Position numbers and translations under genes: made by a program
Shown: one piece after another, positions 1-64,000 of the stretch
How the letters are laid out: the number at the start of each line of letters is the position of its first letter
Position numbering within the stretch: the stretch's first letter is position 1
Assembly (NCBI GenBank): GCA_963827655.1
Contig: CAWHCF010000022.1
Coordinates: forward strand, 348,967 to 412,966
Length of the DNA stretch: 64,000 bases
Direction of reading: 5' to 3'
Source of the DNA: an uncultured Acidobacteriota bacterium
GTDB taxonomy: Bacteria; Acidobacteriota; UBA6911
The notes under the pieces: generated by a model
The model's input: only the letters and a program-made list of their open reading frames with translations
Told to the model about the DNA's origin: nothing
Database searches by the model: none

Positions 1-51
1 GTATTATGGGACTCTTCGCTGGGAGCGAAGAATTACTGAACAGGAGAAGAC

Positions 52-312
52 ATGACTTACATCATTACAGAACCTTGTGTTGGCGTCAAAGATACCGCGT
101 GCGTCGACGTCTGCCCGGTCGATTGCATTCATCCGCGGAAAGATGAGGCCGAGTTTGCTGAAGCGACGCAACTCTACATCAATCCCGATGAATGCATCGA
201 TTGCGGCGCCTGCGAACCTGCTTGCCCGGTAGCGGCGATCTTTCCAGAAGAGGAAACCCCGGAGAAATGGAAATCTTTCATTCAGCTTAATTACGATTAC
301 TGGAAGAAGTAG
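52..312 (+). CDS. fdxA: 7Fe ferredoxin ([3Fe-4S][4Fe-4S], FdxA-type)
   Basis: 86 aa. N-terminal 'ITEPCVGVKDTACVDVCPVDCIH' and 'CIDCGACEPACP' cysteine clusters are typical of Azotobacter-type 7Fe ferredoxins. Confidence 0.85.
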   Translation: MTYIITEPCVGVKDTACVDVCPVDCIHPRKDEAEFAEATQLYINPDECIDCGACEPACPVAAIFPEEETPEKWKSFIQLNYDYWKK

Positions 313-316
313 CCAT

Positions 317-1421
317 TTGAAGGAGTCCGTTCTGCTAAGGAGAAGGATTATGCTCACGCGCATGCGTCCTGGTTCGAAGGAACTCTTGCTGCTTTTGACT
401 TTGATCTTTGTCATCAGTCTCGCGGGCTGCAGTACCACGACCGAGAAGAAAGCCGAGCCGCCTCCGTATGTGCCCGAAGTGCTTCCGATACCTGCGCCGC
501 CGACCGGATTCGAGCCCATGCCGGAGCCGCCCGATAATCCAACCACGCCCGAAAAAGTAGCCTTGGGCCGGCAGCTGTTCTTCGACAAACGGCTCAGTTT
601 CGACGGCAGCCGCTCGTGTTATTCGTGCCACCTCAACGAGCGCGGCCTTACCGACGGACTGCCGACTGCCGTGGGCGCAGGCAACAAGCCGCTGCCACGC
701 AGCAGCCCTTCGCTGTGGAATATCGGATATCACAAGGAGTTCTACTGGGACGGTCGCAGCCCGACGCTCGAGGCTCAAGCCCAGGCGGCCTGGGCCGGCG
801 GCAACATGGGCGCCAAGGGGCATGAAGGCGAAATCGTGGGCAAGATCAAAGCCATCCCGGGATACCGGGCGCAGTTTCAGAAGGTCTTCGCTGCCGACGC
901 TACTGCCGCAACCATAATGAAGGCGATTACGGCGTACGAGCGAACCATCGTTTGCGGCGACACGCCCTGGGACAAATTCCAGCAGGGGGACGCTTCCGCC
1001 ATCAGCGACGAAGCCAAAAGGGGTTGGGAGATCTTTCGTGGTAAAGCCGGATGCGGGACCTGCCACGCCGGGGCCCTCTTGACCGACCTGCAGTATCACA
1101 ACGTCGGGGTGGGAATGGATCAGCCCAAGCCGGACGAAGGACGCAAGAACTTCACCAAGGATGAGAAGGATACCGGGCGCGTTCAAGACGCCTACCTTGC
1201 GCAGCGTTTCGAAATCGGCGCCTTACTTCCACAACGGAAGCAAGGCAACCCTCGAAGAAGCCGTAGACTTCGTGCTGGGCGGAGGATACCCGAACAAATA
1301 CCTGGACAAGAAGAATCTGAAAAAAGTGAAGCTGACGGCGAAGGAGAGGGACGACCTCCTGGCATTCTTGAGATCGCTCGATTGCGGTGTGGAGCTGAAA
1401 GAGCCGAAACTGCCCGAATAA
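317..1421 (+). CDS. di-haem cytochrome c peroxidase (CCP/MauG family), reading frame broken by an apparent 1-nt insertion near 1165-1175
   Basis: CYSCH and CGTCH haem motifs. The downstream frame (ORF 1161..1421) carries the conserved CCP C-terminus '[10 protein letters not shown]...APYFHNGS'. Removing one c from 'gggcgcgttcaag' restores '...[11 protein letters not shown]'. Confidence 0.75.
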
Positions 1422-1430
1422 CAGGCCGGG

Positions 1431-1507
1431 TTCTTCGTGTCTTTGTGTCCTAGTGGTATTGGTTTCATAGCGCTAACCGCAAAGACACGAGGACGCGAAG
1501 AAATACC
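1431..1507. repeat. repeat family A, full palindromic copy (inverted GAAGACAC-unit arrays)
   Basis: ttcttcgtgtctttgtgtcctagtggtatt...taaccgcaaagacacgaggacgcgaagaaatacc. Confidence 0.8.
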
Positions 1508-2702
1508 AAGAGCGGTAGAGTTGTTTTCACGCATTGCTTCCAGGCTCCACGCAGAAACAAATCCACTCTATAGAATCCGCGCCCAGATCGAGTCCCGGGG
1601 AGAGCAGATACTCGACCTTGTCTCGGGAAATCCCAACCAGCACGGCATATTTTTTCCTCAAGAGCCGCTCGAAGCCAGTCTGATTCGTGGCGCGAGGCAG
1701 GCTCGCTGCTATCATCCCGATTCGTTAGGGCAGCGTCCGGCGCGGGAAGCCATTTCGTCCTACTATCGAAACCAGGGACTGGCAATCCCGCCCGAAAACA
1801 TCCTGCTTACTCCCGGAACCAGCATTTCTTACTGGTACTGCTTTAAACTGCTGGCCGATGAAGGGGAGGAGATTCTGTGTCCGCGCCCCTCGTATCCGCT
1901 CTTCGACTACATTGCCGAAATGAGCGGCGTGCGAATGGTTTCTTACCCTATGGACGAGGCTCGCGCCTGGGCTATCGACCTCGATCGTCTGGAGGCCTCG
2001 ATCTCCACCGGCACTCGTGCCATCATCCTCATATCGCCGCATAATCCCACCGGCCACGTCGCTTCGCTCGATGAGATCCACGGACTGGCCGAGATCGCCC
2101 GCCGGCATGACCTGGCGATCATCAGCGATGAGGTCTTCAGCGAATTCCTTTTCGAGTCCCAGGTCTTGCCCCGCGCGGCCGCCAGCGCCGCTCCGCTGGT
2201 TTTTACCCTCAACGGCTTCTCCAAAATGTTCGCTCTGCCCGGCCTCAAGCTGGGCTGGATGACGGTCTCGGGCCAGAGCGACCAGGTGAAAGACGCGATC
2301 CGCAGCCTGGAGCTGATCTCCGATACCTTCTTACCGGTGAATGAAATGGTTCAGGCGGCAGTCCCCGCCATCTTCGAGGAGGGGGGGACCTTCTTGAGAT
2401 TCTATGCTCGAGAAATAGCGCAGCGCTGGATGGAGGCGCGGCGGATTCTGAGCCGCTGCGCTCACATCGCCTTCGTCGAACCTGGAGGAGGATTCTACGT
2501 TACGCTGAAGCTCCAGAGCATTGAGGAAGAGCCGGCCGCGCAAGCAATTCTCGCCACCAACCATTTGCTGGCACATCCGGGTTACTTTTATGACATCGAT
2601 CCCGATCACCTGGTTTTGAGCTTCATCCAGGAGCCGGAGATCATCCGGACCAGCCTTCCCCGCCTTATTGCCACGTTAGAACATGCGTCCCGCTGTCTGT
2701 GA
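1437..2702 (+). CDS. PLP-dependent aminotransferase class I/II
   Basis: 'ISPHNPTGH', 'NGFSKMFALPGLKLGW' (Lys in the SK motif) and overall fold-type I aminotransferase pattern. The listed N-terminus is a read-through of the repeat at 1431-1507, so the true start is probably downstream (TTG near 1521). Confidence 0.75.
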   Translation: MSLCPSGIGFIALTAKTRGREEIPRAVELFSRIASRLHAETNPLYRIRAQIESRGEQILDLVSGNPNQHGIFFPQEPLEASLIRGARQARCYHPDSLGQRPAREAISSYYRNQGLAIPPENILLTPGTSISYWYCFKLLADEGEEILCPRPSYPLFDYIAEMSGVRMVSYPMDEARAWAIDLDRLEASISTGTRAIILISPHNPTGHVASLDEIHGLAEIARRHDLAIISDEVFSEFLFESQVLPRAAASAAPLVFTLNGFSKMFALPGLKLGWMTVSGQSDQVKDAIRSLELISDTFLPVNEMVQAAVPAIFEEGGTFLRFYAREIAQRWMEARRILSRCAHIAFVEPGGGFYVTLKLQSIEEEPAAQAILATNHLLAHPGYFYDIDPDHLVLSFIQEPEIIRTSLPRLIATLEHASRCL

Positions 2703-2808
2703 TTCTTCACGGTACGCACGTCAAGCAAACCAACAGGGAATCAAAGAATCGCTTGATGCCGGGCAGCGCAGGATCTATGATGGCGCACATCAAGTCACAA
2801 CCGGAGAT

Positions 2809-3648
2809 ATGTCAATGAATCGCTGGAGTAGACTGCTCATTGCGCTCGTGCTCGCGTCTCCCGTCTCGGCAGCTGAGTTGCAGAAGCCTGCCGCTTCACC
2901 CGCGATCCTCGCGCAGCCGTTCGCTTCCCGAGAAGAAATCGAGGAATTCTTACGAAATGCCAGGATCGTCAAAGCGAAAGGGACCGGTATCGGCATTACA
3001 AACCCCCTGAAGCTTACGCTCGACGATGGCCGCGTACAGCACTTCGCGGTCTTCAAGAGCATTGACGAGAGGAAGCCCGGAGTGACCCAGCTCGCCGCCA
3101 GCACCGAAATCGATTTCAAGGATTCCTGGATGTTCGAGGTCGCCGCCTACGAGCTCGACAAGCTGCTGGGACTCGACATGGTCCCGGTAACCATCGAGAG
3201 GACTTATAACGGACATAAGGGATCGCTGCAGTTCTGGATTGATAACTGCATAATGGAGAGCGACCGGTTGAAGCGAAAGCTCAATCCCCCTGATCCCACG
3301 TCGTGGAAACAGCAAATTTTCAAGGTCCGAGTCTTCGATAACCTGGTCTATAACATCGATCGCAATCTCGGAAACCTGCTGATCACGCCCGAATGGAAAT
3401 GTTACATGATCGATCATTCGCGCAGCTTCAAGAATGTCGACGCCCTCAAGTCGCCGAAAGACCTGACCTACTTCTCTCGTTCGTTGATTGAGAGTCTTCA
3501 AAAACTCGACGAGCAAACGGTGAAGACGCGCTGCGAGAAATACCTCACGCTTTACGAAGTGAGAACCATGCTCCGCCGCCGCGATAGGATCGTTCAGCTC
3601 TTTACCAGTCTCCTGGCGGAAAAAGGCGAGAGCATAGCCTACCCATAG
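2809..3648 (+). CDS. secreted hypothetical protein with a PI3/PI4-kinase-like catalytic-loop motif
   Basis: Start chosen at 'MSMNRWSRLLIALVLASPVSAA' (signal peptide). 'VYNIDRNLGNLLIT...CYMIDHSRSF' resembles the DRxxxN catalytic loop plus DFG-like segment of type II PI4-kinase/PI3_PI4-kinase-like folds. Confidence 0.45.
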   Translation: MSMNRWSRLLIALVLASPVSAAELQKPAASPAILAQPFASREEIEEFLRNARIVKAKGTGIGITNPLKLTLDDGRVQHFAVFKSIDERKPGVTQLAASTEIDFKDSWMFEVAAYELDKLLGLDMVPVTIERTYNGHKGSLQFWIDNCIMESDRLKRKLNPPDPTSWKQQIFKVRVFDNLVYNIDRNLGNLLITPEWKCYMIDHSRSFKNVDALKSPKDLTYFSRSLIESLQKLDEQTVKTRCEKYLTLYEVRTMLRRRDRIVQLFTSLLAEKGESIAYP

Positions 3649-3650
3649 GA

Positions 3651-3745
3651 TCTAGGATTCAGTAGGATTCGGTTAGGAATCCTGAATCCTAGATCCTAGA
3701 TCCTGGCTCCTGAATCCTGATCCTGGATCCTAAACCTGGTTGATC
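3651..3745. repeat. long imperfect palindrome built of AGGATTC/GAATCCT/GATCCTG units between convergent genes (terminator-like)
   Basis: tctaggattcagtaggattcggttaggaatcctgaatcctagatcctagatcctggctcctgaatcctgatcctggatcc. Confidence 0.6.
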
Positions 3746-5430
3746 GGCAGCTTGATCGTAAAGGTGGAACCCTGTCCGAGCTCGCTGGACACCTGGATTG
3801 AACCCTGGTGCTCCTTGACTATGCTATAGGCGACCGCAAGGCCCAGACCGACTCCCACCCCCACACCTTTGGTGGTGAAGCCCGGATCAAAGATCTTGTC
3901 AAGGTGCTCAGCGGGAATACCCGACCCGGTGTCCCTGATGGAAATCACGATTTCGTCCCCTTCTCGCCGGGTGTCTACGAACACCTGTCCCTTTCCCTTG
4001 ATTGCCTGGCAGGCGTTCGTCAACAGGTTCATGAAGGTTTCGTTAAGGAGGGCCGGATAGCACGGAAGTGCCGGAACATCGCCGAGGTTCAGCACCACTT
4101 CGACGCGCGGCTGAACCGAAGGGTCCAGCACCTGGACCGTCGCGGTGAGGCCGTCATTAATATTGACCACCTTGAATTCCGACTCGTCGAGCCGAGCGAA
4201 CGAGATTAACGAACGCATCACGCGAACAATGCGCGAGCACGCCGAGACGCTCTCCTGCGCAATATCAATAAGGTGCCGCAAGAGTTTGCTCTCGTCGGGC
4301 GGTCTTCCCTCGGTGGTGGCCAGCCGCCCGAACATAACCATCAGAAGCTCGAGATTCGCCTTAAGGGCTCCCAGGGGACTGTTGACCTCGTGGGCGATTC
4401 CAGCTACCAGCCGGCTCAACGAAGCCATTTTCTCATGCTGATAGAGCTTGAGCTCCGCCTGGCGCAGGGCGGCGGTCCGTTCCGCAACCTCGAGCTCGAG
4501 TTCTTCGTTGGCGCGCTTTATGGCATCGAAGAACCGGGCATTCTCGACCGAAAGGCTGATCTGGGAGGCCACGGCGCACAATAACGTAAGATCGTCGTGG
4601 GTGAAGGCGCCGATAGCCCGATTGTTTTCGAGGTACAGGATGCCGAGCACGCCGGATTTCCCGACCAGCGGCGCGCACACGATCGACCGCAGCCCTCGCA
4701 GCACCACGCTGTGGCCATGGGCAAATCGAGGGTCGGTCCCTGCATCCGCGGTGATGATGGCTTTGCGGTCGTTCATGATGCGCTGGGCGATCGTCGAGGA
4801 GAGGGGCCCGGAAGGAGAGTCCGCCACGGCTTCGTCGCGCCGGCAAATTACGGCGGGGCGCAGCGTGGCTCCCTCTTCTTCGAGAAGGAATATCGCCCCC
4901 TGCTCGGCCTGGGTGCTGGACAACAGGATTTCCACCGCTTTACGGGAGACATCTTCCAGCGAGCGCACTTCGGACAGCGCGCGGCTCAGGTCGAACAAGA
5001 GCCGGAGGGTTCGGCGCTCCTTGGCCGCCGCCATGTCCGAGTCCTCACCCGGTCCGCGGCGGACACCGGACGCAATCTCCTGCACTAGCTGGTCATAGTC
5101 TTCTTCGAGAGTTACCGTCATGTCCGATACCGGAATCGGCCTTCCCTCTACGCTATAGACAAGGGTATGGGTGCCGACTCTGATCTCGTCGTTGTGCTTC
5201 AAGATTGCGTGCTTCACTCTTTTTCCATTGACGAAGATGCCGTTGTAGCTGTCGAGGTCGCTGACCGAGAAATCGTCGCCTTCGCGAGCTATGACTCCAT
5301 GCCGGCGCGAGACTCCCGCCCCTTCGAGGACGATCTGGTTGTCCGAGGCGCGGCCGATCGAGTAGCTCGGTTCCACCAGCGCCATTTTGGTCAGCTGGCC
5401 CGAGGACTTCTTGATTCGCAGGCTGGGCAT
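3730..5430 (-). CDS. sensor histidine kinase with N-terminal FHA domain and GAF domain
   Basis: N-terminal FHA pattern ('[22 protein letters not shown]...[10 protein letters not shown]'), a central GAF-like region, an HisKA H-box ('[11 protein letters not shown]') and an HATPase_c G-boxes ('DTGSGI', '[10 protein letters not shown]'). Confidence 0.85.
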
Positions 5431-5635
5431 TTATTTTCCTTCCACCGTCATCGCGCCTGCAGTTTTCCGGCGCTCCGGCCGGAATCCGTGACACTGAATC
5501 CCACCAGCAACGATGCGAAAGCGCGCAAGAACGCGACCAATTGAAGAAACTATTATCGCCGCGAGGGAACCACAGCGAAAGAGGGAAAAATCGCTTGGTA
5601 TTGTTTGCGCCTCTGTGGCTAACTTATGCAAACCG

Positions 5636-6985
5636 ATGACCTCGATAAACAGCGCCGTGGCGACCGAAGCCAGCACTCCGATAGATTCCTCCGGGATTGG
5701 GGGGCATCCAAGGGGGCTGACGACGCTTTTCTTCACAGAGATGTGGGAGCGTTTCAGCTACTACGGGATGCGAGCCATTTTGATTCTGTACATGGTCGCG
5801 GCGCCGGCCAGTGGTGGCCTCGGTTTCGACACTGCGAAAGCCGCCGCTATTTACGGCGCTTACACCAGCGCAGCCTATCTGACCGCAGTACCTGGAGGTT
5901 GGGTCGCCGACAGATTTCTCGGAGCGCGCAGCGCGGTTCTTTACGGCGGAATTCTCATAGCCCTGGGTCATTTCTCAATGGCGCTCGGGCCGCTCTCTTT
6001 TTTCTTCGCCGGGATGTTCCTTATCGTCATCGGCACCGGATTGCTCAAGCCGAACATCAGCACGATGGTTGGAGGCCTCTACAGCGAGAACGATCCTCGC
6101 CGGGACGCCGGTTTTTCAGTCTTTTACATGGGCATAAACCTCGGAGCCCTGATCAGTCCGCTGGTCTGCGGCTACCTGGGGCAGCGAGTCGACTGGCACG
6201 CGGGGTTTGGCGCCGCAGGCGTTGGCATGAGTCTCGGGTTGGTTCAGTTCCTGGCCCATCGCGATCGGCTGGCGCATGTGGGGAACAAGCCCGACAAGCC
6301 TTACGGGAAGGAAGCGGGGGCCGCGGCGGGCGGACTGACTGCGGAAGAAATGAAGCGCCTGGCAGCCATCGGTATCTTCTTTGTCTTCTCATCCATTTTC
6401 TGGGCTGCGTTTGAGCAGGCCGGATCGAGTTTGAATCTGTTTGCCGACCAGGTCACCGACAACCGGATTGTGGGCTGGGAATTTCCCTCGAGCTGGTTCC
6501 AATCGGTGAATTCAATCTTTCTTATTGTCCTGGCCCCGGTTTTTTCCTGGCTGTGGCTGCGTATGGGTGATCGCCAACCTTCAAGTCCGGCAAAATTCAG
6601 TTATGGTCTGCTGTTTGTCGGCCTGGGTTTCATCCTCGCGGCGCTTGGAGCCTCGGTCGCGGATAGCGGAAAGGTAAGTCCGGCCTGGCTCATCGGGGTT
6701 TACCTTTTCAACACCATTGGAGAACTTTGCCTCAGCCCGGTTGGATTGAGCACAGTCACGAAGCTTGCGCCGGCTCGCCTCGTAGGCTTGATGATGGGGG
6801 TATGGTTTCTGTCGATTTCAGCCGGTAACTATCTTGGCGGATGGATCGCTGGATTCTTCGACGCCACGGCCGAGGGTGCCATGGTCGGTTTGTTTGGAGC
6901 GGTCGCGATCGGAACGCTGGTCACGGCCGGCATCCTGGCCTTGCTCATTCCCTTCATTCGAAGCCTGATGGGCCGCGTCCGTTGA
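5636..6985 (+). CDS. POT/PTR2 family di-/tripeptide:proton symporter (MFS)
   Basis: PTR2 signature '[22 protein letters not shown]'. About 12 TM helices. Start taken at the ATG of 'MTSINSAV'. Confidence 0.8.
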
Positions 6986-7042
6986 ATCACGGTTGGAGGA
7001 TCGGACGCGCCGGCAGGATCCCGGCCCTTTCGCGCGGTATCT

Positions 7043-7828
7043 ATGGCTCGAGATCGAATCCTTGAGGGACAGTACGCGCTGATAACCGGGGCCAGCCGTG
7101 GAATAGGCCGCGCCGTCGCGGAATGCTTCGCCCAAGCCGGTTGCGGCGTCGCAGTCGCTGCTCGCGGCGCCATCATCTCCGGCGTCGCCAAGGAGGTTGG
7201 CGAGAAGTGGCGCGTGCCATACCTCGGGTTTTGCGCCGACGTGGCTCAGCAGGAGAGTGTTCACCGGCTTTTTGAAGCCATCCGCTCCTGGTCAGGCGAC
7301 CGGCTGGACGTCCTCGTGAACAATGCCGGTTACTCCTTTTCCCGGGAAATATGGAATACGCCCCTGGATGCCACACCCGCCGACAGGCTTCAGGCCTGGT
7401 TTTCGGATATCTTCCAAACCGACACGATGGGTTCGGTGTTCTGCACTTACGAGGCTCTTCCTTTGATGATGGCTCGCAAAAGAGGGAGCATCATTTATAT
7501 CGCTTCCACTCCGGCGCTGGAAGGATTCCAGGGAACGCCCTACACCGTCGCCAAGGCGGGCGTTCTGGGTCTGATGAAGGACGTAGCCCGGCTTTACGGG
7601 CATCTCAACATTCGGGCCAATGCGCTCGCTCTCGGCAACATACTCACTCCCGCCACCCTTGAAAGTCTGGACCCGGGGCTGCAAGACAAGCTGGCGCAAG
7701 AGACGCCTCTGAAACGCTGGGGTGAACCCGAGGAGGTCGCGCGAGCCGCGCTTTTTCTGGCCTCGAACCGGTCGAGCTTCATCACCGGCCAGACCATCGC
7801 GGTCGATGGCGGAACCGTCCGCCGTTGA
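7043..7828 (+). CDS. SDR family NAD(P)-dependent oxidoreductase
   Basis: 'ITGASRGIGRAVA' Rossmann motif, 'NNAG' and 'YTVAKAG' catalytic YxxxK. Confidence 0.85.
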   Translation: MARDRILEGQYALITGASRGIGRAVAECFAQAGCGVAVAARGAIISGVAKEVGEKWRVPYLGFCADVAQQESVHRLFEAIRSWSGDRLDVLVNNAGYSFSREIWNTPLDATPADRLQAWFSDIFQTDTMGSVFCTYEALPLMMARKRGSIIYIASTPALEGFQGTPYTVAKAGVLGLMKDVARLYGHLNIRANALALGNILTPATLESLDPGLQDKLAQETPLKRWGEPEEVARAALFLASNRSSFITGQTIAVDGGTVRR

Positions 7829-7938
7829 CGCAGGGGACCGTCCGCTGCTTCTTGCGTCTTGGTGTCCCGGTTCAGCCCCGACGCACGCGCCGGGATGTGA
7901 ACGTGGAGCACTAGGTGGAAGCGCTTGTTCTTGCCCGG

Positions 7939-8661
7939 CTACCCGATAGTCCCGGTGGCACGCGCCAGGGCCCCGAACTTCCGGGTGCGACATCGGAAGT
8001 CCGACAGGGCTTTTTCCAGGTCGCTTTCTTCGAAATCGGGCCAAAGCTTGGGTGTGAAATGCAACTCGGAATAGGCCGCTTGCCAGAGGAGGAAATTGGA
8101 AAGACGATGCTCTCCCGCCGTGCGGATAATCAGATCCGGGTCCGGAACAGACTCCACCCCGAGGGCTTGAGCGATGTGCTCCTCTTCGAGCTGTTCGGGC
8201 TTCAGCTCACCCCGGGCTACCTGCCGCGCCAGGAAGCGAGTGGCTTCGACTATTTCGTGACGGGCGCCGTAGTCGAGCGCAAGCCGCAGGTGGAGGCGGG
8301 TTCCGGCGCGGGTTGCATCTTCCGTAACCCCGAGTTCGGTCAGCACACCAGGAGGCAAACGATCCCTCCGGCCTATGGCTGATAGCCGGATGCCGTTTTC
8401 CAGCAGCGCATCCCTCTCGTTGCGCAGGTAGCGGCGGAAAAGACTGAACAAGACATTGATCTCCTGCGCCGGACGACGCCAGTTTTCGCTGGAAAACGAG
8501 AAGAGCGTCAGTATCGAGACTTCCTGGCGGCAGGCCTCCTCGGTCGCGCGCCTGACGGCGCGCGCCCCGATTTCATGCCCTTTCCAGCGCGGCATCCCGC
8601 GCTGCTCCGCCCAGCGCCCGTTCCCGTCCATGATAATCGCAACATGCAGCGGGCAATTCAT
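7939..8661 (-). CDS. uppS: di-trans,poly-cis undecaprenyl-diphosphate synthase
   Basis: 'HVAIIMDGNGRWA' plus the conserved C-terminal 'RTSGE.RLSNFLLWQ' pattern. Confidence 0.9.
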   Translation of the reverse strand: MNCPLHVAIIMDGNGRWAEQRGMPRWKGHEIGARAVRRATEEACRQEVSILTLFSFSSENWRRPAQEINVLFSLFRRYLRNERDALLENGIRLSAIGRRDRLPPGVLTELGVTEDATRAGTRLHLRLALDYGARHEIVEATRFLARQVARGELKPEQLEEEHIAQALGVESVPDPDLIIRTAGEHRLSNFLLWQAAYSELHFTPKLWPDFEESDLEKALSDFRCRTRKFGALARATGTIG

Positions 8662-8802
8662 CTATCCCTCCACCAGAACAGATGAAAGTACTCTATCATG
8701 TAAAGCAAGCGCGCAAAGTATGGCCTCGGTTCAGCAGCGGAATTACCCTTCATGCCGTGGTTGTGCCTGTTATCCACGCCCCGGCCGTTCACGGCGCCGC
8801 CC

Positions 8803-9189
8803 TCAACTGTGCGAAGGGAGAGGTTCGATCCGGTGTCGCAGCGACCTCTCCACGCGCGCGCTTCGCACCTGGCCCAGGTTTGGGAGCAGGTTGGAGAGGG
8901 TCTGGAGATACCCCTCCAGTGCGGAACGTCCTTCGGCGCTGAGCCGGTACGTGCTCTTGGGCTTCCGGTCTTCGAAGCGCTTGTCGCAGATCACGTATCC
9001 AGCTTCTTCGAGCTTCCGCGCCTGAACGCTTAGATTCCCGTCGGTCGTCTGCAACAACTCCCGGAGCTCCGTGAAGCTCAAAAAGTCCTGAACGACCAGC
9101 GCGGAAAGAATGCCGAGGCGCAGCCGTTCGTGAATCATAGGGTCCAGCTCACTCGGGGTGGGCCTGGTTTTCTTGCTTTTCTTAGCCAT
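8803..9189 (-). CDS. PadR-like winged-helix transcriptional regulator
   Basis: About 128 aa. 'GILSALVVQDFLSFTELRELLQTTDGNLSVQARKLEEAGYV' is the typical PadR/wHTH recognition-helix region. Start taken at MAKKSKK. Confidence 0.55.
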   Translation of the reverse strand: MAKKSKKTRPTPSELDPMIHERLRLGILSALVVQDFLSFTELRELLQTTDGNLSVQARKLEEAGYVICDKRFEDRKPKSTYRLSAEGRSALEGYLQTLSNLLPNLGQVRSARVERSLRHRIEPLPSHS

Positions 9190-9784
9190 TGTGCCTCCAG
9201 GCAATGTACCCGCCATAAACGATGTGCAACCACCCGAAACCTGCCGCCAGCCAGGTAAGCCCCATGCCTGGCGGCGACGCAGCCGCGCCGGTCGCCGTTA
9301 CCAGCAGGCACAGGCCCAGATAGCGCACGGGAGCAACCGAAACCTGCCCGCCGTTTACTACCGCCGCTCCATAGCAGCCGAGCCAGATGGCCGGAAGCCA
9401 CTCCAGGTTGCCCGAACGGACTGCCACACTGGTGAGAATGCCTCCCACGAAAAGCGACGGGCAGAGACTCCACAGCAACTTGCGAAGAAGAGGGGCCTGC
9501 AGTGGCGTGCGCAACTGCAGCGACTTGCGATAGATTCCGTAGGAACAGATGGCAAGGGAGAAGCCCAGGACGTAGCCCCAAACGTCCAGGGCGATGCCCG
9601 GGAACGCGCCCGGCCCCCACGGCGGGCCGGTGATCAAAGAATTGATGGCAACCCCGGCCAGCGCCACAAAGCCGGTTGCCATGAGACCCTTGCCGGGAAC
9701 CGCGGTAAACTGTCCGGCTGCTTCCAGGGTCCGGCGGATGTATTGAAGATCTTCGCGCGCAGTTTCCAAGTTCAACGGTTCCAT
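9182..9784 (-). CDS. integral membrane protein (partner of the PadR-like regulator, overlapping its start)
   Basis: Multiple hydrophobic helices. Its stop overlaps the start of the regulator, which implies an operon. Confidence 0.45.
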   Translation of the reverse strand: MEPLNLETAREDLQYIRRTLEAAGQFTAVPGKGLMATGFVALAGVAINSLITGPPWGPGAFPGIALDVWGYVLGFSLAICSYGIYRKSLQLRTPLQAPLLRKLLWSLCPSLFVGGILTSVAVRSGNLEWLPAIWLGCYGAAVVNGGQVSVAPVRYLGLCLLVTATGAAASPPGMGLTWLAAGFGWLHIVYGGYIAWRHNG

Positions 9785-9868
9785 GCTCCGTGCGCCTCCT
9801 GGATTTCGTGCTTCATCTCACAACACTTCCTCACATATGTCAAGTACTTTGTGTTATAGAGTTAATTG

Positions 9869-9958
9869 CCTTCTTGGTGCTTCTTCGTGTCTTTGAGTCT
9901 TAGTGGTATTCGATTAGACAGCTCTAACCACAAAGACACGAAGACTCGAGCGAAACGC
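9869..9958. repeat. repeat family A, full copy
   Basis: ccttcttggtgcttcttcgtgtctttgagtcttagtggtatt-cgattagacagctc-taaccacaaagacacgaagactcgagcgaaacgc. Confidence 0.85.
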
Positions 9959-9997
9959 AACTTCATGGTAAAGTCGATAACCGAGCGCAGGTGAGAC

Positions 9998-10342
9998 GTG
10001 AAACAACCGATCTGGAACTTCGAGCAGGATCCATCGGATGAGCCGATGGACGAAACCAGCGTCAACCTTCGCGCCTACTTCGACCGAATGGATGACGAGA
10101 AAATGAAGCGCTACAGACCGGACTGGACCGACGAACAGGTCATCGAATGGGACGGCAATTTCCGCGACGACGGCCATCTGATGATTCTTTGCTGCGAGCG
10201 CGATGTGGATGTGGTGGAATACCGCAGGGTGCTGGAACAGTGCATCGACTACCGAAACCGGGCCCGGCCGCAGCTCTTCGCAAAGGATCAACGAGCAAAA
10301 ACCAGCGAAGACAGCGAGCCGAAGGACCAGTCTGGAGGGTGA
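9998..10342 (+). CDS. hypothetical acidic protein
   Basis: ORF only. No recognisable motif. It is preceded by a repeat-A copy. Confidence 0.3.
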
Positions 10343-10353
10343 TCCGAGGCCTG

Positions 10354-11361
10354 CTAGTACTCGCAGAGCGGGCTGTGGACCTCATACGGCTTCGCCGGTT
10401 TCATGGGTCCTTCAGCGTTATGGCAATCCAGGCAGATCGCGGTCTTCACAACCAGACGGTGCTTGGAAGTAGACCCGGAGTGAACCTGGTGACACGACAG
10501 GCAGGTTGTGTCGGAGCCGAAGACCGCGACGTCGCGGATACTTCGCAGGACGTGGCGATCGCCGGGGTTCAGGCGCACATCGTCCGCTCGGGAAAAGTCG
10601 ACCTCGAAATCCTGGAAGAGATTGTCCCCCGCTACGAAGTTGTTCGCGTAAGGGAGTCCGGTGGAGCGCGACTTTCCCATCCGGATATGGCACTGCGCGC
10701 AGATCGAAGTAATGGCCTGGCTCTCGGTTCTGCGCTTCTTCGACAACAAGATCAGCGACGTGTCATTCGTATGCTCCAGGCTGACGCTGCCGTGGCATGT
10801 GAAGCAGTCCAATCCAAACGCCGAGAAGGTCCTGGTTTTTGGATCTACCGCCGTGGAGTGGCACCCGGCGCATCGGTTCGCGAACTTGTCTTTGTCCCAG
10901 GCCGGTCGCTCGACTTCAATCCACCTCTCCACACTCCGGTCGTGAGTTAACACCGCCTGTGTGGAAAGTAACGCGAATTTTCCGTAGCCTTGTTTCTTGA
11001 GGAAACGGACGTGACGACGGCTTCCCATGACGTATTCAATCTCGGAAACCATTCGAGCAAGAGCGGGCTCTCCTCGAACGACACGCTGCAGCTCCTGAGC
11101 ATCCTCCTGTTGGCGCACCGCCGTGCCGTGCGTGTTCTTCTGCCATGTCGGCCCTATGTCATTCCGGTGACAGAAAAGGCACTCGTCACCGTGGACATAT
11201 TCAGGTATCGGCTTGCCCGCATGGTTGCCACCCCAGGCCGAAGGATCCAGCTTTTTCTCCTGCGGCCTGACGGGGCCGAGCCCCCACAGCAGGAAAATCG
11301 CTGCGGCAGCGGCGAACCGAATTTCAGAAGACATAAGCCCGGCGATATCTCTCGGTTTCAT
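10354..11361 (-). CDS. secreted multihaem cytochrome c (six CxxCH motifs)
   Basis: CLFCH, CAGCH, CFTCH, CAQCH, CLSCH, CLDCH. There is an N-terminal hydrophobic signal. Confidence 0.8.
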   Translation of the reverse strand: MKPRDIAGLMSSEIRFAAAAAIFLLWGLGPVRPQEKKLDPSAWGGNHAGKPIPEYVHGDECLFCHRNDIGPTWQKNTHGTAVRQQEDAQELQRVVRGEPALARMVSEIEYVMGSRRHVRFLKKQGYGKFALLSTQAVLTHDRSVERWIEVERPAWDKDKFANRCAGCHSTAVDPKTRTFSAFGLDCFTCHGSVSLEHTNDTSLILLSKKRRTESQAITSICAQCHIRMGKSRSTGLPYANNFVAGDNLFQDFEVDFSRADDVRLNPGDRHVLRSIRDVAVFGSDTTCLSCHQVHSGSTSKHRLVVKTAICLDCHNAEGPMKPAKPYEVHSPLCEY

Positions 11362-11440
11362 GGTCGTTGCCCAGCCGCTTCATTGAAGAACAAGAATAAT
11401 GAAACCATAGATCAGGAAAACAAGAAACCAGGAAACTAGC

Positions 11441-11481
11441 CAAGGGCTGCGCCCTTGATATCCCGCTGCGCGGGATATAGG
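11441..11481. promoter_or_regulatory. two adjacent perfect mini-hairpins with TGC loops in the divergent cytochrome/amidohydrolase intergenic region
   Basis: caagggcTGCgcccttg and atatcccgcTGCgcgggatat. Confidence 0.4.
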
Positions 11482-11700
11482 GCCAGGAGTCAGGAGCCAG
11501 GAGCCAGAATGGCCTTTGCACATGCATTCAGCAGGCGGCTCAAGTCCTCCCGGAGATTCATACCTCCTTCTTCAGGTTTGCCGTAACCCAGGTCGTGTGC
11601 CAGAATCAGGGTTGCATCAGATCACCCCATCTCGTGATGTTATCCTTTCGGTAGTGCCAATCAACTTCTTGCTCCTGACTCCTGACTTCTGGCTTCTAAC
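11482..11700. repeat. inverted CAGGAGC / GCTCCTG unit arrays about 150 nt apart
   Basis: ggccaggagtcaggagccaggagccag (11482-11508) versus gctcctgactcctgacttctggcttc (11672-11697). Confidence 0.55.
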
Positions 11701-11781
11701 GTGAACAGAATTCTCGTAAGCTCGGACATATCGGACATAACGGTCTAATGGCTTCAACTCGCGCTTGATTTTGATAGCGCG

Positions 11782-13125
11782 GTGAAACAAGATGCATACT
11801 TCCTGAAAGGAGCCTCAGAGGTGAACGCGATCCTTCGTATCACGGGCGCGATAGCAGCGCTCTTTCTGGTCCCGTCACGGGCGCCGGCAGAAGATTGGCT
11901 GAGACAAATCGAGAATGAAACCGCGAAAATCGAGGCTCAAATCACCGCCCTGCGCCACCAGATCCATCAGTATCCCGAGCTTTCAAACCGGGAAGAGAAG
12001 ACCGCAGGCCTCGTGGCGGATCACCTCAAGAAACTTGGCCTGGAGGTCAAAACCGGTATTGCGCATCACGGGGTGGTGGCGCTGCTCAAAGGAGGGCGCC
12101 CGGGTCCGACCATAGCGGTGCGGGCCGATATGGACGCGCTCCCAGTGACCGAGGACACGCCCCTCCCCTTCAAGTCCCGCGTCCGCGCCAGCTACCTGGG
12201 ACAGGATGTGGGCGTAATGCATGCCTGCGGCCACGACGTGCACACGGCCGTACAGCTCGGCGTGGCCTCGGTGCTGAACTCGATTCGAGCCAATATCCCC
12301 GGCACGATCAAGTTCATTTTTCAGCCCGCCGAGGAAGGACCGCCCCCACCCGAGGAAGGTGGCGCGCGCATGATGGTGAAACAAGGAGTGCTCGAAAATC
12401 CAAAGCCGGAAGCAATCTTCGGCCTCCACACGTTTTCCGAACTGCCGGTTGGAGTTCTCGGTTTTACCGAAGGGCCGGCGTTTGCCGCCACCGATACTTT
12501 CGAAGTCAAGATCATCGGCAAACAGGCGCACGGCGCCGCGCCCGAGTTATCGGTCGACCCGGTGGTCACGGCGGCCCAGTTTGTTCTGGCTTTGCAGACG
12601 ATCAGGGCGCGCATTCTCTCTCCGCTCGAGCCGAGCGTAATCACAGTCGGAACGATTCACGGCGGACAGCGCCACAACATCATCCCGGCCGAGGTGACGC
12701 TTTCGGGAACCATCCGTTCCTACAGCGATGAAGTCCGGAACACCGTCGAAGAAAAATTTCGAAATATTTTGAAAGGCGTCACGGCGGCGGCCGGCGCGAC
12801 CTTCGAGATCGTGCGTTACGAACGAGGTGTCCCCGCCGTCATCAACAATCTTTCACTCACCCGGGAATCGATCCCGGCGCTGGAGCGCGTGGTGGGAAAG
12901 GAGAATGTGAAGCGGATTCCTCCCACCATGGGAGGCGAGGATTTTTCCTATTTCGCGAATGTGATTCCCGGATTTTTCTATCGCCTGGGGATGGTAAAAC
13001 CCGGGACAATGTCGGGCGGCCATCACACTCCGACTTTTCTGGCCGATGATTCCAGCGTCGCCGTCGGCATCAAGGCGATGAGTCATCTTCTGCTGGATTA
13101 TCTGGGCAGGCGCAGCAAGCAGTAA
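11782..13125 (+). CDS. M20D family amidohydrolase/peptidase (hippurate hydrolase-like), signal peptide
   Basis: 'HACGHDVH' metal-binding motif, 'GGEDFSYF' and M20 dimerisation-domain pattern. Confidence 0.85.
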   Translation: MKQDAYFLKGASEVNAILRITGAIAALFLVPSRAPAEDWLRQIENETAKIEAQITALRHQIHQYPELSNREEKTAGLVADHLKKLGLEVKTGIAHHGVVALLKGGRPGPTIAVRADMDALPVTEDTPLPFKSRVRASYLGQDVGVMHACGHDVHTAVQLGVASVLNSIRANIPGTIKFIFQPAEEGPPPPEEGGARMMVKQGVLENPKPEAIFGLHTFSELPVGVLGFTEGPAFAATDTFEVKIIGKQAHGAAPELSVDPVVTAAQFVLALQTIRARILSPLEPSVITVGTIHGGQRHNIIPAEVTLSGTIRSYSDEVRNTVEEKFRNILKGVTAAAGATFEIVRYERGVPAVINNLSLTRESIPALERVVGKENVKRIPPTMGGEDFSYFANVIPGFFYRLGMVKPGTMSGGHHTPTFLADDSSVAVGIKAMSHLLLDYLGRRSKQ

Positions 13126-13165
13126 GCAGTAAGCTGCTTGCTGCCTGCTTACTGCTATTGCTTGA
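13120..13165. terminator. hairpin of GCAGTAAGC/GCTTACTGC units directly after the M20 amidohydrolase stop
   Basis: agcagtaagcagtaagctgcttgctgcctgcttactgctattgctt. A further 'tgcttactgcctactatttactgc' lies at 13265-13290. Confidence 0.4.
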
Positions 13166-13192
13166 TATCTAATACCGAAATGAATAGAATGC

Positions 13193-14135
13193 GTGCCGAA
13201 TTCGGCACAATTGAGGGTCTTCGTAAGGGCCATGAAGTGCACAGGCAGCGTCGACTCACTGCCCACTGCTTACTGCCTACTATTTACTGCTTTTCATGGA
13301 GAGTTCAGCTTGGCGACCCAAGACAAGTCTGGAGGCCAATTCCTGACGGCGGCGGGCCTGGCGGTTTTCTTCTGTGGCCTCGCCTTCGTGGGAACGTATC
13401 TCGTGATCACCAAGAAATGGTGGTTCCCCGAGGGCATTTCGTCCATTGCCCCTAGCATCGATTCGCAATTCGCCATCACCATGTGGATCTCGGGTATTGT
13501 TTTCGTCCTGGCGCAGGTAGCTCTCGGCGTCCTGATATTCCGTTTTCGCGATCGCGGAGGTCAGTCGCAGTATTCCCACGGCAACACAAAAATGGAAGTA
13601 CTGTGGACGGGCTTGACCGCGATTCTCTTCGTCGGCCTCGCGGTCATGGGCCGCACGGCCTGGGCGGAGCTCCATTTCCTGGGACCGGAACCCGGCGCGA
13701 TGCAGGTAGAAGTAACCGGAGCCCAGTTTGAATGGCAGTTTCGTTACCCCGGTCCGGACGGCCAGTTCGGGACCACCGATCCCAAACGGGTCAGCGAGAC
13801 TGCGGCGAATCCGCTCGGACTCGATCTGAACGAACCCGCAGCGAAAGATGACATCGTCATGCCGGTGATGGCGGTTCCGGTCAACCGGCCCGTGGAAGTG
13901 ATTCTGCGTTCGAAAGACGTGATCCACAGTTTTTTTGTCCCGCAGCTTGCGAGTAAAGCAGGATACCGTCCCGGGTCTGGCCATCCGAATTCACTTCACC
14001 GCCCAGAAAGAAGGCGAATATGAGGTCGCCTGCGCCGAGCTCTGCGGCCTGGGACACTACAAGATGCGAACCTCGTTTACCGTCATGTCCGAAGAGAATT
14101 TCCAGAAGTGGCTCAAGGAAAACGCGCCGCAATAG
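13193..14135 (+). CDS. coxB: cytochrome c oxidase subunit II, reading frame broken by an apparent 1-nt insertion near 13948
   Basis: Two N-terminal TM helices. 'DVIHSFFVPQL' then shifts into the frame carrying the CuA site 'EGEYEVACAELCGLGHYKM'. Removing g from 'cagcttgcgagtaaag' restores 'PQLRVKQDTVPG'. Confidence 0.85.
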
Positions 14136-14173
14136 TTTCGCCCAGCCTCATACTTCATCATGGAAGGTAGATT

Positions 14174-15925
14174 ATGAGCCAATCAGGCAGCATGGCAGTT
14201 CATCATGAAGCGCCCAAGAGCTTCATCCGCCGTTACGTTTTCAGTTTGGATCACAAGGTTATCGGAATCCAGTACTGGTGGCTGGCGCTTTTTTCAGTCT
14301 TTGTCGGCATAGTCCTGTCGGTGTTAATGAGGATTCAGCTGGCCTGGCCCGGGCGCCCGCTCCCCTTCTTCAAGGATGGGTTCATGACTCCGGAGCAGTA
14401 TCTGGCGCTGGTCACCATGCACGGGACCATCATGGTCTTTTTCGTTCTGACCACCGCGCCGCAAAGCGGATTCGGCAACTTCGCCCTTCCCATTCAGATC
14501 GGCGCCGCCGACATGGCGTTCCCGGTGCTCAACATGCTTTCCTTCTGGACCACCTTTCTGTCGCTGGCCGTGATGCTGGCGGCCTTCTTCGTGGAAGCCG
14601 GCGCGCCCATCGGCGGCTGGACGGCCTATGCTCCGCTGAGCGCACTGGGAGAAGCCGCAGGCCCGGGACAGGGTATGGGCATGAACCTCTGGGTGATCAG
14701 CCTCTTCATTTTCTGCGCCGCCTCGTTAATGGGAGCGCTGAATTTCATCGTCACGACGCTTGACTTGAGGACCAAGGGGATGTCGTTGATGAGGATGCCC
14801 CTGACTGTCTGGGCCTGGTTCACGACGGCCATCCTCGGCTTGCTCGCCTTCGCGGTCCTGATGGGCGCCTGCGTGCTCCTGCTCCTGGACCGGGTCGCCG
14901 GAACCAGTTTCTTCATCCCCGGAGGCCTGGTAGTCGGGCAGAAGCCCCTTGCCAATCAAGGCGGCTCACCCCTGCTCTGGCAACACCTCTTCTGGTTCTT
15001 CGGACACCCTGAGGTCTACATCGCAATTCTTCCCGGAATGGGTGTGGTCTCACAGATACTCTCGACTTTTTGCCGCAAACCCATCTTCGGCTACAAGGCG
15101 ATGGTTTACGCTATCCTCGGGATCGCCGTCCTGAGCTGTACGGTCTGGGGTCATCACATGTTCATCAGTGGCATGAACCCCTACACGTCGTTTGCATTCT
15201 CCCTCCTGACCGTCGCGATCGGTGTTCCTTCGGCCATAAAAACCTTCAACTGGCTGGGAACGATATGGGGCGGGAGAGTCCAGTTGACCACCGCGAATCT
15301 CTTCGCGCTCGGCTTCGTGTCGTTGTTCGTCTCCGGTGGTATCACGGGTATTTTCCTGGCCCAGCCTTCGGTGGACCTCCCCTTGCATGACACCGTCTTC
15401 GTCGTGGCGCATTTCCACCTGGTGATGGGCGTCGCGGCAATTTTCGGCATGTTTGCCGGAACCTTCTACTGGTTTCCCAAGATGTTCGGGCGAATGATGA
15501 ACGAATCGCTGGGGAGAATACATTTCTGGATAACCCTGGTGGGCGTCTACTGCATCTTCTTCCCCATGCACTTCATGGGATTCTCCGGACAGCTGCGGCG
15601 CTATTTCGATTTCACGGGTTACAAATTCCTGGCCGAGATGCCTCCACTCAACACTTTTATCAGCATCGTCGCCATCATCACGGCGTTAGGTCAATTGATC
15701 TTTCTCTTCAACCTGTTCTGGAGCCTGGCCAAGGGACGGCGGGCCGAAATGAACCCCTGGCGCTGTACCACGCTTGAGTGGACCGTGCCGTCGCCCCCGC
15801 CTCATGAGAATTTCGAGGGCCCGCCGCCGGTCGTATATCGTGGCGCGTACGAATATAGTGTGCCGGGAGCCAAGGAGGACTTTGTTCTTCAAACCGAAGC
15901 CGCTGCTCCCGTGGGGAGGCACTGA
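14174..15925 (+). CDS. ctaD: cytochrome c oxidase subunit I
   Basis: 583 aa. Classical 12-TM haem-copper oxidase subunit I ('GHPEVYI', 'WAHHMF', 'HFHLVM'). Confidence 0.95.
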   Translation: MSQSGSMAVHHEAPKSFIRRYVFSLDHKVIGIQYWWLALFSVFVGIVLSVLMRIQLAWPGRPLPFFKDGFMTPEQYLALVTMHGTIMVFFVLTTAPQSGFGNFALPIQIGAADMAFPVLNMLSFWTTFLSLAVMLAAFFVEAGAPIGGWTAYAPLSALGEAAGPGQGMGMNLWVISLFIFCAASLMGALNFIVTTLDLRTKGMSLMRMPLTVWAWFTTAILGLLAFAVLMGACVLLLLDRVAGTSFFIPGGLVVGQKPLANQGGSPLLWQHLFWFFGHPEVYIAILPGMGVVSQILSTFCRKPIFGYKAMVYAILGIAVLSCTVWGHHMFISGMNPYTSFAFSLLTVAIGVPSAIKTFNWLGTIWGGRVQLTTANLFALGFVSLFVSGGITGIFLAQPSVDLPLHDTVFVVAHFHLVMGVAAIFGMFAGTFYWFPKMFGRMMNESLGRIHFWITLVGVYCIFFPMHFMGFSGQLRRYFDFTGYKFLAEMPPLNTFISIVAIITALGQLIFLFNLFWSLAKGRRAEMNPWRCTTLEWTVPSPPPHENFEGPPPVVYRGAYEYSVPGAKEDFVLQTEAAAPVGRH

Positions 15926-15952
15926 CTCCTGCATTCTCCAGGCGGTTAATGT

Positions 15953-16612
15953 ATGAATCCGACTTTAGTTGACACCGAACTCGAGACTCCGCCGGAGCTG
16001 GACCGCGGCGGCGGTGGCTTCAAGGACCCGGGCTCCGATGGCGGCGGAGATGGCGGCCGCGATCCGGTGGCGCGCTTTGATACTTACCAGACGGTAGTCT
16101 GGGTGTTGATGATCCCCATCGTCATGCTCTTTGCGGGTCTGACCAGCTCCCTGGTAATTCGCAAAGGGATATCCGACGATTGGATCTCGATCGAGATCCC
16201 AAAGATCTTGTGGCTGAACACACTGGTGCTCCTGTCGAGCAGCGCCGCCCTGGAAGTAGCGCGCCGCGCGCTGAAACGAGGGAACCACGACGGCTTTCGC
16301 GTCTGGCTCTGGATCACCGCGGCGCTGGGGACGCTCTTCCTGCTCGGCCAGATCGCAGCCTGGCGGGAACTGGCCGCGCAAGGGGCGTTTCTGTCCAGCA
16401 ACCCGAGCAGCGCTTTCTTTTACGTTTTGACCGCGTCGCACGGAGCCCACCTGATTGGCGGAATGGTCGCGCTGATCTACCTGACCATTCGAGTATTCCA
16501 GAACCAGTTCGGGGCAAGGCGGCGATCGGCGCTCAAGGCGACGGCGGTCTACTGGCACTTCATGGATGGTCTCTGGATCTACTTAATAGCCCTGCTGATT
16601 TTCTGGAGGTAG
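15953..16612 (+). CDS. coxC: cytochrome c oxidase subunit III
   Basis: Subunit III family ('YWHFMDGLW'). Confidence 0.85.
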   Translation: MNPTLVDTELETPPELDRGGGGFKDPGSDGGGDGGRDPVARFDTYQTVVWVLMIPIVMLFAGLTSSLVIRKGISDDWISIEIPKILWLNTLVLLSSSAALEVARRALKRGNHDGFRVWLWITAALGTLFLLGQIAAWRELAAQGAFLSSNPSSAFFYVLTASHGAHLIGGMVALIYLTIRVFQNQFGARRRSALKATAVYWHFMDGLWIYLIALLIFWR

Positions 16613-16616
16613 TCTC

Positions 16617-17249
16617 GTGGCACATGGCGAATCACACGCGATAGCGGTGGAGCCCACCTGGGAAGGAGGGGCCGCACCTTACGGAATAGGCTCCAAGAAG
16701 TTGGGCATGTGGTTGTTCATCGCAGCGGATACTCTCACGTTTTCGGCCTGCTTGATCGCCTACAGTTATGTGCGTCTGGCGAGTCCCGAGTGGCCCCGGC
16801 CTTTCGAGTGGGGCAGCATCGTCAATGCCATCGTCATGACGGCCTGCCTGCTCTCGAGCAGCTTGACCATGGTGATAGCGGTTGCCGCCGCCGCGCGCGG
16901 GGAGCGGAAGAAAACGGTGCGGTTCATCCTGTTTACCATCGCCGGCGGAGTCGCCTTCATCGTTCTGCATGCCCAGGAATGGATGGCCCTGATCGACCAC
17001 GAGCACGTGACCCCGTTTTCAAACCCCTGGGGCGTCCCTCTCTTCGGAGCCACGTTCTTTGCTCTGACCGGCCTCCATATGACGCACGTGACGATTGGAG
17101 TGATTTATCTGGCAATCATTGCGACCGGGGTCGGGCGCGGAAAGTTTACGCCGGAAGACGTGGAAGTCTCGGGTCTGTACTGGCACTTCGTCGATCTGGT
17201 CTGGATGTTCATTTTCCCGATGGTCTATCTTCTCTCGAACAAGTTTTAA
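16617..17249 (+). CDS. second cytochrome oxidase subunit III-family protein
   Basis: 'GLYWHFVDLVWMFIF' motif. It is a tandem paralogue of the preceding gene. Confidence 0.75.
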   Translation: MAHGESHAIAVEPTWEGGAAPYGIGSKKLGMWLFIAADTLTFSACLIAYSYVRLASPEWPRPFEWGSIVNAIVMTACLLSSSLTMVIAVAAAARGERKKTVRFILFTIAGGVAFIVLHAQEWMALIDHEHVTPFSNPWGVPLFGATFFALTGLHMTHVTIGVIYLAIIATGVGRGKFTPEDVEVSGLYWHFVDLVWMFIFPMVYLLSNKF

Positions 17250-17266
17250 GAGGCGGAGGCGTCGTA

Positions 17267-17575
17267 ATGTCTGCTCAAGATGCTCATGCGGTCGGCAGCA
17301 CAAAGCTCTTCATCTGGGTCTGGTTCTGGCTGGTGTTGCTGACAATTATCGAGGTCGTGCTGGCCTACCGGCGACTGGGTCTGGCGATGATGATCGTGAT
17401 CCTGCTGGGGCTTTCGTTAATGAAATCGGCTTTGATCATGGGTTACTTCATGCATCTCAAGTTCGAGAGAATGAGCCTGATCCTCACACTCATTCCTGCC
17501 CTCGTGATCCTGATCTGTCTGATGTTCATCAGCTTTCCGGACAGCGTCCGGATCCAACAATTGACTCCCAGGTGA
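17267..17575 (+). CDS. cytochrome oxidase subunit IV-like small membrane protein
   Basis: About 100 aa with 3 TM helices, immediately after the subunit III genes, with an ATG start at 17267. Confidence 0.5.
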   Translation: MSAQDAHAVGSTKLFIWVWFWLVLLTIIEVVLAYRRLGLAMMIVILLGLSLMKSALIMGYFMHLKFERMSLILTLIPALVILICLMFISFPDSVRIQQLTPR

Positions 17576-17704
17576 AATCGATGAATCGCGGATTGCAGAT
17601 CGGGGATGGCGGACTGGGACGCGTGACACCGGACTGTTTCCCTCAGGCGCGATCCAAGGATCGGGCTCGGGCGAACCGGCAAGCTCGCGCTGCCTCTGAT
17701 TGCG

Positions 17705-17887
17705 GTGCTGCTCGCCGGGTTCACGTCGCAAGCCTACGCGCAGGGCTGCGCCATGTGCCTGGCCAGCGCAATGTCGCAAGGGGTGCGAGCGATCGAAGCG
17801 ATGAATCTCGGAATCCTTATTCTTCTGGTCCCGCCGTTTCTCATGATCCTCGCCATCTTTACCTTTCTTTTTCTCCGCAGGTCATGA
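17705..17887 (+). CDS. small CxxC protein with C-terminal TM helix (hypothetical)
   Basis: ORF with 'QGCAMC' and a hydrophobic C-terminal anchor at the 3' end of the cox operon. Weak. Confidence 0.25.
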   Translation: MLLAGFTSQAYAQGCAMCLASAMSQGVRAIEAMNLGILILLVPPFLMILAIFTFLFLRRS

Positions 17888-18034
17888 CGATTGCGGATTG
17901 CGGATTGTAGTGATGCCATCGACAGACCTTAAGAATCCGAATCAAACTAATCCGAAATCTTACTTCTGTCGCTGAATTCGCCGTCCTCTAATCTTCTGTT
18001 TGCAGTTCAATCCGCAATCTGCAATCCGCAATTC
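17888..18034. repeat. inverted GATTGCG/CGCAATC arrays flanking about 100 nt at the 3' end of the cox operon (convergent with the TPR gene)
   Basis: acgattgcggattgcggattg ... caatccgcaatctgcaatccgcaattc. Confidence 0.6.
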
Positions 18035-18041
18035 CGAGGGG

Positions 18042-19064
18042 TTAACGCTTCAGGCGCTTCAGGTCTTTCTTGACTTCCTCGCTGTCGGGTTTCAGTTTCA
18101 GCGCGGCTTCCAACTCTGATACCGCTTCACGAGTACGGCTCATCTTTTCGAGCACGAGGCCGAGGCGCCAGCGTCCAGCCCAGATGGGAGGCGCGGTCGG
18201 TTCGGGCTCCTGCGTAAGGTACTTTCGAAAAGCGGCCTCGGCCCGCGTCAATTCCTTTCCGTTGCGCAGCAGAATATTGCCGGCCACGTAGTTAGGAGCA
18301 AGATTGTCCGGCACGTTCTTCTCGGCCTGGGCCAGTATCGCCTCGACTTCGGGCCAGCGCTCCTGGAGGGCGCCGCCGGCGGCCAGAAGAGTATAGGCGC
18401 CGACGCGTCCGGAATCGATGGCGAGCGCGGCGCGCGCATGCTTCTCCACCAGGTCAAACCTCACCGGGTTGCGTTCGATGTAAAGGCCGGCAAGTGATGT
18501 ATGCGCCTCGTAACTGCGCGGATCAGCCTGGGCGGCTTTGCGGTAAAGTTCCTCCAGCGTGCTCTTATCACGTTCCAACTCCGCCAGCTGTGCCGCAGCG
18601 AGATAGCCGCGCGCCGCATCGATTCGACCAACGCGCTCGGGAATCTCACGGGCCTTGTTCTTGTCCCCGCCTACGATTCCCGGCGCTTCCCATAGATACT
18701 CCATATAGCCGACCAGCAGCCGCACGTGGTAAGGATCAAGCTGGAGCGCCAGGTCCAGTTCCTTCTTGCAACGGCGCGCCAGGAGCGTCTGCCGGAAAAC
18801 AGAGGCGCGCTGGGCCATACGTCCGTAAACCTGCGCCAGAACGGCGCGATAGGAAGCATTGCGGCCGTCCAGGGCCACTGCTTTTTCGGCCAGCGGCAAC
18901 GCTCCGTCGAGATCGCCGTACTCCAGCTTGATTCGCGCCATCCACCAGAGCCCCGCGGCGTCGCTCGGATTTGCCGCCAAACGCGATTCCACCAGAGCAC
19001 GGGCGCGCTTCCAGTGTCCGGCTTCGATCAGCGATTCGACCGGCGGTGTTTGGGCCTTCGCCAT
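18042..19064 (-). CDS. TPR repeat protein
   Basis: Repeated A/L/Y-rich 34-residue motifs. Confidence 0.75.
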   Translation of the reverse strand: MAKAQTPPVESLIEAGHWKRARALVESRLAANPSDAAGLWWMARIKLEYGDLDGALPLAEKAVALDGRNASYRAVLAQVYGRMAQRASVFRQTLLARRCKKELDLALQLDPYHVRLLVGYMEYLWEAPGIVGGDKNKAREIPERVGRIDAARGYLAAAQLAELERDKSTLEELYRKAAQADPRSYEAHTSLAGLYIERNPVRFDLVEKHARAALAIDSGRVGAYTLLAAGGALQERWPEVEAILAQAEKNVPDNLAPNYVAGNILLRNGKELTRAEAAFRKYLTQEPEPTAPPIWAGRWRLGLVLEKMSRTREAVSELEAALKLKPDSEEVKKDLKRLKR

Positions 19065-19124
19065 CGCAACCGCAAGAACAAGGCCAGCACACCCGCTTTG
19101 AGGTTCATCCGGTTCTCGAGCCCA

Positions 19125-19242
19125 CGAAAAAGTGAAAAGTGCTGAGTAAAAAGTAGAAAGTTAGAACGGGCTTGGCCGTCGCTCGCCACTTTTGACTTTC
19201 AACTCAGCACTTTCCACTTTTTTTTACTCAGCACTTTTCACT
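19125..19242. repeat. about 118-bp near-perfect palindrome (35-bp arms) between the TPR and M23 peptidase genes
   Basis: aagtgaaaagtgctgagtaaaaagtagaaagtt...aactcagcactttccacttttttttactcagcacttttcactt. Confidence 0.7.
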
Positions 19243-20651
19243 TGGTACTTGCTCTTGGGGAGGTCTCACTCTTGTAGGGGAATGCAGGCCCAAGCTTGCG
19301 CGCAATTCGATCCTGGATCCAGTGGCTATCCCACCACTCGACCGGATTGACCGGCAACCCTTGAAGCAGCGTCGTGAAATGAAGATGGTCGCCTCCGGCG
19401 AGACCGGTCTCGCCCGTCTGCCCCAGAACATCGCTTCGACTGACTTGCTGGCCCGGAGCGACCGCAATCGAGCTCAAATGCCCGTACAGACTCATCAAGC
19501 CGTATCCGTGGTCGATTACGACGGCGTTCCCATAAATTCCAAAATACTTGGCCAGGACCACCATGCCGTCGTTGGCGGCAGGCACTTGCGTGCGCCGCGT
19601 GACCGCAAGATCGAAACCAAGGTGATCCTGCCGATCGATTTCTTTTCCTCCGTGGAAGTACGTGCGCCGATCGGCGAACGACGACATTACCTGGGCGTTT
19701 CCCAGAGGCAAGAAAGGTTTGCTCCATAGAAACTGCGGGCGCGATTTCTTCGCCAGCTCATTCAGTTCCTCGGCATTCTTTTGCCGCAGCTCCCGGTTAA
19801 TCGCCAGATAGTTATTGAGCAGGCTCCCCCGGTCGGCCAGTTCCGTCGTGTGAGACAGGATCTCAGGAACCACCTTGGCCATAAACTCGTCGGTCACCTG
19901 AATCGTGTCGGTCTTAACCGGCTTGGGAAAAAACTTCTCGATGAATGCGACCTCTGCCTCATTCCCGGCGCCATCATCGGCCACCAGCCGGACCTTGGAA
20001 TCGTTCGAATCGTAGGGAACTGCAAAGAGCGCGAATCGATCCTGCTTCCCTCCTCCGGGCAGCGGAAAGCCCGGAAACCAGCGCCCGCCTGAGCGAACTC
20101 CGTCGCGCACGCACGACTCTCCCACTCGATAGGCGACCGCTTCGCATCCTCCCTGGGCGGCATAGGTCTGGATCGAAGTGACCTGAAGAGATGGAGGAGT
20201 GAGCCGTACCGGCAAGCTCACTTCCTGGATCACGGGAGCGGGACTCCGCCACCAGGAGCCCGCGCGCCCGGCTGTTACTCGAACGCTCGCCTGGCCGGCC
20301 TTCAAGTTGGCGATCGTATCCCTGCCAACCTCCACCGTGATCTCATCCCGCTGTGTGCGCGGCCCCCAGAAGATCAGCGGGGGGAGCGGCGTGTAGTTCT
20401 TCTCCGCCAGGCCCTCAACTCGCTGGTCCTGGACGAAATCCACCGTTGACGCGACTCAGACCCCGCTGAGGCTCCACGATTTCAATTTTTACCGGAGTTC
20501 GCTTGCCGATAGCCGGAAAGCCCGGCGTGATCTTGATTTCAGGCGCAGGCCCCGCTCGAAACGCTCCTACTCCCGCGATGACCACGAGCGCCAGGGTCAA
20601 CACCAGCAAGATGGTTCTGGGAATTCGACGCTTCTCACGGGTCATGAACAT
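19238..20651 (-). CDS. M23 family metallopeptidase with N-terminal membrane anchor, reading frame broken by an apparent 1-nt insertion near 20432
   Basis: 'HLGFDL...GDHLHF' M23 motifs. The upstream ORF 20415..20651 ('MFMTREKRRIPRTILLVLTLALVV') overlaps by 29 nt. Removing one t from 'ggatttcgtcc' joins '...SRVNGGFVQDQRVEG'. Confidence 0.8.
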
Positions 20652-20653
20652 GG

Positions 20654-21940
20654 TCAGGACCGATAGGCTTCCCTGCCGATTCCCTGAATGGGAATCCCTT
20701 GCGCTGCCAGGACCTCGTGCTGAAGCGCATACATGCAGCCTGCGGCGCGATCAATCGCCCGTGTGAAGGCGATGGAGCCTTTAAGTACCGGGAGCAGGCG
20801 AGCCTTGTCCTGGATCCGGGCCGGTGGATATTCATGCTCCACGACCAGGTGCGTCTCTTCAATCTTAAGATCGAGTAACTCACGAGCCGCCAGCTGATGA
20901 TCAAGCCAGTCGACGGACCGATTCTGCAAGTAGGCGAGCGGATCATGACGCGCGGTTCCAGGCAGTTCGTGCTCGCACAACACGACCTGCTTCAACCATG
21001 CATTCGCTTGATCCGCCGGGTTTGACGCGGGCTTGCCGTCTTTGCGATCTCCCCGAAGAACCGTCTGGCCTCCGTAGCCCCAGGCGGAAACACCTTTGGC
21101 GTTGACCACCTGTCCTTTGACGTGAAACCCTCCAATCAGGAACGGGTAGCCGCTGTCCTTGAGATACTGGAACAGAGAGCGTGTGTCCTGGCCCATCAGG
21201 ATGGCATGCGAAGGATCGTAGTGGATTCGCAAGTTGTCTCCGACTCCTGCCTTTTCAGCGATTCGATGCAGCGCAATCCACATGCCGGGCGTGTACCCAA
21301 TGTTGTTATGGTAGTTGTCCCCGGTGGTCCATCCAGGCATAGGGCACTGCTCGACCCGGTAAGTCAGTCCTCGATCCTTTGCCGCCTTCAGGAGAGGGAC
21401 GAAGCTGCCGCGAAAATCGTCGAGGTTCTGGTCCATGTCCAGGGCTTGATTGCGGCCTACGAAGCCGCAGACGGCATTCACTCCCAGCATGACCGCGGCA
21501 TCCATCGTTCGCAGCATGAATTCATGCTTCTTCTTTCGGATGGTCGGATCCTCATGCAGCATGTTGTCGAAATAGGCGACATCGGACAGGCCGATGCTGT
21601 AACGCTTCATGGCCGCGAGGACCCGGTTGGCCCGAGCCGAATTGAAGGGCTGCCGCAGATCCAGGGTATTGGCCACAGGATCGAGCATGGCCTCGGCCGG
21701 CACGTCGGACTCGGTGGGGTGGAGCGCCGCCGAGAGCTCAATGTAGTCAGCCCCAAGGTCACGCGCATACTCCAACCATTCTTCCACCGCGCGATCAGGG
21801 TCCGGATCACGAATCTCCCGGGGCGTGAGTTCCTGAAGAGCCGCCGTCAGCACGCCGATCTTCATAAACTTCGGTTCGAACTGCTTGAGTCCCGCTGGGC
21901 TCGAAACTCGTTCCTCCACTGCTTCGATATTGCTCGGCAT
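20654..21940 (-). CDS. xylose isomerase-like TIM-barrel protein (sugar phosphate isomerase/epimerase family)
   Basis: AP-endonuclease 2/xylose-isomerase-like barrel pattern. The specific function is not recognisable. Confidence 0.55.
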
Positions 21941-22127
21941 CGTTACGACCTCCCGGTAATCTCATGTCGACATGATGGCTTAACCAAGTCCGCGCGAAAA
22001 AGTGCATGGTAGCATACTGCGGCTCGCGACCGTTAAGGGCTCGCGCAAAAATAACTTCACATTCTGGCGCGAGGGTCGGTGGTCAATCATGAACCGGTTT
22101 CTGTTTGCTAGGCATGCTGAGGATCGC

Positions 22128-22240
22128 GCCCCTTCGGGCTGCGGCCCGCAGGCCCGCTGGCTTTGTTGCTCGCTCCTCACGTACCGCACCGGGTACGCAT
22201 CGTCGCTCGCGCCTCGCCAGCGGGCCTGGGGGCCTGCAGC
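22128..22240. repeat. GC-rich inverted repeat upstream of the TA module
   Basis: gctgcggcccgcaggcccgctggc ... gccagcgggcctgggggcctgcagc. Confidence 0.45.
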
Positions 22241-22378
22241 AGAATGCGAACTTATTTCTGCGCGAACCCTAAGATCCTTCGCATTTCTCAACCTCTTCGT
22301 GCTTCCCGGTCGGCGCTGCGGCGAACATACACCGCCAAGATACAAACAAACGCCATGAAGGCGGCGCCCGAAACGTTC

Positions 22379-22407
22379 TTGAACTCTGTTGACCATGGTC
22401 ATATATT
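22379..22407 (+). promoter_or_regulatory. putative sigma70-type promoter of the TA operon, with a perfect 12-bp palindromic operator in the spacer
   Basis: TTGAAC (22379-84), a 17-nt spacer containing tgaccatggtca (22390-22401), then TATATT (22402-07). ATG at 22415. Confidence 0.4.
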
Positions 22408-22414
22408 TATAACC

Positions 22415-22693
22415 ATGAAAAGCCCCAGGCGGAAACGGAACCGCCTTAGACGGCCAACAAAAACCGTGCACATTCCGGCGGGTGAGTTCAAAGCGCGTTG
22501 CCTGGCCCTGATGGACCGCGTCCGGGACGGCCGCGAACAGTACATCATCACCAAACATGGGAAGGCGGTGGCCAGGTTAGTTCCCATAGAGGACGAGCCG
22601 GCAGACATCTTCGGCTACATGAGGGACACCGTGATCAACTACACCGACGTGATCACGCCTCTGGACGAAGTTTGGGAGGCCGAGAAGGGTTAG
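22415..22693 (+). CDS. Phd/YefM family type II antitoxin
   Basis: '...EFKARCLALMDRVRDGREQYIITKHGKAVARLVPIED' is a typical Phd/YefM fold. The stop overlaps the downstream PIN gene. Confidence 0.8.
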   Translation: MKSPRRKRNRLRRPTKTVHIPAGEFKARCLALMDRVRDGREQYIITKHGKAVARLVPIEDEPADIFGYMRDTVINYTDVITPLDEVWEAEKG

Positions 22694-22697
22694 CGCC

Positions 22698-23123
22698 GTG
22701 CCGGATCTCTTGCTCCTGGATACGCACATCTGGATCTGGTTGTTCGAAGGGGTGGAACGAGAAATCCCGCGTCGGATCAAGCAGACTCTGCGCAGCGCGA
22801 GCATGGAATCGGCCCTGGTGGTTTCGGCGATGTCAGTTTGGGAACTTGGCATGCTGGAAGTAAGGGGCCGCGTCAGGCTGTCAATGGATTGCCGCGTCTG
22901 GGTACAACGGGCGTTAGGAGCGCCGGGGTTGCGGTTCCAGGGCCTCACACCCGCAATTGCCATTGAAAGCACTCGACTCCCGGGAGTGGTCCATGGCGAC
23001 CCGGTCGATCGGATTCTGATAGCGACCGCGCGGCTGATCGGCGCTGTACTGGTGACTCGGGATCATCGAATTCTGGACTACGCTGAAACAGGTCAGGTTC
23101 GCGCTCTCAGCGCCGCGCCTTGA
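22698..23123 (+). CDS. vapC: VapC-type PIN-domain toxin
   Basis: 'LLLDTHIWIW' (N-terminal Asp), 'VTRDHRI' and the PIN acidic residues. GTG start 4 nt after the antitoxin stop. Confidence 0.8.
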   Translation: MPDLLLLDTHIWIWLFEGVEREIPRRIKQTLRSASMESALVVSAMSVWELGMLEVRGRVRLSMDCRVWVQRALGAPGLRFQGLTPAIAIESTRLPGVVHGDPVDRILIATARLIGAVLVTRDHRILDYAETGQVRALSAAP

Positions 23124-23214
23124 GATCGATGATGCAGCGAACATGTCCCATGGTGCCGGGGCCGGGTCGAGCCGAGTCTTGAATCCATGAAGCCGCGTAA
23201 AGGATAATTCGAGT

Positions 23215-24231
23215 ATGCCCTTAATCGACCAATACCATCGCCCGGTCAAGGATCTCCGCATATCCGTCACCGACCGGTGTAACTACCGCTGCGCGTACTG
23301 CATGCCTTTAGATGAGTACACCTGGATCGAGAAAGATGAGGTGCTCACGTTTGAAGAGATCACCCGGCTGGCAACCCTGTTCATCCAGATGGGAGTCGAA
23401 AAGATCCGACTGACCGGCGGCGAGCCGCTGGTCCGCCGCGATCTGGAGAAACTGATCGCGACGCTGTCACCTCTGTCCGGTCTGAAAGACTTGAGTCTTA
23501 CGACCAACGGCTCGCTTCTGGCTGAAAAAGCGGCCGCGCTTCGCGCCGCAGGATTGCGCCGGATCAACGTCAGCCTGGACACACTCAATCCCGAAAGGTT
23601 CAGGCAGATCACCAAGCGCGGCGATCTGGAAAAGGTCCTGGCCGGCATCTTCGCGGCGCACGGCGCCGGGCTCAATCCGGTCAAAATCAACGCCGTGATT
23701 GTTCGCGGCCTGAACGACGATGAAATCGTCCCTCTGATTGAATTCTGCAGAACCAACGGGTTTTCGATGCGTTTCATCGAATACATGGACGTGGGCAATG
23801 CCAATTCCTGGAGCCTGGAGAAGACCGTTACCAAACAGGAAATTCTTCAGACCATCAACCAGCACTTCCCGCTTCGAGAGGTCGGAAGAATGGATGGCCG
23901 CGCTCCAGCCATCGATTATCAATTCCTCGATGGAACCGGCGACATCGGCATCATCGGCTCGGTCACCGAGCCGTTCTGCGCCACCTGTACTCGCGCGCGT
24001 CTCACCGCCGACGGCAAGCTCGTCACCTGTCTCTTCGCCCAGGAGGGACGTGACCTGAAATCACTCATGCGCCGCGGCGCCACCGATCAGGAGATCTGCC
24101 AGGTCATTCGCAGCACCTGGACCGTGCGGAAGGATCGGTACTCGGACGAGAGGTGGGAGAGCCTTCGCTCGGGCGCGGGGTATCAACCAAAAGACCATCG
24201 TAAGATCGAGATGATCACGCTGGGAGGTTAG
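23215..24231 (+). CDS. moaA: GTP 3',8-cyclase (molybdenum cofactor biosynthesis protein A)
   Basis: Radical-SAM 'CNYRCAYCMP', plus the C-terminal 'CATCTRARLTADGKLVTCLF' second cluster. Confidence 0.92.
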   Translation: MPLIDQYHRPVKDLRISVTDRCNYRCAYCMPLDEYTWIEKDEVLTFEEITRLATLFIQMGVEKIRLTGGEPLVRRDLEKLIATLSPLSGLKDLSLTTNGSLLAEKAAALRAAGLRRINVSLDTLNPERFRQITKRGDLEKVLAGIFAAHGAGLNPVKINAVIVRGLNDDEIVPLIEFCRTNGFSMRFIEYMDVGNANSWSLEKTVTKQEILQTINQHFPLREVGRMDGRAPAIDYQFLDGTGDIGIIGSVTEPFCATCTRARLTADGKLVTCLFAQEGRDLKSLMRRGATDQEICQVIRSTWTVRKDRYSDERWESLRSGAGYQPKDHRKIEMITLGG

Positions 24232-24237
24232 TCTCGC

Positions 24238-24300
24238 TCTCAGGATTTAGGATTCATGATTCGGCACGACGTCTCGATCCTGAATCCTAGATCCTGAAGA
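24238..24300. repeat. AGGATTC-unit palindrome after moaA (terminator-like). Related to the element at 3651.
   Basis: caggatttaggattcatgattcg-gcacgacgtct-cgatcctgaatcctagatcctg. Shares 'gaatcctagatcctg' with 3651-3745. Confidence 0.6.
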
Positions 24301-24497
24301 AACGCTTGCCTTCCCGGAAGTACTGAGTATGATTGACCGCGCTTTATCTGCCGAAGAATAAGTTGCCCTCCCCCGAAGTCCCGGAGCGCCCCTGAGGGTG
24401 GTCGCCCGCGGACGCAGCCCAAATTCCGAATTCGGTTTCCGGGTCCATCAGTAAGAACGTTACCGACACCAGCAGCGAACCCGAAAGGACGGTTCCG

Positions 24498-24815
24498 ATG
24501 AACATCATCGGCGTCAGGAAGTACGAAGCGGATCCCCGCGAGCAAATCACCTTCAGCTTCCGGCGCAGTCGCCCCAACCTTCCGGTCTCTCTATCGGTCG
24601 ACGGCGGGGAGTTCCTCCCGATGGTCAACGAATTCGCCCTTCAAGTGCCGGCCGACAAAGGGACTCAGCGCAGGGTGGTGATCATGATCGTGGGCGAAGA
24701 CAACGACCTCTGCAACCTGACCATCAGCGGCGAGAACGGGCCGCCGGATCAGGATGCGCTGGTTGTCATGAATACCCCGGTTTGCTCCGCCCGCTACCGG
24801 TTCACGGTCCTCTAG
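24498..24815 (+). CDS. hypothetical protein
   Basis: ORF only. Confidence 0.3.
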   Translation: MNIIGVRKYEADPREQITFSFRRSRPNLPVSLSVDGGEFLPMVNEFALQVPADKGTQRRVVIMIVGEDNDLCNLTISGENGPPDQDALVVMNTPVCSARYRFTVL

Positions 24816-24837
24816 CAAGCGTACCCCAGACAAGGAG

Positions 24838-26465
24838 ATGAGGTTAATGGGCCACATTAAAAGGATGATCGCTGCCCTGATGTGGTTTGCCGCCGGCGGT
24901 GCTACGCTGCACGGTCAATCAGTCGGCGAGGCACAGGACCGTGTAGTGGGACGGCTGGAGGCCATCATCCGCGCGAAGGCTCAGAATCCAGCCTTGCTGA
25001 AGGATGTGTATTCAAAAACCCTCGACATCAGCGGCGACTTGCCTTCGACGATGGCCATGTGGCTATTCCTCGAGCAGCACCAGGACGCGATTGAAGCCAG
25101 CAACCCCCTGCTGCTGGCGCTGCAGCAAGAGCGCATCGATCAGCAGGTCGGGAGCGGCTCCACCAACAATGGCACCACGTCACTCGCGGTTAAGGGCGGC
25201 GCCCCTGCAGTGCTCGGTCTCGCTTTCGAAAGGGGAGGGATCGCGCGCGAGTTTGATGGAAGCACGGCGACGTTTCGGGGAAATCCCCACGGCCTCATTC
25301 AGGCGATTGGCGGCAACGACATGGCCGAGATACACCGGGACCTCTCGGACAACCCCACATTGACAGCCGTGGACAAGTTCTCTTTCGGTGTTTCCTTCGA
25401 CACCAGCGACGAAGACGACCCGGATATGCCCGCTGCCGACCCGAACCGGTTGTCCTCCTACTCCTTCCGCTACGAGGTCATCAACCGACGCAATCCGCGC
25501 GACCGTCGCTACGACAAGGCGTGGTTGAACCTCGTCGTCGACAGCGCGCAACAGCTGGTAAGCCGGGAAGAGGAGCTGCGTACCCTGATCGAAGAGCTGA
25601 CGGAGCCGGGCCGCGACGAGGCCGGGAATCCGATCATCCCGTGGCCGGAGTTGAAGGCCTGGCTGGACAACCTGGGCACGCTAATGGAGAGTTACGACGA
25701 CCGGGGCGTCTCCGATTCTGTGCTCGAGAGCTTTCACAAGGAAATGCTTTCCGAGCTGCAGAAGCTCAGTGCCCTGGCCGGCCCGGGCGGTCCGGGCACC
25801 AGGATCGGGGCGGCTAAAAAGAAGGACTTCGACAGCACGGTTGCAGAGATGGTCGCGGCCTTGAATAAAGTGATCATCGATCGCGACAGCGTCCGCGCGC
25901 TGGCGCGCCGCGGGCCGCTGGTTACGCTCGAGTTCAGCAACTCGCGCGATCCGCAACTGCCCGACCTGTACAACTTTCTCCTGATCGCCGAATCGAATAT
26001 AGGGACGCGCGCGGACCTCATTGCCAATGCGGCCTTCAGTCTTTTCCGCACAGACCCGAGGCTACCTGCAAGCTCGAGCCGCTGGCGCGACGTCCACGTT
26101 GCGGGCCAACTGGACGTCGCCCTGGCGGATGTTCAGAGGATCGGCAACTTCATCCTTAGTCTTGCCGGGCGCTGGGAGTATATTCCCGAAGACACCTATA
26201 CGCCGGGCAGCCTTGACCTGCTTGCGCGCGACAGCATCCTTGCCTCCTCGGACCGCCGGTGACCGATTCGATGGGCCTGCTGGTCACGCCCAAAGGCAAC
26301 GTCGGCATTTTCCAAGCGAAGCTGACCATTTCGATTAAAAATTTCGGCATGCAGATTCCAATCTCCTTCAGCGTCTCCAACCGTACCGAGCTGATCAAAG
26401 AGAAGGATGTGCAGGCGCACTTCGGCATCACGTTCAATCTGGATACGTTCTTGTCTAAACCGTGA
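24838..26465 (+). CDS. hypothetical secreted protein; the 24838..26262 and 26259..26465 ORFs are probably one gene split by a frameshift
   Basis: N-terminal signal peptide 'MIAALMWFAAGGATLHG'. The downstream 68-aa ORF starts 3 nt before the stop, and its frame is open from 26217. Confidence 0.4.
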
Positions 26466-26540
26466 ACCGATGGCTACGCCGGCTCTGTCCGATCGAATGA
26501 TGTTCGTCAGGGGAACTCGTCATGTCTTCGCGATCGGCCG

Positions 26541-26587
26541 TTAGCGGTTGCATAACCACAAAGACACCAAGACGCAAAGAACACCAG
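26541..26587. repeat. repeat family A, half copy (right-arm type)
   Basis: ...cataaccacaaagacaccaagacgcaaagaacaccagg. Confidence 0.7.
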
Positions 26588-26588
26588 G

Positions 26589-27143
26589 CTAGTTGTGACA
26601 AAGCTTGCAGGCTTTCTCCCGGGGAAACATCAGATGAAACTTCTCGGTCGAACCGTGAGCGTTATGACACTGGCCGCAAACCTCGAGGACTTCGGGCGTG
26701 TGAGAATGCGTCTTGGCGAACGCGGCTTCTTTATGACAATCGAAACAACCGCCTTTGAAGGTAAACCGGCCCCGCCGGCTCATGGCGTGACATTGCGTGC
26801 ATTCGACCTGAACGGGCGGGTGTAACTGGAACGGCTTGAAGTCCGCCGGGGGATTGGGTCCCGCGAAGAAGCGGATCTGCTGGCGGCCTCCCTCCCAGCT
26901 CAGTGCCAGGGTATGAACCCCTGGTGAAAGATTGACCTTTGTCTGCAAGACGCCGGGGGCCGACTCTTCGGCCGCGAGCGGCTTCCCGTCGATTTCGAGC
27001 TTGCCCGCCGGAGCCGTGGCTATGATACTCGTTTCTCCCGAAGGGAGCGCGGCCCCATCGGTCGGTCGCAGAATTCGTCCTTCAGTTTGAGCATGCGCCG
27101 CTGCGAGGCACAGCAGCACCGTGAACCAGATACGCTTCGTCAT
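26589..27143 (-). CDS. secreted tetrahaem cytochrome c
   Basis: CTQCH, CFDCH, CGQCH, CKLCH. Signal peptide 'MTKRIWFTVLLCLAAAHA'. Confidence 0.75.
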   Translation of the reverse strand: MTKRIWFTVLLCLAAAHAQTEGRILRPTDGAALPSGETSIIATAPAGKLEIDGKPLAAEESAPGVLQTKVNLSPGVHTLALSWEGGRQQIRFFAGPNPPADFKPFQLHPPVQVECTQCHAMSRRGRFTFKGGCFDCHKEAAFAKTHSHTPEVLEVCGQCHNAHGSTEKFHLMFPREKACKLCHN

Positions 27144-27907
27144 AGATGGATGCGGCAGACGTAGCCTGCGAACTTGCTGTCGTTACTCTTGCCGGACGGC
27201 GCAATGCCAGCGTCGCAGTAGTAAATGCTTCCGCGCTCCCAGGTCAAGCCGTGCGGGTCCGGGTCTTCTTTGCTGAGCTGCACGGCCTCCAGAATACGGC
27301 CATCTTTGGGATCGAGCCTGTGGATCACCAGGTCGTTCGAGAACAGGCACCAGATTGATTTGCCATCCCACCCCAGGCCGTGAGCGCGGGTCAGCGTAAC
27401 CGGAATGCTGTGGAGTTCCTTGAAGTTCACATCAACCTGGATCAGTTTCTGAAGCTTGAGCGCCGTTATCCACAGCGAGTTCGCTACCCAGATCAGACCG
27501 TGAACACCGCCCCCTCCGGGGATCGGATAACGCGCAACGGTCTTGCCGCTTGTGGCGTCGATCTTGACGACCTCGCCGCTGGTAGCGTCGCGCGGACGAG
27601 CCGGCCGGTTACGGGCCGGACCGTTGGCCGCCATCCACAGGAATCCGCCGCCATAAGCGATGCCGCTGGTGTTGGACGATTCGGTCTCGACCTTGCGCAA
27701 CACTTTCCCCGTCTTCCAGTCGAGCAGGTACGCGACGTCGCTGACCTGTTCGGCAACCCAGAGTCCCTCCTCGGTTGATTCGAGACCATTTGGATTCCCA
27801 TCGGGCGATTTGAACAAAGGTTCGATTTTGCCCTTGCGCACGGGGTGGTTGGTTCCGGCAAAGGCGCTCGCCGTAAATCCCAGCAGTAGTTCTCTTCGAG
27901 TAAGCAT
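27140..27907 (-). CDS. Tat-signal beta-propeller protein (possible glutamine cyclotransferase-like)
   Basis: Start chosen at 'MLTRRELLLGFTASAFAG' (twin-arginine). The longer ORF N-terminus is a read-through of the repeat at 27928-27975. Confidence 0.5.
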   Translation of the reverse strand: MLTRRELLLGFTASAFAGTNHPVRKGKIEPLFKSPDGNPNGLESTEEGLWVAEQVSDVAYLLDWKTGKVLRKVETESSNTSGIAYGGGFLWMAANGPARNRPARPRDATSGEVVKIDATSGKTVARYPIPGGGGVHGLIWVANSLWITALKLQKLIQVDVNFKELHSIPVTLTRAHGLGWDGKSIWCLFSNDLVIHRLDPKDGRILEAVQLSKEDPDPHGLTWERGSIYYCDAGIAPSGKSNDSKFAGYVCRIHL

Positions 27908-27927
27908 TACAGCCCCCTTCGGCAAAG

Positions 27928-27975
27928 ATTTTGGTGTTTCTTCGTGTCTTTGTTCCTTGGTGGTATTGTTTTCGC
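27928..27975. repeat. repeat family A, half copy (left-arm type)
   Basis: ttttggtgtttcttcgtgtctttgttccttggtggtattg. Confidence 0.75.
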
Positions 27976-29109
27976 CTATTTTCGAATCCTCACCAGGCTG
28001 CGGTTGATGTCGGAGATCCTGGCGACACCGGCCAGTCCCATGTCGAGGGCAAGTTCGGTCCGGAGCAGTTCCAATACCCGGGACACTCCACGCTGTCCGA
28101 ATGACGCAAGTCCCCAGAGGTAAGGCCGGCCGATCCCGACCGCCGTCGCCCCCAGCGCGAGCGCTTTCAGGATATCGGTGCCGCGCCGAAACCCGCCGTC
28201 GATCAGCAGCGGCATTTTCCCGCCCGCAGCCTCGACGCACTCCGGTAGAGCTTCAATCGTAGCCCCGACATGGTCGAGCTGTCGAGCGCCATGGTTCGAA
28301 ACCACGGCCGCCGAGACACCGGTCTTCACGCATTTCTCGGTGTCTTCCGCGGTGAGAATTCCTTTGATGATGATGGGCAACTTCGTCACGTCCCGAAGTT
28401 GCTGGATGGCTTCCCAGGTCGGGGTCGGAAAAGGACGCGACGGGTACTCGCCGGCCTGCCATGGCCTGTCGGTCGGCTTGAAGATCAAGTTGCCTTGAGC
28501 GTCGCGAGGAACGCCCTCCATCTCGCACCAAACGCGAATAAACCGGTTCCGCATGCTGCGCTCCCGGTGCGACACGTGCATGTTGTCGACCGTGAAGCAG
28601 ATCCCCCCGCAGCCCATGTCTTCCAGCTTTTCCACGAAATCGACCATCATGCTCTTGGTGCGCAGTTGCCCGCCGAGGGTATACTGCCACCAGGTCTTCG
28701 GACCCTTGCCCGAGGCGAGAAACTTGTCGATGCCGCCGTTCGTCACCATGACCGCATTCGACGCCGCCGCCGCCGCCGCCGTTTCCTGCTCGCCGTTGCG
28801 GAAGAAACAGTTCTTACCCCCCGCGGGACAAATGAATATCGGATACTCCAGCTTGTTGCCCAGCAACGTGGTCGACAGATCGATCTTGTGCACATCGGTC
28901 AGGAACCGGGGTCTCAGGATGATGCGATTGAAAGCTTCACGATTGTCTCGCAACGAGACCTCGTCCTCGGCTCCCTCGGACATGTAATCCCATGCGACCT
29001 TGTCGACCTTGGCCTGCGCCAGCTTTTCAAAATCAAAGACATTGATGGGGTGGAGCAGTGGATCCTCGGTCTTGATCAGATCCTGCCCCATGAGTAACGG
29101 GGACGCCAA
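27976..29109 (-). CDS. FMN-dependent alpha-hydroxy acid dehydrogenase/oxidase (L-lactate/glycolate oxidase family)
   Basis: FMN_dh family pattern. C-terminal 'PLLIDGGFRRGTDILKALALGATAVGIGRP'. Confidence 0.85.
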   Translation of the reverse strand: MASPLLMGQDLIKTEDPLLHPINVFDFEKLAQAKVDKVAWDYMSEGAEDEVSLRDNREAFNRIILRPRFLTDVHKIDLSTTLLGNKLEYPIFICPAGGKNCFFRNGEQETAAAAAASNAVMVTNGGIDKFLASGKGPKTWWQYTLGGQLRTKSMMVDFVEKLEDMGCGGICFTVDNMHVSHRERSMRNRFIRVWCEMEGVPRDAQGNLIFKPTDRPWQAGEYPSRPFPTPTWEAIQQLRDVTKLPIIIKGILTAEDTEKCVKTGVSAAVVSNHGARQLDHVGATIEALPECVEAAGGKMPLLIDGGFRRGTDILKALALGATAVGIGRPYLWGLASFGQRGVSRVLELLRTELALDMGLAGVARISDINRSLVRIRK

Positions 29110-29148
29110 CGCGAACTGCGCCAGCTTGAGCAGTGCCTGGCGCCGACT

Positions 29149-29224
29149 GACGATTGACGATTGACGATTTACGATTGACGATTGATTCGATTTACGATTG
29201 ACGATTGACGATTGACGATTGAAC
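29149..29224. repeat. GATTGAC heptamer tandem array (about 10 units, ACGATTG phase)
   Basis: gacgattgacgattgacgatttacgattgacgattgattcgatttacgattgacgattgacgattgacgattgaa. Confidence 0.9.
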
Positions 29225-29364
29225 GGCTCTGGTAATGCCGGATGTCGATTGACATCGGCGAACTCACTCTCAGCTCAATTCAAGAATGACAGGTATTCGA
29301 TCAACTCCGTCACAACGTTGGTTTCACAAAACTCAAGCGCTCTGCATCTACCGCTTATCGCTTT

Positions 29365-30792
29365 TCAATCGTAAATCGTCAATCGTAAATCGTAAATCTT
29401 GGGATCCTCGACTTCCTTCATCCAACGGGCCATCTCCTTGCGGAGACGGCCCAGATTCTCAGCATGCTTCGAGTCCATCGAGAGATCATGCATCTCCCAG
29501 GGGTCGCCTGCGAGATCGAAGAATTGCGTTTTACGCGTTCCTTTGCCGTCGGCCCCGACGAAGTACTCAATCAGCTTGTATCGCTCGTCGCGGACTGCTC
29601 GCTGTATGTTCCTGTAGGCAAAAAACAGCGTCTTTCGCAGCGTTGCTTGTTGACTCGTAATCACCGGGACGAGACTTCGCCCCTCGACGGTTTCCGGTAC
29701 CGGGATGCCCGAAACTTCGCACAGTGTCGGGAAAATATCGAACAGGTAAACGAATGCATCGATGCGCTTGCCCTTGGGAATATCCGGCCCTGCGATGATG
29801 AGAGGAACATGCACGCTGTGTTCATACACATTCTGCTTCCCCATGAGGCCATGCCGCCCCACCGCCAGGCCATTGTCGGCGGCAAAGACGATCACGGTAT
29901 TTCCGGCCTGTCCGCTTTCCTCGAGCGCCGCGAGCACCCGGCCAATCTGCGCGTCGAGATGTGTGATCATGGCATAGTAGTCCGCAATGTGCTTTCGTAT
30001 TACTTCAGGCGTCCGCGGACGGGGCGCCAGTTGCTCGTCGCGAACATTCATTTCCCCGTTGTCAAAGGAATGCTCGGCCATGAAATTCTTCGGCAGGACA
30101 ATCTTTTCGTCCTGGTACAAGTCTCGGAACTGCTTGGGCGCCATCCTCGGGTCGTGAGGAGCCGTATAGGGCAAGTATATGAAAAAGGGTTCCTGGCCTT
30201 TATGTTGCCGCAGAAACTGGATAGCCGCATCACTGAAAAGCTCGCTCGAAAAATTCCCGGCGAAGTGCTGCTTCTCTTTCGGGTACTTGCCCGACGGATC
30301 GAAATCGTTCACCGGCACTTTCAGATGGTCGCTCATTCCTCCGAAAAAAACGTTGCTGCCCGCAGTGAACCCCCGCGAGTAGACTTCCGGAGGGTTATGC
30401 CACTTCCCGGTCCCGAAAGTCGCGTACCCGGATTGGCGCATGATTTCAGGCAGCGTCGTGCCTTTGACAAAAGGCTGCGCGTGAAACAGCGTCCGGCCGG
30501 TCAGTAACATAGCCCGGCTCGGAACGCACACGGCGGCATTATCTCCGCCCATGATATAAGCGCGCGTGAAGGTAGTGCCTGTGGAAACCAGCTTATCCAA
30601 ATGCGGTGTGAGAATTTCCTTGTTACCCAGGGCTCGGATGGTATCGAAGCGCTGGTCGTCGGCCAGAAGGAACAGTATGTTGGGACGATTCCGCTGGGCG
30701 GCCTTCGCGCTTGTGGAAACTGCGAACGCGAGCTGGAGACCAAAGACAGCGGCGATGAATCTCCATGTTCCCGACGTCATGTAGCGACTCAT
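29365..30792 (-). CDS. sulfatase (formylglycine-dependent arylsulfatase family), signal peptide
   Basis: 'CVPSRAMLLTGR' sulfatase signature. N-terminal 'LLADDQRFD'. Confidence 0.85.
   Translation of the reverse strand: MSRYMTSGTWRFIAAVFGLQLAFAVSTSAKAAQRNRPNILFLLADDQRFDTIRALGNKEILTPHLDKLVSTGTTFTRAYIMGGDNAAVCVPSRAMLLTGRTLFHAQPFVKGTTLPEIMRQSGYATFGTGKWHNPPEVYSRGFTAGSNVFFGGMSDHLKVPVNDFDPSGKYPKEKQHFAGNFSSELFSDAAIQFLRQHKGQEPFFIYLPYTAPHDPRMAPKQFRDLYQDEKIVLPKNFMAEHSFDNGEMNVRDEQLAPRPRTPEVIRKHIADYYAMITHLDAQIGRVLAALEESGQAGNTVIVFAADNGLAVGRHGLMGKQNVYEHSVHVPLIIAGPDIPKGKRIDAFVYLFDIFPTLCEVSGIPVPETVEGRSLVPVITSQQATLRKTLFFAYRNIQRAVRDERYKLIEYFVGADGKGTRKTQFFDLAGDPWEMHDLSMDSKHAENLGRLRKEMARWMKEVEDPKIYDLRLTIYD
29366..29397. 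repeat. GATTGAC heptamer array, inverted orientation (about 4 units), overlapping the sulfatase C-terminus
   Basis: caatcgtaaatcgtcaatcgtaaatcgtaaatc. The sulfatase ends '...KIYDLRLTIYD*' inside the array. Confidence 0.85.
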
Positions 30793-30862
30793 CTCATAGC
30801 CGGGCCGGGCCCTTGGTTTCGAGTCTCGTTGAATGCCTGGCCGTCATTATAAACTTCTCACT

Positions 30863-30899
30863 TCGATTGTCGATTGACGATTGACGATTGACGATTACC
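30863..30899. repeat. GATTGAC heptamer array (about 5 units), 70 nt upstream of the sulfatase start
   Basis: cgattgtcgattgacgattgacgattgacgattaccg. Confidence 0.85.
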
Positions 30900-30920
30900 G
30901 CTTGGCGGTTAACCGTGGGA

Positions 30921-30947
30921 CAATGCCGTCCAATCGTCAATCAAAAG
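30921..30947. repeat. short inverted GATTGAC array with a conserved 'caatgccgtccaatcgtcaatc' leader
   Basis: The same 22-nt leader plus array recurs at 31015. Confidence 0.6.
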
Positions 30948-31014
30948 CCAGCCTCGAGGTACTCCGAACGTGGTCCTGTTCCATTCGACGATCATCGCAT
31001 GGCGAGGACCTGAA

Positions 31015-31064
31015 CAATGCCGTTCAATCGTCAATCGTAAATCGTCAATCGTCAATCCAAATGG
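31015..31064. repeat. GATTGAC heptamer array, inverted orientation (about 5 units)
   Basis: caatgccgttcaatcgtcaatcgtaaatcgtcaatcgtcaatccaaatgg. Confidence 0.85.
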
Positions 31065-31226
31065 CGGACTTCCACGTACAGGACTCCGACCTTGTCCTGG
31101 TCCTGTTGGATCCAGGCTTCAAGACGCCCGGGACCGGCCGGAAGGCGCACGCCGGAAAATGAATGCTTGCTCATCCCTGATTTCACGATCGCGTCACGCG
31201 TCACGCCCTGGAAGGCGAAATGGACA

Positions 31227-32795
31227 TTAGCCGGAGTTTCCGGCGAAGCAAATTCGAGAGTGATCTGGTAGCTGCCCTCCTTCGCAACATGGACTTCCCA
31301 ATACCCCAGACTCTTGGGCGTCCAGCTGGCGCTCGGACCGCGCCAGTCCTGGCGGGTGAGGATTGACCGGATTCTCGCGCGGGGAGCCCAGATGAATTCG
31401 GGGCGGAGCATAGCCTCTCGAAGCGCTGACATCTCGAAACCACGCCTCGTACCCCTGGCGCAGGCTTTTGACGATATCGGGGTGCCCGCCGGCGATGTTC
31501 TTGAGCTCGAACGGATCTGCGGCAATGTCGTAGAGCTCCAGGGCCGCGTTGGGCGGCGCGGCACGCTCCCCTGCGCCCAGGGGCTGAACGAGTTTGAAGC
31601 GCTGCGACTGCACGGCAAAAGAGCGGTAGAGTTCGGGCTGGTCTCCCCGGTGCCATTGGACATACAACGTGCGGTCCGGCCAGTTCTCGGTCTTCCCGAG
31701 CAACAGCGGTTGCAGGCTCGCGCCGTCAAAGGAAACGCCTGGCGGCCGGCTAATCCCGCACAGCTCGAGAAGCGTCGGGGCCACGTCGATGTGGGCCGCG
31801 ATGCGATCTACCTTCAGTCCCTCCTGGAGCCTTCCCGGCCAGCGCACGAAAAAGGGCACGCGAATTCCGCCCTCGTAGACACTCCCCTTTCGATCGCGCA
31901 AGCCGCTGTTGTAGCGAACCTGCTGGGGCCCGTTGTCCGTCATGAAGAGCACGATCGTATCGCCCGATAGCTTCAAACTCTCCAGTCTCTGGAACAGCCG
32001 CCCGAGGTTGTCGTCGATATTGGTGATCATGCCGTAGATCCGGGCCGTCTCATCGTGCGAGGGGTCCCTCGGCAGCGGTTGGCCGATTGCCGGGAATTCA
32101 CCGGAAGCAAGATTCATCCGGCTATAGGGAAGATAATCCTGTTCCGATACTTGCAGCGGCGTGTGCGGACAGTTGAAGGCAAGATAGGCGAAGAACGGCT
32201 TCTCTCCGGATTCCTCGATGAACTTCATCGTGGCATCCGTGAAAGCGTTCGTGCAGTAACCCTTCGCCCGCACCGTGGTCCCGTTGTGCTGCAGCAGAGG
32301 ATCGAAGTAACTCCCGCCTCCCGGAGGATCGGACGGTTGACCGATGCCACCCCCTTTGTGTACCAGAGACTCCTGGAAACCCTGATCGATCGGGCGCATC
32401 GGGTAGTTGTCTCCCAGGTGCCATTTTCCGAATATTCCGGTTCGATAGCCCGCCGCCGCCATCATCTCCGCCAGCGTGACCTCCTCCGGGTGCATCATCG
32501 CGCGTCCCAGATAGGTATCGACAACTCCGGTTCGGTAGTTGTAGCGGCCCGTCATGAGGCTCGCGCGTGTCGGCGCGCACACCGGTGACACATAGAAACG
32601 CTGGAACTGCACGCTCTCACGGGCGAACTTGTCGAGCTGCGGCGTTCGGATCTTCGGGTTTCCATGAAACCCAAGGTCCCCGTGCCCCTGGTCGTCTGTG
32701 ATGATCAGAAGGACATTGGGGCGCTTGGGAACTTGCGCCCGGGAGAATGTGACGGATACAAAAAACAGAAGGAACCAATAGACCAGTCGCGGCAT
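31227..32795 (-). CDS. sulfatase (formylglycine-dependent), signal peptide
   Basis: '[12 protein letters not shown]' signature. '[10 protein letters not shown]'. Confidence 0.85.
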
Positions 32796-32942
32796 TCGAG
32801 CGCTCCTTTCATTGCGATTTATACTGTATCAATGACGAGTATCTTCCTTCGTTTTTTTCTTTTTTCCTTAGTCTTTAGTCTTTTGTCTTTGTTACACTAG
32901 CGCCACCCTAGCATCGCGGACCTCATTCAGACGGAGGATAAC

Positions 32943-35900
32943 ATGCAGATTTCTTCGCGCGGCCTCCCAAGCGCGCTGTTTTGCCTGCTGGTGCTTTCGC
33001 TGTCAGTATCCAACCTTCCGGCCCAAACCCAAGGCGAAATTACCGGTGTGATCCGCGACGCGAGCGGCGGCGTGATTCCGGGAGCGACGGTCACAGTCAT
33101 CAACCCGGCTACGAACTTCACCCGGACGGCTGTCAGCAACGAGGCCGGCGTCTATAATTTCCCGTCTCTCCAGCCGGGGAAATACAATCTCAAAGTGGAG
33201 ATGTCCGGCTTCCGCACCGTCACACGAAACGATGTCGAGCTCCAGGTACAGCAATCGGCGCGCCTCGACTTCGCCATGGAAGTGGGGGCGGTGAGCGAAA
33301 TCATTGAAGTATCCGGCACCACGGCTCTGATAGCCTCGGAGAATGCGACGGTCGGCACCGTGATCGATAACCAGCGCATCGTAGACATGCCGCTCAACGG
33401 GCGCAACTTCCTGCAGCTGGTGTCGGCCAGTCCGCACACGAGCCAGGGCTTCAGCAGCGCCGGGCAGGCCGGGTCGCGGCAGGGGGGCACGCGCTCAACC
33501 CAGAACATTGCGATCGCGGGCCAGCGCAGCATGTTCAATCGGTTTACCCTCGACGGAGTCGAGAATACCGACGTCAACTTCAACACCTACGTGATCCTGC
33601 CCTCGATCGACGCGCTGCAGGAGTTCAAGGTCCAGACCGGCGTCTTCCCGGCCGAGTTCGGCCGAGCGACCAGCCAGATCAATGTCTCGACCAAGTCAGG
33701 AACCAATAGTTTTCATGGCGCGCTGTTCGAGTTCCACCGCAATGACAAGATCGACGCCAAGCAGTACGCCTTCACCTCCAACCGCCCGCCAAAGGATCCC
33801 TTCAAGTGGAACCAGTATGGCTTTACGGTGGGCGGTCCGATCTGGATCCCGAAGGTCTTCAACGGCCGCAACCGGCTCTTCTTCATGACGAATTTCGAGG
33901 GGTTCCGCGAGCGCCGCGCGACCCAGGGCTTCTTCACCGTGCCGTCGGCGGCCATGCGCGAGGGCAATTTCTCGGAAATCTCGACCCCCATCTTATGACC
34001 CGCTCGCCCGAACGACCCAGTTCCCCGGGAACATCATCCCAAGGAACCGGATCCACCCAACCTCGCGTCGACCTGCTGGAGTTCTACCCGGCGCCGAACG
34101 TCAACACCGGAAGCCTGGTGTCAAATCATCAGAATGCCCGGAACAACCGGACCGACAAGGACCAGTTCATCGTGCGCATCGACTTTGTCGAGAACGCGAA
34201 ATCAAACTGGTTCGGACGCTACAGTTTCGGGGACGAGGAACAGATCAATCCGAATTTCTACCTTAACGGCTCCAAGCTGCTGACCAATGTCGATCAGGCG
34301 ATGATCGGTAACACGCGGGTGTTCTCGCCTTCGGTGGTCAACGAGTTCCGCGCCGGCTATAACTACTTCTTCAATAGCCTGGGGCGCGAGCTCGCCAATG
34401 AGCGCGACGTGGTTTCGGAACTGGATATCCCCGGCATCTCGACGGCGCCGCCGATTGCCTGGGGAATCCCGAGCGTCAGCGTCCAGGGATTCGCCGGCTT
34501 CGGCGACGACTCCGAAGGGCCGTACGTCAATAAGAACCACCTGTACCAGTTCGTGGATAACCTATCCTGGACGCGCGGCAAGCACTCGCTGCGCTTCGGA
34601 TTCGAGATCCGGAACGACCAGTATAACCAGATCGGAAACCAGTTCGCGCGGGGGGCGTTCCTTTTCGAGGCCAACGCCACCACTAGCCCGGGCGCAGCGA
34701 TTCCGGGTGGTTATGGATTTGCTGACTTCCTCCTCGGCTACTGCAAGCGCTGCGAGGCTTCGGTAGCGCTCGCGGAGGCGCATTTCCGGGCCACGAGCCA
34801 GTACTGGTACGTCGACGATACCTGGAAGATCCACCCCAAGGTGACACTCAATCTCGGGCTGCGCTACGAGTTCACCCCGACCTGGTTTGACACCAACGGA
34901 ACCCTGGTGAATGCGCATATTCCGGCCTTCGACAACACTGCCGAACGTCCAGGACCTCAGCCGCCACCCGACACTGGTCCGGATCGGGAGCGGCGATTTC
35001 TACGAGAACATCCCGCTGCGCTTCAACCCGGCGATCAAGGTCGCCCGCGACGGACGATTGGGCGAGAAGCTGGTAAAGAACGACAAGAACGACTTCGCCC
35101 CGCGCCTGGGCATCGCCTGGAGCCCCAACTTGAAGTGGGTGGTGCGCACCGGTGCAGGGATGTTCTACTCGCAAGATACCGGCAATCCGCGGTTCGACAT
35201 GGCGCGCAACATGGCTGGACGGCGGCGCGACGAGGCTACACCCACCGATATCGGCCTGAACTGGGATGCGCCCTTCCGGAATCTGGGCGGTACGGTCCAG
35301 ATTAATAACCCTTATGTGCTGGCAAACATTTTCGACCGCCGAAGTCCATATTCCTTTCAGTACCTCCTGAATGTGCAGCGCGAGGTCGGCAAGGACACGG
35401 CGGTCGAGATCGGCTATCTCGGTTCAGTCAGCCGCAAGCTCGAGTCGCTGCGCGCCTTCAACGAGTCGATACCGGGCGCCACCGGTACGGTGCTCGAACG
35501 GGCTCCCTACCCGGAGTTCGGCCGAATCCAGGAGGTCGACGGCAGCGGCAAGGCGAACTACAACTCGCTGGGCGTCAAGGTACAGAGGCGATTTTCGGAT
35601 GGCCTGACTTATCTTTTCGCCTACACCTGGTCGCGCTCGATCGACACGGCGAGCGCAATCCGCAACCACGGCGGCGACACGCTCTTCCCGCAGAACAGCT
35701 ACGACCTGGCGGCGGAACGCGCGCCTTCAAGCTTCAACACGACCCACCGCGCCGTCAGTACGGTTTTGTACGAGCTGCCCTTCGGCAACGGGCGGCAATT
35801 CCTGAATCAGGGCGGCGTGATCGACGCGTTCCTGGGCGGCTGGCAGCTCGGCTCGATCCTCGCGCTGCAGAGCGGCTTCCCGATCACGGTCGTCTCCGGA

Positions 35901-36284
35901 GTGGACCGGTCGAACATCGGAGCCGGTTTCGACCGGCCGAACTACATCTCCGGCCAGACGGTGGCGATTCCACGCGGCGAGCAGGATCCCGAACTCTTCT
36001 TCAACACCGGGCGTTCGTCACACAGCCATTGGGCACATTTGGCAACGTGGGGCGCAACAGTCTGACCGGACCGGGCCTGATTCAGTGGGACTTCTCGATC
36101 CACAAGGACTTCCGGATCGTTGAGGGGCAGTTCGTGCAGTTCCGGTTCGAGGCCTTCAACTTCCCCAATCATCCGAACTGGGGCAACCCCGACACCTCGA
36201 TCACAAGCCACGAACTACGGAAAAATTCGCGGCACACGCACAAACATGCGTGAACTGCAGTTCGCCTTGAAGTATCTCTTCTAG
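32943..36284 (+). pseudogene. Oar-like TonB-dependent receptor (CarboxypepD_reg N-domain), broken into 5 frames by at least 4 single-nt frameshifts
   Basis: Signal peptide plus CarboxypepD_reg domain (32943..33998). Continues in ORFs 33806..35305, 34911..36065 and 36029..36253, and ends with the canonical 'TNMRELQFALKYLF*' in a fifth frame (to 36284). The junction near 36200 is consistent with a 1-nt insertion. Confidence 0.65.
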
Positions 36285-36382
36285 AAATTCCTGACCCTTG
36301 GCGTCTTGGCGGAAGCAACCGCCAGGACGCAAGGGGTTGAGTAGACCTGCGCATTAGACTTCGCGGTTAGCGTTTCATATCC

Positions 36383-37312
36383 TCAGTGCGGCGCCACCGC
36401 ATCCCTCAGGTGCGAGATATTGGTGTAACCGTTCATCGCCAGCCGGCAGGACGGTCCCGGTCCATGGAACCGCGGGGCGTGAAACGTGAAGATGGGAGCG
36501 TACACGACATCTCCCTCGTCGGCGATTATCACGCCCTGGTTTTCGATCGGGTAGCGGATCTGACCCGCCATGATCAACCAGAATTCCGCGCACTCCGGAT
36601 GGTAATGCCCCCGATCTTTGGGGTTGAGCGGAGGCAGATCCTTCTCATGACCGTAAATGATGTTGGCCACGGCCCGGTCGTCATGGACAAACCGGCCGCC
36701 CCTGTAATTGGGGGCTTTCGCCAGTTCGTACAGGTTGATATGCGGCTGGTTGCCGTTATCGTAAGGCCCCGGCTTCCGGTTCAGGGTCACGCGAATCCAA
36801 TCGAGGCCTGGCGTTTTCGGCGGTTGCACTTCTTCGGGATAAAGGGTCTTGGCCCGGGCGATATTGACTTCAAATCTCAACGCCGGCTTGTCTCCGACCG
36901 TCTCCATCGAGTAGATCGTCTGCATCGGAACCTGAACCATGGAGCCCTTGGCTGCGACGAAGGGCTCCTGCCCTTCAATCTCGAAGCGAATCTGTCCATC
37001 CATCACGATCCACCACTCGCGGGTATCCGGATGGAAACGCTTGGAGACCTTCGTGCCAGGCGCGGTCGAGATGTACTCGCCGTGCAGGTGATCGTCATCG
37101 ACAATGACTTCCTTCCAATCCGCGCGCCCTTTGTTCTTGGCTTTGAGATCCGCCAGTTTCGTGTGGGGTTTGTGGGGCGCGACATATTTAGTCGGCTCCA
37201 CGGGCTTGGGCGCCCACGACGGGGTTTCCGGCGTTCCGCGACGTTGCTGCGCGATTCCAGCAAGAGCAAAGACCGCGATACCCATTACCAGAGCTGCAAT
37301 TTTTCTGTCCAT
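36383..37312 (-). CDS. secreted bicupin protein
   Basis: Two cupin-like halves ('WWIVMDGQIRFEIEGQE' / 'EFWLIMAGQIRYPIENQG'). Start taken at 'MDRKIAALVMGIAVFALAG'. Confidence 0.55.
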   Translation of the reverse strand: MDRKIAALVMGIAVFALAGIAQQRRGTPETPSWAPKPVEPTKYVAPHKPHTKLADLKAKNKGRADWKEVIVDDDHLHGEYISTAPGTKVSKRFHPDTREWWIVMDGQIRFEIEGQEPFVAAKGSMVQVPMQTIYSMETVGDKPALRFEVNIARAKTLYPEEVQPPKTPGLDWIRVTLNRKPGPYDNGNQPHINLYELAKAPNYRGGRFVHDDRAVANIIYGHEKDLPPLNPKDRGHYHPECAEFWLIMAGQIRYPIENQGVIIADEGDVVYAPIFTFHAPRFHGPGPSCRLAMNGYTNISHLRDAVAPH

Positions 37313-37340
37313 AATCACTCCTCGGAACGATTTGCTCAGG

Positions 37341-37378
37341 TCAACCACAAAGACGCTGCGACACAGCGAGATGCACCA
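37341..37378. repeat. degenerate fragment of repeat family A abutting a GATTGAC heptamer array
   Basis: gtcaaccacaaagacgctgcgacacagcgag. Confidence 0.4.
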
Positions 37379-37420
37379 ATCGTCAATCGTAAATCGTAAA
37401 TCGTCAATTCAAATTGACTT
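37375..37420. repeat. GATTGAC heptamer array, inverted orientation (about 5 units), between the amidohydrolase and bicupin genes
   Basis: caccaatcgtcaatcgtaaatcgtaaatcgtcaattcaaattgac. Confidence 0.85.
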
Positions 37421-38810
37421 CGCGCCCGCCTATCCAGATTTTGTTGATCTTCCGCGTATTTCGGATGTCTTGCAGCGGATCCGCATCGAGAAGAATCAGG
37501 TCCGCTCGCTTCCCCTTTTGCACCGTGCCGAAATCCTGAGCGATCCCGAAGCACTCCGCAGACTTGGATGTTGCCACCTGCAATGCCTGGGCCGGAGTCA
37601 AGCCGGCCTGGACCATCAGTTCAAGCTCGCGATGTTCGAAAAAGCCCTGAAAGCGCGACGGTGGCCCGCTGTCGGACCCGAACGCGATTCTGACTCCCGC
37701 GTCCCACAGCTTCTTCAAGTTTTTCTGACCCATGGAGAGTTGCCCGGGATATTTGGACAAATCAGGGTCTGACTTGATCCGCTGACCATAAGCCGGGTCT
37801 TTGAGCTGACGGATGATGTCGGGCTCGACCCATTTGCTGAAGAACGGATCGTCCAGAAATTTAGGGGGTTCGGTGTATATGAATGTCGATTCTTCACGGA
37901 CGAGCGTGGGCACGGCGAACGTCTTCTTTGCCTTAAGCGTCTTGATCAGCGCGTCGTCCACTTCGCGATCGCGCACACTGTGAGCCATGCCATCCAGGCC
38001 GGCGTCCACCAGTCCCTTGGCATCCTCCAGGTAAAACAGGTGTGCCATAACTCGAAGTTTGTGCTTGTGGGCTTCGTCAATTATGGCGCGGTACAGTTCG
38101 GGTCGAATTTTTGAAAAATGGCCCCAATGATCATCAACCCAGATTTTCACCATGTCCACTTTTTGCCGGGCGAGTTCCTGAACGTTGCGCCGAGCCTCGT
38201 CGGTGGTGTCGACTTCCCGCGGTACGCCGGCGTTGCCCGGCAGCACGGCGGGATAGCCGTTCTTTCCGGTGAATCCACGACCGGCCGTGAACACGGTTGC
38301 GCGCGCGGGCTCATCCGCTTTAGCCGCCCCGCGGACTTCAAACATCGGCTCGAAATCGGTCCCGAGGCTCAGGACTGTGGTCACTCCGTAACGAGCATAC
38401 TGCCTGAGCTGAGCGAGAACGTTTTCCTTGGTGTAGTTCTCACGACCGGCTTTCAAACCCCTGGTCATTCCCACATGACCGTGAAGATTGATAAAGCCCG
38501 GAATGAGGACCTTCCCTTTGCCCGATATCGTTGTGGCGCCGGCCGGCGGCGACACTGTGCCGCGCGGTCCCACCGCCTGAATCCGGTCGCCGCTGATCAC
38601 CAGGACTCCATCCTGGATTGGAGCTCTTCCGCTGCCGTCCCAGATTCTGGCGCCCTCGATGACGATAGACGGTTCGGCAGCCGCCGCAGGCCGGGTGGTC
38701 CTCTCGAAGCCGCTGTGCATTAAAATGAGAAGCACCGCGATCGCCACGCACCGCCCTGTATGAATCATGCAAATCTTGTCAGTGCCCATCGAACTTCTCC
38801 TGAAAAACAT
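37404..38810 (-). CDS. metal-dependent amidohydrolase family protein, secreted
   Basis: 'IPGFINLHGHVGM' HxH motif and the amidohydrolase_1 pattern to the C-terminus. Confidence 0.8.
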   Translation of the reverse strand: MFFRRSSMGTDKICMIHTGRCVAIAVLLILMHSGFERTTRPAAAAEPSIVIEGARIWDGSGRAPIQDGVLVISGDRIQAVGPRGTVSPPAGATTISGKGKVLIPGFINLHGHVGMTRGLKAGRENYTKENVLAQLRQYARYGVTTVLSLGTDFEPMFEVRGAAKADEPARATVFTAGRGFTGKNGYPAVLPGNAGVPREVDTTDEARRNVQELARQKVDMVKIWVDDHWGHFSKIRPELYRAIIDEAHKHKLRVMAHLFYLEDAKGLVDAGLDGMAHSVRDREVDDALIKTLKAKKTFAVPTLVREESTFIYTEPPKFLDDPFFSKWVEPDIIRQLKDPAYGQRIKSDPDLSKYPGQLSMGQKNLKKLWDAGVRIAFGSDSGPPSRFQGFFEHRELELMVQAGLTPAQALQVATSKSAECFGIAQDFGTVQKGKRADLILLDADPLQDIRNTRKINKIWIGGREVNLN

Positions 38811-38980
38811 CGCTAATCACGGTCAAATGAATACGCCGATCGTGCCCCGTTCTCGATCAAGTACAACGTCAACGTAGACGTTAGACGTTGACACGGTCGT
38901 GCACGTGCTCGTGGTCGGCTGTCGCGCTTCCTGAGCCATTAGTCTCGACCGCTAATTGCGAAATGCCGTACTAAGTTTTA

Positions 38981-40261
38981 TCAGCGGGACCACAAAAGCC
39001 CGAACACCAGGTAGCATCCCGCGGCGGCAATCAAAGTCATCGAAAGACCCCAGGCCAGCATCCTCCTGAATAGGGAGCGAACATCGGTGTTCGGCGCAGC
39101 AGCGGCAATGCAGAGCGCGCCGGTGGTTGAGAGGGGTGAGACATCCACCAGGTGAGCGCCGACGTTCATCGACGAAGCAATGGCCATCGCATCGCCCCCT
39201 CCGAGCTTGGTGATGAGCCCGGGGACGGTAGGCAAAAATGCCGGAAGCACTACGCCTGAGGTACTGCTGTACACGGAAATCGAGCCGGTCAGAAACGCCG
39301 TCACACCGGTGACTGTCGTCTCCGAAGAAAAACGGGCCAGCAGCGCAGTGAACAGATCCATTCCGCCGGTCTTTTCGAGCAACGCGATCAGAACCGTCAC
39401 GCCGCTGACCATCAAGATCGGCCCCCATGGCATGGTTCGAATGGCGATCGCCTCATCGGCCGCTCCGACCAGGGCAAGCAATACCGCCCCGGCTAACGCC
39501 CCCATCCCGACGTTGATGTCGAAAAAGATCACGGCTATGATCAGGGCGCCAATGACCCCCAGGGTCAGCCAGTGCTTGCGTTCGAAATCTCGACCGGCGT
39601 GATCAGGATGGAGCAAAACCCCATCGCCCGGAGCTTCTTCCTCGCGGTAAGTCCGGTTGAAGAATCGCCAGCCGCCGAAAGCGAAATAGCCGGCGAAAGC
39701 GACGGTGGAATGGGCAACCATTACGTTGGCGTAGTTCTGCCACTCTACTCCGGTCAAACCCATTTTCGTCATCAAACCATTGACGATGATTCCGGTGGGG
39801 GCGAAGGGAGAAAGCGAACTTGCGTTGGCTCCGTTCCCTACCATGATCGCCATCAAGAAAGCCGATATGCCCGTCCGGCCCGCGACGGCCATCGCCATGG
39901 GCGCGATCAGAGCGGCCGCGGCTATGCTTCCGGGACCGATCGAGCCCAGCACCAATGCCAGACCGAAAAACATGATCGGGATGAGTCCCAGGTTCCCTTT
40001 ACAGCTCTTCACCGCGCGTTGGGCCACCTTGTCCAAGGTTCCGTTAGACTGCGCCTGGGAGAACAGCAGCGTGACGCCCACCAGCGTCAGAAACAACTGG
40101 GTTGGGAATCCGGCTGCGATTTCGGCGAGCCGCATTCCACCCAAATAGACGCCGATAATCCAGGCCAGGGCCATCGACAGAATGCCGACGTTTATTTTCG
40201 TCGTGCAGCTGACTATGATGGCCACCGCCAGGGCGAAGAGGGAAACCCAAGCCAGGTTCAT
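38981..40261 (-). CDS. anion permease of the ArsB/NhaD (GntP/DASS-like) superfamily
   Basis: About 12 TM helices, with the repeated hairpin-type motifs 'GNGANASSLSPF' / 'NVGAHLVDVSPLSTTG'. Confidence 0.6.
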   Translation of the reverse strand: MNLAWVSLFALAVAIIVSCTTKINVGILSMALAWIIGVYLGGMRLAEIAAGFPTQLFLTLVGVTLLFSQAQSNGTLDKVAQRAVKSCKGNLGLIPIMFFGLALVLGSIGPGSIAAAALIAPMAMAVAGRTGISAFLMAIMVGNGANASSLSPFAPTGIIVNGLMTKMGLTGVEWQNYANVMVAHSTVAFAGYFAFGGWRFFNRTYREEEAPGDGVLLHPDHAGRDFERKHWLTLGVIGALIIAVIFFDINVGMGALAGAVLLALVGAADEAIAIRTMPWGPILMVSGVTVLIALLEKTGGMDLFTALLARFSSETTVTGVTAFLTGSISVYSSTSGVVLPAFLPTVPGLITKLGGGDAMAIASSMNVGAHLVDVSPLSTTGALCIAAAAPNTDVRSLFRRMLAWGLSMTLIAAAGCYLVFGLLWSR

Positions 40262-40500
40262 TTGACCTTCCGGTTCGAGCTGCTTTTTGGGGAGCCCATA
40301 CTACCACGCGCATCGCTTGCGATAGACGATTATTGGAGGCGGCGAGGGTCGGCGTCCTGGCCGCAGAGTGACGGGTCTCTTTGCGTCGTCGAGTCATCGC
40401 GATTTGATAGTCATTGAATTTCCCGGCCGCGTAGCACTATTGTTAGGCCGCCCCCAACCCAAGGGGTCCATCTCAACCAATGCTTTGAGGAGAGCAGACG

Positions 40501-41595
40501 ATGTCCAACGACAGTATTTCGCGACGTAACTTCATGGCCGGACTTGCGGTCGCCGGAACGGCAGGCGCTGCGGCCGGCGCCACTCCGGACGCAGTGGTGG
40601 TCCCGAATTATCCTTTGGTCGACACAAAGCCGTCCAGCGCTCCCATCAAGATCATCTGCGCCGAACGCTTGACGAAGGACGAAGTGGAAAAGATTCGTTC
40701 GGCAGGCAAGAACGTGGATCTGGTAATGCTGGGGAACAGGTCTGAACTAAAAGATAAAGCTGCCGATGCTGAATGCATCCTCGGCGTCGTCGACCGTGAA
40801 ACGATGATGAACGCGAAAAACCTCAAGTGGGTGCAAACCTGGGCGGCCGGCGTGGAGTCCCTTCCTAAAGAGCTCATGGAGCATCCTTGCGCGTTGACCA
40901 ACATGCAACGCGTCTTCGCCCCGGTCATCGCGGAATCGGCTCTCGGTCTGCTTCTCAGCCTCACGCGCGGACTGGCGCAGAGCTCGATTCCTGCTTTCAA
41001 AGAACATAAATGGGCGACTCGAGAGAACGTTCCCCTGGAGGACCTCTACGGCAAGACGATGGGCATCGTCGGGCTGGGGGGAATCGGCACGGAAACCGCC
41101 CGCCGCGCCCACTATGGATTCAGCTTGAAGATCCTCGCGGTCGACCCGAAGCCCCTGCCCAGGCCGGAATTCGTGGCCGAGCTGCGCGAACCCGGATGGT
41201 TGATGGAAATGGTACCGCAGGTTGACGTGTTGATGAGCGCCGCCCCGCTCACCAAAGAAACCAGGCTGATGTTCAACGAGTCGATCTTTCGCAAGATGAA
41301 GCCGACATCGTATTTCATTAACGTGTCCCGGGGCGGCCTGGTTGATCAGGACGCGCTGGCCAAGGCGCTTCACGAGAAATGGATCCGCGGCGCCGGACTG
41401 GATGTAACGACGCCCGAACCCCTGCCGCCTGAGAATCCCTTGTGGAATTGTCCGAACCTTGTCATTACGCCGCACAACTCGGGGGGAGCTCCCATTCGCC
41501 AGGTACGGCTGATCGGGCTTGTGGCCGAGAACGTCCGTCGTTATTCCCATGGTCTGCCTCTGCTGAACGTAGTGGACAAGGTCAGAGGCTATTAA
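40501..41595 (+). CDS. D-isomer-specific 2-hydroxyacid dehydrogenase with Tat signal
   Basis: 'RRNFMAGLAVAGTAGAAAG' twin-arginine signal. 'GIVGLGGIGTETARR' NAD-binding motif, catalytic 'RGGLVD' and 'ITPHNSG'. Confidence 0.8.
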   Translation: MSNDSISRRNFMAGLAVAGTAGAAAGATPDAVVVPNYPLVDTKPSSAPIKIICAERLTKDEVEKIRSAGKNVDLVMLGNRSELKDKAADAECILGVVDRETMMNAKNLKWVQTWAAGVESLPKELMEHPCALTNMQRVFAPVIAESALGLLLSLTRGLAQSSIPAFKEHKWATRENVPLEDLYGKTMGIVGLGGIGTETARRAHYGFSLKILAVDPKPLPRPEFVAELREPGWLMEMVPQVDVLMSAAPLTKETRLMFNESIFRKMKPTSYFINVSRGGLVDQDALAKALHEKWIRGAGLDVTTPEPLPPENPLWNCPNLVITPHNSGGAPIRQVRLIGLVAENVRRYSHGLPLLNVVDKVRGY

Positions 41596-41616
41596 ACCGG
41601 GGACGTTGGATTGATT

Positions 41617-41698
41617 CCGGTGTTTCTTCGTGTCTTTGAGTCTTAGTGGTATTGGTCGGGCAGCCTAACCACGAAGACTCGAAGACACCAAGAAACTC
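41617..41698. repeat. repeat family A, full copy
   Basis: ccggtgtttcttcgtgtctttgagtcttagtggtatt-ggtcgggcagcc-taaccacgaagactcgaagacaccaagaaactc. Confidence 0.85.
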
Positions 41699-41725
41699 TA
41701 AGCATTGACGAACGTACCCGGTCTT

Positions 41726-42145
41726 TCAGCAGCTCGAGGCTCTCGCGATCATCATCTTCACTACCGATTTGAACGCCTCTTTGAAAGCATCGTCGCTCTC
41801 GAAATCCGGCCGGCGAAGGAAACCAGTTGTCATTATTCGGGGCGACGCGGGTCGTCCCGGATCCAGCGTAAGCTCGATCACTTTGCTTTTGGGTTTGATC
41901 ACGAGCTTTACCGTGATAAGCCACTGACATTCGGGATTGAAAGTACCGGCCTGGGCCTTGAGCTCTTGCTCCAGCGCCTTTACGTACTGGTCGAATTCTC
42001 CTTTTACCTCCGGCGGACTGACTCCCTCGGGCAGGTTTTCCTGGCTGAGCTCGATCTTCTCGCTGATACGAACCTTTTCTTGCGCGACTGCCGGAATCAG
42101 ACAGCTCCAAAAGACAAGCGCAAACGTCAGCTTCCCTTTCATCAT
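41726..42145 (-). CDS. hypothetical secreted protein
   Basis: Start chosen at 'MMKGKLTFALVFWSCLIPAVAQ' signal peptide. Confidence 0.4.
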   Translation of the reverse strand: MMKGKLTFALVFWSCLIPAVAQEKVRISEKIELSQENLPEGVSPPEVKGEFDQYVKALEQELKAQAGTFNPECQWLITVKLVIKPKSKVIELTLDPGRPASPRIMTTGFLRRPDFESDDAFKEAFKSVVKMMIARASSC

Positions 42146-42465
42146 CGCACCTCCTCCAGCGGCGTGGCCTTGGACCGACACCGGGACAAACCTTGGCACA
42201 AGCTCCGTATTTTTCGCGCGCGATTCTGTTGCTGGCTCTATTTTACGCCCATCTCCTTCTATTTCGTGTCAACTATAAGAATTTCTCTGTCCGGGAGGAA
42301 TTGACGCGCCCGATCCCGATTGACTTGTCCTGGGGTGCGCCCCTAACATTGACGGCTTGGCGCAGACGCGTCGCGTTTCGCAGGGTCTTCGAGTCCTCGT
42401 AATCTGTGATGCGTGACGCAAAAGACCGCCGGCCTTTCCGGCAAGCAAACAAGGGGAAGAATCCA

Positions 42466-43581
42466 ATGAAGGTCGAAGAGCTTGGAAATGTCCGAAGCAA
42501 TCGGAAAACCGACAGGCGGGATTTCTTGAAACTTCCGCTGGCGTTGGGCGCCTTCGGGATGTTGCCGGGCACAGGCTTCGGGAGTCCCCGAAAAATTATC
42601 GACGAATATGATCCGGCGAACATCAAGTTATCTCACCGCTTGCCCGCCAGGATCAGCGATGACGACCTGCTCTTCCTGAAGCAGATCGGGATGCGCTGGG
42701 CACGGGTCGAGTTCGGAAACGAAGCGACTTTCGACCAGATCCGAAACACCCAGGAACACTACGCTCGATTCGGCCTCAAGATTTTCTCCGGCGTGCACTA
42801 TGCTTACCGGTCGTTGAAGCTCCAATTGGGTCAGCCTGGACGGGACCAGGATATCGAGATCTTTCAAACTTTCCTGCGCGATCTGGGCCGGCTGGGCATT
42901 CCGGTGGCCAACATTGACTTTCATCCGGCGAACACGTACACGACCGCCCAGGTGGAGAGTCCCCGCGGTTACACCGCGCGCGAATTCAAGCTCTCCGATT
43001 TCCGTTCCAAAGTAGAGAAGCAGCATTTCGAACGCGAGTATTCAGCCGAGGAGATCTGGAACAACTACACGTACTTCATCAAAGCCGTGTTGCCCGTCGC
43101 CGAAAAGGCCGACGTCAAACTGGCCCTCCATCCCGACGATCCTCCCCTGGCCAAGATGAACGGCGTGGCAAAGATTTTCACCCATTACGAGGGTTACCGC
43201 CGCGCCGAGCAAATTTCCGGCAACAGCCGCCACTGGGGCCTCACCTTCTGCATCGGCACCTGGTCCGAGGGCGGCAACCAGATGGGAAAGGATGTCTTTG
43301 AGATGATCCGGGATTTCGGCGGGCGCGGCAAGATCGTCGACGTGCATTTCCGGAACGTGAGTTCCCCGCTGCCTCACTTTGTCGAGACCTTCCCCGACGA
43401 TGGCTACATGGACATGTATCAGGTCATGAAGGCGCTGCGTCAGGTCCGTTTCAGCGGCACGGTCGTGCCTGATCACGTTCCGCAGGTGGTGGGCGACCAG
43501 GGTATTCGCCGCGCCGGCACTGCCTACTGCATAGCGTACATGCGCGCGCTGCTGCGCCGGGCCAACGAAGAGGTTGGGTGA
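42466..43581 (+). CDS. UxuA-family (mannonate dehydratase-like) TIM-barrel enzyme with Tat signal
   Basis: 'RRDFLKLPLALGAFG' signal. The C-terminal 'VHFRNV...PDHVP' pattern is shared with mannonate dehydratase. Confidence 0.65.
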   Translation: MKVEELGNVRSNRKTDRRDFLKLPLALGAFGMLPGTGFGSPRKIIDEYDPANIKLSHRLPARISDDDLLFLKQIGMRWARVEFGNEATFDQIRNTQEHYARFGLKIFSGVHYAYRSLKLQLGQPGRDQDIEIFQTFLRDLGRLGIPVANIDFHPANTYTTAQVESPRGYTAREFKLSDFRSKVEKQHFEREYSAEEIWNNYTYFIKAVLPVAEKADVKLALHPDDPPLAKMNGVAKIFTHYEGYRRAEQISGNSRHWGLTFCIGTWSEGGNQMGKDVFEMIRDFGGRGKIVDVHFRNVSSPLPHFVETFPDDGYMDMYQVMKALRQVRFSGTVVPDHVPQVVGDQGIRRAGTAYCIAYMRALLRRANEEVG

Positions 43582-43589
43582 TCCAGAAT

Positions 43590-43745
43590 CAGCTTACAGC
43601 CATCAGCGATCAGCGCATCAGCTAATCAGCGTTCAGCCGTCAGCTGAGGAGTTGCCTGGCGCACCATCGAAATCAACGCATGCTGGAGACCTGATTCAGA
43701 AGCTGAATGCTGATAGCTGAAGCTGATTGCTGAAAGCTTCCGTCG
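43590..43745. repeat. inverted ATCAGC / GCTGAT unit arrays downstream of the UxuA-like gene
   Basis: cagcttacagccatcagcgatcagcgcatcagctaatcagcgttcagccgtcagctga ... cagaagctgaatgctgatagctgaagctgattgctgaaagc. Confidence 0.55.
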
Positions 43746-43823
43746 AGATTTCAGGTATCCTTCGCTGTACTTGGTCTGTTATGTTTTCTTGACACGCGAA
43801 ACATATACGAGGGAGCACGGATT

Positions 43824-44396
43824 TTGAGCACGATTCAAACACGCCGCTGGACCCGTCTTGAATACCAAAAAATGGGTGACGCCGGCGTTTTTCTACCCGG
43901 CGAACGAGTCGAGTTGATCGACGGAGAAATCCTCGAAGTGGCTCCGCAGAAAAGCCGCCACGCAACCGCCGTAACCCTCGTCGGTGATGCCTTGCGCGTC
44001 GCTTTTGGCAGCGGCTTCCATGTGCGGATCCAGCTGCCCCTGGCTCTTGATCCATATTCTGAGCCCGAGCCTGACGTCGCCGTGATCGCGGGATCGCCGC
44101 GGGATTATCGAGAATCACATCCAACCTCGGCCGTGCTGGTCGTCGAAGTCGCGGATGCCAGCCTGGAACATGACCGGAAGCGCAAGGGGAGCCTGTACGC
44201 GCGATCCGGGTTGAGCGACTACTGGGTTTTGAATCTTCTCGATCGTTGCCTCGAGGTCTATCGCGATCCGATTCACGACCCCGCGGCCCCTCATGGCTGG
44301 AGCTATCGCACGGTCCAGCGATTTGGCGCAGCGGATCTGGTCTCCCCTATCGCCTTGCCCCACGCCCGCGTCCGCGTTGAAGATCTTCTTCCGTAA
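43824..44396 (+). CDS. Uma2 family endonuclease (DUF820)
   Basis: 'WTRLEYQKMGDAG...RVELIDGEI' and the PD-(D/E)xK-like 'PDVAV...VVEVADASL' segment. Confidence 0.8.
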   Translation: MSTIQTRRWTRLEYQKMGDAGVFLPGERVELIDGEILEVAPQKSRHATAVTLVGDALRVAFGSGFHVRIQLPLALDPYSEPEPDVAVIAGSPRDYRESHPTSAVLVVEVADASLEHDRKRKGSLYARSGLSDYWVLNLLDRCLEVYRDPIHDPAAPHGWSYRTVQRFGAADLVSPIALPHARVRVEDLLP

Positions 44397-44400
44397 ACAA

Positions 44401-44443
44401 AACCAACCACGAAGACTTCGAAGACACGAAGAACCTCTAAGAC
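44401..44443. repeat. repeat family A, half copy (right-arm type)
   Basis: aaccaaccacgaagacttcgaagacacgaagaacctctaagac. Confidence 0.75.
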
Positions 44444-44486
44444 ATCCGGCTTCACTTTTGCCTCCCGGAAGGCTAGTATTCTCCAC

Positions 44487-47400
44487 ATGAAGCAACTCGT
44501 GGCGGTTCTAAAGATTACCACCCTGCTGATGTTGGCGGCGTGCCTGCTTAAGCTTTCCACGGTCCACCCCGCAATGGCCGTGAACCCGCAGGCCGGCGCT
44601 GCTCTCCGTAGAGTTGATTTCAACCGGGACATCCGCCCGATCCTTTCCGACAAATGCTGGCTCTGTCACGGCCCCGATGCGCCGAACAAGAAGCTCAAAC
44701 TGAGGCTCGATTCCGAAGCGGCGGCGCTGGCCGAGCTCAGCCTCGGGCGCCGCGCGATCGTCCCCGGCCATCCGGAACAGAGCGAGCTCGTGCGCCGCAT
44801 TACCGCCGAGAATGAACTGATGCGCATGCCGCCGGCGTACTCGGATCGCACGCTGAACCAGCAGGAAATTGAACTGCTGACCGAATGGATCCGGCAGGGC
44901 GCAGTGTGGCAGAAGCACTGGTCGTTCATTCCGCCCTCACGACCCGCGCTGCCCGCCGTCACCCATAAGGCGTGGCCGCGCAATCCGATCGATTACTTCG
45001 TCCTGGCGCGGCTGGAAAAGGAAGGTCTTCAGCCGGCGCCGGAAGCCGATCGCGCCACGCTGATCCGCCGGGTCTCGCTCGATTTGACCGGACTGCCGCC
45101 GACACCCGCCGAAGTTGACGCGTTTCTCAATGACACGTCACCTAACGCCTACGAAAAAGTGGTGGACCGTCTGCTCGGCAGCCCGCGCTATGGCGAGCGC
45201 ATGGCATTCAGGTGGCTCGATGCCGCGCGTTACGCCGATACTAACGGCTACCAGCTTGACGGCGACCGCAGTATGTGGCGGTGGCGCGACTGGGTGATCG
45301 AAGCCTTCAATCGCAATCTGCCGTTCGACCGGTTCGTCATCGAGCAACTGGCTGGCGACTTGCTGCCCAACCCGAGCCTTGATCAGAAAATTGCCACGGC
45401 CTTCAATCGCAACCATCGCAATAATTCTGAGGACGGGATCGTGCCTGAGGAGTATGCCGTCGAGTACGTGGTCGATCGCGTGGACACCACATCAACGGTC
45501 TTCATGGGTCTGACCATCGGCTGCGCGCGGTGTCACAATCACAAGTTCGACCCGATCACGCAGAAGGAGTATTACCAGCTTTACGCTTACTTCAACAACC
45601 TTCCCGAAGACGGTCGCGTGAGCAACTTCGGCAATGCTCCGCCCTGGATTTTTGCCCCTGATCGCGAACAGCAGCGACAGCTCAAGCAGCTCGAAGCCGC
45701 GATGGCGCGCACCGGGAAGCAGCTTGCGGCGCTGGTTACCGGTTCAATCGCGGCGCAGCGGCGCTGGGAAAAATCGCTTTCCGCGACGCCGAATCTGCAA
45801 TGGTTTCCGCCTGACCACCTGCTGGTCCGTCACGCGCTGGATGAAAGGGCCGAACTGGAAGTAAAGGAGTCCGCCGAAAAGAGCGAAGCCAAGGCTTCCG
45901 ACGAGGATGACGCTCGCATCGACTCAGTTCCGCCCGAAGGAAATCCGAGCGCCAACCCTAAGGGAGTCGAGACCGGTTTCAAAAATGGAACTCCGAAGTT
46001 TGTTCCGGCGCCGACCGGACAGGGAGTGGAATTCGACGGCAACATTTTCTTCGACGCGGGCAAGGCGGCAAACTTCGACTACCGCGACCGGGTCCACGAT
46101 TTCAAACACAGGTTCGCTATCTCAGCCTGGATCTACCCTGAGTCGGAAAACAGCGGCGCGATTGTCACGCGGATGCGCGATAACGCCGAAGCAAAAGAGA
46201 ATGGTCTGCCCAAGCTCAAAGGCTACGGCCTCTTCTTCGTCAATGGCAAAATCCATTTCAATCTGGTGGGCGTGTGGGCTGATGATTCGTTCCGTGTCGA
46301 AACTGCAAACCGGCTGCCGCCCGGACAATGGCATCACTTTCTGGCGACGTTCGACAGTCAGGAGCCGCTCGAAAAAGTGCGGATTTTCATCAATGGCAAG
46401 CAGGAGAAGCTCCAGATCAACCAGGGCCGACTGTTCCGGCAGTTCGCCGATTCCGGCGCCAATCTGCGGATCGGCGGCGGCGGCGGCGCGGACATGCGCT
46501 TCAAGGGTGCGATTGATGAAGTGCGGATTTACACGATTTTACCGGATGCCGAACAGATAGCGATTCTCGCCTGCGCCGATTCGCTCGACCGCATTGCCGG
46601 GATACCTCCCGGGCAGCGCAGCGAAGGGCAGCGGCTGAAAATTCTCAACGCCTTTCTCGAAAACGGGGCGCCCGCACCCATGAAGCGGCTGTGGCAGGAG
46701 CTGCGTCAGTTGAAAGACCAGAGGGCAAAACTCGAACTCACGTTGCCGACCGTAATGGTCATGCAGGAACTGACCGAACCACGCCCCGCCCATCTGTTGA
46801 AACGCGGCGCCTATGATGCTGCGGGGGAAAAAGTCGAGCGTGGAGTCCCGGCGGCACTGCCGTCCATGCCGCCGAAGTTTCCCAACAATCGCCTTGGCTT
46901 CGCACAATGGCTGGTCAGCCGCGACCATCCACTCACCAGCCGCGTGACGGTCAATCGCTTCTGGCAGATGCTGTTCGGCACAGGACTGGTCAAGACGGTC
47001 GAGGACTTCGGCGCTCAGGGAGAACTGCCATCGCATCCCGAGCTGCTCGACTGGCTGGCGGTTGAGTTCATGAATCCGGCGCTGGGAGCCGAAAACGGGA
47101 GCAACGGAGAAAACCATTCACAGGCGAAGGGCTGGAATATCAAGGCGCTGTTGAAGACCATCGTGATGAGCGCGACCTATCGCCAGTCATCCAGAGTCGC
47201 GCCGCAGCTTCAGCAGCTTGATCCTGAAAATCGACTGCTGGCGCGAGGGCCACGCCTCCGGCTTCCGGCGGAAATGATCCGCGACCAGGCGCTGTTTGTT
47301 TCGGGGCTGCTGGTGGAGAATCTCGGCGGGATGTCGGTGCGGCCCTACCAGCCCGAAGGCTTGTACAAGGACATGGCCTTCTCGAACATGACCGGCTATA

Positions 47401-47882
47401 ACCAGGAGCGGGGCGAAGGCCTGTGGCGGCGCAGTCTGTACACCTTCTGGAAGCGCACCATCATGCCGCCGGCGATGCAGGTGTTTGACGCAACGGCGCG
47501 CGAGTCCTGCACGGTGCGCGAACCGCGCACCAACACTCCGCTGCAGGCGCTCAATCTGATGAACGATGTCACCTATGTCGAAGCCGCGCGCCTGCTGGGC
47601 GAACGGATGATCAAAGAAGGAGGGGCCACGCCCGAGAGCCGCATCGCCTGGGCCTTTCGTCTGGCGACGGCGCGCTGGCCCGATGACAGCGAACGCCGGG
47701 TCCTGCTGGGCAATCTGAACGCTCAGCTGGATTATTTCCAGCGCCATCCCCAGGAAGCGGCCGGGCTGCTCTCGGTCGGCGCAAAGCGAAATGACGGGAA
47801 ACTGAGTGCCGCGGAAGTGGCCGCGTACTCGATAACGGCAAGTTTGCTGCTCAACGTCGACGAAGTCATTACCAAACAGTGA
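44487..47882 (+). CDS. PSCyt2/DUF1549 + DUF1553 domain protein (planctomycete-type), signal peptide
   Basis: 1131 aa. 'CWLCHGPDAPNKK' PSCyt haem-like motif near the N-terminus. A large DUF1553-type C-terminal region, immediately followed by a DUF1501 gene. Confidence 0.85.
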   Translation: MKQLVAVLKITTLLMLAACLLKLSTVHPAMAVNPQAGAALRRVDFNRDIRPILSDKCWLCHGPDAPNKKLKLRLDSEAAALAELSLGRRAIVPGHPEQSELVRRITAENELMRMPPAYSDRTLNQQEIELLTEWIRQGAVWQKHWSFIPPSRPALPAVTHKAWPRNPIDYFVLARLEKEGLQPAPEADRATLIRRVSLDLTGLPPTPAEVDAFLNDTSPNAYEKVVDRLLGSPRYGERMAFRWLDAARYADTNGYQLDGDRSMWRWRDWVIEAFNRNLPFDRFVIEQLAGDLLPNPSLDQKIATAFNRNHRNNSEDGIVPEEYAVEYVVDRVDTTSTVFMGLTIGCARCHNHKFDPITQKEYYQLYAYFNNLPEDGRVSNFGNAPPWIFAPDREQQRQLKQLEAAMARTGKQLAALVTGSIAAQRRWEKSLSATPNLQWFPPDHLLVRHALDERAELEVKESAEKSEAKASDEDDARIDSVPPEGNPSANPKGVETGFKNGTPKFVPAPTGQGVEFDGNIFFDAGKAANFDYRDRVHDFKHRFAISAWIYPESENSGAIVTRMRDNAEAKENGLPKLKGYGLFFVNGKIHFNLVGVWADDSFRVETANRLPPGQWHHFLATFDSQEPLEKVRIFINGKQEKLQINQGRLFRQFADSGANLRIGGGGGADMRFKGAIDEVRIYTILPDAEQIAILACADSLDRIAGIPPGQRSEGQRLKILNAFLENGAPAPMKRLWQELRQLKDQRAKLELTLPTVMVMQELTEPRPAHLLKRGAYDAAGEKVERGVPAALPSMPPKFPNNRLGFAQWLVSRDHPLTSRVTVNRFWQMLFGTGLVKTVEDFGAQGELPSHPELLDWLAVEFMNPALGAENGSNGENHSQAKGWNIKALLKTIVMSATYRQSSRVAPQLQQLDPENRLLARGPRLRLPAEMIRDQALFVSGLLVENLGGMSVRPYQPEGLYKDMAFSNMTGYNQERGEGLWRRSLYTFWKRTIMPPAMQVFDATARESCTVREPRTNTPLQALNLMNDVTYVEAARLLGERMIKEGGATPESRIAWAFRLATARWPDDSERRVLLGNLNAQLDYFQRHPQEAAGLLSVGAKRNDGKLSAAEVAAYSITASLLLNVDEVITKQ

Positions 47883-49436
47883 TTGGGTTAGAATCAGGAT
47901 CAGTTATGGCTGAAACGATCAAACTCGGAATGAGGCGAGCTGAAGCCGAGAGCGTGCGCGAATCAATCCACCAGCTGAGACTCGAGCAACATTTGATGAT
48001 GACGCGCCGGCAATTCTTCGGTCGGTGCAGCCTGGGAATCGGTACGGCGGCGCTGGCGACACTGCTCACCGAGAACGGTCACGCCGCGATGCTGCCGCAA
48101 GGCGGCGAAGCAAGACCCGGCCTGCCCGGGTTGCCGCATTTTGCGCCCAAGGCGAAGCGGGTCATTTACCTGTTTCAATCGGGCGGCGCCCTCGCAACTG
48201 GAACTCTTCGATCATAAGCCGCAGCTTGAAAAATATCGCGGCCAGAATCTGCCGGAATCCATCCGGATGGGACAGCGGCTGACGGGGATGACGGCGTATC
48301 AGGCAAACTGGCCTACGGCGCCTTCGATTTACAAGTTCGCGCAGCACGGAAGCTCAGGGGTGTGGTTGAGCGAACTGCTGCCTCACACGGCGCGCGTGGT
48401 TGACGAGTTGTCCTTCATCAGGTCGATGCACACGGAGCAGATCAATCACGATCCGGCGATCACCTTTTCACTCACCGGATTCCAGCTGGCCGGCAAACCA
48501 AGTATGGGCTCGTGGATCGCTTACGGGCTGGGCAGCGAAAATAAAGACCTGCCCGCCTTCGTGGTCATGGTTTCAGTCGGCACGGGCAACAAGGGCGACC
48601 AGCCTTTATATGATCGGCTGTGGGGCAGCGGCTTTCTGCCCTCGCGCCATCAAGGAGTCAAGTTTTATCCTGGCGCCGACCCCGTGCTCTATCTGTCAAA
48701 CCCTTCCGGCGTCGATGACGAGGTGCGCCGCCGCTTCCTGGACGATCTGGCCCGGCTGAATCAGAAGAATGCCCAGGAATTCGGCGATCCTGAAATCCTC
48801 GCGCGGGTGGCCCAGTACGAAATGGCCTATCGCATGCAATCTTCCGTGCCGGAACTGACCGACCTTTCCCAGGAGCCGGAACAGACTTTTGAGCACTACG
48901 GCCCGGACGCGCGCAAGCCGGGAACTTACGCGCGACACTGCATTCTGGCTCGCCGTCTGGCGGAACGCGGCGTGCGCTTCATTCAGCTCTTCCATCGCGG
49001 CTGGGATCATCATAACGACTGCCCCAAGCAGATCAAGGCTCAGTGCCAGGATACGGACCAGGCGACCGCGGCGCTGATCACCGACTTGAAGCAGCGCGGG
49101 CTGCTCGATGACACCCTGGTGATCTGGGGAGGAGAGTTCGGACGTACGGTCTACAGCCAGGGCAAACTGACGGCGGAGAATTACGGGCGCGATCATCATC
49201 CGCGATGCTACACGGTGTGGTTGGCCGGAGGGGGTATCAAGCCCGGCGTGAGCCTGGGTGAAACCGATGATTACAGTTACAACATCGTGCGCGATCCGGT
49301 GAGTGTTTACGATCTGAACGCGACCATCCTTCATTGCCTGGGAATAGATCACACCCGGCTGACTTACAAGTTTCAGGGACGAAATTTCCGCCTGACCGAT
49401 GTTCACGGCCAGGTGATGAAGCAGATCCTCGCCTGA
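47879..49436 (+). CDS. DUF1501 family protein (sulfatase-like fold) with Tat signal, reading frame broken by an apparent 1-nt insertion near 48188
   Basis: 'MMTRRQFFGRCSLGIGTAALATLL' signal. 'HFAPKAKRVIYLFQSGG' shifts frame into 'PSQLELFDHKPQLEKYRG'. Removing g from 'ggcggcgccctcg' restores 'QSGGPSQLELFDH'. Confidence 0.8.
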
Positions 49437-49447
49437 AGAAGTGCAGA

Positions 49448-49483
49448 AATACCGCTAAGACGCGAAGACACAAAAAAACACGG
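49448..49483. repeat. repeat family A, half copy (reverse-complement of the left arm)
   Basis: aataccgctaagacgcgaagacacaaaaaaacacgg. Confidence 0.7.
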
Positions 49484-49488
49484 AACTC

Positions 49489-50814
49489 TCAGAGCCAGCC
49501 GCCCTGGAAGCCGGCGCGGCGCAGCCCCGCAGCAATGTAAGGCGAGCGGCGGGTGATGTTCCAGATCAGCCCGGTGCGGTAATTCTCGATCATGAGCGCC
49601 ACGGGCCCCTGGTCGACGCCGAAGTGATAGGGCGTCACCCACCAGCCGGTCTGGCTGTCCGGCACCAGGTACGTCTGATTGAAGGACGGCTTGAAGCCGT
49701 AGCGCTTCGTCATGCCGAGGTCGAGCCGGGCCATGGCGCGTATCGTGGGGATCACGATCTCCGGGGCGAACGGCAGCGAGGCCACCACGACCCACGGCGC
49801 CAGCGTGCCGTCGTCGGGGCCAAAGGGCGCCCCGCGCGCGTAGTAGTCGTAGAACTGTCGCTCGACGCCGTTGACCAGCCGCTTCTCCCAGCCGGGTCCG
49901 TCGGTTGCCGTGATCCCCCAGCAGAACTCGCCGTAGCCGGCGAATTCGAGCGGGTTGTGCCGCGCGTACTCCTGGTGAACGTACGTCGCCTGGCGGCTGT
50001 TCTTGAAGTAGTCGCTGTCGTGCTCCCGCATGAACGCGTCGCGGACGTCGCGCAGGTCGACCCAGAGATGCGAGAGCTGGTGCGTGAAGAGCGGCCCGGA
50101 GTAGAGCAGTTCGCGGCCGTAGATCTGCTTCCAGCTGTAGGTAGAGCAGTAAGCCGCGTAGCTCTCCGGCGGCAGGGGAAAGGTCGGTGAGCCCAGAGCG
50201 AGCAGGTAAACGAGCAGCGCCTCGTCGTAGCCGGTCCAGTAGTGGGGAATGAAGCCGTTCTCCGGCCTCCACCCGTGGGAGATCGCGGGGCCGCCGTTCG
50301 TCGCCCACTGCCAGTCGGCGCGGCAATAGAGCTCGTCGGCCAGCCGGCGCAACTCGGCCTCCTCCTCGGTATCGCCATCGAAGTAGGCGGCGCAGGTGAG
50401 CATTCCGGCAAACAGGAAGGCCGAATCGATGGTCGAGAGCTCGCACTCCCAGACGCGCCGCCCGGTCTTCATGTCGAGGAAGTGATAGTAGAAGCCCCGG
50501 TATCCGGTCGCATCCGGCTGCGGGCCGTGCGGGCTGTCGCGGAAGAAGCGCAGCCGCTTCAGCACCAACTCCGGGGCGAACTCGCGGGAAATCACGCCGC
50601 GTTCGATCAGCACGGGAATCGTGGTCAGCGCCAGGCCGATCGCGGCGATGCTCGACGGCGCCCTGGGGTCGGTCTTGTCGCGGATCAGGCCGTTGGCCGG
50701 GTTGCTCTCGTGGAGGTAGTACTGGAGCGTCGTCAGCTGCAGCCGCCCCAACTCCTCATCACTCGGCAGGCGGTTCAGGTCTTCTCCGGTTGTTTGGCCG
50801 TCGGCTGTTTCCAT
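49489..50814 (-). CDS. glucoamylase-like (alpha/alpha)6-barrel glycoside hydrolase (DUF3131/GH144-like)
   Basis: 441 aa. Resembles the glucoamylase-like proteins commonly encoded beside GH94 phosphorylases. Family assignment is from memory of motif style only. Confidence 0.5.
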   Translation of the reverse strand: METADGQTTGEDLNRLPSDEELGRLQLTTLQYYLHESNPANGLIRDKTDPRAPSSIAAIGLALTTIPVLIERGVISREFAPELVLKRLRFFRDSPHGPQPDATGYRGFYYHFLDMKTGRRVWECELSTIDSAFLFAGMLTCAAYFDGDTEEEAELRRLADELYCRADWQWATNGGPAISHGWRPENGFIPHYWTGYDEALLVYLLALGSPTFPLPPESYAAYCSTYSWKQIYGRELLYSGPLFTHQLSHLWVDLRDVRDAFMREHDSDYFKNSRQATYVHQEYARHNPLEFAGYGEFCWGITATDGPGWEKRLVNGVERQFYDYYARGAPFGPDDGTLAPWVVVASLPFAPEIVIPTIRAMARLDLGMTKRYGFKPSFNQTYLVPDSQTGWWVTPYHFGVDQGPVALMIENYRTGLIWNITRRSPYIAAGLRRAGFQGGWL

Positions 50815-50820
50815 GATTCT

Positions 50821-53800
50821 TCACGACCCGAGCGCAATCCGGACCTGGTGCTGTCCGCCGTCGTCCGCCAGTTCGACCACGCCCTCCGGCGCCGCGCGTC
50901 CATCGACCGTCACGCTTCGGACCCCACGACCGGCGCCTCCTGAGTTTTCAACAACGACGTGGTAGGTGGTTGAGCGGTGGCGGTAGGTGATCTCGTAGCC
51001 GGACCAGCCGGGCGGGACGCAGGGATCCAGCTCCAGCCGGGTGCCCCGCAGGCGGAAGCCAAGAATTGCTTCCAGACCGACCCGGTACAGCCAGGAGGCG
51101 GAACCGGTATACCAGGTCCACCCGCCGCGGCCGGTGTGCGGCGGCGCGCCGTAGACATCGGCGCAGACCACGTACGGCTCCACCTTGTACCGTTCCACCC
51201 CGTCGGGAGAGGCGGCGTGGCGGACCGGGTTGAGCAGGTCGAACAGCTCCGCTGCCCGCTGGCCCTCCCCCAGCAGCGCCGTCGCCAGCACCACCCACGT
51301 GGCGGCGTGCGTGTACTGGCCGCCGTTCTCGCGAATCCCCGGCACATAGCCCTTGATGTAGCCCGGTTCGAGGCGCCCGCGGTCGAACGGAGGCGTGAAG
51401 AGCAGGATCAGCCCGTCCGCGTCCCGCACCAGGCGCTCCTCGACCGCCGCCATCGCCTGACGGGCGCGCTCGGGATCGCCGCCCCCGGAAATCACCGCCC
51501 ACGACTGGGCAAGCGAGTCGATCTGGCACTCGTCGTTGGTCGCCGAGCCCAGCGGAGTTCCGTCGTCGAAGTAGGCGCGCCGGTACCAGCGCCCGTCCCA
51601 TGCATGTTCCTCCAGGGCCGCGCGCAGCGCCTCGGCCCGCTCCCGGCACCAGGCGGCGCGCGCACTGTCCCCGCGCCGTTCCGCCAGGCCCGCGAACTCG
51701 CGCAGAGTGGCGAGCATGAACCACCCGTTCCAGACGCTCTCCCCCTTCCCCTCGGCCCCCACCTTGTTCATCCCGTCGTTCCAATCGCCGGTGCCCATCA
51801 AGGGCAGGCCGTGCGGACCCAGTTTCAGGCCGCATTCCAGCGCCCGCTCGCAGTGCTCGTAGACGCTCCCGACCTCCGCGCTTACCTCCGGCAGACCGTA
51901 GTCTTCTTCCTGGTCCGGACGGAGAACCGGCGCGTGCAGGAAGGGGACGGGCTCGTCGAGCAGGGACGCGTCGCCGGTGACGCCGACGTGGTGTGCAACA
52001 ACCAGCGGCAGGAAGACAAGATCGTCGGTAATGCGCGTGCGGACGCCGCGACCTGCGGGCGGGTGCCACCAGTGCTGCACGTCGCCTTCCTCGAACTGGC
52101 GCGCCGCCGCGCGCAGGATCTGGGCCCGCGCCTCCTCAGGAGCGCCGTAGACGATGGCCATCGCGTCCTGGAGCTGGTCACGGAAACCGAATGCCCCGCC
52201 CGACTGGTAGAACGCCGACCGGCCCCACATTCGACAGGCGAGCGCCTGGTATATGAACCAGCGGTTCAGCATCAGGTCCATCGCCGGGTCCGGCGTGCGG
52301 ACCTGGACCGTCCCGAGGATGCGATCCCAGAGTGCGCGGACTTCCTCCAGCGCCGCCTGCACCCGGCCCGGCGCGGCGTAAGCGCGGACGAGTCGTCGGG
52401 CCTCGTCCGGGGTCTCGGCCTGCCCGAGCAGGAAGACGATCTCCTCCTCCCCGCCCGGCGCCACGTCCAGCGGCGTCATCAGTGCGGCGCACGGGTCGAC
52501 CAGTTCGCCGGCACGGCCGGAGAGCCGCGACCGGCCAAGGGCGGCCGGCGCTTCCGGAGAGCCCTCGCGGCCGAGGAACTCGGCCCGATCGGTCGTGAAG
52601 GAGACGCGGCGGCGTGTCCGCGCGGATCGCGGCTACGGCGGCGAAAGCGACCTCCCCGGCGAAGTCGCCCGCCCAGGCGTTGGTGGCGAACAACGCGCCG
52701 GTTTCCGCGTCGGCCGAGCACACCACCTGCGAGGAGGCCTGGTCGCGGAGGCCGCCCAGGACCCACTCGGCGTAGAATGTCGCCGACAGGCGGCGCGGCC
52801 GCCTGCCCATGTTCCGCACGCCAAGGCGGACCATCTTGACCGGATCGGTGGGCGAGATCAGGACGAGGAGGTCCTGCTCCAGGCCGTGGCTGGTTTGCGT
52901 GAAGCGGCTGTAGCCCTGGCCATGCCGGACGACCGTCGTCGCCTCGCCCCCGCACGGCGCCGGCGTCGGCGACCAGAACTCTCCGGTCTTCTCGTCGCGG
53001 AGGTAAACGACCTCGCCGGGCGGGTCGGTCACGGGATCGTTGCTCCAGGGCGTGAGCCGATTCATCTGGCTGTTGCCCGCCCAGGTGTAGCCGCCGCCGG
53101 CCTCGGTGACCAGGCAGCCGAAGTCGGGATTGGCCAGCACGTTAATCCACGGCGCCGGCGGTCGCTCGCCGGCGCGCAAAGTGATGACGTACTCGCGGCC
53201 ATCCGTGGTGAACCCGCCAAGACCATTGTGGAAGAGCAGAGCCGAGCCGCCGCCCGGCGAGCCCCCGGCGACCGCTGCCTTCGGGCGGCCGCGTGGGCGC
53301 AGCGGTGGAGGCAGTGGCGGAGCGCTCGCGAGCGGCCGGCCCAGCTGCGCGGCCAGCGGACCATCACCCCCGCGGAGGATGAGACGGGCGGCCGCCTCGA
53401 GCAGTGTCGTGTCGTCCGCGGACATGCGAGACGCGTCGCGGAGGAACACGCCGCCCGGCTTGTCGACCAGTTCTGCCGTGGGCGCGTTCTGCACCAGCTC
53501 CTCCAGCCCGCCGCGCAGTTCGTCGCCCTCGCCATCGTCGTACAGAAGGACCAGGTCCGCCACGAGCCCGCAGCGGCGCCAGTACGCGTGTGCCTGCAGA
53601 GCCTCCCGCGCCATATCCAGGTTGCGGTCCGCTCCGATTCGCACCAGCGCGATCGGCAGGTCGCCGGAGATGGCGTGCGGCCACAGTCCCGGTTGACCGA
53701 GACGGTTCCGGGTGACCGACTCGAGCGACCGCATGGATGGGCTCGCAAAGAGGACGGGCGCCGCCAGCCGCTGGAACAGCGCGGCGTCGTCCGGCGACAC

Positions 53801-54709
53801 GCCTAGCTCGGCCCGCCGCGCGGCGTCGCTCGCGGTGGTCTCCTCGAAGATGCGGTCCACGGCCTCCAGGCTGCCGAACCGGGCGGCCAGCGCCAGGGCC
53901 TGGTCCCGATCTTCGGGCGCGGCGGTGGTAAACGCCAGGACGGCGGACGCTCCCGACTCGACCCGGATCCGCCGGCGCAGGCTGAAGACCGGGTCCAGCA
54001 CCGGCCCCACGGTCCCCGAAAGCGCCGCGCCGCCGTCCATCGCCGCCGGGTTCGCCGTGGAGCGTCCCCGCCCCAGGAAGCGAGCGCGGTCGGTCTCGTA
54101 CTCGACCTCTCCCGGCGCATCGCTTGCCAGAACATGGAGAGCCCAGACCGGCTGCTGATCGTGGGCGCGCGGCCGGCGGCGGCAAAGCAGGGCGCGCGAC
54201 GACGCGAGGTATTCGGTCTCCAGGAAGAGCTTGGCGAAGGCCGGGTGTGCCTGGTCGGCGCGGCGCGGATTGAGTGCCACCTCGGCGTAGCTCGTCACCT
54301 CCAGCGTGCGGGGCCTGTCGCCGCGGTTGGTAAGGGTGACGCGGCGGACTTCCGCGTCGGCGTCGGGAACGACCGCGACTTCGTAACAGGTCTCCACGTC
54401 GCCGTCGCGACGACGGAAAATCGCGCGGTCGGGACGCAGATCCGCCTTGTACTCGTCGGCGTTTCGCCCGAGGGGCTGGCGCCCGGCAGACCAGGCGCGG
54501 CCGTCGTCCAGGTCGCGGACGTAGCAGTACTGGCCCCAGCAGTCGCGGGTAGCGTCCTCCCGCCAGCGGGTCACGTCCATCCCGTCCCGGAGGCTGTAGC
54601 CACCCCCCGACGCGGTCAACATGACGCTGTAGCGGCCATTGGAAAGCAGGCAGATTTCCGGGGGCGAACCGGGAAGGTCAACGAGGTTCGGCTTTTTCGG
54701 CTTTGACAT
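50821..54709 (-). CDS. GH94 family glycoside phosphorylase (1,2-beta-oligoglucan/cellobiose phosphorylase-like), reading frame broken once near 52630
   Basis: N-terminal beta-sandwich domains in ORF 52178..54709. The catalytic (alpha/alpha)6 region 'GFRDQLQD...GTGDWNDGMN' is in ORF 50821..52479. A third-frame read across the junction gives 'RVSFTTDRAEFLGREGSPEAPAALG...DPCAALMTPLDV'. Confidence 0.8.
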
Positions 54710-54725
54710 CTTGGAATACCTGCAC

Positions 54726-54813
54726 GATTCTTGGCGTTTCTTCGTGTCTTTGAGACTTGGTGGTATTTGTTAGACAGTTCTAACCACGAAGTCACGAAGA
54801 CACGAGCACACGG
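54726..54813. repeat. repeat family A, full copy
   Basis: gattcttggcgtttcttcgtgtctttgagacttggtggtattt-gttagacagttc-taaccacgaagtcacgaagacacgagcacacgg. Confidence 0.85.
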
Positions 54814-54880
54814 CAAGTATGGAACGGGACTGAACGCCGCTGAACTGTAATAGGTAGCAGGTGGCCGGAATGAAGTCCGC

Positions 54881-55429
54881 TCAAGGCGCTCGAAGCTTCG
54901 CAAGTGAAGTGGCTCCGACGTACACTCCACGAATAATCAGCATCGCCAGGAAGATGAACGCCGGCTCCCAGGTCAGTCCCCCGACGAGGTGCCCCCAGAA
55001 ATGGAGATTGATCGAACTTCCCAGTGCATATTCCGGAGCGTGGAAGATCGTTTCCCGCCCGCTCGCCCAGGTGTACCCGAGGCCGATCAGTTCGACCAGC
55101 ATGTAAGGCAAGATCACTAGATACGAGATTACCAGCCGTTCCTTCGAGGATCGGGTCTTCCACCCAAAGTAGAAGCACGCGACAAGAATCACGGCCGACA
55201 TGCTGGCGAATTTCGTGACCGCATTCGGCACGCCGATCAGGGTCAGCGTAAAACGAATGCCGCCTACAAGCATGATGGCCCCAACGAACCACCAAGCCTG
55301 TCTCTGTTTTTCGATTAGAGCTTTGAGTTCTTCCATGTCGATGGTGTCATCATTCTTCGCCGCGGAACCAAACGTCAACCTCGAAGACGCAAGGCCGCAA
55401 AGAAACGTGAAGAATAGCGTCAATCCCAT
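54881..55429 (-). CDS. hypothetical integral membrane protein
   Basis: 4-5 predicted TM helices. No motif. Confidence 0.4.
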   Translation of the reverse strand: MGLTLFFTFLCGLASSRLTFGSAAKNDDTIDMEELKALIEKQRQAWWFVGAIMLVGGIRFTLTLIGVPNAVTKFASMSAVILVACFYFGWKTRSSKERLVISYLVILPYMLVELIGLGYTWASGRETIFHAPEYALGSSINLHFWGHLVGGLTWEPAFIFLAMLIIRGVYVGATSLAKLRAP

Positions 55430-55467
55430 TTACATTCTGCCCCAGAACGCATTAAATTTACTGCGTT

Positions 55468-57420
55468 ATGAAGAGACGGCTTTTCCTCCTGGTCCCGATC
55501 TGTGGCGCGGCTCTTCTCGTCGCTGGAAGAAGTCAGAGCGCCAGGTTCTCCAAAGAAGTCTACCCAATCCTCGAGAAAGCCGGCTGCGAGGGATGTCACA
55601 ACCCGAACGGAGTAGCCTCAGCCACGCGCCTTCACTTTCCACAGCCGGGCGCCTCGCCCGATGCGATCGAAGCCTTTGGAGTCTCTCTTTCGGCCCTGGT
55701 CGACGCCTCGAATCCGGAGAACTCGTTGCTACTGATGAAACCCACCAACCGGATAGCACATACCGGCGGCCGCCGGATTGCGCCGGGGGGCCCCGAAGAG
55801 GCCGCGCTGCGCGCCTGGGTGGCGCACCTGACCACGCTTCCGGCCGCTGGAGTCGCCAGGGTTTCGGAAGAGTCAGGCGCCCGGCCCGAGCGGACCGTTC
55901 TGCGCCGGATGACTCACAGCCAGTACGACAATACCGTTCGCGAACTCCTGGGAGATACGAGTAGCCCTGCCAGGCAATTCCCTCCCGAAGATTTTGTCGA
56001 TGGCTTCAAGAATCAGTATGAGGCGCAGAGTATCTCGCCTTTGCTGGCCGAGGCCTACAACGCGGCCGCCGAGAGACTCTCCTCGAACGCAATTCGAGCC
56101 TTTCGGTCCGGTGATGCGAAAGGCTTGATTCCCTGCCAGCCTTCCTCGAACGCGAACGCCGAATGCCGCACTCGATTCATTCGGCAGTTCGGCTTGCGGG
56201 CTTTCCGGCGGCCCCTGACGGATGCGGAGCTGTCGCGGTACTCGGAACTCTTTGCGGGTCAAGGCGACTTTCTTGAAGGCGCGCGCATCGTCATGGAGGC
56301 GATGCTCCAGTCTCCAAGCTTCCTGTTCTGGCTTGATTCTACCTCGATGCCCGAGTGGAAGCCTTACGCGCGGGCCAGCAAGCTCTCTTATTTTCTGTGG
56401 GACAGCATGCCCGATGAGTGGCTGCTGGAAAGGGCCCGCGCCGGGGAACTGGACTCGCCCGATGGGTTCGAAAAGGCTGCGCGCGAGATGCTGGCCAGCC
56501 CAAAGGCCGTTCCCGCCGTCGATGAGTTCGTCTCGCAGTGGCTGCGGTTTGACGAGGTCGCGAACATGCTCAAGGAGCGGCGCGCCTTCCCGCAGTTCAC
56601 CCGTGAGCTGGCGCTCGCCATGGCCGAAGAAACGCGGCGCCTGGTGTCGGATCTGGTCTGGAACGACCGCAACTTCATGGAGCTTTACAGCGCAAACTAC
56701 ACCTTCGTTAACGGCGATCTCGCTGCCGTTTACAATCTGCCGGCGCCTGCCTCGGACTTTGCCAGGGTCTCTTACCCCGCGGAATCTGAGCGCGCCGGAA
56801 TCCTCGGTCAAGGAACTTTTCTGGCTTTGACAAGCAAGCCGGCCGAGACGTCGCCGACGGCTCGCGGCCTCTTCGTCCGGGAGCACTTGCTCTGCCAGCG
56901 CGTCCCGCTGCCGCCACCCGGGGTGAACATGAATCTTCCTCCGCTCACGGAGGACAAACCACGCACCAACCGGGACCGCCTGGCCGTTCACCTTTCAAAC
57001 GAAAGTTGCGCCGGATGCCACAAGTTGATCGACCCGATCGGATTCGGCCTCGAGAAATTCGACGCTCTCGGCGCGCGGCATGACAAGTTCAAAGTCGCCC
57101 TTCCCGGCAACCGCCGGAACCCGGAGAACAAGCCGGCAAGTATCGAGCTCGAAGTAGACACGAAGGCGTTTATTGCGGGAATCGAGAATTCCGATTTTTC
57201 ATCGCCCAAGGAACTGGGACAGATCCTGGCCTCGAATCGCCAGTGCCAGGAGTGTGTCGTCAAACAGCTCTTTCGCTACGCGGTAGGCCGGGCGGAGACG
57301 ACGGCGGACAAACCAGTTATAGATCGGGCCTATGAAAGTTTTCAGCGCTCGCAATTTCGCTTCAAAGAGCTTATGATTGCGGTTATCAAGTGGACGGAGT
57401 TCACGCCTGGGAGGATCTAG
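55468..57420 (+). CDS. DUF1592/DUF1588/DUF1595-type protein (planctomycete-type), signal peptide
   Basis: N-terminal 'CEGCHNPNG' haem-like motif. The family is normally paired with DUF1552. Confidence 0.8.
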
Positions 57421-57423
57421 CCG

Positions 57424-58731
57424 ATGCCTGCAAAACTTTCCCGCCGAGTCTTCCTGAGAGGGTTGGCCCTGACAAGCGTTCCGGTTCGAATGGCGCTTCC
57501 GCCGTTGGCGGCGATGTTCGATAGCCGCGGTGAAGCTTATGCGGCCGACGACCAGCCGATCGAGTCGCGTTTCGTGCTCTGGTTCAACGGGAATGGCATT
57601 CCGGAAAAGTACTGGATTCCGATGGAAACGGGAGAGAAATACAGTCTGACGCCTTGTCTCACCCCTCTGGCTCCGTTTCGCAGCGACATTCACGTCGTTA
57701 CCGGGCTGGACAACGCGGCTGCGACGCTGCCCGGACCCGGCAACGGCCATCACAAATCAATGAGCGCGCTGATGACCGGAACCTCGTTCACCGGGCGCGG
57801 CGCGGGCGGCCCATCCATCGACCAGGCGATTGCTTCCAAGATCGGCGGGGATACCCGATTCCGTTCGCTCCAGATTGGCGTCTCGCAGGAATCATTCGGA
57901 GAGAGTGTTCAGCGGAACATGAGCTGGGCGGCGCACGACCGGCCGCTCCCTCCCGAGATGCTGCCGCACAAGCTTTTCGATCGGCTGTTCGGACAGCGGG
58001 AGTTGGGCTGGGTCAAGCGACAGAAGAGCGTTCTGGACGCCGTCCGGGAAGATGCCCGGCAGCTGAAGCGAACCGTCGGCCAGCAGGATCAAGCTCGACT
58101 TGAAGAACATCTCGACTCCGTGCGCGACGTCGAACGAGCGATCGCCAGCCTTCCCCCAAAGTACCATCGAGTGGATCCTCCCGACTACGACGGTGACATG
58201 AAGGATTGGCCTCGGATCGCAAAGCTGCAATCCGATCTGCTGGCCCACGCGTTCTCAACCGGGCAGACGAGGGTGGCCTCCTACATGCTGACCAAGTGTC
58301 AGGGGTTGTCGCGCTTTCCCTGGCTGGGATACACGGCGGCGCGGCACCACGACTATACTCATCGCGACGGGAAGGCGCCGGGGGCCGATGGGCCCGATGG
58401 CCAGCGCATCCTGCGCGACATTTGCCGCTGGCACATCGAAGAGTTCGCCTACTTTCTCGGAAGATTGAAATCGGTTCCGGAAGGAAATGGGACGCTGCTC
58501 GATCGCTGCGCGGTGCTTCTGGTTCACGAGCATGCCGAGGCGAACGACCACAAGAACAACGGCCTGTCCGTCATACTTGCCGGACATGCCAAAGGGTTGA
58601 AAACCGGCCTCCACACACGAACCACCGGCACCACGGGAGATCTTTACCTGACCCTTGCCAACGACGTTATGGGCGCAGGGCTGGAGCGCTTCCCGACGGC
58701 CGAGCGCAAGCTGACCGAGATTCTTGCCTGA
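57424..58731 (+). CDS. DUF1552 family protein with Tat signal
   Basis: '[17 protein letters not shown]'. Conserved 'HHDYTHRDG' region. Starts 4 nt after the DUF1592 stop. Confidence 0.8.
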
Positions 58732-58736
58732 AAAAA

Positions 58737-58778
58737 CTTACCGCTAAGACTCAAAGACACGAAGAAACGCCAAGAATC
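58737..58778. repeat. repeat family A, half copy (reverse-complement of the left arm)
   Basis: cttaccgctaagactcaaagacacgaagaaacgccaagaatc. Confidence 0.8.
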
Positions 58779-58819
58779 TTTGCCCCAAAAAGCAAGCACA
58801 GCTCGTGCCGCGGTCCCAG

Positions 58820-59339
58820 TCAATTGGCCTTTGCAACAGGGCGATACTGGTAGTCCTGCGGTTTTTCCTTTTCGGTTCCGTCCCCTTCGACGCGCGCGCT
58901 TAACGTCCCATCACCATTCTTGCGATAAATGACGCGTTTGGGAAAATCATGCGCCAGGTTCTCGAAGACAGCTTCGTGCCCGCTCAGCCGCACCAGTTTG
59001 AAGTCCGTGCCGGGAGTCCTCGCCCGCGGATGGGCCACGTAATAGATATCGGCGCCGCGCGCTTCAATGCGCAGATACTCGAAAGAATACGGTCTTGCCT
59101 GCGGCCACGGTCCGGCTCATGCCGATCAACGAATTGCCTGCGACCTTCGTCCAGTGTTCGTCAATCTGCATGCGGCCCGAAGCCGTTTCCCAGTCGCCGC
59201 TGATCCAGGCCAGGTCCTCGATCTTGAAGGATTGCGCCTGGTCCGATTGACCCGTCTCGACCGCGGGCGAGAGCACTGCGGCCAGTCCGATTACCAGGAG
59301 CGCAGTTCCGAGCGATAGCGTCCTCGATCTTTCGAGCAT
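58820..59339 (-). CDS. hypothetical secreted protein, reading frame broken by an apparent 1-nt insertion near 59075
   Basis: ORFs 59064..59339 and 58820..59038 join as '...KTVFFEYLRIEARGADIYYVAHPRA...' after removing c from 'ttctttcgagtatctg'. Confidence 0.45.
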
Positions 59340-59345
59340 CCAGCC

Positions 59346-60236
59346 TTACTCCCACAGAATGGTGCATTGCGGCATTGCGCTTCGCAGGGTTTCACATCCA
59401 GCGCTTGTCACGCCCGTGTCTTTCAGGTCGACCCAGCGCAGGCCAGGCAGGGCTTTCAGGCGCGCGATCGCGTCATCCCCGATTCGCTTGGCGCCATGAA
59501 GATCAAGCTTCTCCAGCTTGGCAAGAGGCACGAGTTTCTCCAGCCCTCTGGCCGAAATCTGCGTGCCGCTCAGATTCAACTCACGGAGTTCACCAAGAGT
59601 TCCGACAGGATCAATCCCCAGATCCGTGACGCTGACCGACCATAGTCCCGAATCTGTTCTCTGACGTCCGGCCACTTCGAGGTGTGTCAATCCAGGAAGC
59701 GAGTTGAGCACCTGAAGCGCTCGCTCGGTCAGCTTATTCCCGCCGAAGGCGAGTTCCCGCAGGCCGCCGAGCGGCGCAAGCTGTTGGAGTCCGGTGTCGG
59801 TCACCTGGGCATAACTGATATCCAGGGCTTTTAGAGAAGGAATCCCGGCCAGCATAGCCAGTGTGGTGTCGGTGATTTTGGTGCCGCGCAGGACAAGCCG
59901 CTCGAGTCGCTTCCAGTCCTTGATCGCGGCCAGCCCTTCATCGGTGAGCTGCTCGGCGTAGTACAGATCGAGCTCGACGATTTCTCGCAGTCCCTTCAGG
60001 CGCAACATTCCTTGATCGGTTATTCTGGTATGGGCGAGGTTGAGACGCCTGAGGTAGGGCAGGCTCTGGAGCGAATCCAGATCGGCGTCCGTCACCCAGG
60101 TTCCCCGCAACACTATGCCCGTGCATCGGCCCGACTCATCGCGCTCCACACGTCCGCCCAGGCCGAGCACCCAATCGAGCTCTGAAGCGCCGAGAACACC
60201 AAGCAACACGATAACGACAATCTTCATTAGAGCCAT
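59346..60236 (-). CDS. leucine-rich repeat protein, signal peptide
   Basis: Repeated 'L..L.L..T.ITD.GL..L' LRR units. Confidence 0.75.
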   Translation of the reverse strand: MALMKIVVIVLLGVLGASELDWVLGLGGRVERDESGRCTGIVLRGTWVTDADLDSLQSLPYLRRLNLAHTRITDQGMLRLKGLREIVELDLYYAEQLTDEGLAAIKDWKRLERLVLRGTKITDTTLAMLAGIPSLKALDISYAQVTDTGLQQLAPLGGLRELAFGGNKLTERALQVLNSLPGLTHLEVAGRQRTDSGLWSVSVTDLGIDPVGTLGELRELNLSGTQISARGLEKLVPLAKLEKLDLHGAKRIGDDAIARLKALPGLRWVDLKDTGVTSAGCETLRSAMPQCTILWE

Positions 60237-60275
60237 TCGTCAAATCGTCAATCGTCAATCGTCAATCGTCAATCC
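60233..60275. repeat. GATTGAC heptamer array, inverted orientation (about 5 units), filling the 41-nt gap immediately upstream of the LRR gene ATG
   Basis: cattcgtcaaatcgtcaatcgtcaatcgtcaatcgtcaatcctc. 'cat' at 60234-36 is the LRR start codon. Confidence 0.85.
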
Positions 60276-60277
60276 TC

Positions 60278-62266
60278 TTAGCTTCCACGACGATTGGGCA
60301 TGGCGGAACTGCGATCCCAGATGATCCGGCAATCGGGCAGCGCCTTCTGCAGTTGTTGATACGCCGGCTCGCTCAAGAGTGTGTGGTAGAGATTAAGCTG
60401 GCGCAAGGAAGACATGCCGGCAAGCGTATCGGCCGACGCATCGGTAACCGCTGTGCTGTCGAGCCGCAGCTCTCGAAGCTGCGGCAACGCTTTCAAGGAC
60501 TCCAATCCCTGGTCTGTTACGGCGGTGTAGTCGAGGTTGACGCGAGCGAGCTTTTTCAAACTCCCCAGCGGCGAAATTTCCTTTACTCGGGTGCGCGCCA
60601 GGTCCAGTCGCTGGAGATTCGGAAGCGACGCGAGATGCGCCAAACCCTTGTCGGTGAGACGGGCGTAACTCAGGTTCAACTCCTCGAGCCCCGCCATGCT
60701 CGCGAGGTAAGCCAGTCCCGCGTCGCCGACGTCGGAGCCGGTCAGATCCAGCGATTTGAGATGCGCCAGCGATTTCAAATGCGAGAGCCCTTCGTCGGTG
60801 AGATCCGTATAACTCAGCGAGAGCCGGCTGAGGTTCGCCAGTTCCGCAATCGCGCGCAGCCCATCGTCATTCACCGGCGTGTCGGAAAGTTCGAGCTCGG
60901 TCAGCCCCTTCAACCGGGCCAGGGTGAGACCACTGATGGTAGTGTGGCTCAGGTTCAATCTGCGAAGCTGCGGGCAGTTTTCGAGGCGAGCCATTCCGGC
61001 ATCGGACACAGTCGTGTGGCTCAGGTTCACGGCCTCGAGAGCGGAGCAGCCGCCCAGGCTGCCAAGCGCCAGGTCTCCTATCTCGGTTGCTTCGACGTCG
61101 AGTTCTTTTAGATGTGCCAGCCCTTTCAGGTTCTCCAGCTGCGCATCCGTAACCGGCGTGGAAGCCAGCGAAACCTTCGAGACACGTCCGGCGTCAAACT
61201 CCACCTTGCCGCCCAACCGCTTGACCCAGTCGGCGACCGCCTTTTCTCCCTTACCGGCAAGCTGAACTTGAGTCGACTCGGCCGGAGAAAGCTTCACCGA
61301 CGAATCGAGAAAGGCTACTCGGCACCTGGGCAGCGACGCGCGAAGCTTCTCCACACCCGACCGGGTGACCCGCGTATAGCGCAAGTCGAGTCCAAGAAGT
61401 TCTTTCTTTCGTTGGAGCCTGTCGACGCCGGCGTTTGTAATCCGGCTCCGATAGAGATTCAATTCCTGAAGGTGCTCCATGTTCGCGAGGGCTTCGATTC
61501 CCTCATCGGTCAGAGGCGCTCCCAGGAGGTTCAGCTTGCGCATTTGGGTCAGATTCTTCAGATGCGCCAGACCTGCATTGGTAATCCGGCAGCCGTAAAG
61601 ATCCAGCTCCGTCAACTCGGTTAATCCCTCTAGGTGCTTCAACCCTGCGTCGGTGATAAACGTATCTCGAAGCACGAGCCGGGTGAGTTGCTTCATCCCC
61701 GCCAGGCTCTTGATGCCTTCGTCATCGATCGGCGAGTAGCTCAGATCGAGCGCTCGCAGGTTGATGAAAGGGGCCAGGCTGCTCCCTTTCACTCTCGATT
61801 GCGCCAGGCGCAACTCCTTGAGTTGCGTCAATCCGTGGATCCGCGCGATTCCTTTGTCCTGCAGATTGATGTTGGTCAAAAAATGAAGGCTGAAATGCAG
61901 TTTCTCGAGATTCTTGAGCGGATTGAGGAACTCCAGGGCCTCGTTAGAGTCACGCTTGCTCCCCGCCCCTTCGTTCCACATCGGACCGGGAAGATAGAGT
62001 TCCCTCAAATGAGCCAGACCCGACAGCCGGAAAAGCTGCTCCGGCTCGACCAGTGTGCCGGTGAGATCGATACCCACAATGTGAAAATCCGCCGCCGGCA
62101 GCTTCGCCAGATCACGAACCGGCTCGGCGTTGGGTTCCAGGGTGACACTGCCGTTCAGACGGATGATCCACTGGGCCACGGCGCGCTCGCTCTCCTGGGC
62201 CCGGGGCATTCCAGGGGCGATGAACCCGACGACAACCGCTCCCAATATCCAAGAGACGTGACGCAT
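60278..62266 (-). CDS. leucine-rich repeat protein (larger paralogue), signal peptide
   Basis: Two blocks of LRR units with the same consensus as the downstream gene. Confidence 0.75.
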   Translation of the reverse strand: MRHVSWILGAVVVGFIAPGMPRAQESERAVAQWIIRLNGSVTLEPNAEPVRDLAKLPAADFHIVGIDLTGTLVEPEQLFRLSGLAHLRELYLPGPMWNEGAGSKRDSNEALEFLNPLKNLEKLHFSLHFLTNINLQDKGIARIHGLTQLKELRLAQSRVKGSSLAPFINLRALDLSYSPIDDEGIKSLAGMKQLTRLVLRDTFITDAGLKHLEGLTELTELDLYGCRITNAGLAHLKNLTQMRKLNLLGAPLTDEGIEALANMEHLQELNLYRSRITNAGVDRLQRKKELLGLDLRYTRVTRSGVEKLRASLPRCRVAFLDSSVKLSPAESTQVQLAGKGEKAVADWVKRLGGKVEFDAGRVSKVSLASTPVTDAQLENLKGLAHLKELDVEATEIGDLALGSLGGCSALEAVNLSHTTVSDAGMARLENCPQLRRLNLSHTTISGLTLARLKGLTELELSDTPVNDDGLRAIAELANLSRLSLSYTDLTDEGLSHLKSLAHLKSLDLTGSDVGDAGLAYLASMAGLEELNLSYARLTDKGLAHLASLPNLQRLDLARTRVKEISPLGSLKKLARVNLDYTAVTDQGLESLKALPQLRELRLDSTAVTDASADTLAGMSSLRQLNLYHTLLSEPAYQQLQKALPDCRIIWDRSSAMPNRRGS

Positions 62267-62298
62267 CAGAGTCCGCCTTCGTCCATTAGCATCACCAA

Positions 62299-62340
62299 TT
62301 AAACCACAAAGACACAGAAGCGCGAAGAAGCGCCAGGAAT
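62299..62340. repeat. repeat family A, half copy (right-arm type)
   Basis: ttaaaccacaaagacacagaagcgcgaagaagcgccaggaat. Confidence 0.7.
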
Positions 62341-62348
62341 GGGCTCCG

Positions 62349-63611
62349 TCAAACCGCGTCGAAATCCCATCCGAAACCCGGCCGGTCCGATGGGCGCATG
62401 TAGATTCCTTCCGGCCCTCGGCTGATCTGGTTATCCTCTTCGTAACGTTTGTAGACTTCGGGAGGACCGCCGGGCGCCGGCATGAACAGCTCAGCCCAGG
62501 GGCTGTTGACCGTGGCCATGATGAAATGCACGGAGTCCTGGCTTCCGCCTCCGTGTGGAATCACCGGAATGTCATAAGCCGCCGCCAGCGCCCCGATGCG
62601 ACGCAACTCGGTCATGCCTCCGCACCAATGGATGTCGGGCTGCCAGATGCTGTTCACGCCCTGCTCGAGCAGCTGGCGGAATCCATACCGGGTGTACTCG
62701 TGTTCTCCCGTCACGATCCGGGTTGATTTGATCGCGGCATGCAGCCTGCCGAAGCCGGCGTAGTCGTGCGGCTGCAGACACTCTTCCATCCAGTACACTC
62801 GATAGGGGGCCATCATTTCGGCGATTTCGATGGTATAGCGCTCGGTCCATGCCATCCAGCAGTCGAGCATGATCTCGCCGTCCGGTCCCAGCAATTCGCG
62901 GGTTCGTTTTACCAGCTCCACATTCTTCTTCATTCCTTCGCGGCCATCGGCCGGACCGTGTGGAATCGCGAGCTTGAGTTTCTTGTAGCCGAACTCGACG
63001 TGCTGCTCGATGTCGTTTCCCGTGCAATAGGCCGGGAGCCGCGGCTTGGTTTCCCCGCCCAGGAGCTTGTAGACCGGCATGTCCAACGCCTTGCCGATCA
63101 GATCCCAAAGCGCTATGTCGACGCCGCTGATCGCATTGATGACCACGCCCTTTCTGCCGTAGTACATCGTCGAGCGCCACAGGATGTCCCAGATTCGTTC
63201 GATGTTGAACGGGTCTTCGTTGAGCAGCAGCTTGGTAAGGTGTTTTTCTACGATGAGCCCTCCAGCCGTCCCGCCGCTTCCGTAACCTTTCAATCCTTTG
63301 TCCGTCCCGATCTCGACGGTGAACCCTCCCAGCTGGCCGGGATCAGGCTGGAATAACGACCGTTTTGCTTTGTACTCGGCATAAATGGACATCGGGTTTG
63401 CGACTTCAACCCCGCCGGTGGACCAGGAGCCGGGCGCCGGTTTGTAGGAAGGCACCGGCTTTCGCGGCCTGGTCTGGACCAGGCGCACGCTGGTGATCTT
63501 GAGTTTGCTCTTTTCGCCTGAACGCTGGAAAGCCGCCATCACTGGCGCCTGGCCGGCGAGAGCGGTGGCCGAGGCCACGGGCGCGACTCTCAAGAAATCT
63601 CTACGATCCAT
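62349..63611 (-). CDS. enolase-superfamily enzyme (mandelate racemase/muconate lactonizing family, sugar-acid dehydratase-like) with Tat signal
   Basis: 'MDRRDFLRVAPVASATALAG'. Has an MR_MLE N-domain and C-terminal barrel. Confidence 0.8.
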   Translation of the reverse strand: MDRRDFLRVAPVASATALAGQAPVMAAFQRSGEKSKLKITSVRLVQTRPRKPVPSYKPAPGSWSTGGVEVANPMSIYAEYKAKRSLFQPDPGQLGGFTVEIGTDKGLKGYGSGGTAGGLIVEKHLTKLLLNEDPFNIERIWDILWRSTMYYGRKGVVINAISGVDIALWDLIGKALDMPVYKLLGGETKPRLPAYCTGNDIEQHVEFGYKKLKLAIPHGPADGREGMKKNVELVKRTRELLGPDGEIMLDCWMAWTERYTIEIAEMMAPYRVYWMEECLQPHDYAGFGRLHAAIKSTRIVTGEHEYTRYGFRQLLEQGVNSIWQPDIHWCGGMTELRRIGALAAAYDIPVIPHGGGSQDSVHFIMATVNSPWAELFMPAPGGPPEVYKRYEEDNQISRGPEGIYMRPSDRPGFGWDFDAV

Positions 63612-63670
63612 GGTTTTCCTTGCCTCCCGGAATACTCCGCATTGTACCCGAATCTTCCTCAGGGATGTAT

Positions 63671-63716
63671 CGCGTCTTCGTGTTTCTTCGTGTCTTTGCG
63701 TCTTCGCGGTGGTTGC
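63671..63716. repeat. repeat family A, half copy (left-arm type, with a duplicated unit)
   Basis: cgcgtcttcgtgtttcttcgtgtctttgcgtcttcgcggtggttgc. Confidence 0.7.
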
Positions 63717-63719
63717 TGC

Positions 63720-64000
63720 TCAACAGCGCGCGGATCGGGGAAGCATGAAAGGCTTCCCCTCGAGCGGAAAACTGCCGCGGACCATCAGCAGGTCGTCCCC
63801 GCTCAAGATGTGAGACTCAGGCGTGAGATTGCCTCCAAGCTGGTCCGGGCAAAAGTAGACCTCTACGCGCTCGATCGGGGCCGGAACCATCTCCACGATC
63901 TCGGAAAGACGGGGCGTTTCTTTTCCCACGACGTCGAAGAGGCGGAGCGTCGTCCCCTCGATCTCGAGCGACAAGACGACGTCGAGCTTGTCTGAATAAT
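63720..64000 (-). CDS. 3' end of a gene whose start lies beyond the window (hypothetical)
   Basis: The ORF is open to the window edge. No motif. Confidence 0.25.
   Translation of the reverse strand, partial: YSDKLDVVLSLEIEGTTLRLFDVVGKETPRLSEIVEMVPAPIERVEVYFCPDQLGGNLTPESHILSGDDLLMVRGSFPLEGKPFMLPRSARC

Follow-up and report, generated by a model that had tools for sequence, protein, structure and literature searches.

Decaying genomes of recently host-restricted bacteria are rich in pseudogenes and carry many small frameshifts beside intact genes, and a change of frame may also be programmed, as in +1 frameshifting of the prfB type. Split gene calls can equally stem from residual indels in an assembly, a problem addressed by IDEEL-type tests and by correctors such as proovframe. 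Spurious frame breaks of this kind are documented for long-read assemblies (proovframe preprint, 10.1101/2021.08.23.457338; PMC9262707); for nanopore data, the consensus errors described are indels in homopolymers (PMC9262707), and raw PacBio reads are given ~8% insertions versus 3% deletions (10.1101/2021.08.23.457338).

Within the window (the whole 64-kb stretch of DNA that was analysed), 13 frame breaks were validated in nine genes, those for a cytochrome c peroxidase (CcP), CoxB, an M23 peptidase, a hypothetical protein, a sulfatase, an Oar-type TonB-dependent receptor (TBDR), a DUF1501 protein, a GH94 glycoside phosphorylase, and a DUF6265 protein. The breaks lie as follows:

1176-1186, + strand: di-haem cytochrome c peroxidase, open frames 233-1450 and 1083-1418; extra-base type
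13932-13975, + strand: coxB, open frames 13184-14020 and 13923-14132; extra-base type, first proposed at 13949-13954
20436-20446, - strand: M23 peptidase, open frames 19241-20455 and 20418-20750; extra-base type
26217-26259, + strand: hypothetical gene 24838-26462, near its 3′ end; missing-base type, or two extra bases
31368, - strand: sulfatase, open frames 31230-32828 and 31055-31807; extra-base type
33988-33995, + strand: receptor, break 1 of 5; extra-base type
34067, + strand: receptor, break 2 of 5; extra-base type
34935-34939, + strand: receptor, break 3 of 5; extra-base type
36008-36009, + strand: receptor, break 4 of 5; missing-base type
36197-36209, + strand: receptor, break 5 of 5; extra-base type
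48126-48184, + strand: DUF1501 gene, near its 5′ end, open frames 47795-48214 and 48003-49433; extra-base type, first proposed at 48182-48191
52605-52632, - strand: GH94 glycoside phosphorylase, open frames 50824-52632 and 52181-54769; extra-base type
59067-59116, - strand: DUF6265 gene, open frames 58823-59116 and 59067-59345; extra-base type, first proposed at 59078-59084

The initial annotation had described at least ten genes interrupted by inserted bases. Breakage of many genes is borne out, with nine genes rather than ten; insertion accounts for 11 of the 13 breaks, the sites at 36008 and 26217-26259 being of the deletion type (one base missing). All eight genes that it listed are indeed broken where it placed the breaks, as judged from split Pfam domains, frames of the relative G007, and the homologs L077 and L078; the latter two also establish the break in the gene at 24838-26465, which had been called only probable. 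The sulfatase break is an addition to that list, and the neighbors named as intact (ctaD, the PSCyt gene, and the LRR genes) are open frames. Several other candidates from the codon-model scan were discarded as normal gene structure: 9185-9297, where G007 has the same two overlapping frames and the site is a normal gene boundary; 22690, the boundary within a Phd/YefM-PIN gene pair; 27990, the end of an intact FMN dehydrogenase gene; and two COX3-like genes and COX4, which Pfam matches identify as separate genes rather than pieces of a broken one.

Judged from sequence comparisons, the frame breaks are very probably single-base consensus errors of the deposited assembly and not mutations of the organism. 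They would comprise mostly spurious extra bases and some missing bases, at about one per 4-5 kb over the 8.2 Mb and 53 contigs of this metagenome-type assembly, and in the living bacterium the genes for CoxB, the peroxidase, the receptor, the DUF1501 protein, and the GH94 enzyme are most likely intact.

In a comparison with the nearest relative, G007, as the initial annotation had proposed, single open frames of that genome span two window frames for CcP, coxB, the M23 peptidase, the TBDR, and DUF1501. A 370-aa frame matches the peroxidase at 314-1177 (frame 2) and 1176-1418 (frame 3); the first piece has the Pfam domain CCP_MauG and the second a RoxA-like cytochrome c match below the family cut-off. 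One G007 frame spans both coxB pieces, over which the Pfam domain COX2 is divided (positions 4-83 and 72-114 of 120), and one open frame matches both pieces in 75 of 80 metagenome loci, the other five holding less than 300 nt upstream of ctaD; a CtaD scan of the JGI metagenome collection for same-species contigs found no hit above 81% protein identity, and these loci are cross-species evidence. A 486-aa frame matches the M23 peptidase gene in two window frames, and a 485-aa frame matches the DUF1501 gene at 47981-48184 (frame 2) and 48126-49433 (frame 3), the Pfam DUF1501 match in the window gene covering positions 10-390 of 390. In the GH94 gene the second supersandwich domain is split, with its positions 191-251 of 251 beginning at residue 10 of the downstream piece, and the codon model sets the switch at 52612/52613. 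Pfam DUF6265 likewise lies in two frames (positions 1-44 and 41-115 of 116), both of which are open over 59067-59116 only. The support for the CcP, coxB, DUF1501, GH94, and DUF6265 breaks is cross-species throughout.

Homologs of 24838-26259 are found in two of 50 other genomes of the family, and these matches, though weak, suffice to place the break in the hypothetical gene: the C-terminal 59 residues of L077 (531 aa) and L078 (503 aa) match 26283-26462 in the other frame at 42-46% identity, and the two open frames overlap at 26217-26259 only. In the sulfatase, protein and coding potential carry on in the other frame from the exact codon at 31368, for ~100 further residues.

The 3.4-kb receptor gene holds five breaks, where four had been proposed; the zone 33806-33998, previously given one, has two (33988-33995 and 34067). 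The Pfam domain OMP_b-brl_4 is distributed over the frames as positions 1-94, 124-410, 413-752, and 745-821 of 838. At break 1 the match to the G007 ortholog goes from frame 3 to frame 1 from 33988, the first frame ending at 33995; at break 2 the alignment leaves frame 1 for frame 2 at 34073-34089; and at break 3 the ortholog follows frame 2 over 34559-34939 and frame 3 over 34935-35939, with OMP_b-brl_4 positions 124-410 and 413-752 in different frames. At the remaining two, L022, a G007 paralog or ortholog, follows frame 3 over 35283-36008 and frame 2 over 36011-36223 (break 4) and passes from frame 2 to frame 3 from 36183 (break 5). On either side of the receptor breaks the protein is 77-84% identical to the G007 orthologs, with no decay after them. 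By our own arithmetic, five breaks in this gene exceed the expectation under a uniform rate (Poisson probability <0.001). A gene hit several times is also how an old pseudogene looks.

Contigs from four metagenomes (X1-X4; four studies, soil or rhizosphere) were compared with window positions 17001-37000; they document other strains or populations that are without the indels, not the assembled strain itself. At six of the eight breaks in this interval the indel is absent from the independent contigs, or the missing base present. One letter is absent at 20446 in X1, X2, and X3 contigs, and over 19925-20531 the X4 contig falls one base short of the window; the X1 contig is without one letter at 31368, a position across which the contigs of X3 and X4 both have one base fewer. 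Within the receptor, an X2 contig has two bases fewer than the window over 33798-34585, an interval that spans breaks 1 and 2, and all four metagenomes are without one letter at 34067 and have an extra A after 36008; at break 5 one letter is absent at 36209 in the X1 contig, and the X3 contig has two gaps, net zero, over 35696-36274. As for the two other breaks, no indel appears at break 3 (34935-34939) among the contig alignments listed, and contig cover at 26217-26259 is zero. Between genes, too, there are two places, 22320 and 30911, at which the same contigs are one letter short. A one-letter gap at 28199 in high-depth X1 and X2 contigs was not counted; it lies inside an uninterrupted FMN_dh domain match and is taken to come from another organism's homolog. 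Of the six junctions that had been reconstructed by deleting one base, all the strings are present (at 1175, 13949, 20434, 48182, 59078, and 36197); in two of them the contigs put the extra base some 10 nt away (20446 versus ~20437 and 36209 versus ~36200). Among the public sequencing runs searched none had identical sequence, the best run sharing 0.52 of the sampled words.

Same-species contig evidence is confined to 17001-37000, and even there it is without cover at 26217-26259; the GH94, DUF6265, and hypothetical genes are moreover dispensable. On these grounds one or two of the 13 breaks, with those three genes as candidates, could be real strain-specific pseudogenes among what are mostly consensus errors, a reading that we regard as rather unlikely and that overlaps with consensus error as the general explanation, differing from it in a small minority of sites only. 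Against it, no extra source of breaks is needed, because the genome-wide rate of about one per 4-5 kb already predicts ~13 breaks in 64 kb.

Such breaks extend over the whole genome. A codon-model scan for frame switches more than 30 nt inside open frames found 116.5 of the extra-base and 40.8 of the missing-base type per Mb coding, compared with 17.1 and 5.7 in a control of 400 kb from a complete one-contig relative. Switches inside open frames are thus ~7 times commoner than in the complete relative, the control being a single genome, which belongs to a different genus and is lower in G+C (0.53 versus 0.59). They occur on all 53 contigs, and we estimate roughly 1,000-1,700 breaks in the 8.2-Mb assembly, ~1 per 4-5 kb. 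In the DUF1501 family, 10 breaks divide seven of the 35 loci, and 28 are intact (three short fragments were set aside), or ~1 break per 5 kb, the same as in the window (13 in 64 kb). Near-identical duplicated stretches within the assembly differ by 413 gap openings and 2,445 mismatches over 123.7 kb; among 58 one-base indels in the six longest duplicate pairs, 15 fall at a frame switch that just one of the copies has, and 41 matched no detected switch. Marker completeness is 90.3% for the 53-contig assembly.

The deposited sequence does contain the breaks, and the receptor, with five of them amid intact neighbors, resembles a dead gene; both facts would fit genuine, very recent frameshifts private to the assembled strain, fresh pseudogenes produced by genome decay or a mutator lineage. 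We consider this very unlikely. Essential genes are split in four of the six cases checked: rpoB, rpoC, secA, and dnaE, each at a single locus and each divided over two frames with an extra-base offset, damage that would be intolerable to a living cell; the other two, gyrA and ileS, are intact. Essential and dispensable genes are broken at the same rate; there is no surplus of in-frame stops (45 per Mb coding versus 105 in the control); protein identity to G007 is equally high before and after each break; and the indels are absent from four independent metagenomes at covered sites. The clustering in the receptor, together with over-dispersion across the genome, suggests that the consensus is poor in places, owing to low coverage or to reads that belong to paralogs or co-occurring strains.

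The bias toward extra bases (11 of 13 window breaks, all four split essential genes, and one synthetase paralog that also has the extra-base offset) is what might be seen if the cell read through them by programmed +1 ribosomal frameshifting, transcriptional slippage, or quadruplet decoding, the genes being functional as written. The sequence context speaks against this. No shared motif was found within 20 nt of 668 sites, where the best 4-mer was enriched 1.41-fold and no 5-mer more than 1.69-fold; a universal signal, whether slippery sequence or four-letter word, would give several-fold enrichment. A methylation-type motif such as TCGA, suspected from a few contexts, was not enriched in the same genome-wide k-mer test, in which AAAAA was depleted around the sites; no homopolymer link was seen at the five read-located sites or genome-wide. 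Missing-base breaks exist too (36008, 26217-26259, and those counted in the codon-model scan), and in orthologs (G007 and the 75 metagenome coxB loci) as well as in other strains a single frame encodes each of these proteins. We regard read-through by any of these mechanisms as close to refuted. Barely more than a formal possibility is that the extra bases are real in the living population and tolerated even in rpoB, rpoC, secA, and dnaE; if true, this would call for an efficient, sequence-independent +1 correction in transcription or translation.

The initial annotation had offered two explanations, an indel-type assembly error and a load of fresh pseudogenes or programmed frameshifting. The first is favored because the breaks are private where contigs cover them, essential genes are split, and in-frame stops show no surplus; the second is not supported, as there is no shared motif and the orthologs have single frames. 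As to how consensus errors would have arisen, the contiguity of the assembly (contigs of up to 569 kb in a soil-type genome), its bias toward insertions, and the absence of any tie to homopolymers together suggest an incompletely polished, noisy long-read assembly, of which the marker completeness of 90.3% is a further indirect sign. Attribution to a platform is uncertain, since nanopore consensus errors as described in PMC9262707 are linked to homopolymers and the errors here are not.

The breaks are almost certainly artefacts and constitute a warning about quality, not biology. Gene calls, protein lengths, pseudogene counts, and completeness of this genome should first be checked against relatives, and so should any reading of a "split gene," a "truncated enzyme," or a "novel small ORF." If the genome is a species representative, frameshift-aware correction or re-polishing would better all downstream annotation.

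Set beside known systems, the window shares with prfB-type +1 frameshifting an offset of one extra base, but it has no conserved shift site, its shifts do not occur in orthologs, and there are about a thousand sites as opposed to one gene. As in the decaying genomes of host-restricted bacteria, small frameshifts interrupt many genes and leave neighbors intact; unlike in those genomes, essential genes are hit equally, stops are not raised, conservation is kept after the breaks, and other strains are unbroken. The likeness is to the residual indels of long-read-only assemblies: isolated one-base indels, one per few kilobases, on all contigs and in all gene classes, with essential genes included, nonsense codons not raised, and marker completeness lowered; independent contigs of the same species, derived from short reads, are without these indels. 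The predominance of extra bases and lack of a homopolymer tie differ from nanopore consensus errors as characterized in PMC9262707, and the insertion-rich profile resembles that of raw PacBio reads in the figures quoted from the proovframe preprint (10.1101/2021.08.23.457338).

The assembly to which the window belongs (8.18 Mb in 53 contigs, G+C ~0.59) has a marker completeness of 90.3% and a contamination of 2.4%, and the predicted gene content of the window (Oar-type receptors, PSCyt/DUF1501 pairs, and sulfatases) would fit a soil heterotroph of the acidobacterial kind. The window was examined by a seven-state frame-tracking scan, with a codon-usage model for which 923 long open frames from the assembly served as the training set; each same-strand jump of coding potential was then checked by homology, using a Pfam profile search over 63 stop-to-stop frames and the nearest relative genome (G007; 70-80% DNA identity to the window). 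This analysis places 13 breaks in nine genes, the frame offset corresponding to one extra base in the deposited sequence in 11 of them and to one missing base in two.

Breaks assigned by type or gene
36008 and 26217-26259: missing-base breaks, from frame offsets
33988-33995 and 34067: two of the five breaks in the Oar-type TonB-dependent receptor

The initial annotation had proposed single-base insertions in at least ten genes, four of the sites being in the receptor. Pfam and G007 frames largely uphold the breaks in the genes it listed, and its six quoted junction strings are found where it placed them; the tally of genes, the exclusive role of insertions, and the receptor count require revision, the last because its first zone holds both 33988-33995 and 34067.

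Adjacent frames share the COX2 domain of coxB (positions 4-83 and 72-114 of 120), DUF6265 (1-44 and 41-115 of 116), and the receptor barrel OMP_b-brl_4 (1-94, 124-410, 413-752, and 745-821 of 838). Positions 191-251 of the second supersandwich domain of the GH94 phosphorylase are located in the downstream piece, and the Pfam match of the DUF1501 gene begins at position 10. In the recommended comparison with a related genome, the peroxidase, coxB, the M23 peptidase, the receptor, and DUF1501 each correspond to a single G007 open frame that maps onto two window frames. Among 80 metagenome loci retrieved with CtaD, 75 have one open frame covering both pieces of coxB, the remaining five having too little upstream DNA. 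The break previously called probable in a hypothetical gene (24838-26462; 24838-26465 in the initial annotation) is borne out by two distant homologs, whose C-terminal 59 residues match the next window frame. A sulfatase gene broken at 31368 is an addition; its coding potential and protein run on for ~100 residues in the neighbouring frame, and the change starts at the very codon at which one base is absent from an independent contig. Three further frame switches proved to be ordinary gene boundaries on Pfam and G007 comparison.

Three genes downstream of ctaD are intact:
15953-16612 and 16617-17249: tandem COX3-like genes
after the second of these, in the block 15953-17575: COX4_pro gene

In G007 itself, the receptor ortholog (contig C771, stretches L002 and L020) lies over two overlapping frames where the window is continuous, and an open frame beside COX3/COX4 genes (C532, L012) maps onto two window frames; this assembly of 800 contigs may carry indels too. 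The GH94 gene and an adjoining glucoamylase-like gene (49400-54800) have a G+C of 0.68-0.72 versus ~0.59 elsewhere; no counterpart of the block was found in G007, and it is possibly a horizontally acquired island.

A word search detected sequence of the window in 20 runs from soil and rhizosphere (16 studies; top share 0.52 of words), none of which resembles the source of the assembly; contigs of four runs (four studies) were aligned to 17001-37000, which holds eight of the 13 breaks. One letter is absent at 34067 in all four runs, at 20446 in at least three listed runs (the contig of the fourth falls one base short across the site), at 31368 in at least one listed (two other contigs are one base shorter), and at 36209 in at least one listed (across 36008-36209, two gaps in another contig cancel out in length); all four runs carry an extra A at 36008. 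Two bases are absent from one contig over 33798-34585, consistent with both early receptor breaks. No indel at 34935-34939 is among the contig differences listed, and 26217-26259 lies outside the contig cover. Six of the eight breaks are thus private to the window's assembly, and single letters absent from the contigs at intergenic 22320 and 30911 indicate that extra bases are not limited to genes. Support for the breaks in the peroxidase, coxB, DUF1501, GH94, and DUF6265 genes is exclusively cross-species. That one or two of the thirteen are real strain-specific pseudogenes, most breaks being consensus errors, seems unlikely.

The contigs also differ from the window elsewhere. At 22472-23123, genes for a Phd/YefM antitoxin and a PIN-domain toxin form a pair, and the frame switch there marks an ordinary boundary; since one contig falls two bases short over 22727-23430, additional small indels may occur around the pair. 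G007 carries at least 37 copies (84-94% identity) of a ~149-nt repeat located at 22125-22273 of the window, where the bin reaches a summed metagenome depth of 570-1,620 versus ~5-20 elsewhere; further copies are suggested by the high depth of the bins 29007-29673 and 31008-31674. Contigs from three of the four metagenomes connect ~29184-29221 straight to ~31021-31024, without the sulfatase gene 29368-30843; the flanks of this joint are just 20-28 letters within repeat elements, and it may be a repeat artefact, not a strain lacking the gene.

Breaks occur throughout the assembly. rpoB is split at a single locus (profile positions 4-961 and 921-1238 match different frames), rpoC at 538/543, secA at 145, and dnaE at ~225, all four with an extra-base offset; gyrA and ileS are whole, and a synthetase paralog matched by the ileS model is split. 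The DUF1501 family has 28 whole loci and seven split by 10 breaks (three short fragments put aside), a rate of ~1 per 5 kb that equals that of the window (13 per 64 kb). A scan of all contigs, counting switches >30 nt inside an open frame, gave 116.5 extra-base-type and 40.8 missing-base-type switches per Mb coding, against 17.1 and 5.7 in a complete one-contig relative (G045; as a control limited by being a single genome of lower G+C, 400 kb of it sampled evenly, with the model trained on the same sample). Switches occur in all 53 contigs, at a median of 9.3 per 100 kb coding (range 1.9 to 28). The criterion recovers seven of the 13 breaks validated in the window; subtracting the ~155 events expected from the single-genome control (G+C 0.53) from the 1,069 counted, and scaling the remainder, gives roughly 1,700 breaks, with a floor of ~900. 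In-frame stops in coding segments number 45 per Mb versus 105 per Mb in the control, and there is thus no excess of nonsense codons. This, the split essential genes, and the lack of decay in downstream protein argue against the load of fresh pseudogenes offered earlier as an alternative.

No k-mer is prominent within 20 nt of the 668 extra-base-type switches: the top 4-mer (CGGC) is enriched 1.41-fold and the top 5-mer at most 1.69-fold, AAAAA is depleted, and the depletion of stop-containing words arises by construction. The affected letter lies in a two-letter run at three of five read-located sites and is unique at two, about chance level. These observations give no link to a slippery site, quadruplet word, or homopolymer, and programmed frameshifting, also raised initially, is accordingly very unlikely. 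Events are over-dispersed (variance-to-mean ratio 1.71 in 10-kb bins, maximum 12 per bin), consistent with five breaks in one receptor gene; since this gene has paralogs in the assembly at 69-78% DNA identity, low coverage or a mixture of reads could plausibly have degraded the consensus locally.

Comparison of the assembly with itself gave 56 non-self alignments of 800 nt or more (identity 95% or higher), many at contig ends, including stretches of 5-9 kb duplicated between contigs at 96-99% identity.

Duplicated stretches outside the window
C17:2824-12043 versus C22:28764-37978
C11:34793-43211 versus C15:8242-16663

Strain variants left uncollapsed, or contig ends that overlap, likely account for these stretches, which bear on the contamination figure. 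Over 123.7 kb, the duplicates show 413 gap openings versus 2,445 mismatches; the six longest pairs differ by 58 one-base indels, of which 15 coincide with a frame-switch interval in just one copy, two with intervals in both copies, and 41 with no detected interval. As evidence for consensus error this is supportive but weak.

We consider it very probable, from sequence comparison, that the breaks are consensus indel errors of the assembly and no biological feature, as the initial annotation had allowed, because they are private to one assembly, are as frequent in the genes for RNA polymerase, SecA, and the replicative polymerase as in dispensable ones, bring neither added nonsense codons nor decay of downstream protein, and share no common signal. 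Such errors are documented for long-read assemblies: the proovframe preprint (10.1101/2021.08.23.457338) reports that frameshifts persist after polishing and that raw PacBio reads have ~8% insertions versus 3% deletions, and Sereika et al. 2022 (PMC9262707) describe the IDEEL test and the indels that Nanopore consensus shows at homopolymers. The insertion-rich, homopolymer-independent profile of this assembly would be closer to proovframe's description of raw PacBio reads than to that of Nanopore consensus.

Follow-up and report, generated by a model that had tools for sequence, protein, structure and literature searches.

Intergenic octamer palindromes in an acidobacterial genome look like the footprint of a widespread element linked to GxxExxY nuclease genes

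What are the periodic palindromes scattered between the genes of this acidobacterial DNA, and how did they come to be there? A sequence-only reading had proposed that the window (the whole stretch analysed, 64 kb) holds about 12 copies of an unrecognised REP/MITE-like family. Using an nhmmer profile built from the window's four full palindromes, we recovered about 13 copies: the four full palindromes (profile E 7e-26 to 9e-29), each where that reading had placed it, and about nine half or degenerate copies, among them the half copies it had named at 58739-58779, 49448-49483, 27925-27972 and 63676-63727. A 29-mer left arm occurs five times in the window with up to 3 mismatches and not once in 100 dinucleotide-preserving shuffles, and the 15-mer TTCTTCGTGTCTTTG is identical throughout seven window copies. 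The copies, together with a related hairpin, are as follows.

E1, 1428..1511, + strand: full head-to-head palindrome (E 6.6e-26; -41.6 kcal/mol, z -6.3) made of arm TTCTTCGTGTCTTTGTGTCCTAGTGGTAT, a 14-nt loop and inverted arm TAACCGCAAAGACACGAGGACGCGAAGAA; between a cytochrome c peroxidase gene (true stop 1419-1421) and an aminotransferase gene (about 1521-2702).
E2, 9867..9962, + strand: full palindrome (E 1.8e-28), outer word TTCTTGGTG, loop TTAGACAGCTC; between divergent genes 9182-9784(-) and 9998-10342(+).
E3, 22278..22358, - strand: weak, possible degenerate copy (E 0.0017).
E4, 26517..26587, - strand: inverted arm TAACCACAAAGACACCAAGACGCAAAGAACACCAGG clear, other arm decayed (E 6e-6); between convergent genes.
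E5, 27925..27972, + strand: single arm GTTTCTTCGTGTCTTTGTTCCTTGGTGGTATT (E 2e-6); 3 nt off the stop of gene 27976-29091(-) and upstream of 27140-27907(-).
Sister-flavour hairpin, 36296..36335, no strand assigned: short, head-to-head, of CTTGGCG words, CCCTTGGCGTCTTGGCGGAAGCAACCGCCAGGACGCAAGGGG.
E6, 41615..41703, + strand: full palindrome (E 3.3e-27; -43.6 kcal/mol, z -7.0); between convergent genes 40534-41595(+) and 41726-42145(-).
E7, 44406..44442, - strand: single inverted arm AACCACGAAGACTTCGAAGACACGAAGAAC (E within 0.002-0.005); 9 nt past the stop of a Uma2 (PD-(D/E)XK) gene.
E8, 49448..49483, - strand: single inverted arm beginning AATACCGCTAAGACGCGAAGACAC (E within 0.002-0.005); 11 nt past the stop of gene 48267-49436(+).
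E9, 54725..54818, + strand: full palindrome (E 8.8e-29), outer word TTCTTGGCG, loop TTAGACAGTTC; between co-directional (-) genes.
E10, 55330..55413, - strand: degenerate copy (E 0.0045) in a divergent spacer, overlapping the extended N-terminus of ORF 54881-55429(-).
E11, 58739..58779, - strand: single inverted arm TTACCGCTAAGACTCAAAGACACGAAGAAACGCCAAGAA (E 1.3e-8); 7 nt past the stop of DUF1552 gene 57490-58731(+).
E12, 62286..62341, - strand: single inverted arm AAACCACAAAGACACAGAAGCGCGAAGAAGCGCCAGGAA (E 3.5e-4); between co-directional (-) genes.
E13, 63676..63727, + strand: single arm GTCTTCGTGTTTCTTCGTGTCTTTGCGTCTTCGCGGTGGT (E 2.2e-4).

Each window arm, about 30 nt long, is a tandem run of three or four YCTTNGTG 8-mers that closes with GTGGT. 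The 8-nt periodicity, the outer word TTCTTGG(C/T)G and the loop TTAGACAG(C/T)TC common to the copies at 9867 and 54725 were found as first described. The 8-mer array itself held as a run of periodic words but not as a literal repeat: GAAGACAC is only mildly enriched in the window (6 found vs 2.15 expected), and the word is degenerate (CRCNAAGN; YCTTNGTG on the other strand). In its general form, the word has 8 nt (sometimes 9), with six conserved positions and two free ones (CRC-N-RRG-N, or N-CYY-N-GYG on the opposite strand), and each run of words terminates in ACCAC/GTGGT. The basic module is one non-palindromic arm. It can stand alone or be paired, either head-to-head (the arrangement of the full window copies) or tail-to-tail (the commonest arrangement elsewhere), and it also forms alternating, BIME-like arrays (loci L013 and L048).

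This arm is common to more than 10 phyla and is neither lineage-specific nor restricted to Acidobacteria. Among the matches listed, a pattern with 21 specified bases, TTCTTCGTGTCTTTGNNNCNTNGNGGT, occurs in more than 93 genome stretches, including finished isolates, from phyla such as Chloroflexota, Planctomycetota, Acidobacteriota, Cyanobacteria, Bacteroidota and Pseudomonadota; by our own estimate, about 0.3 matches would be expected by chance. The six unconstrained positions of the pattern are conserved too in the matches listed (for example, T in 77/95, G in 92/95, T in 93/95 and T in 89/95), and the arm-pattern loci contain 145 occurrences of the general form (N5GTG)x3, compared with 8-12 in shuffles. 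The window sub-variant GAGTCTTAGTGGTAT is found in close relatives only and marks a lineage-specific subfamily, and other genomes have subfamilies of their own with longer common flanks, such as a 140-nt element in Caldilineales. No matching family was found in Rfam, and sequence and keyword searches of the literature returned no description of the element and no catalogued REP, BIME or MITE family to which it belongs. The window repeat resembles what a widespread and apparently undescribed selfish element would leave behind.

The key to interpreting the repeat family is its link to a gene for a GxxExxY protein, an uncharacterised small PD-(D/E)XK nuclease of ~130 aa (PF13366/TIGR04256). At loci L070 (two genes), L002 and L048, GxxExxY genes have an inverted arm on one side and an arm on the other. 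In an independent sample of 80 metagenomic GxxExxY loci, an inverted repeat between the flanks with a score of at least 14 was present in 54/80 loci and in 0/52 controls, and 45/80 had at least two inverted-type words upstream and at least two arm-type words downstream, compared with 1/98 distant control segments; judged by eye, arms of octamer or nonamer words are present at about 70 of the 80. These arms come in the flavours CAC.AAG, CAC.GAG, CGC.AAG (that of the hairpin at 36296..36335) and CGC.GAG. Flavour tracks the GxxExxY clade, a small but significant effect (mean protein identity 56.4% within a flavour vs 51.8% between flavours; permutation p<=2e-4), and every locus of the strict window flavour in this sample has a protein that ranks within the 25 nearest the query. 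In finished replicons of Gemmatirosa, Bernardetia and Sphingomonas, arms border annotated GxxExxY genes. The 50 kb around one such gene in Gemmatirosa contain ORF-less hairpins of the same flavour that are near-identical to the gene-flanking ones, some of them nested within one another's loops. The sequence-only reading had the dispersed palindromic family right and missed its cross-phylum reach, its single-arm module and its link to this gene.

Comparison of related genomes shows how the elements come and go. In Sphingomonas parapaucimobilis, an arm-ORF-arm unit with a GxxExxY ORF lies between fabD and fabG, where S. paeninsulae has a bare spacer of 31 nt with no arm, indicating that the arms travel with the gene and are not a pre-existing target. 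E6 is retained at the orthologous site in a 93% identical relative, with its arms conserved (one change, at a free position) and its loop diverged; it is missing at the same site in relatives of 78-81% amino acid identity, one of which has a copy elsewhere. E7 differs from its counterpart in a relative in octamer number, with a 19-nt indel. One GxxExxY protein recurs in identical form on 23 contigs, in the same genomic context on all of them, which gives no sign of very recent transposition.

Could these hairpins instead serve the host, as unconventional terminators or mRNA 3'-end stabilisers spread by recombination, with GxxExxY as a frequent lodger? Such roles are established for some REP elements, and the placement of the copies is suggestive. 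All window copies lie between genes on a gene map that is 86% coding, as had been claimed, and overlap only ORF ends lengthened by the element itself (317..1453, 1437..2702, 27140..28240 and 54881..55429), including the two N-termini, of 1437..2702 and 27140..28240, that had been suspected of such inflation. Copies occupy 4/10 convergent vs 6/34 co-directional spacers in the window, the ACCAC end begins 0-30 nt past a stop codon in 41/75 cases, and 29/44 tail-to-tail hairpins adjoin a gene end. The stems fold strongly (-25 to -54 kcal/mol), and the full window copies, whose folding had been proposed as a check, reach -31.6 to -43.6 kcal/mol as RNA (z -2.8 to -7.0). At the E6 site, moreover, another kind of short-repeat hairpin, made of TTGACGA words, directly follows the same gene in more distant relatives. 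We nevertheless regard a host-serving role as unlikely. The two free positions per octamer are complementary between arms at chance level only (observed 0.46/0.41/0.33/0.49 vs expected 0.31/0.37/0.35/0.51); pairing itself is therefore not the conserved property, which favours inverted arrays of protein sites over a selected RNA stem. The window hairpins have no U-tract, a terminator scan calls none of the copies, and stability shows no bias towards the sense or the antisense strand (10 v 10). The earlier preference for protein-binding half-sites over a simple terminator is thus sustained with respect to the terminator, and the binding sites are putative. Many copies are single arms unable to fold, divergent spacers are also used, the arms in Sphingomonas came together with the ORF, and pure structure gives no reason for the same 27-nt sequence in more than 10 phyla.

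A conventional non-autonomous element with no relation to GxxExxY, whether a MITE descended from a DDE insertion sequence or a REP moved by a RAYT (Y1) transposase, would also be dispersed, intergenic and multi-copy, and would accommodate the alternating arrays, the genome-specific subfamilies and the gain and loss between genera. It appears improbable to us, since the single arm, being non-palindromic and devoid of a GTAG-type tag, falls outside the definition of a REP, and this arm is common to many phyla, unlike the lineage-specific classical families of REPs and MITEs. Target-site duplications, which the earlier reading had suggested looking for, were not seen at the four full window copies, the Caldilineales element or the Sphingomonas site, and no transposase recurs among 196 ORFs neighbouring arms, where PDDEXK_3 is the sole recurrent small family. 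We likewise give little credence to an RNA-level element, in which the arms would pair in the transcript as an RNase III-type processing stem, freeing or insulating the mRNA inside it, and copies that lack the gene would signal processing or decay: the ORF-in-a-stem-loop architecture, the long stems (~28-32 bp with regular mismatches) and the co-orientation of GxxExxY with the upstream host gene in 51/60 loci, which suggests read-through expression, would suit it, but on the sense strand G-U pairs do not significantly exceed A-C (69 v 57), single arms are common, and the results given above on free positions, strand energy and Rfam stand against it too.

We consider it probable that the elements in the window belong, as solo or MITE-like derivatives lacking an ORF, to a widespread GxxExxY-associated octamer inverted-repeat family, the full-length form of which encloses, or clusters around, a GxxExxY gene. 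Family membership, cross-phylum spread, gene linkage, co-variation of flavour and clade, one filled/empty site and the lack of arm covariation are directly supported. The words would be sequence-specific recognition sites, set in inverted arrays, for an oligomeric nuclease that may bind or cut them and mobilise them. Nuclease, arms and ORF-less copies could then form a selfish unit that spreads both inside genomes and from phylum to phylum, perhaps much like REPIN/RAYT, with differing chemistry, or like a free-standing homing-endonuclease cassette. Copies would settle in short spacers just past stop codons, where they are presumably tolerated and would also make strong hairpins at gene 3' ends. 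A cognate nuclease in the source genome is assumed; neither the window nor the 56 kb examined from acidobacterial relatives contains a GxxExxY gene. Besides the shared context of the 23 contigs, the lack of any target-site duplication seen and the small size of the flavour effect, several observations count against this reading: only about 5% of arm-bearing genome loci have a GxxExxY gene; gene geometry varies, with 14/80 GxxExxY genes placed in the opposite gap or flanked by whole hairpins; the full window copies are head-to-head and not in the commoner tail-to-tail arrangement; and we know of no strand-transfer activity in a lone PD-(D/E)XK nuclease, so that the copying step lacks an account. 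Viral contigs, which also count against it, yielded 60 stretches with arms and no GxxExxY gene, some with other small ORFs between the arms.

Among known systems, 23S rRNA intervening sequences likewise hold a small ORF within a long stem of flanking inverted repeats, but those lie in rRNA helices and encode PF05635, whereas the elements here lie in mRNA spacers, are associated with PF13366 and gave no evidence of RNA-level selection. MITEs such as Correia/NEMIS of Neisseria and Nezha of cyanobacteria share terminal inverted repeats, a length of 60-150 bp, intergenic placement, hairpin-forming transcripts and ORF-less derivatives that far exceed the coding form; here, the inverted repeats have an internal periodicity, target-site duplications were not seen, and the candidate parent encodes a ~130-aa nuclease and not a DDE transposase. 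The cyanobacterial STRR heptamers and small dispersed repeats (reportedly described in Mazel 1990 and Elhai 2008) are tandem 7-8-nt intergenic words, often in inverted arrays, mutually nested, of unknown function and in similar kinds of host genomes. Their words differ, and they are not known to be linked to any nuclease gene. Free-standing homing endonucleases, especially the PD-(D/E)XK enzyme I-Ssp6803I, resemble the family in having a small selfish nuclease gene inside a palindromic sequence, in the filled/empty polymorphism in a conserved operon (fabD-fabG) and in nesting within hairpin loops, but here the arms travel with the gene, ORF-less copies are many per genome, and there is no intron or intein. 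REPIN-RAYT systems of Proteobacteria (REP/BIME, TnpA-REP) differ in their partner, a Y1 HUH transposase in place of a PD-(D/E)XK nuclease, in the arm, which here is non-palindromic, lacks a GTAG head and is built of tandem 8-nt words, and in being species-specific where this arm sequence is cross-phylum. What the two share is short intergenic repeats at gene ends, present as singles, inverted pairs and alternating arrays in hundreds of copies, concerted subfamilies within genomes, and a tie to one dedicated enzyme gene, present in one or few copies, which has the repeats on both sides.

Four full copies of the octamer repeat claimed by the sequence-only reading were located in the window, and a profile built from them rescored the four at E-values of 7e-26 to 9e-29 and matched nine more half or decayed copies. 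The full copies, together with the further copies referred to by name below, are:

1428-1511, full copy
9867-9962, full copy
41615-41703, full palindromic copy (E6)
44406-44442, single inverted arm (E7)
49448-49483, copy E8
54725-54818, full copy (E9)
55330-55413, decayed copy (E10)

The left arm occurs five times in the window when up to three mismatches are allowed, as compared to no occurrence in 100 shuffles. Read as the literal 8-mer GAAGACAC, the repeat is only weakly enriched (6 observed vs 2.15 expected), because the true repeat word is degenerate. On a self-trained gene map of the window (86% coding), every copy lies in a spacer, which agrees with the strictly intergenic placement reported earlier. 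Copies are found in 4 of 10 convergent, 6 of 34 co-directional and 3 of 9 divergent spacers, so that octamer elements occupy a quarter of the window's spacers. The claimed inflation of ORFs was also borne out: several mechanically called ORFs are extended through an element, meaning that these elements distort gene calls and that recognising them improves annotation. Target-site duplications, which the same reading had proposed to look for, did not emerge: no direct repeat borders any of the four full copies.

Two genes next to copies show further irregularities. The cytochrome c peroxidase gene (317-1453) apparently ends in another frame (TAA, 1419-1421) and its long ORF continues into the element, which either a frameshift or an error in sequencing could explain. 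The ORF at 50821-52479(-) shares ~300 nt, read in another frame, with the ORF upstream of it at 52178-54709(-), the tail of which looks unlike protein; at this position, a metagenomic relative with 93% identity (L094) carries one GH94 gene of >1295 aa, which suggests that the GH94 copy of the window (50821-54709) may be frameshifted.

The basic module is one arm of ~30 nt with three to four tandem 8-mers (YCTTNGTG; six positions fixed, two free) and a terminal GTGGT, the arm termini being TTCTTC and GTGGT(K)A. On its own, an arm (TTCTTCGTGTCTTTGTGYCTTYGTGGT) contains no inverted repeat, and two arms are required per hairpin. In the window, an arm is followed by a loop of 12-14 nt and then by an inverted arm, a head-to-head arrangement, and the half copies are lone arms. 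Folding of the full copies, likewise proposed earlier, gave -31.6 to -43.6 kcal/mol. Tail-to-tail pairs (ACCAC-words-GAAGAA, loop, TTCTTC-words-GTGGT) are the commonest arrangement in the matched genomes; the genome loci contain 44 such hairpins, whose folding energies range from -17 to -54 kcal/mol and lie below -22 with one exception. Arrays of alternating arm orientation are present in three loci (L013, L048 and L123). The ACCAC end typically starts 0-30 nt past a stop codon. Arm orientation relative to genes is unbiased (66/49/57/57), and the folding strength of genome hairpins shows no sense or antisense preference with respect to the strand of the flanking genes.

The two free positions of each word are complementary between arms at no more than chance level, with no significant excess of G-T over A-C pairs. 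The hairpin potential therefore stems from inverted copies of conserved words, and such an arrangement would suit the needs of an oligomeric sequence-specific protein, and a selected RNA stem would look different. The few window changes that look compensatory (GAGTC/GACTC, GACTT/AAGTC) are common to one subfamily and do not represent independent events. An intrinsic terminator would combine a GC-rich stem and a short loop with a U-tract, whereas the window hairpins are not followed by a T-run, and none of those at 41-60 kb was called by a consensus terminator scan. Some copies in other genomes end in T-runs, and octamer hairpins may well also influence transcript 3' ends.

Close homologues of the window's 2-hydroxyacid dehydrogenase come from sources named as acidobacterial, which places the window in this group, and the exact protein of one window gene has no database entry. 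Beyond the window, one scan of a species-representative genome collection with a pattern of 21 specified bases matched at least 93 genome stretches, including finished isolate genomes. The matches listed comprise Chloroflexota, Planctomycetota, Acidobacteriota, Cyanobacteria, Bacteroidota, Nitrospirota, Verrucomicrobiota and Synergistota, as well as Alpha- and Zetaproteobacteria and several candidate phyla. Six positions left unspecified in the search pattern are themselves strongly conserved among the matches listed, and a generalised form of the arm is ~14-fold above shuffles in the matched loci. The window copies match this cross-phylum arm profile (at least three tandem CRC-N-RRG-N words, an ACCAC/GTGGT end and inverted pairs). 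To our knowledge, rRNA, tRNA and riboswitches apart, it is very rare for a non-coding 27-mer to be conserved between phyla. Rfam gave no match at gathering score over the whole window, and at E ≤ 10 returned sub-threshold, hairpin-shaped miRNA models alone. A search of plasmids with the consensus hairpin (blastn) gave no match, for which the low-complexity filter is the probable reason. Literature searches on the arm sequence returned primers and unrelated papers.

A link to a protein family was found in an Anaerolineales locus, where arm arrays surround a small ORF encoding a GxxExxY protein (NCBIfam TIGR04256, E 1e-39), an uncharacterised PD-(D/E)XK protein of ~130 aa; other GxxExxY genes of this first locus set are bordered exactly by an inverted arm on one side and an arm on the other. 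In an independent sample of 80 metagenomic GxxExxY loci, selected by protein similarity alone, a strong inverted repeat connects the two flanks in 54 of 80 loci, as compared to 0 of 52 controls. Word counts identified arms at 45 of the 80 loci (1 of 98 control segments), and by inspection ~70 carry arms of 8- or 9-nt words with the same grammar. These words come in different flavours (CACNAAG, as in the window, CACNGAG, CGCNAAG, CGCNGAG and others), and the flavour tracks GxxExxY protein similarity (permutation p ≤ 2e-4), with the window flavour being restricted to the 25 proteins nearest the query. The geometry of gene and arms varies among the 80 loci, some genes being flanked by two whole hairpins, and gene and upstream neighbour are co-oriented in 51 of 60 cases. 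Among the 196 ORFs neighbouring arms, which are diverse housekeeping genes, PDDEXK_3 is the sole recurrent family. In the motif of the protein, the acidic residues and the lysine show no or almost no variation, and a PDB sequence search with the protein gave no match. PF13366 has been described as a family of unknown function with multiple transfers between divisions (2012 survey, PMC3424549); searches on GxxExxY/PF13366/TIGR04256, on PDDEXK with repeats and on IVS protein names yielded nothing on topic beyond this entry.

Arm-flanked GxxExxY genes are also present in annotated finished replicons of Gemmatimonadota, Bacteroidota and Alphaproteobacteria. Sphingomonas parapaucimobilis carries an arm-ORF-arm unit in the fabD-fabG spacer, whereas this spacer is 31 nt long and armless in S. 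paeninsulae. In this single case, with species ~74% identical, arms and ORF were therefore gained, or lost, together. No direct repeat was seen at the Sphingomonas insertion. In Gemmatirosa, ORF-less hairpins near-identical to those flanking a GxxExxY gene are found within 50 kb around that gene, some of them nested in the loops of others. On plasmid 1 of Gemmatirosa kalamazoonensis (L255, 5501-5641 and 18239-18398), hairpins of CACAGAGG words are nested in the loops of hairpins of CGCAGAGG words, which suggests loops as preferred insertion points. An identical GxxExxY protein in differing genomic contexts was not found, and there is therefore no sign of very recent movement. Neither the window nor the acidobacterial relatives compared (L094-L099) contain a GxxExxY gene. 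On viral contigs, arms are present without GxxExxY, and some enclose other small ORFs. One such ORF, on an IMG/VR contig (L201, 3030-3480), encodes an unrelated protein of ~130 aa without a Pfam match and has window-flavour arms on both sides, one of them inverted; non-GxxExxY cargo therefore exists. A small ORF of the window (54881-55378, predicted 165 aa) lies between E9 and E10, a position like that of cargo genes elsewhere. Pfam gave no informative match for the cargo ORFs of the viral contigs and the window.

Comparison of orthologous sites addresses the stability of the copies. On the metagenomic contig 93% identical to window 33-51.6 kb, E6, E7 and E8 are retained in place. The arms of E6 are the same save for one change at a free position, while its loop and flanks have diverged, and E7 differs by a 19-nt indel that deletes words. 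In relatives at 78-81% protein identity, E6 is absent from its orthologous site, and one of them carries an octamer-family copy at another position. The window sub-variant of the arm occurs only in close relatives of the window. Copies therefore persist for a while, are turned over from genus to genus and constitute subfamilies specific to a lineage. In place of E6, at the orthologous position, L096 (7107-7180; also L097 and L098) has a different hairpin of TTGACGA heptamers that immediately follows the stop codon. L094 moreover contains 2.6 kb (3388-5982) without counterpart in the window (at 36372-36382), with several small ORFs of 45-76 aa; this segment begins right beside a hairpin of CTTGGCG flavour, a possible insertion or deletion hotspot.

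Other periodic repeats and an associated gene were observed in the window:

3646-3698 and 24240-24297, second palindromic family of 7-nt words (TAGGATCTAGGATTCAG / ATCCTGAATCCTAGATCCTGA)
13118-13156, short hairpin whose arms repeat the heptamer AGCAGTA in tandem (AGCAGTAAGCAGTAAGC / GCTGCCTGCTTACTGCT)
38855-38895, a further periodic palindrome (acgtcaacgtagacgttagacgttgac), located in a spacer flanked by two (-) strand genes
43580-43740, long inverted array of ATCAGCK-type heptamers upstream of the Uma2 gene
43872-44396, Uma2 gene (PF05685, PD-(D/E)XK), directly followed by E7; gene position conserved in relatives

In L055, a locus from Planctomycetaceae, heptamer words of the second palindromic family (atcctgaatcctaaatc) adjoin an octamer arm. 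With the heptamer array before it and E7 after it, Uma2 may be a second small nuclease family bracketed by periodic repeats.

From these comparisons, we conclude that the window elements probably belong, as ORF-less members, to a repeat family associated with a nuclease. The GxxExxY nuclease would recognise the octamer words, and recombination between two whole hairpins, such as those flanking some genes, would leave exactly the solo head-to-head hairpin seen in the window. More broadly, GxxExxY proteins could be the nucleases of a previously unrecognised selfish class, a proposal to which we give slightly less than an even chance: a ~0.5-kb cassette bounded by inverted arrays of 8-nt words would have spread over most bacterial phyla and seeded genomes with thousands of ORF-less hairpins, those of the window included, forming a second, mechanistically different partnership of the REPIN/RAYT kind. 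If true, this would give the large, widely transferred, function-unknown family PF13366/TIGR04256 its first functional context and explain the cross-phylum conservation of a non-coding 27-mer. Should the nuclease read 8-nt words in tandem, each with two free positions, it would also be a candidate modular DNA-recognition system.

Among known element classes, REP/BIME sequences are likewise intergenic, as are all octamer copies in the window, and form arrays of alternating orientation. However, their units are imperfect palindromes of 20-40 nt with a conserved GTAG-type 5' tetranucleotide, whereas the octamer arm is non-palindromic by itself and lacks GTAG. The gene flanked by REP repeats is a Y1 (IS200/IS605-like) RAYT, which is recurrent neither among the 196 neighbour ORFs nor in the top Pfam families of 80 of these ORFs; the recurrent gene of the octamer repeats is PDDEXK_3. 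MITEs share terminal inverted repeats with the octamer family (44 tail-to-tail hairpins; flanks of the GxxExxY ORF), but are flanked by target-site duplications, none of which was seen for the full window copies, a Caldilineales element or the Sphingomonas insertion, although a 2-nt TA duplication may exist. The autonomous parent of a MITE encodes a transposase; the octamer family also has a coding form, which encodes a PD-(D/E)XK nuclease not known to have transposase activity. CRISPR arrays consist of constant-length direct repeats with unique spacers of similar length, unlike the octamer copies, which are dispersed and inverted, with arrays that alternate in orientation and have two recurring loop types. 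DnaA boxes (a single mismatch separates TTAACCACA from TTATCCACA), Chi-like sites, MetJ-type 8-bp met-boxes, Rho rut sites, S1/Hfq binding, integron attC sites and CRISPR remnants were dropped as unsupported. With homing endonuclease genes, the octamer family shares a nuclease ORF that occupies a conserved site in some genomes and is missing from it in others, as in the fabD-fabG spacer.
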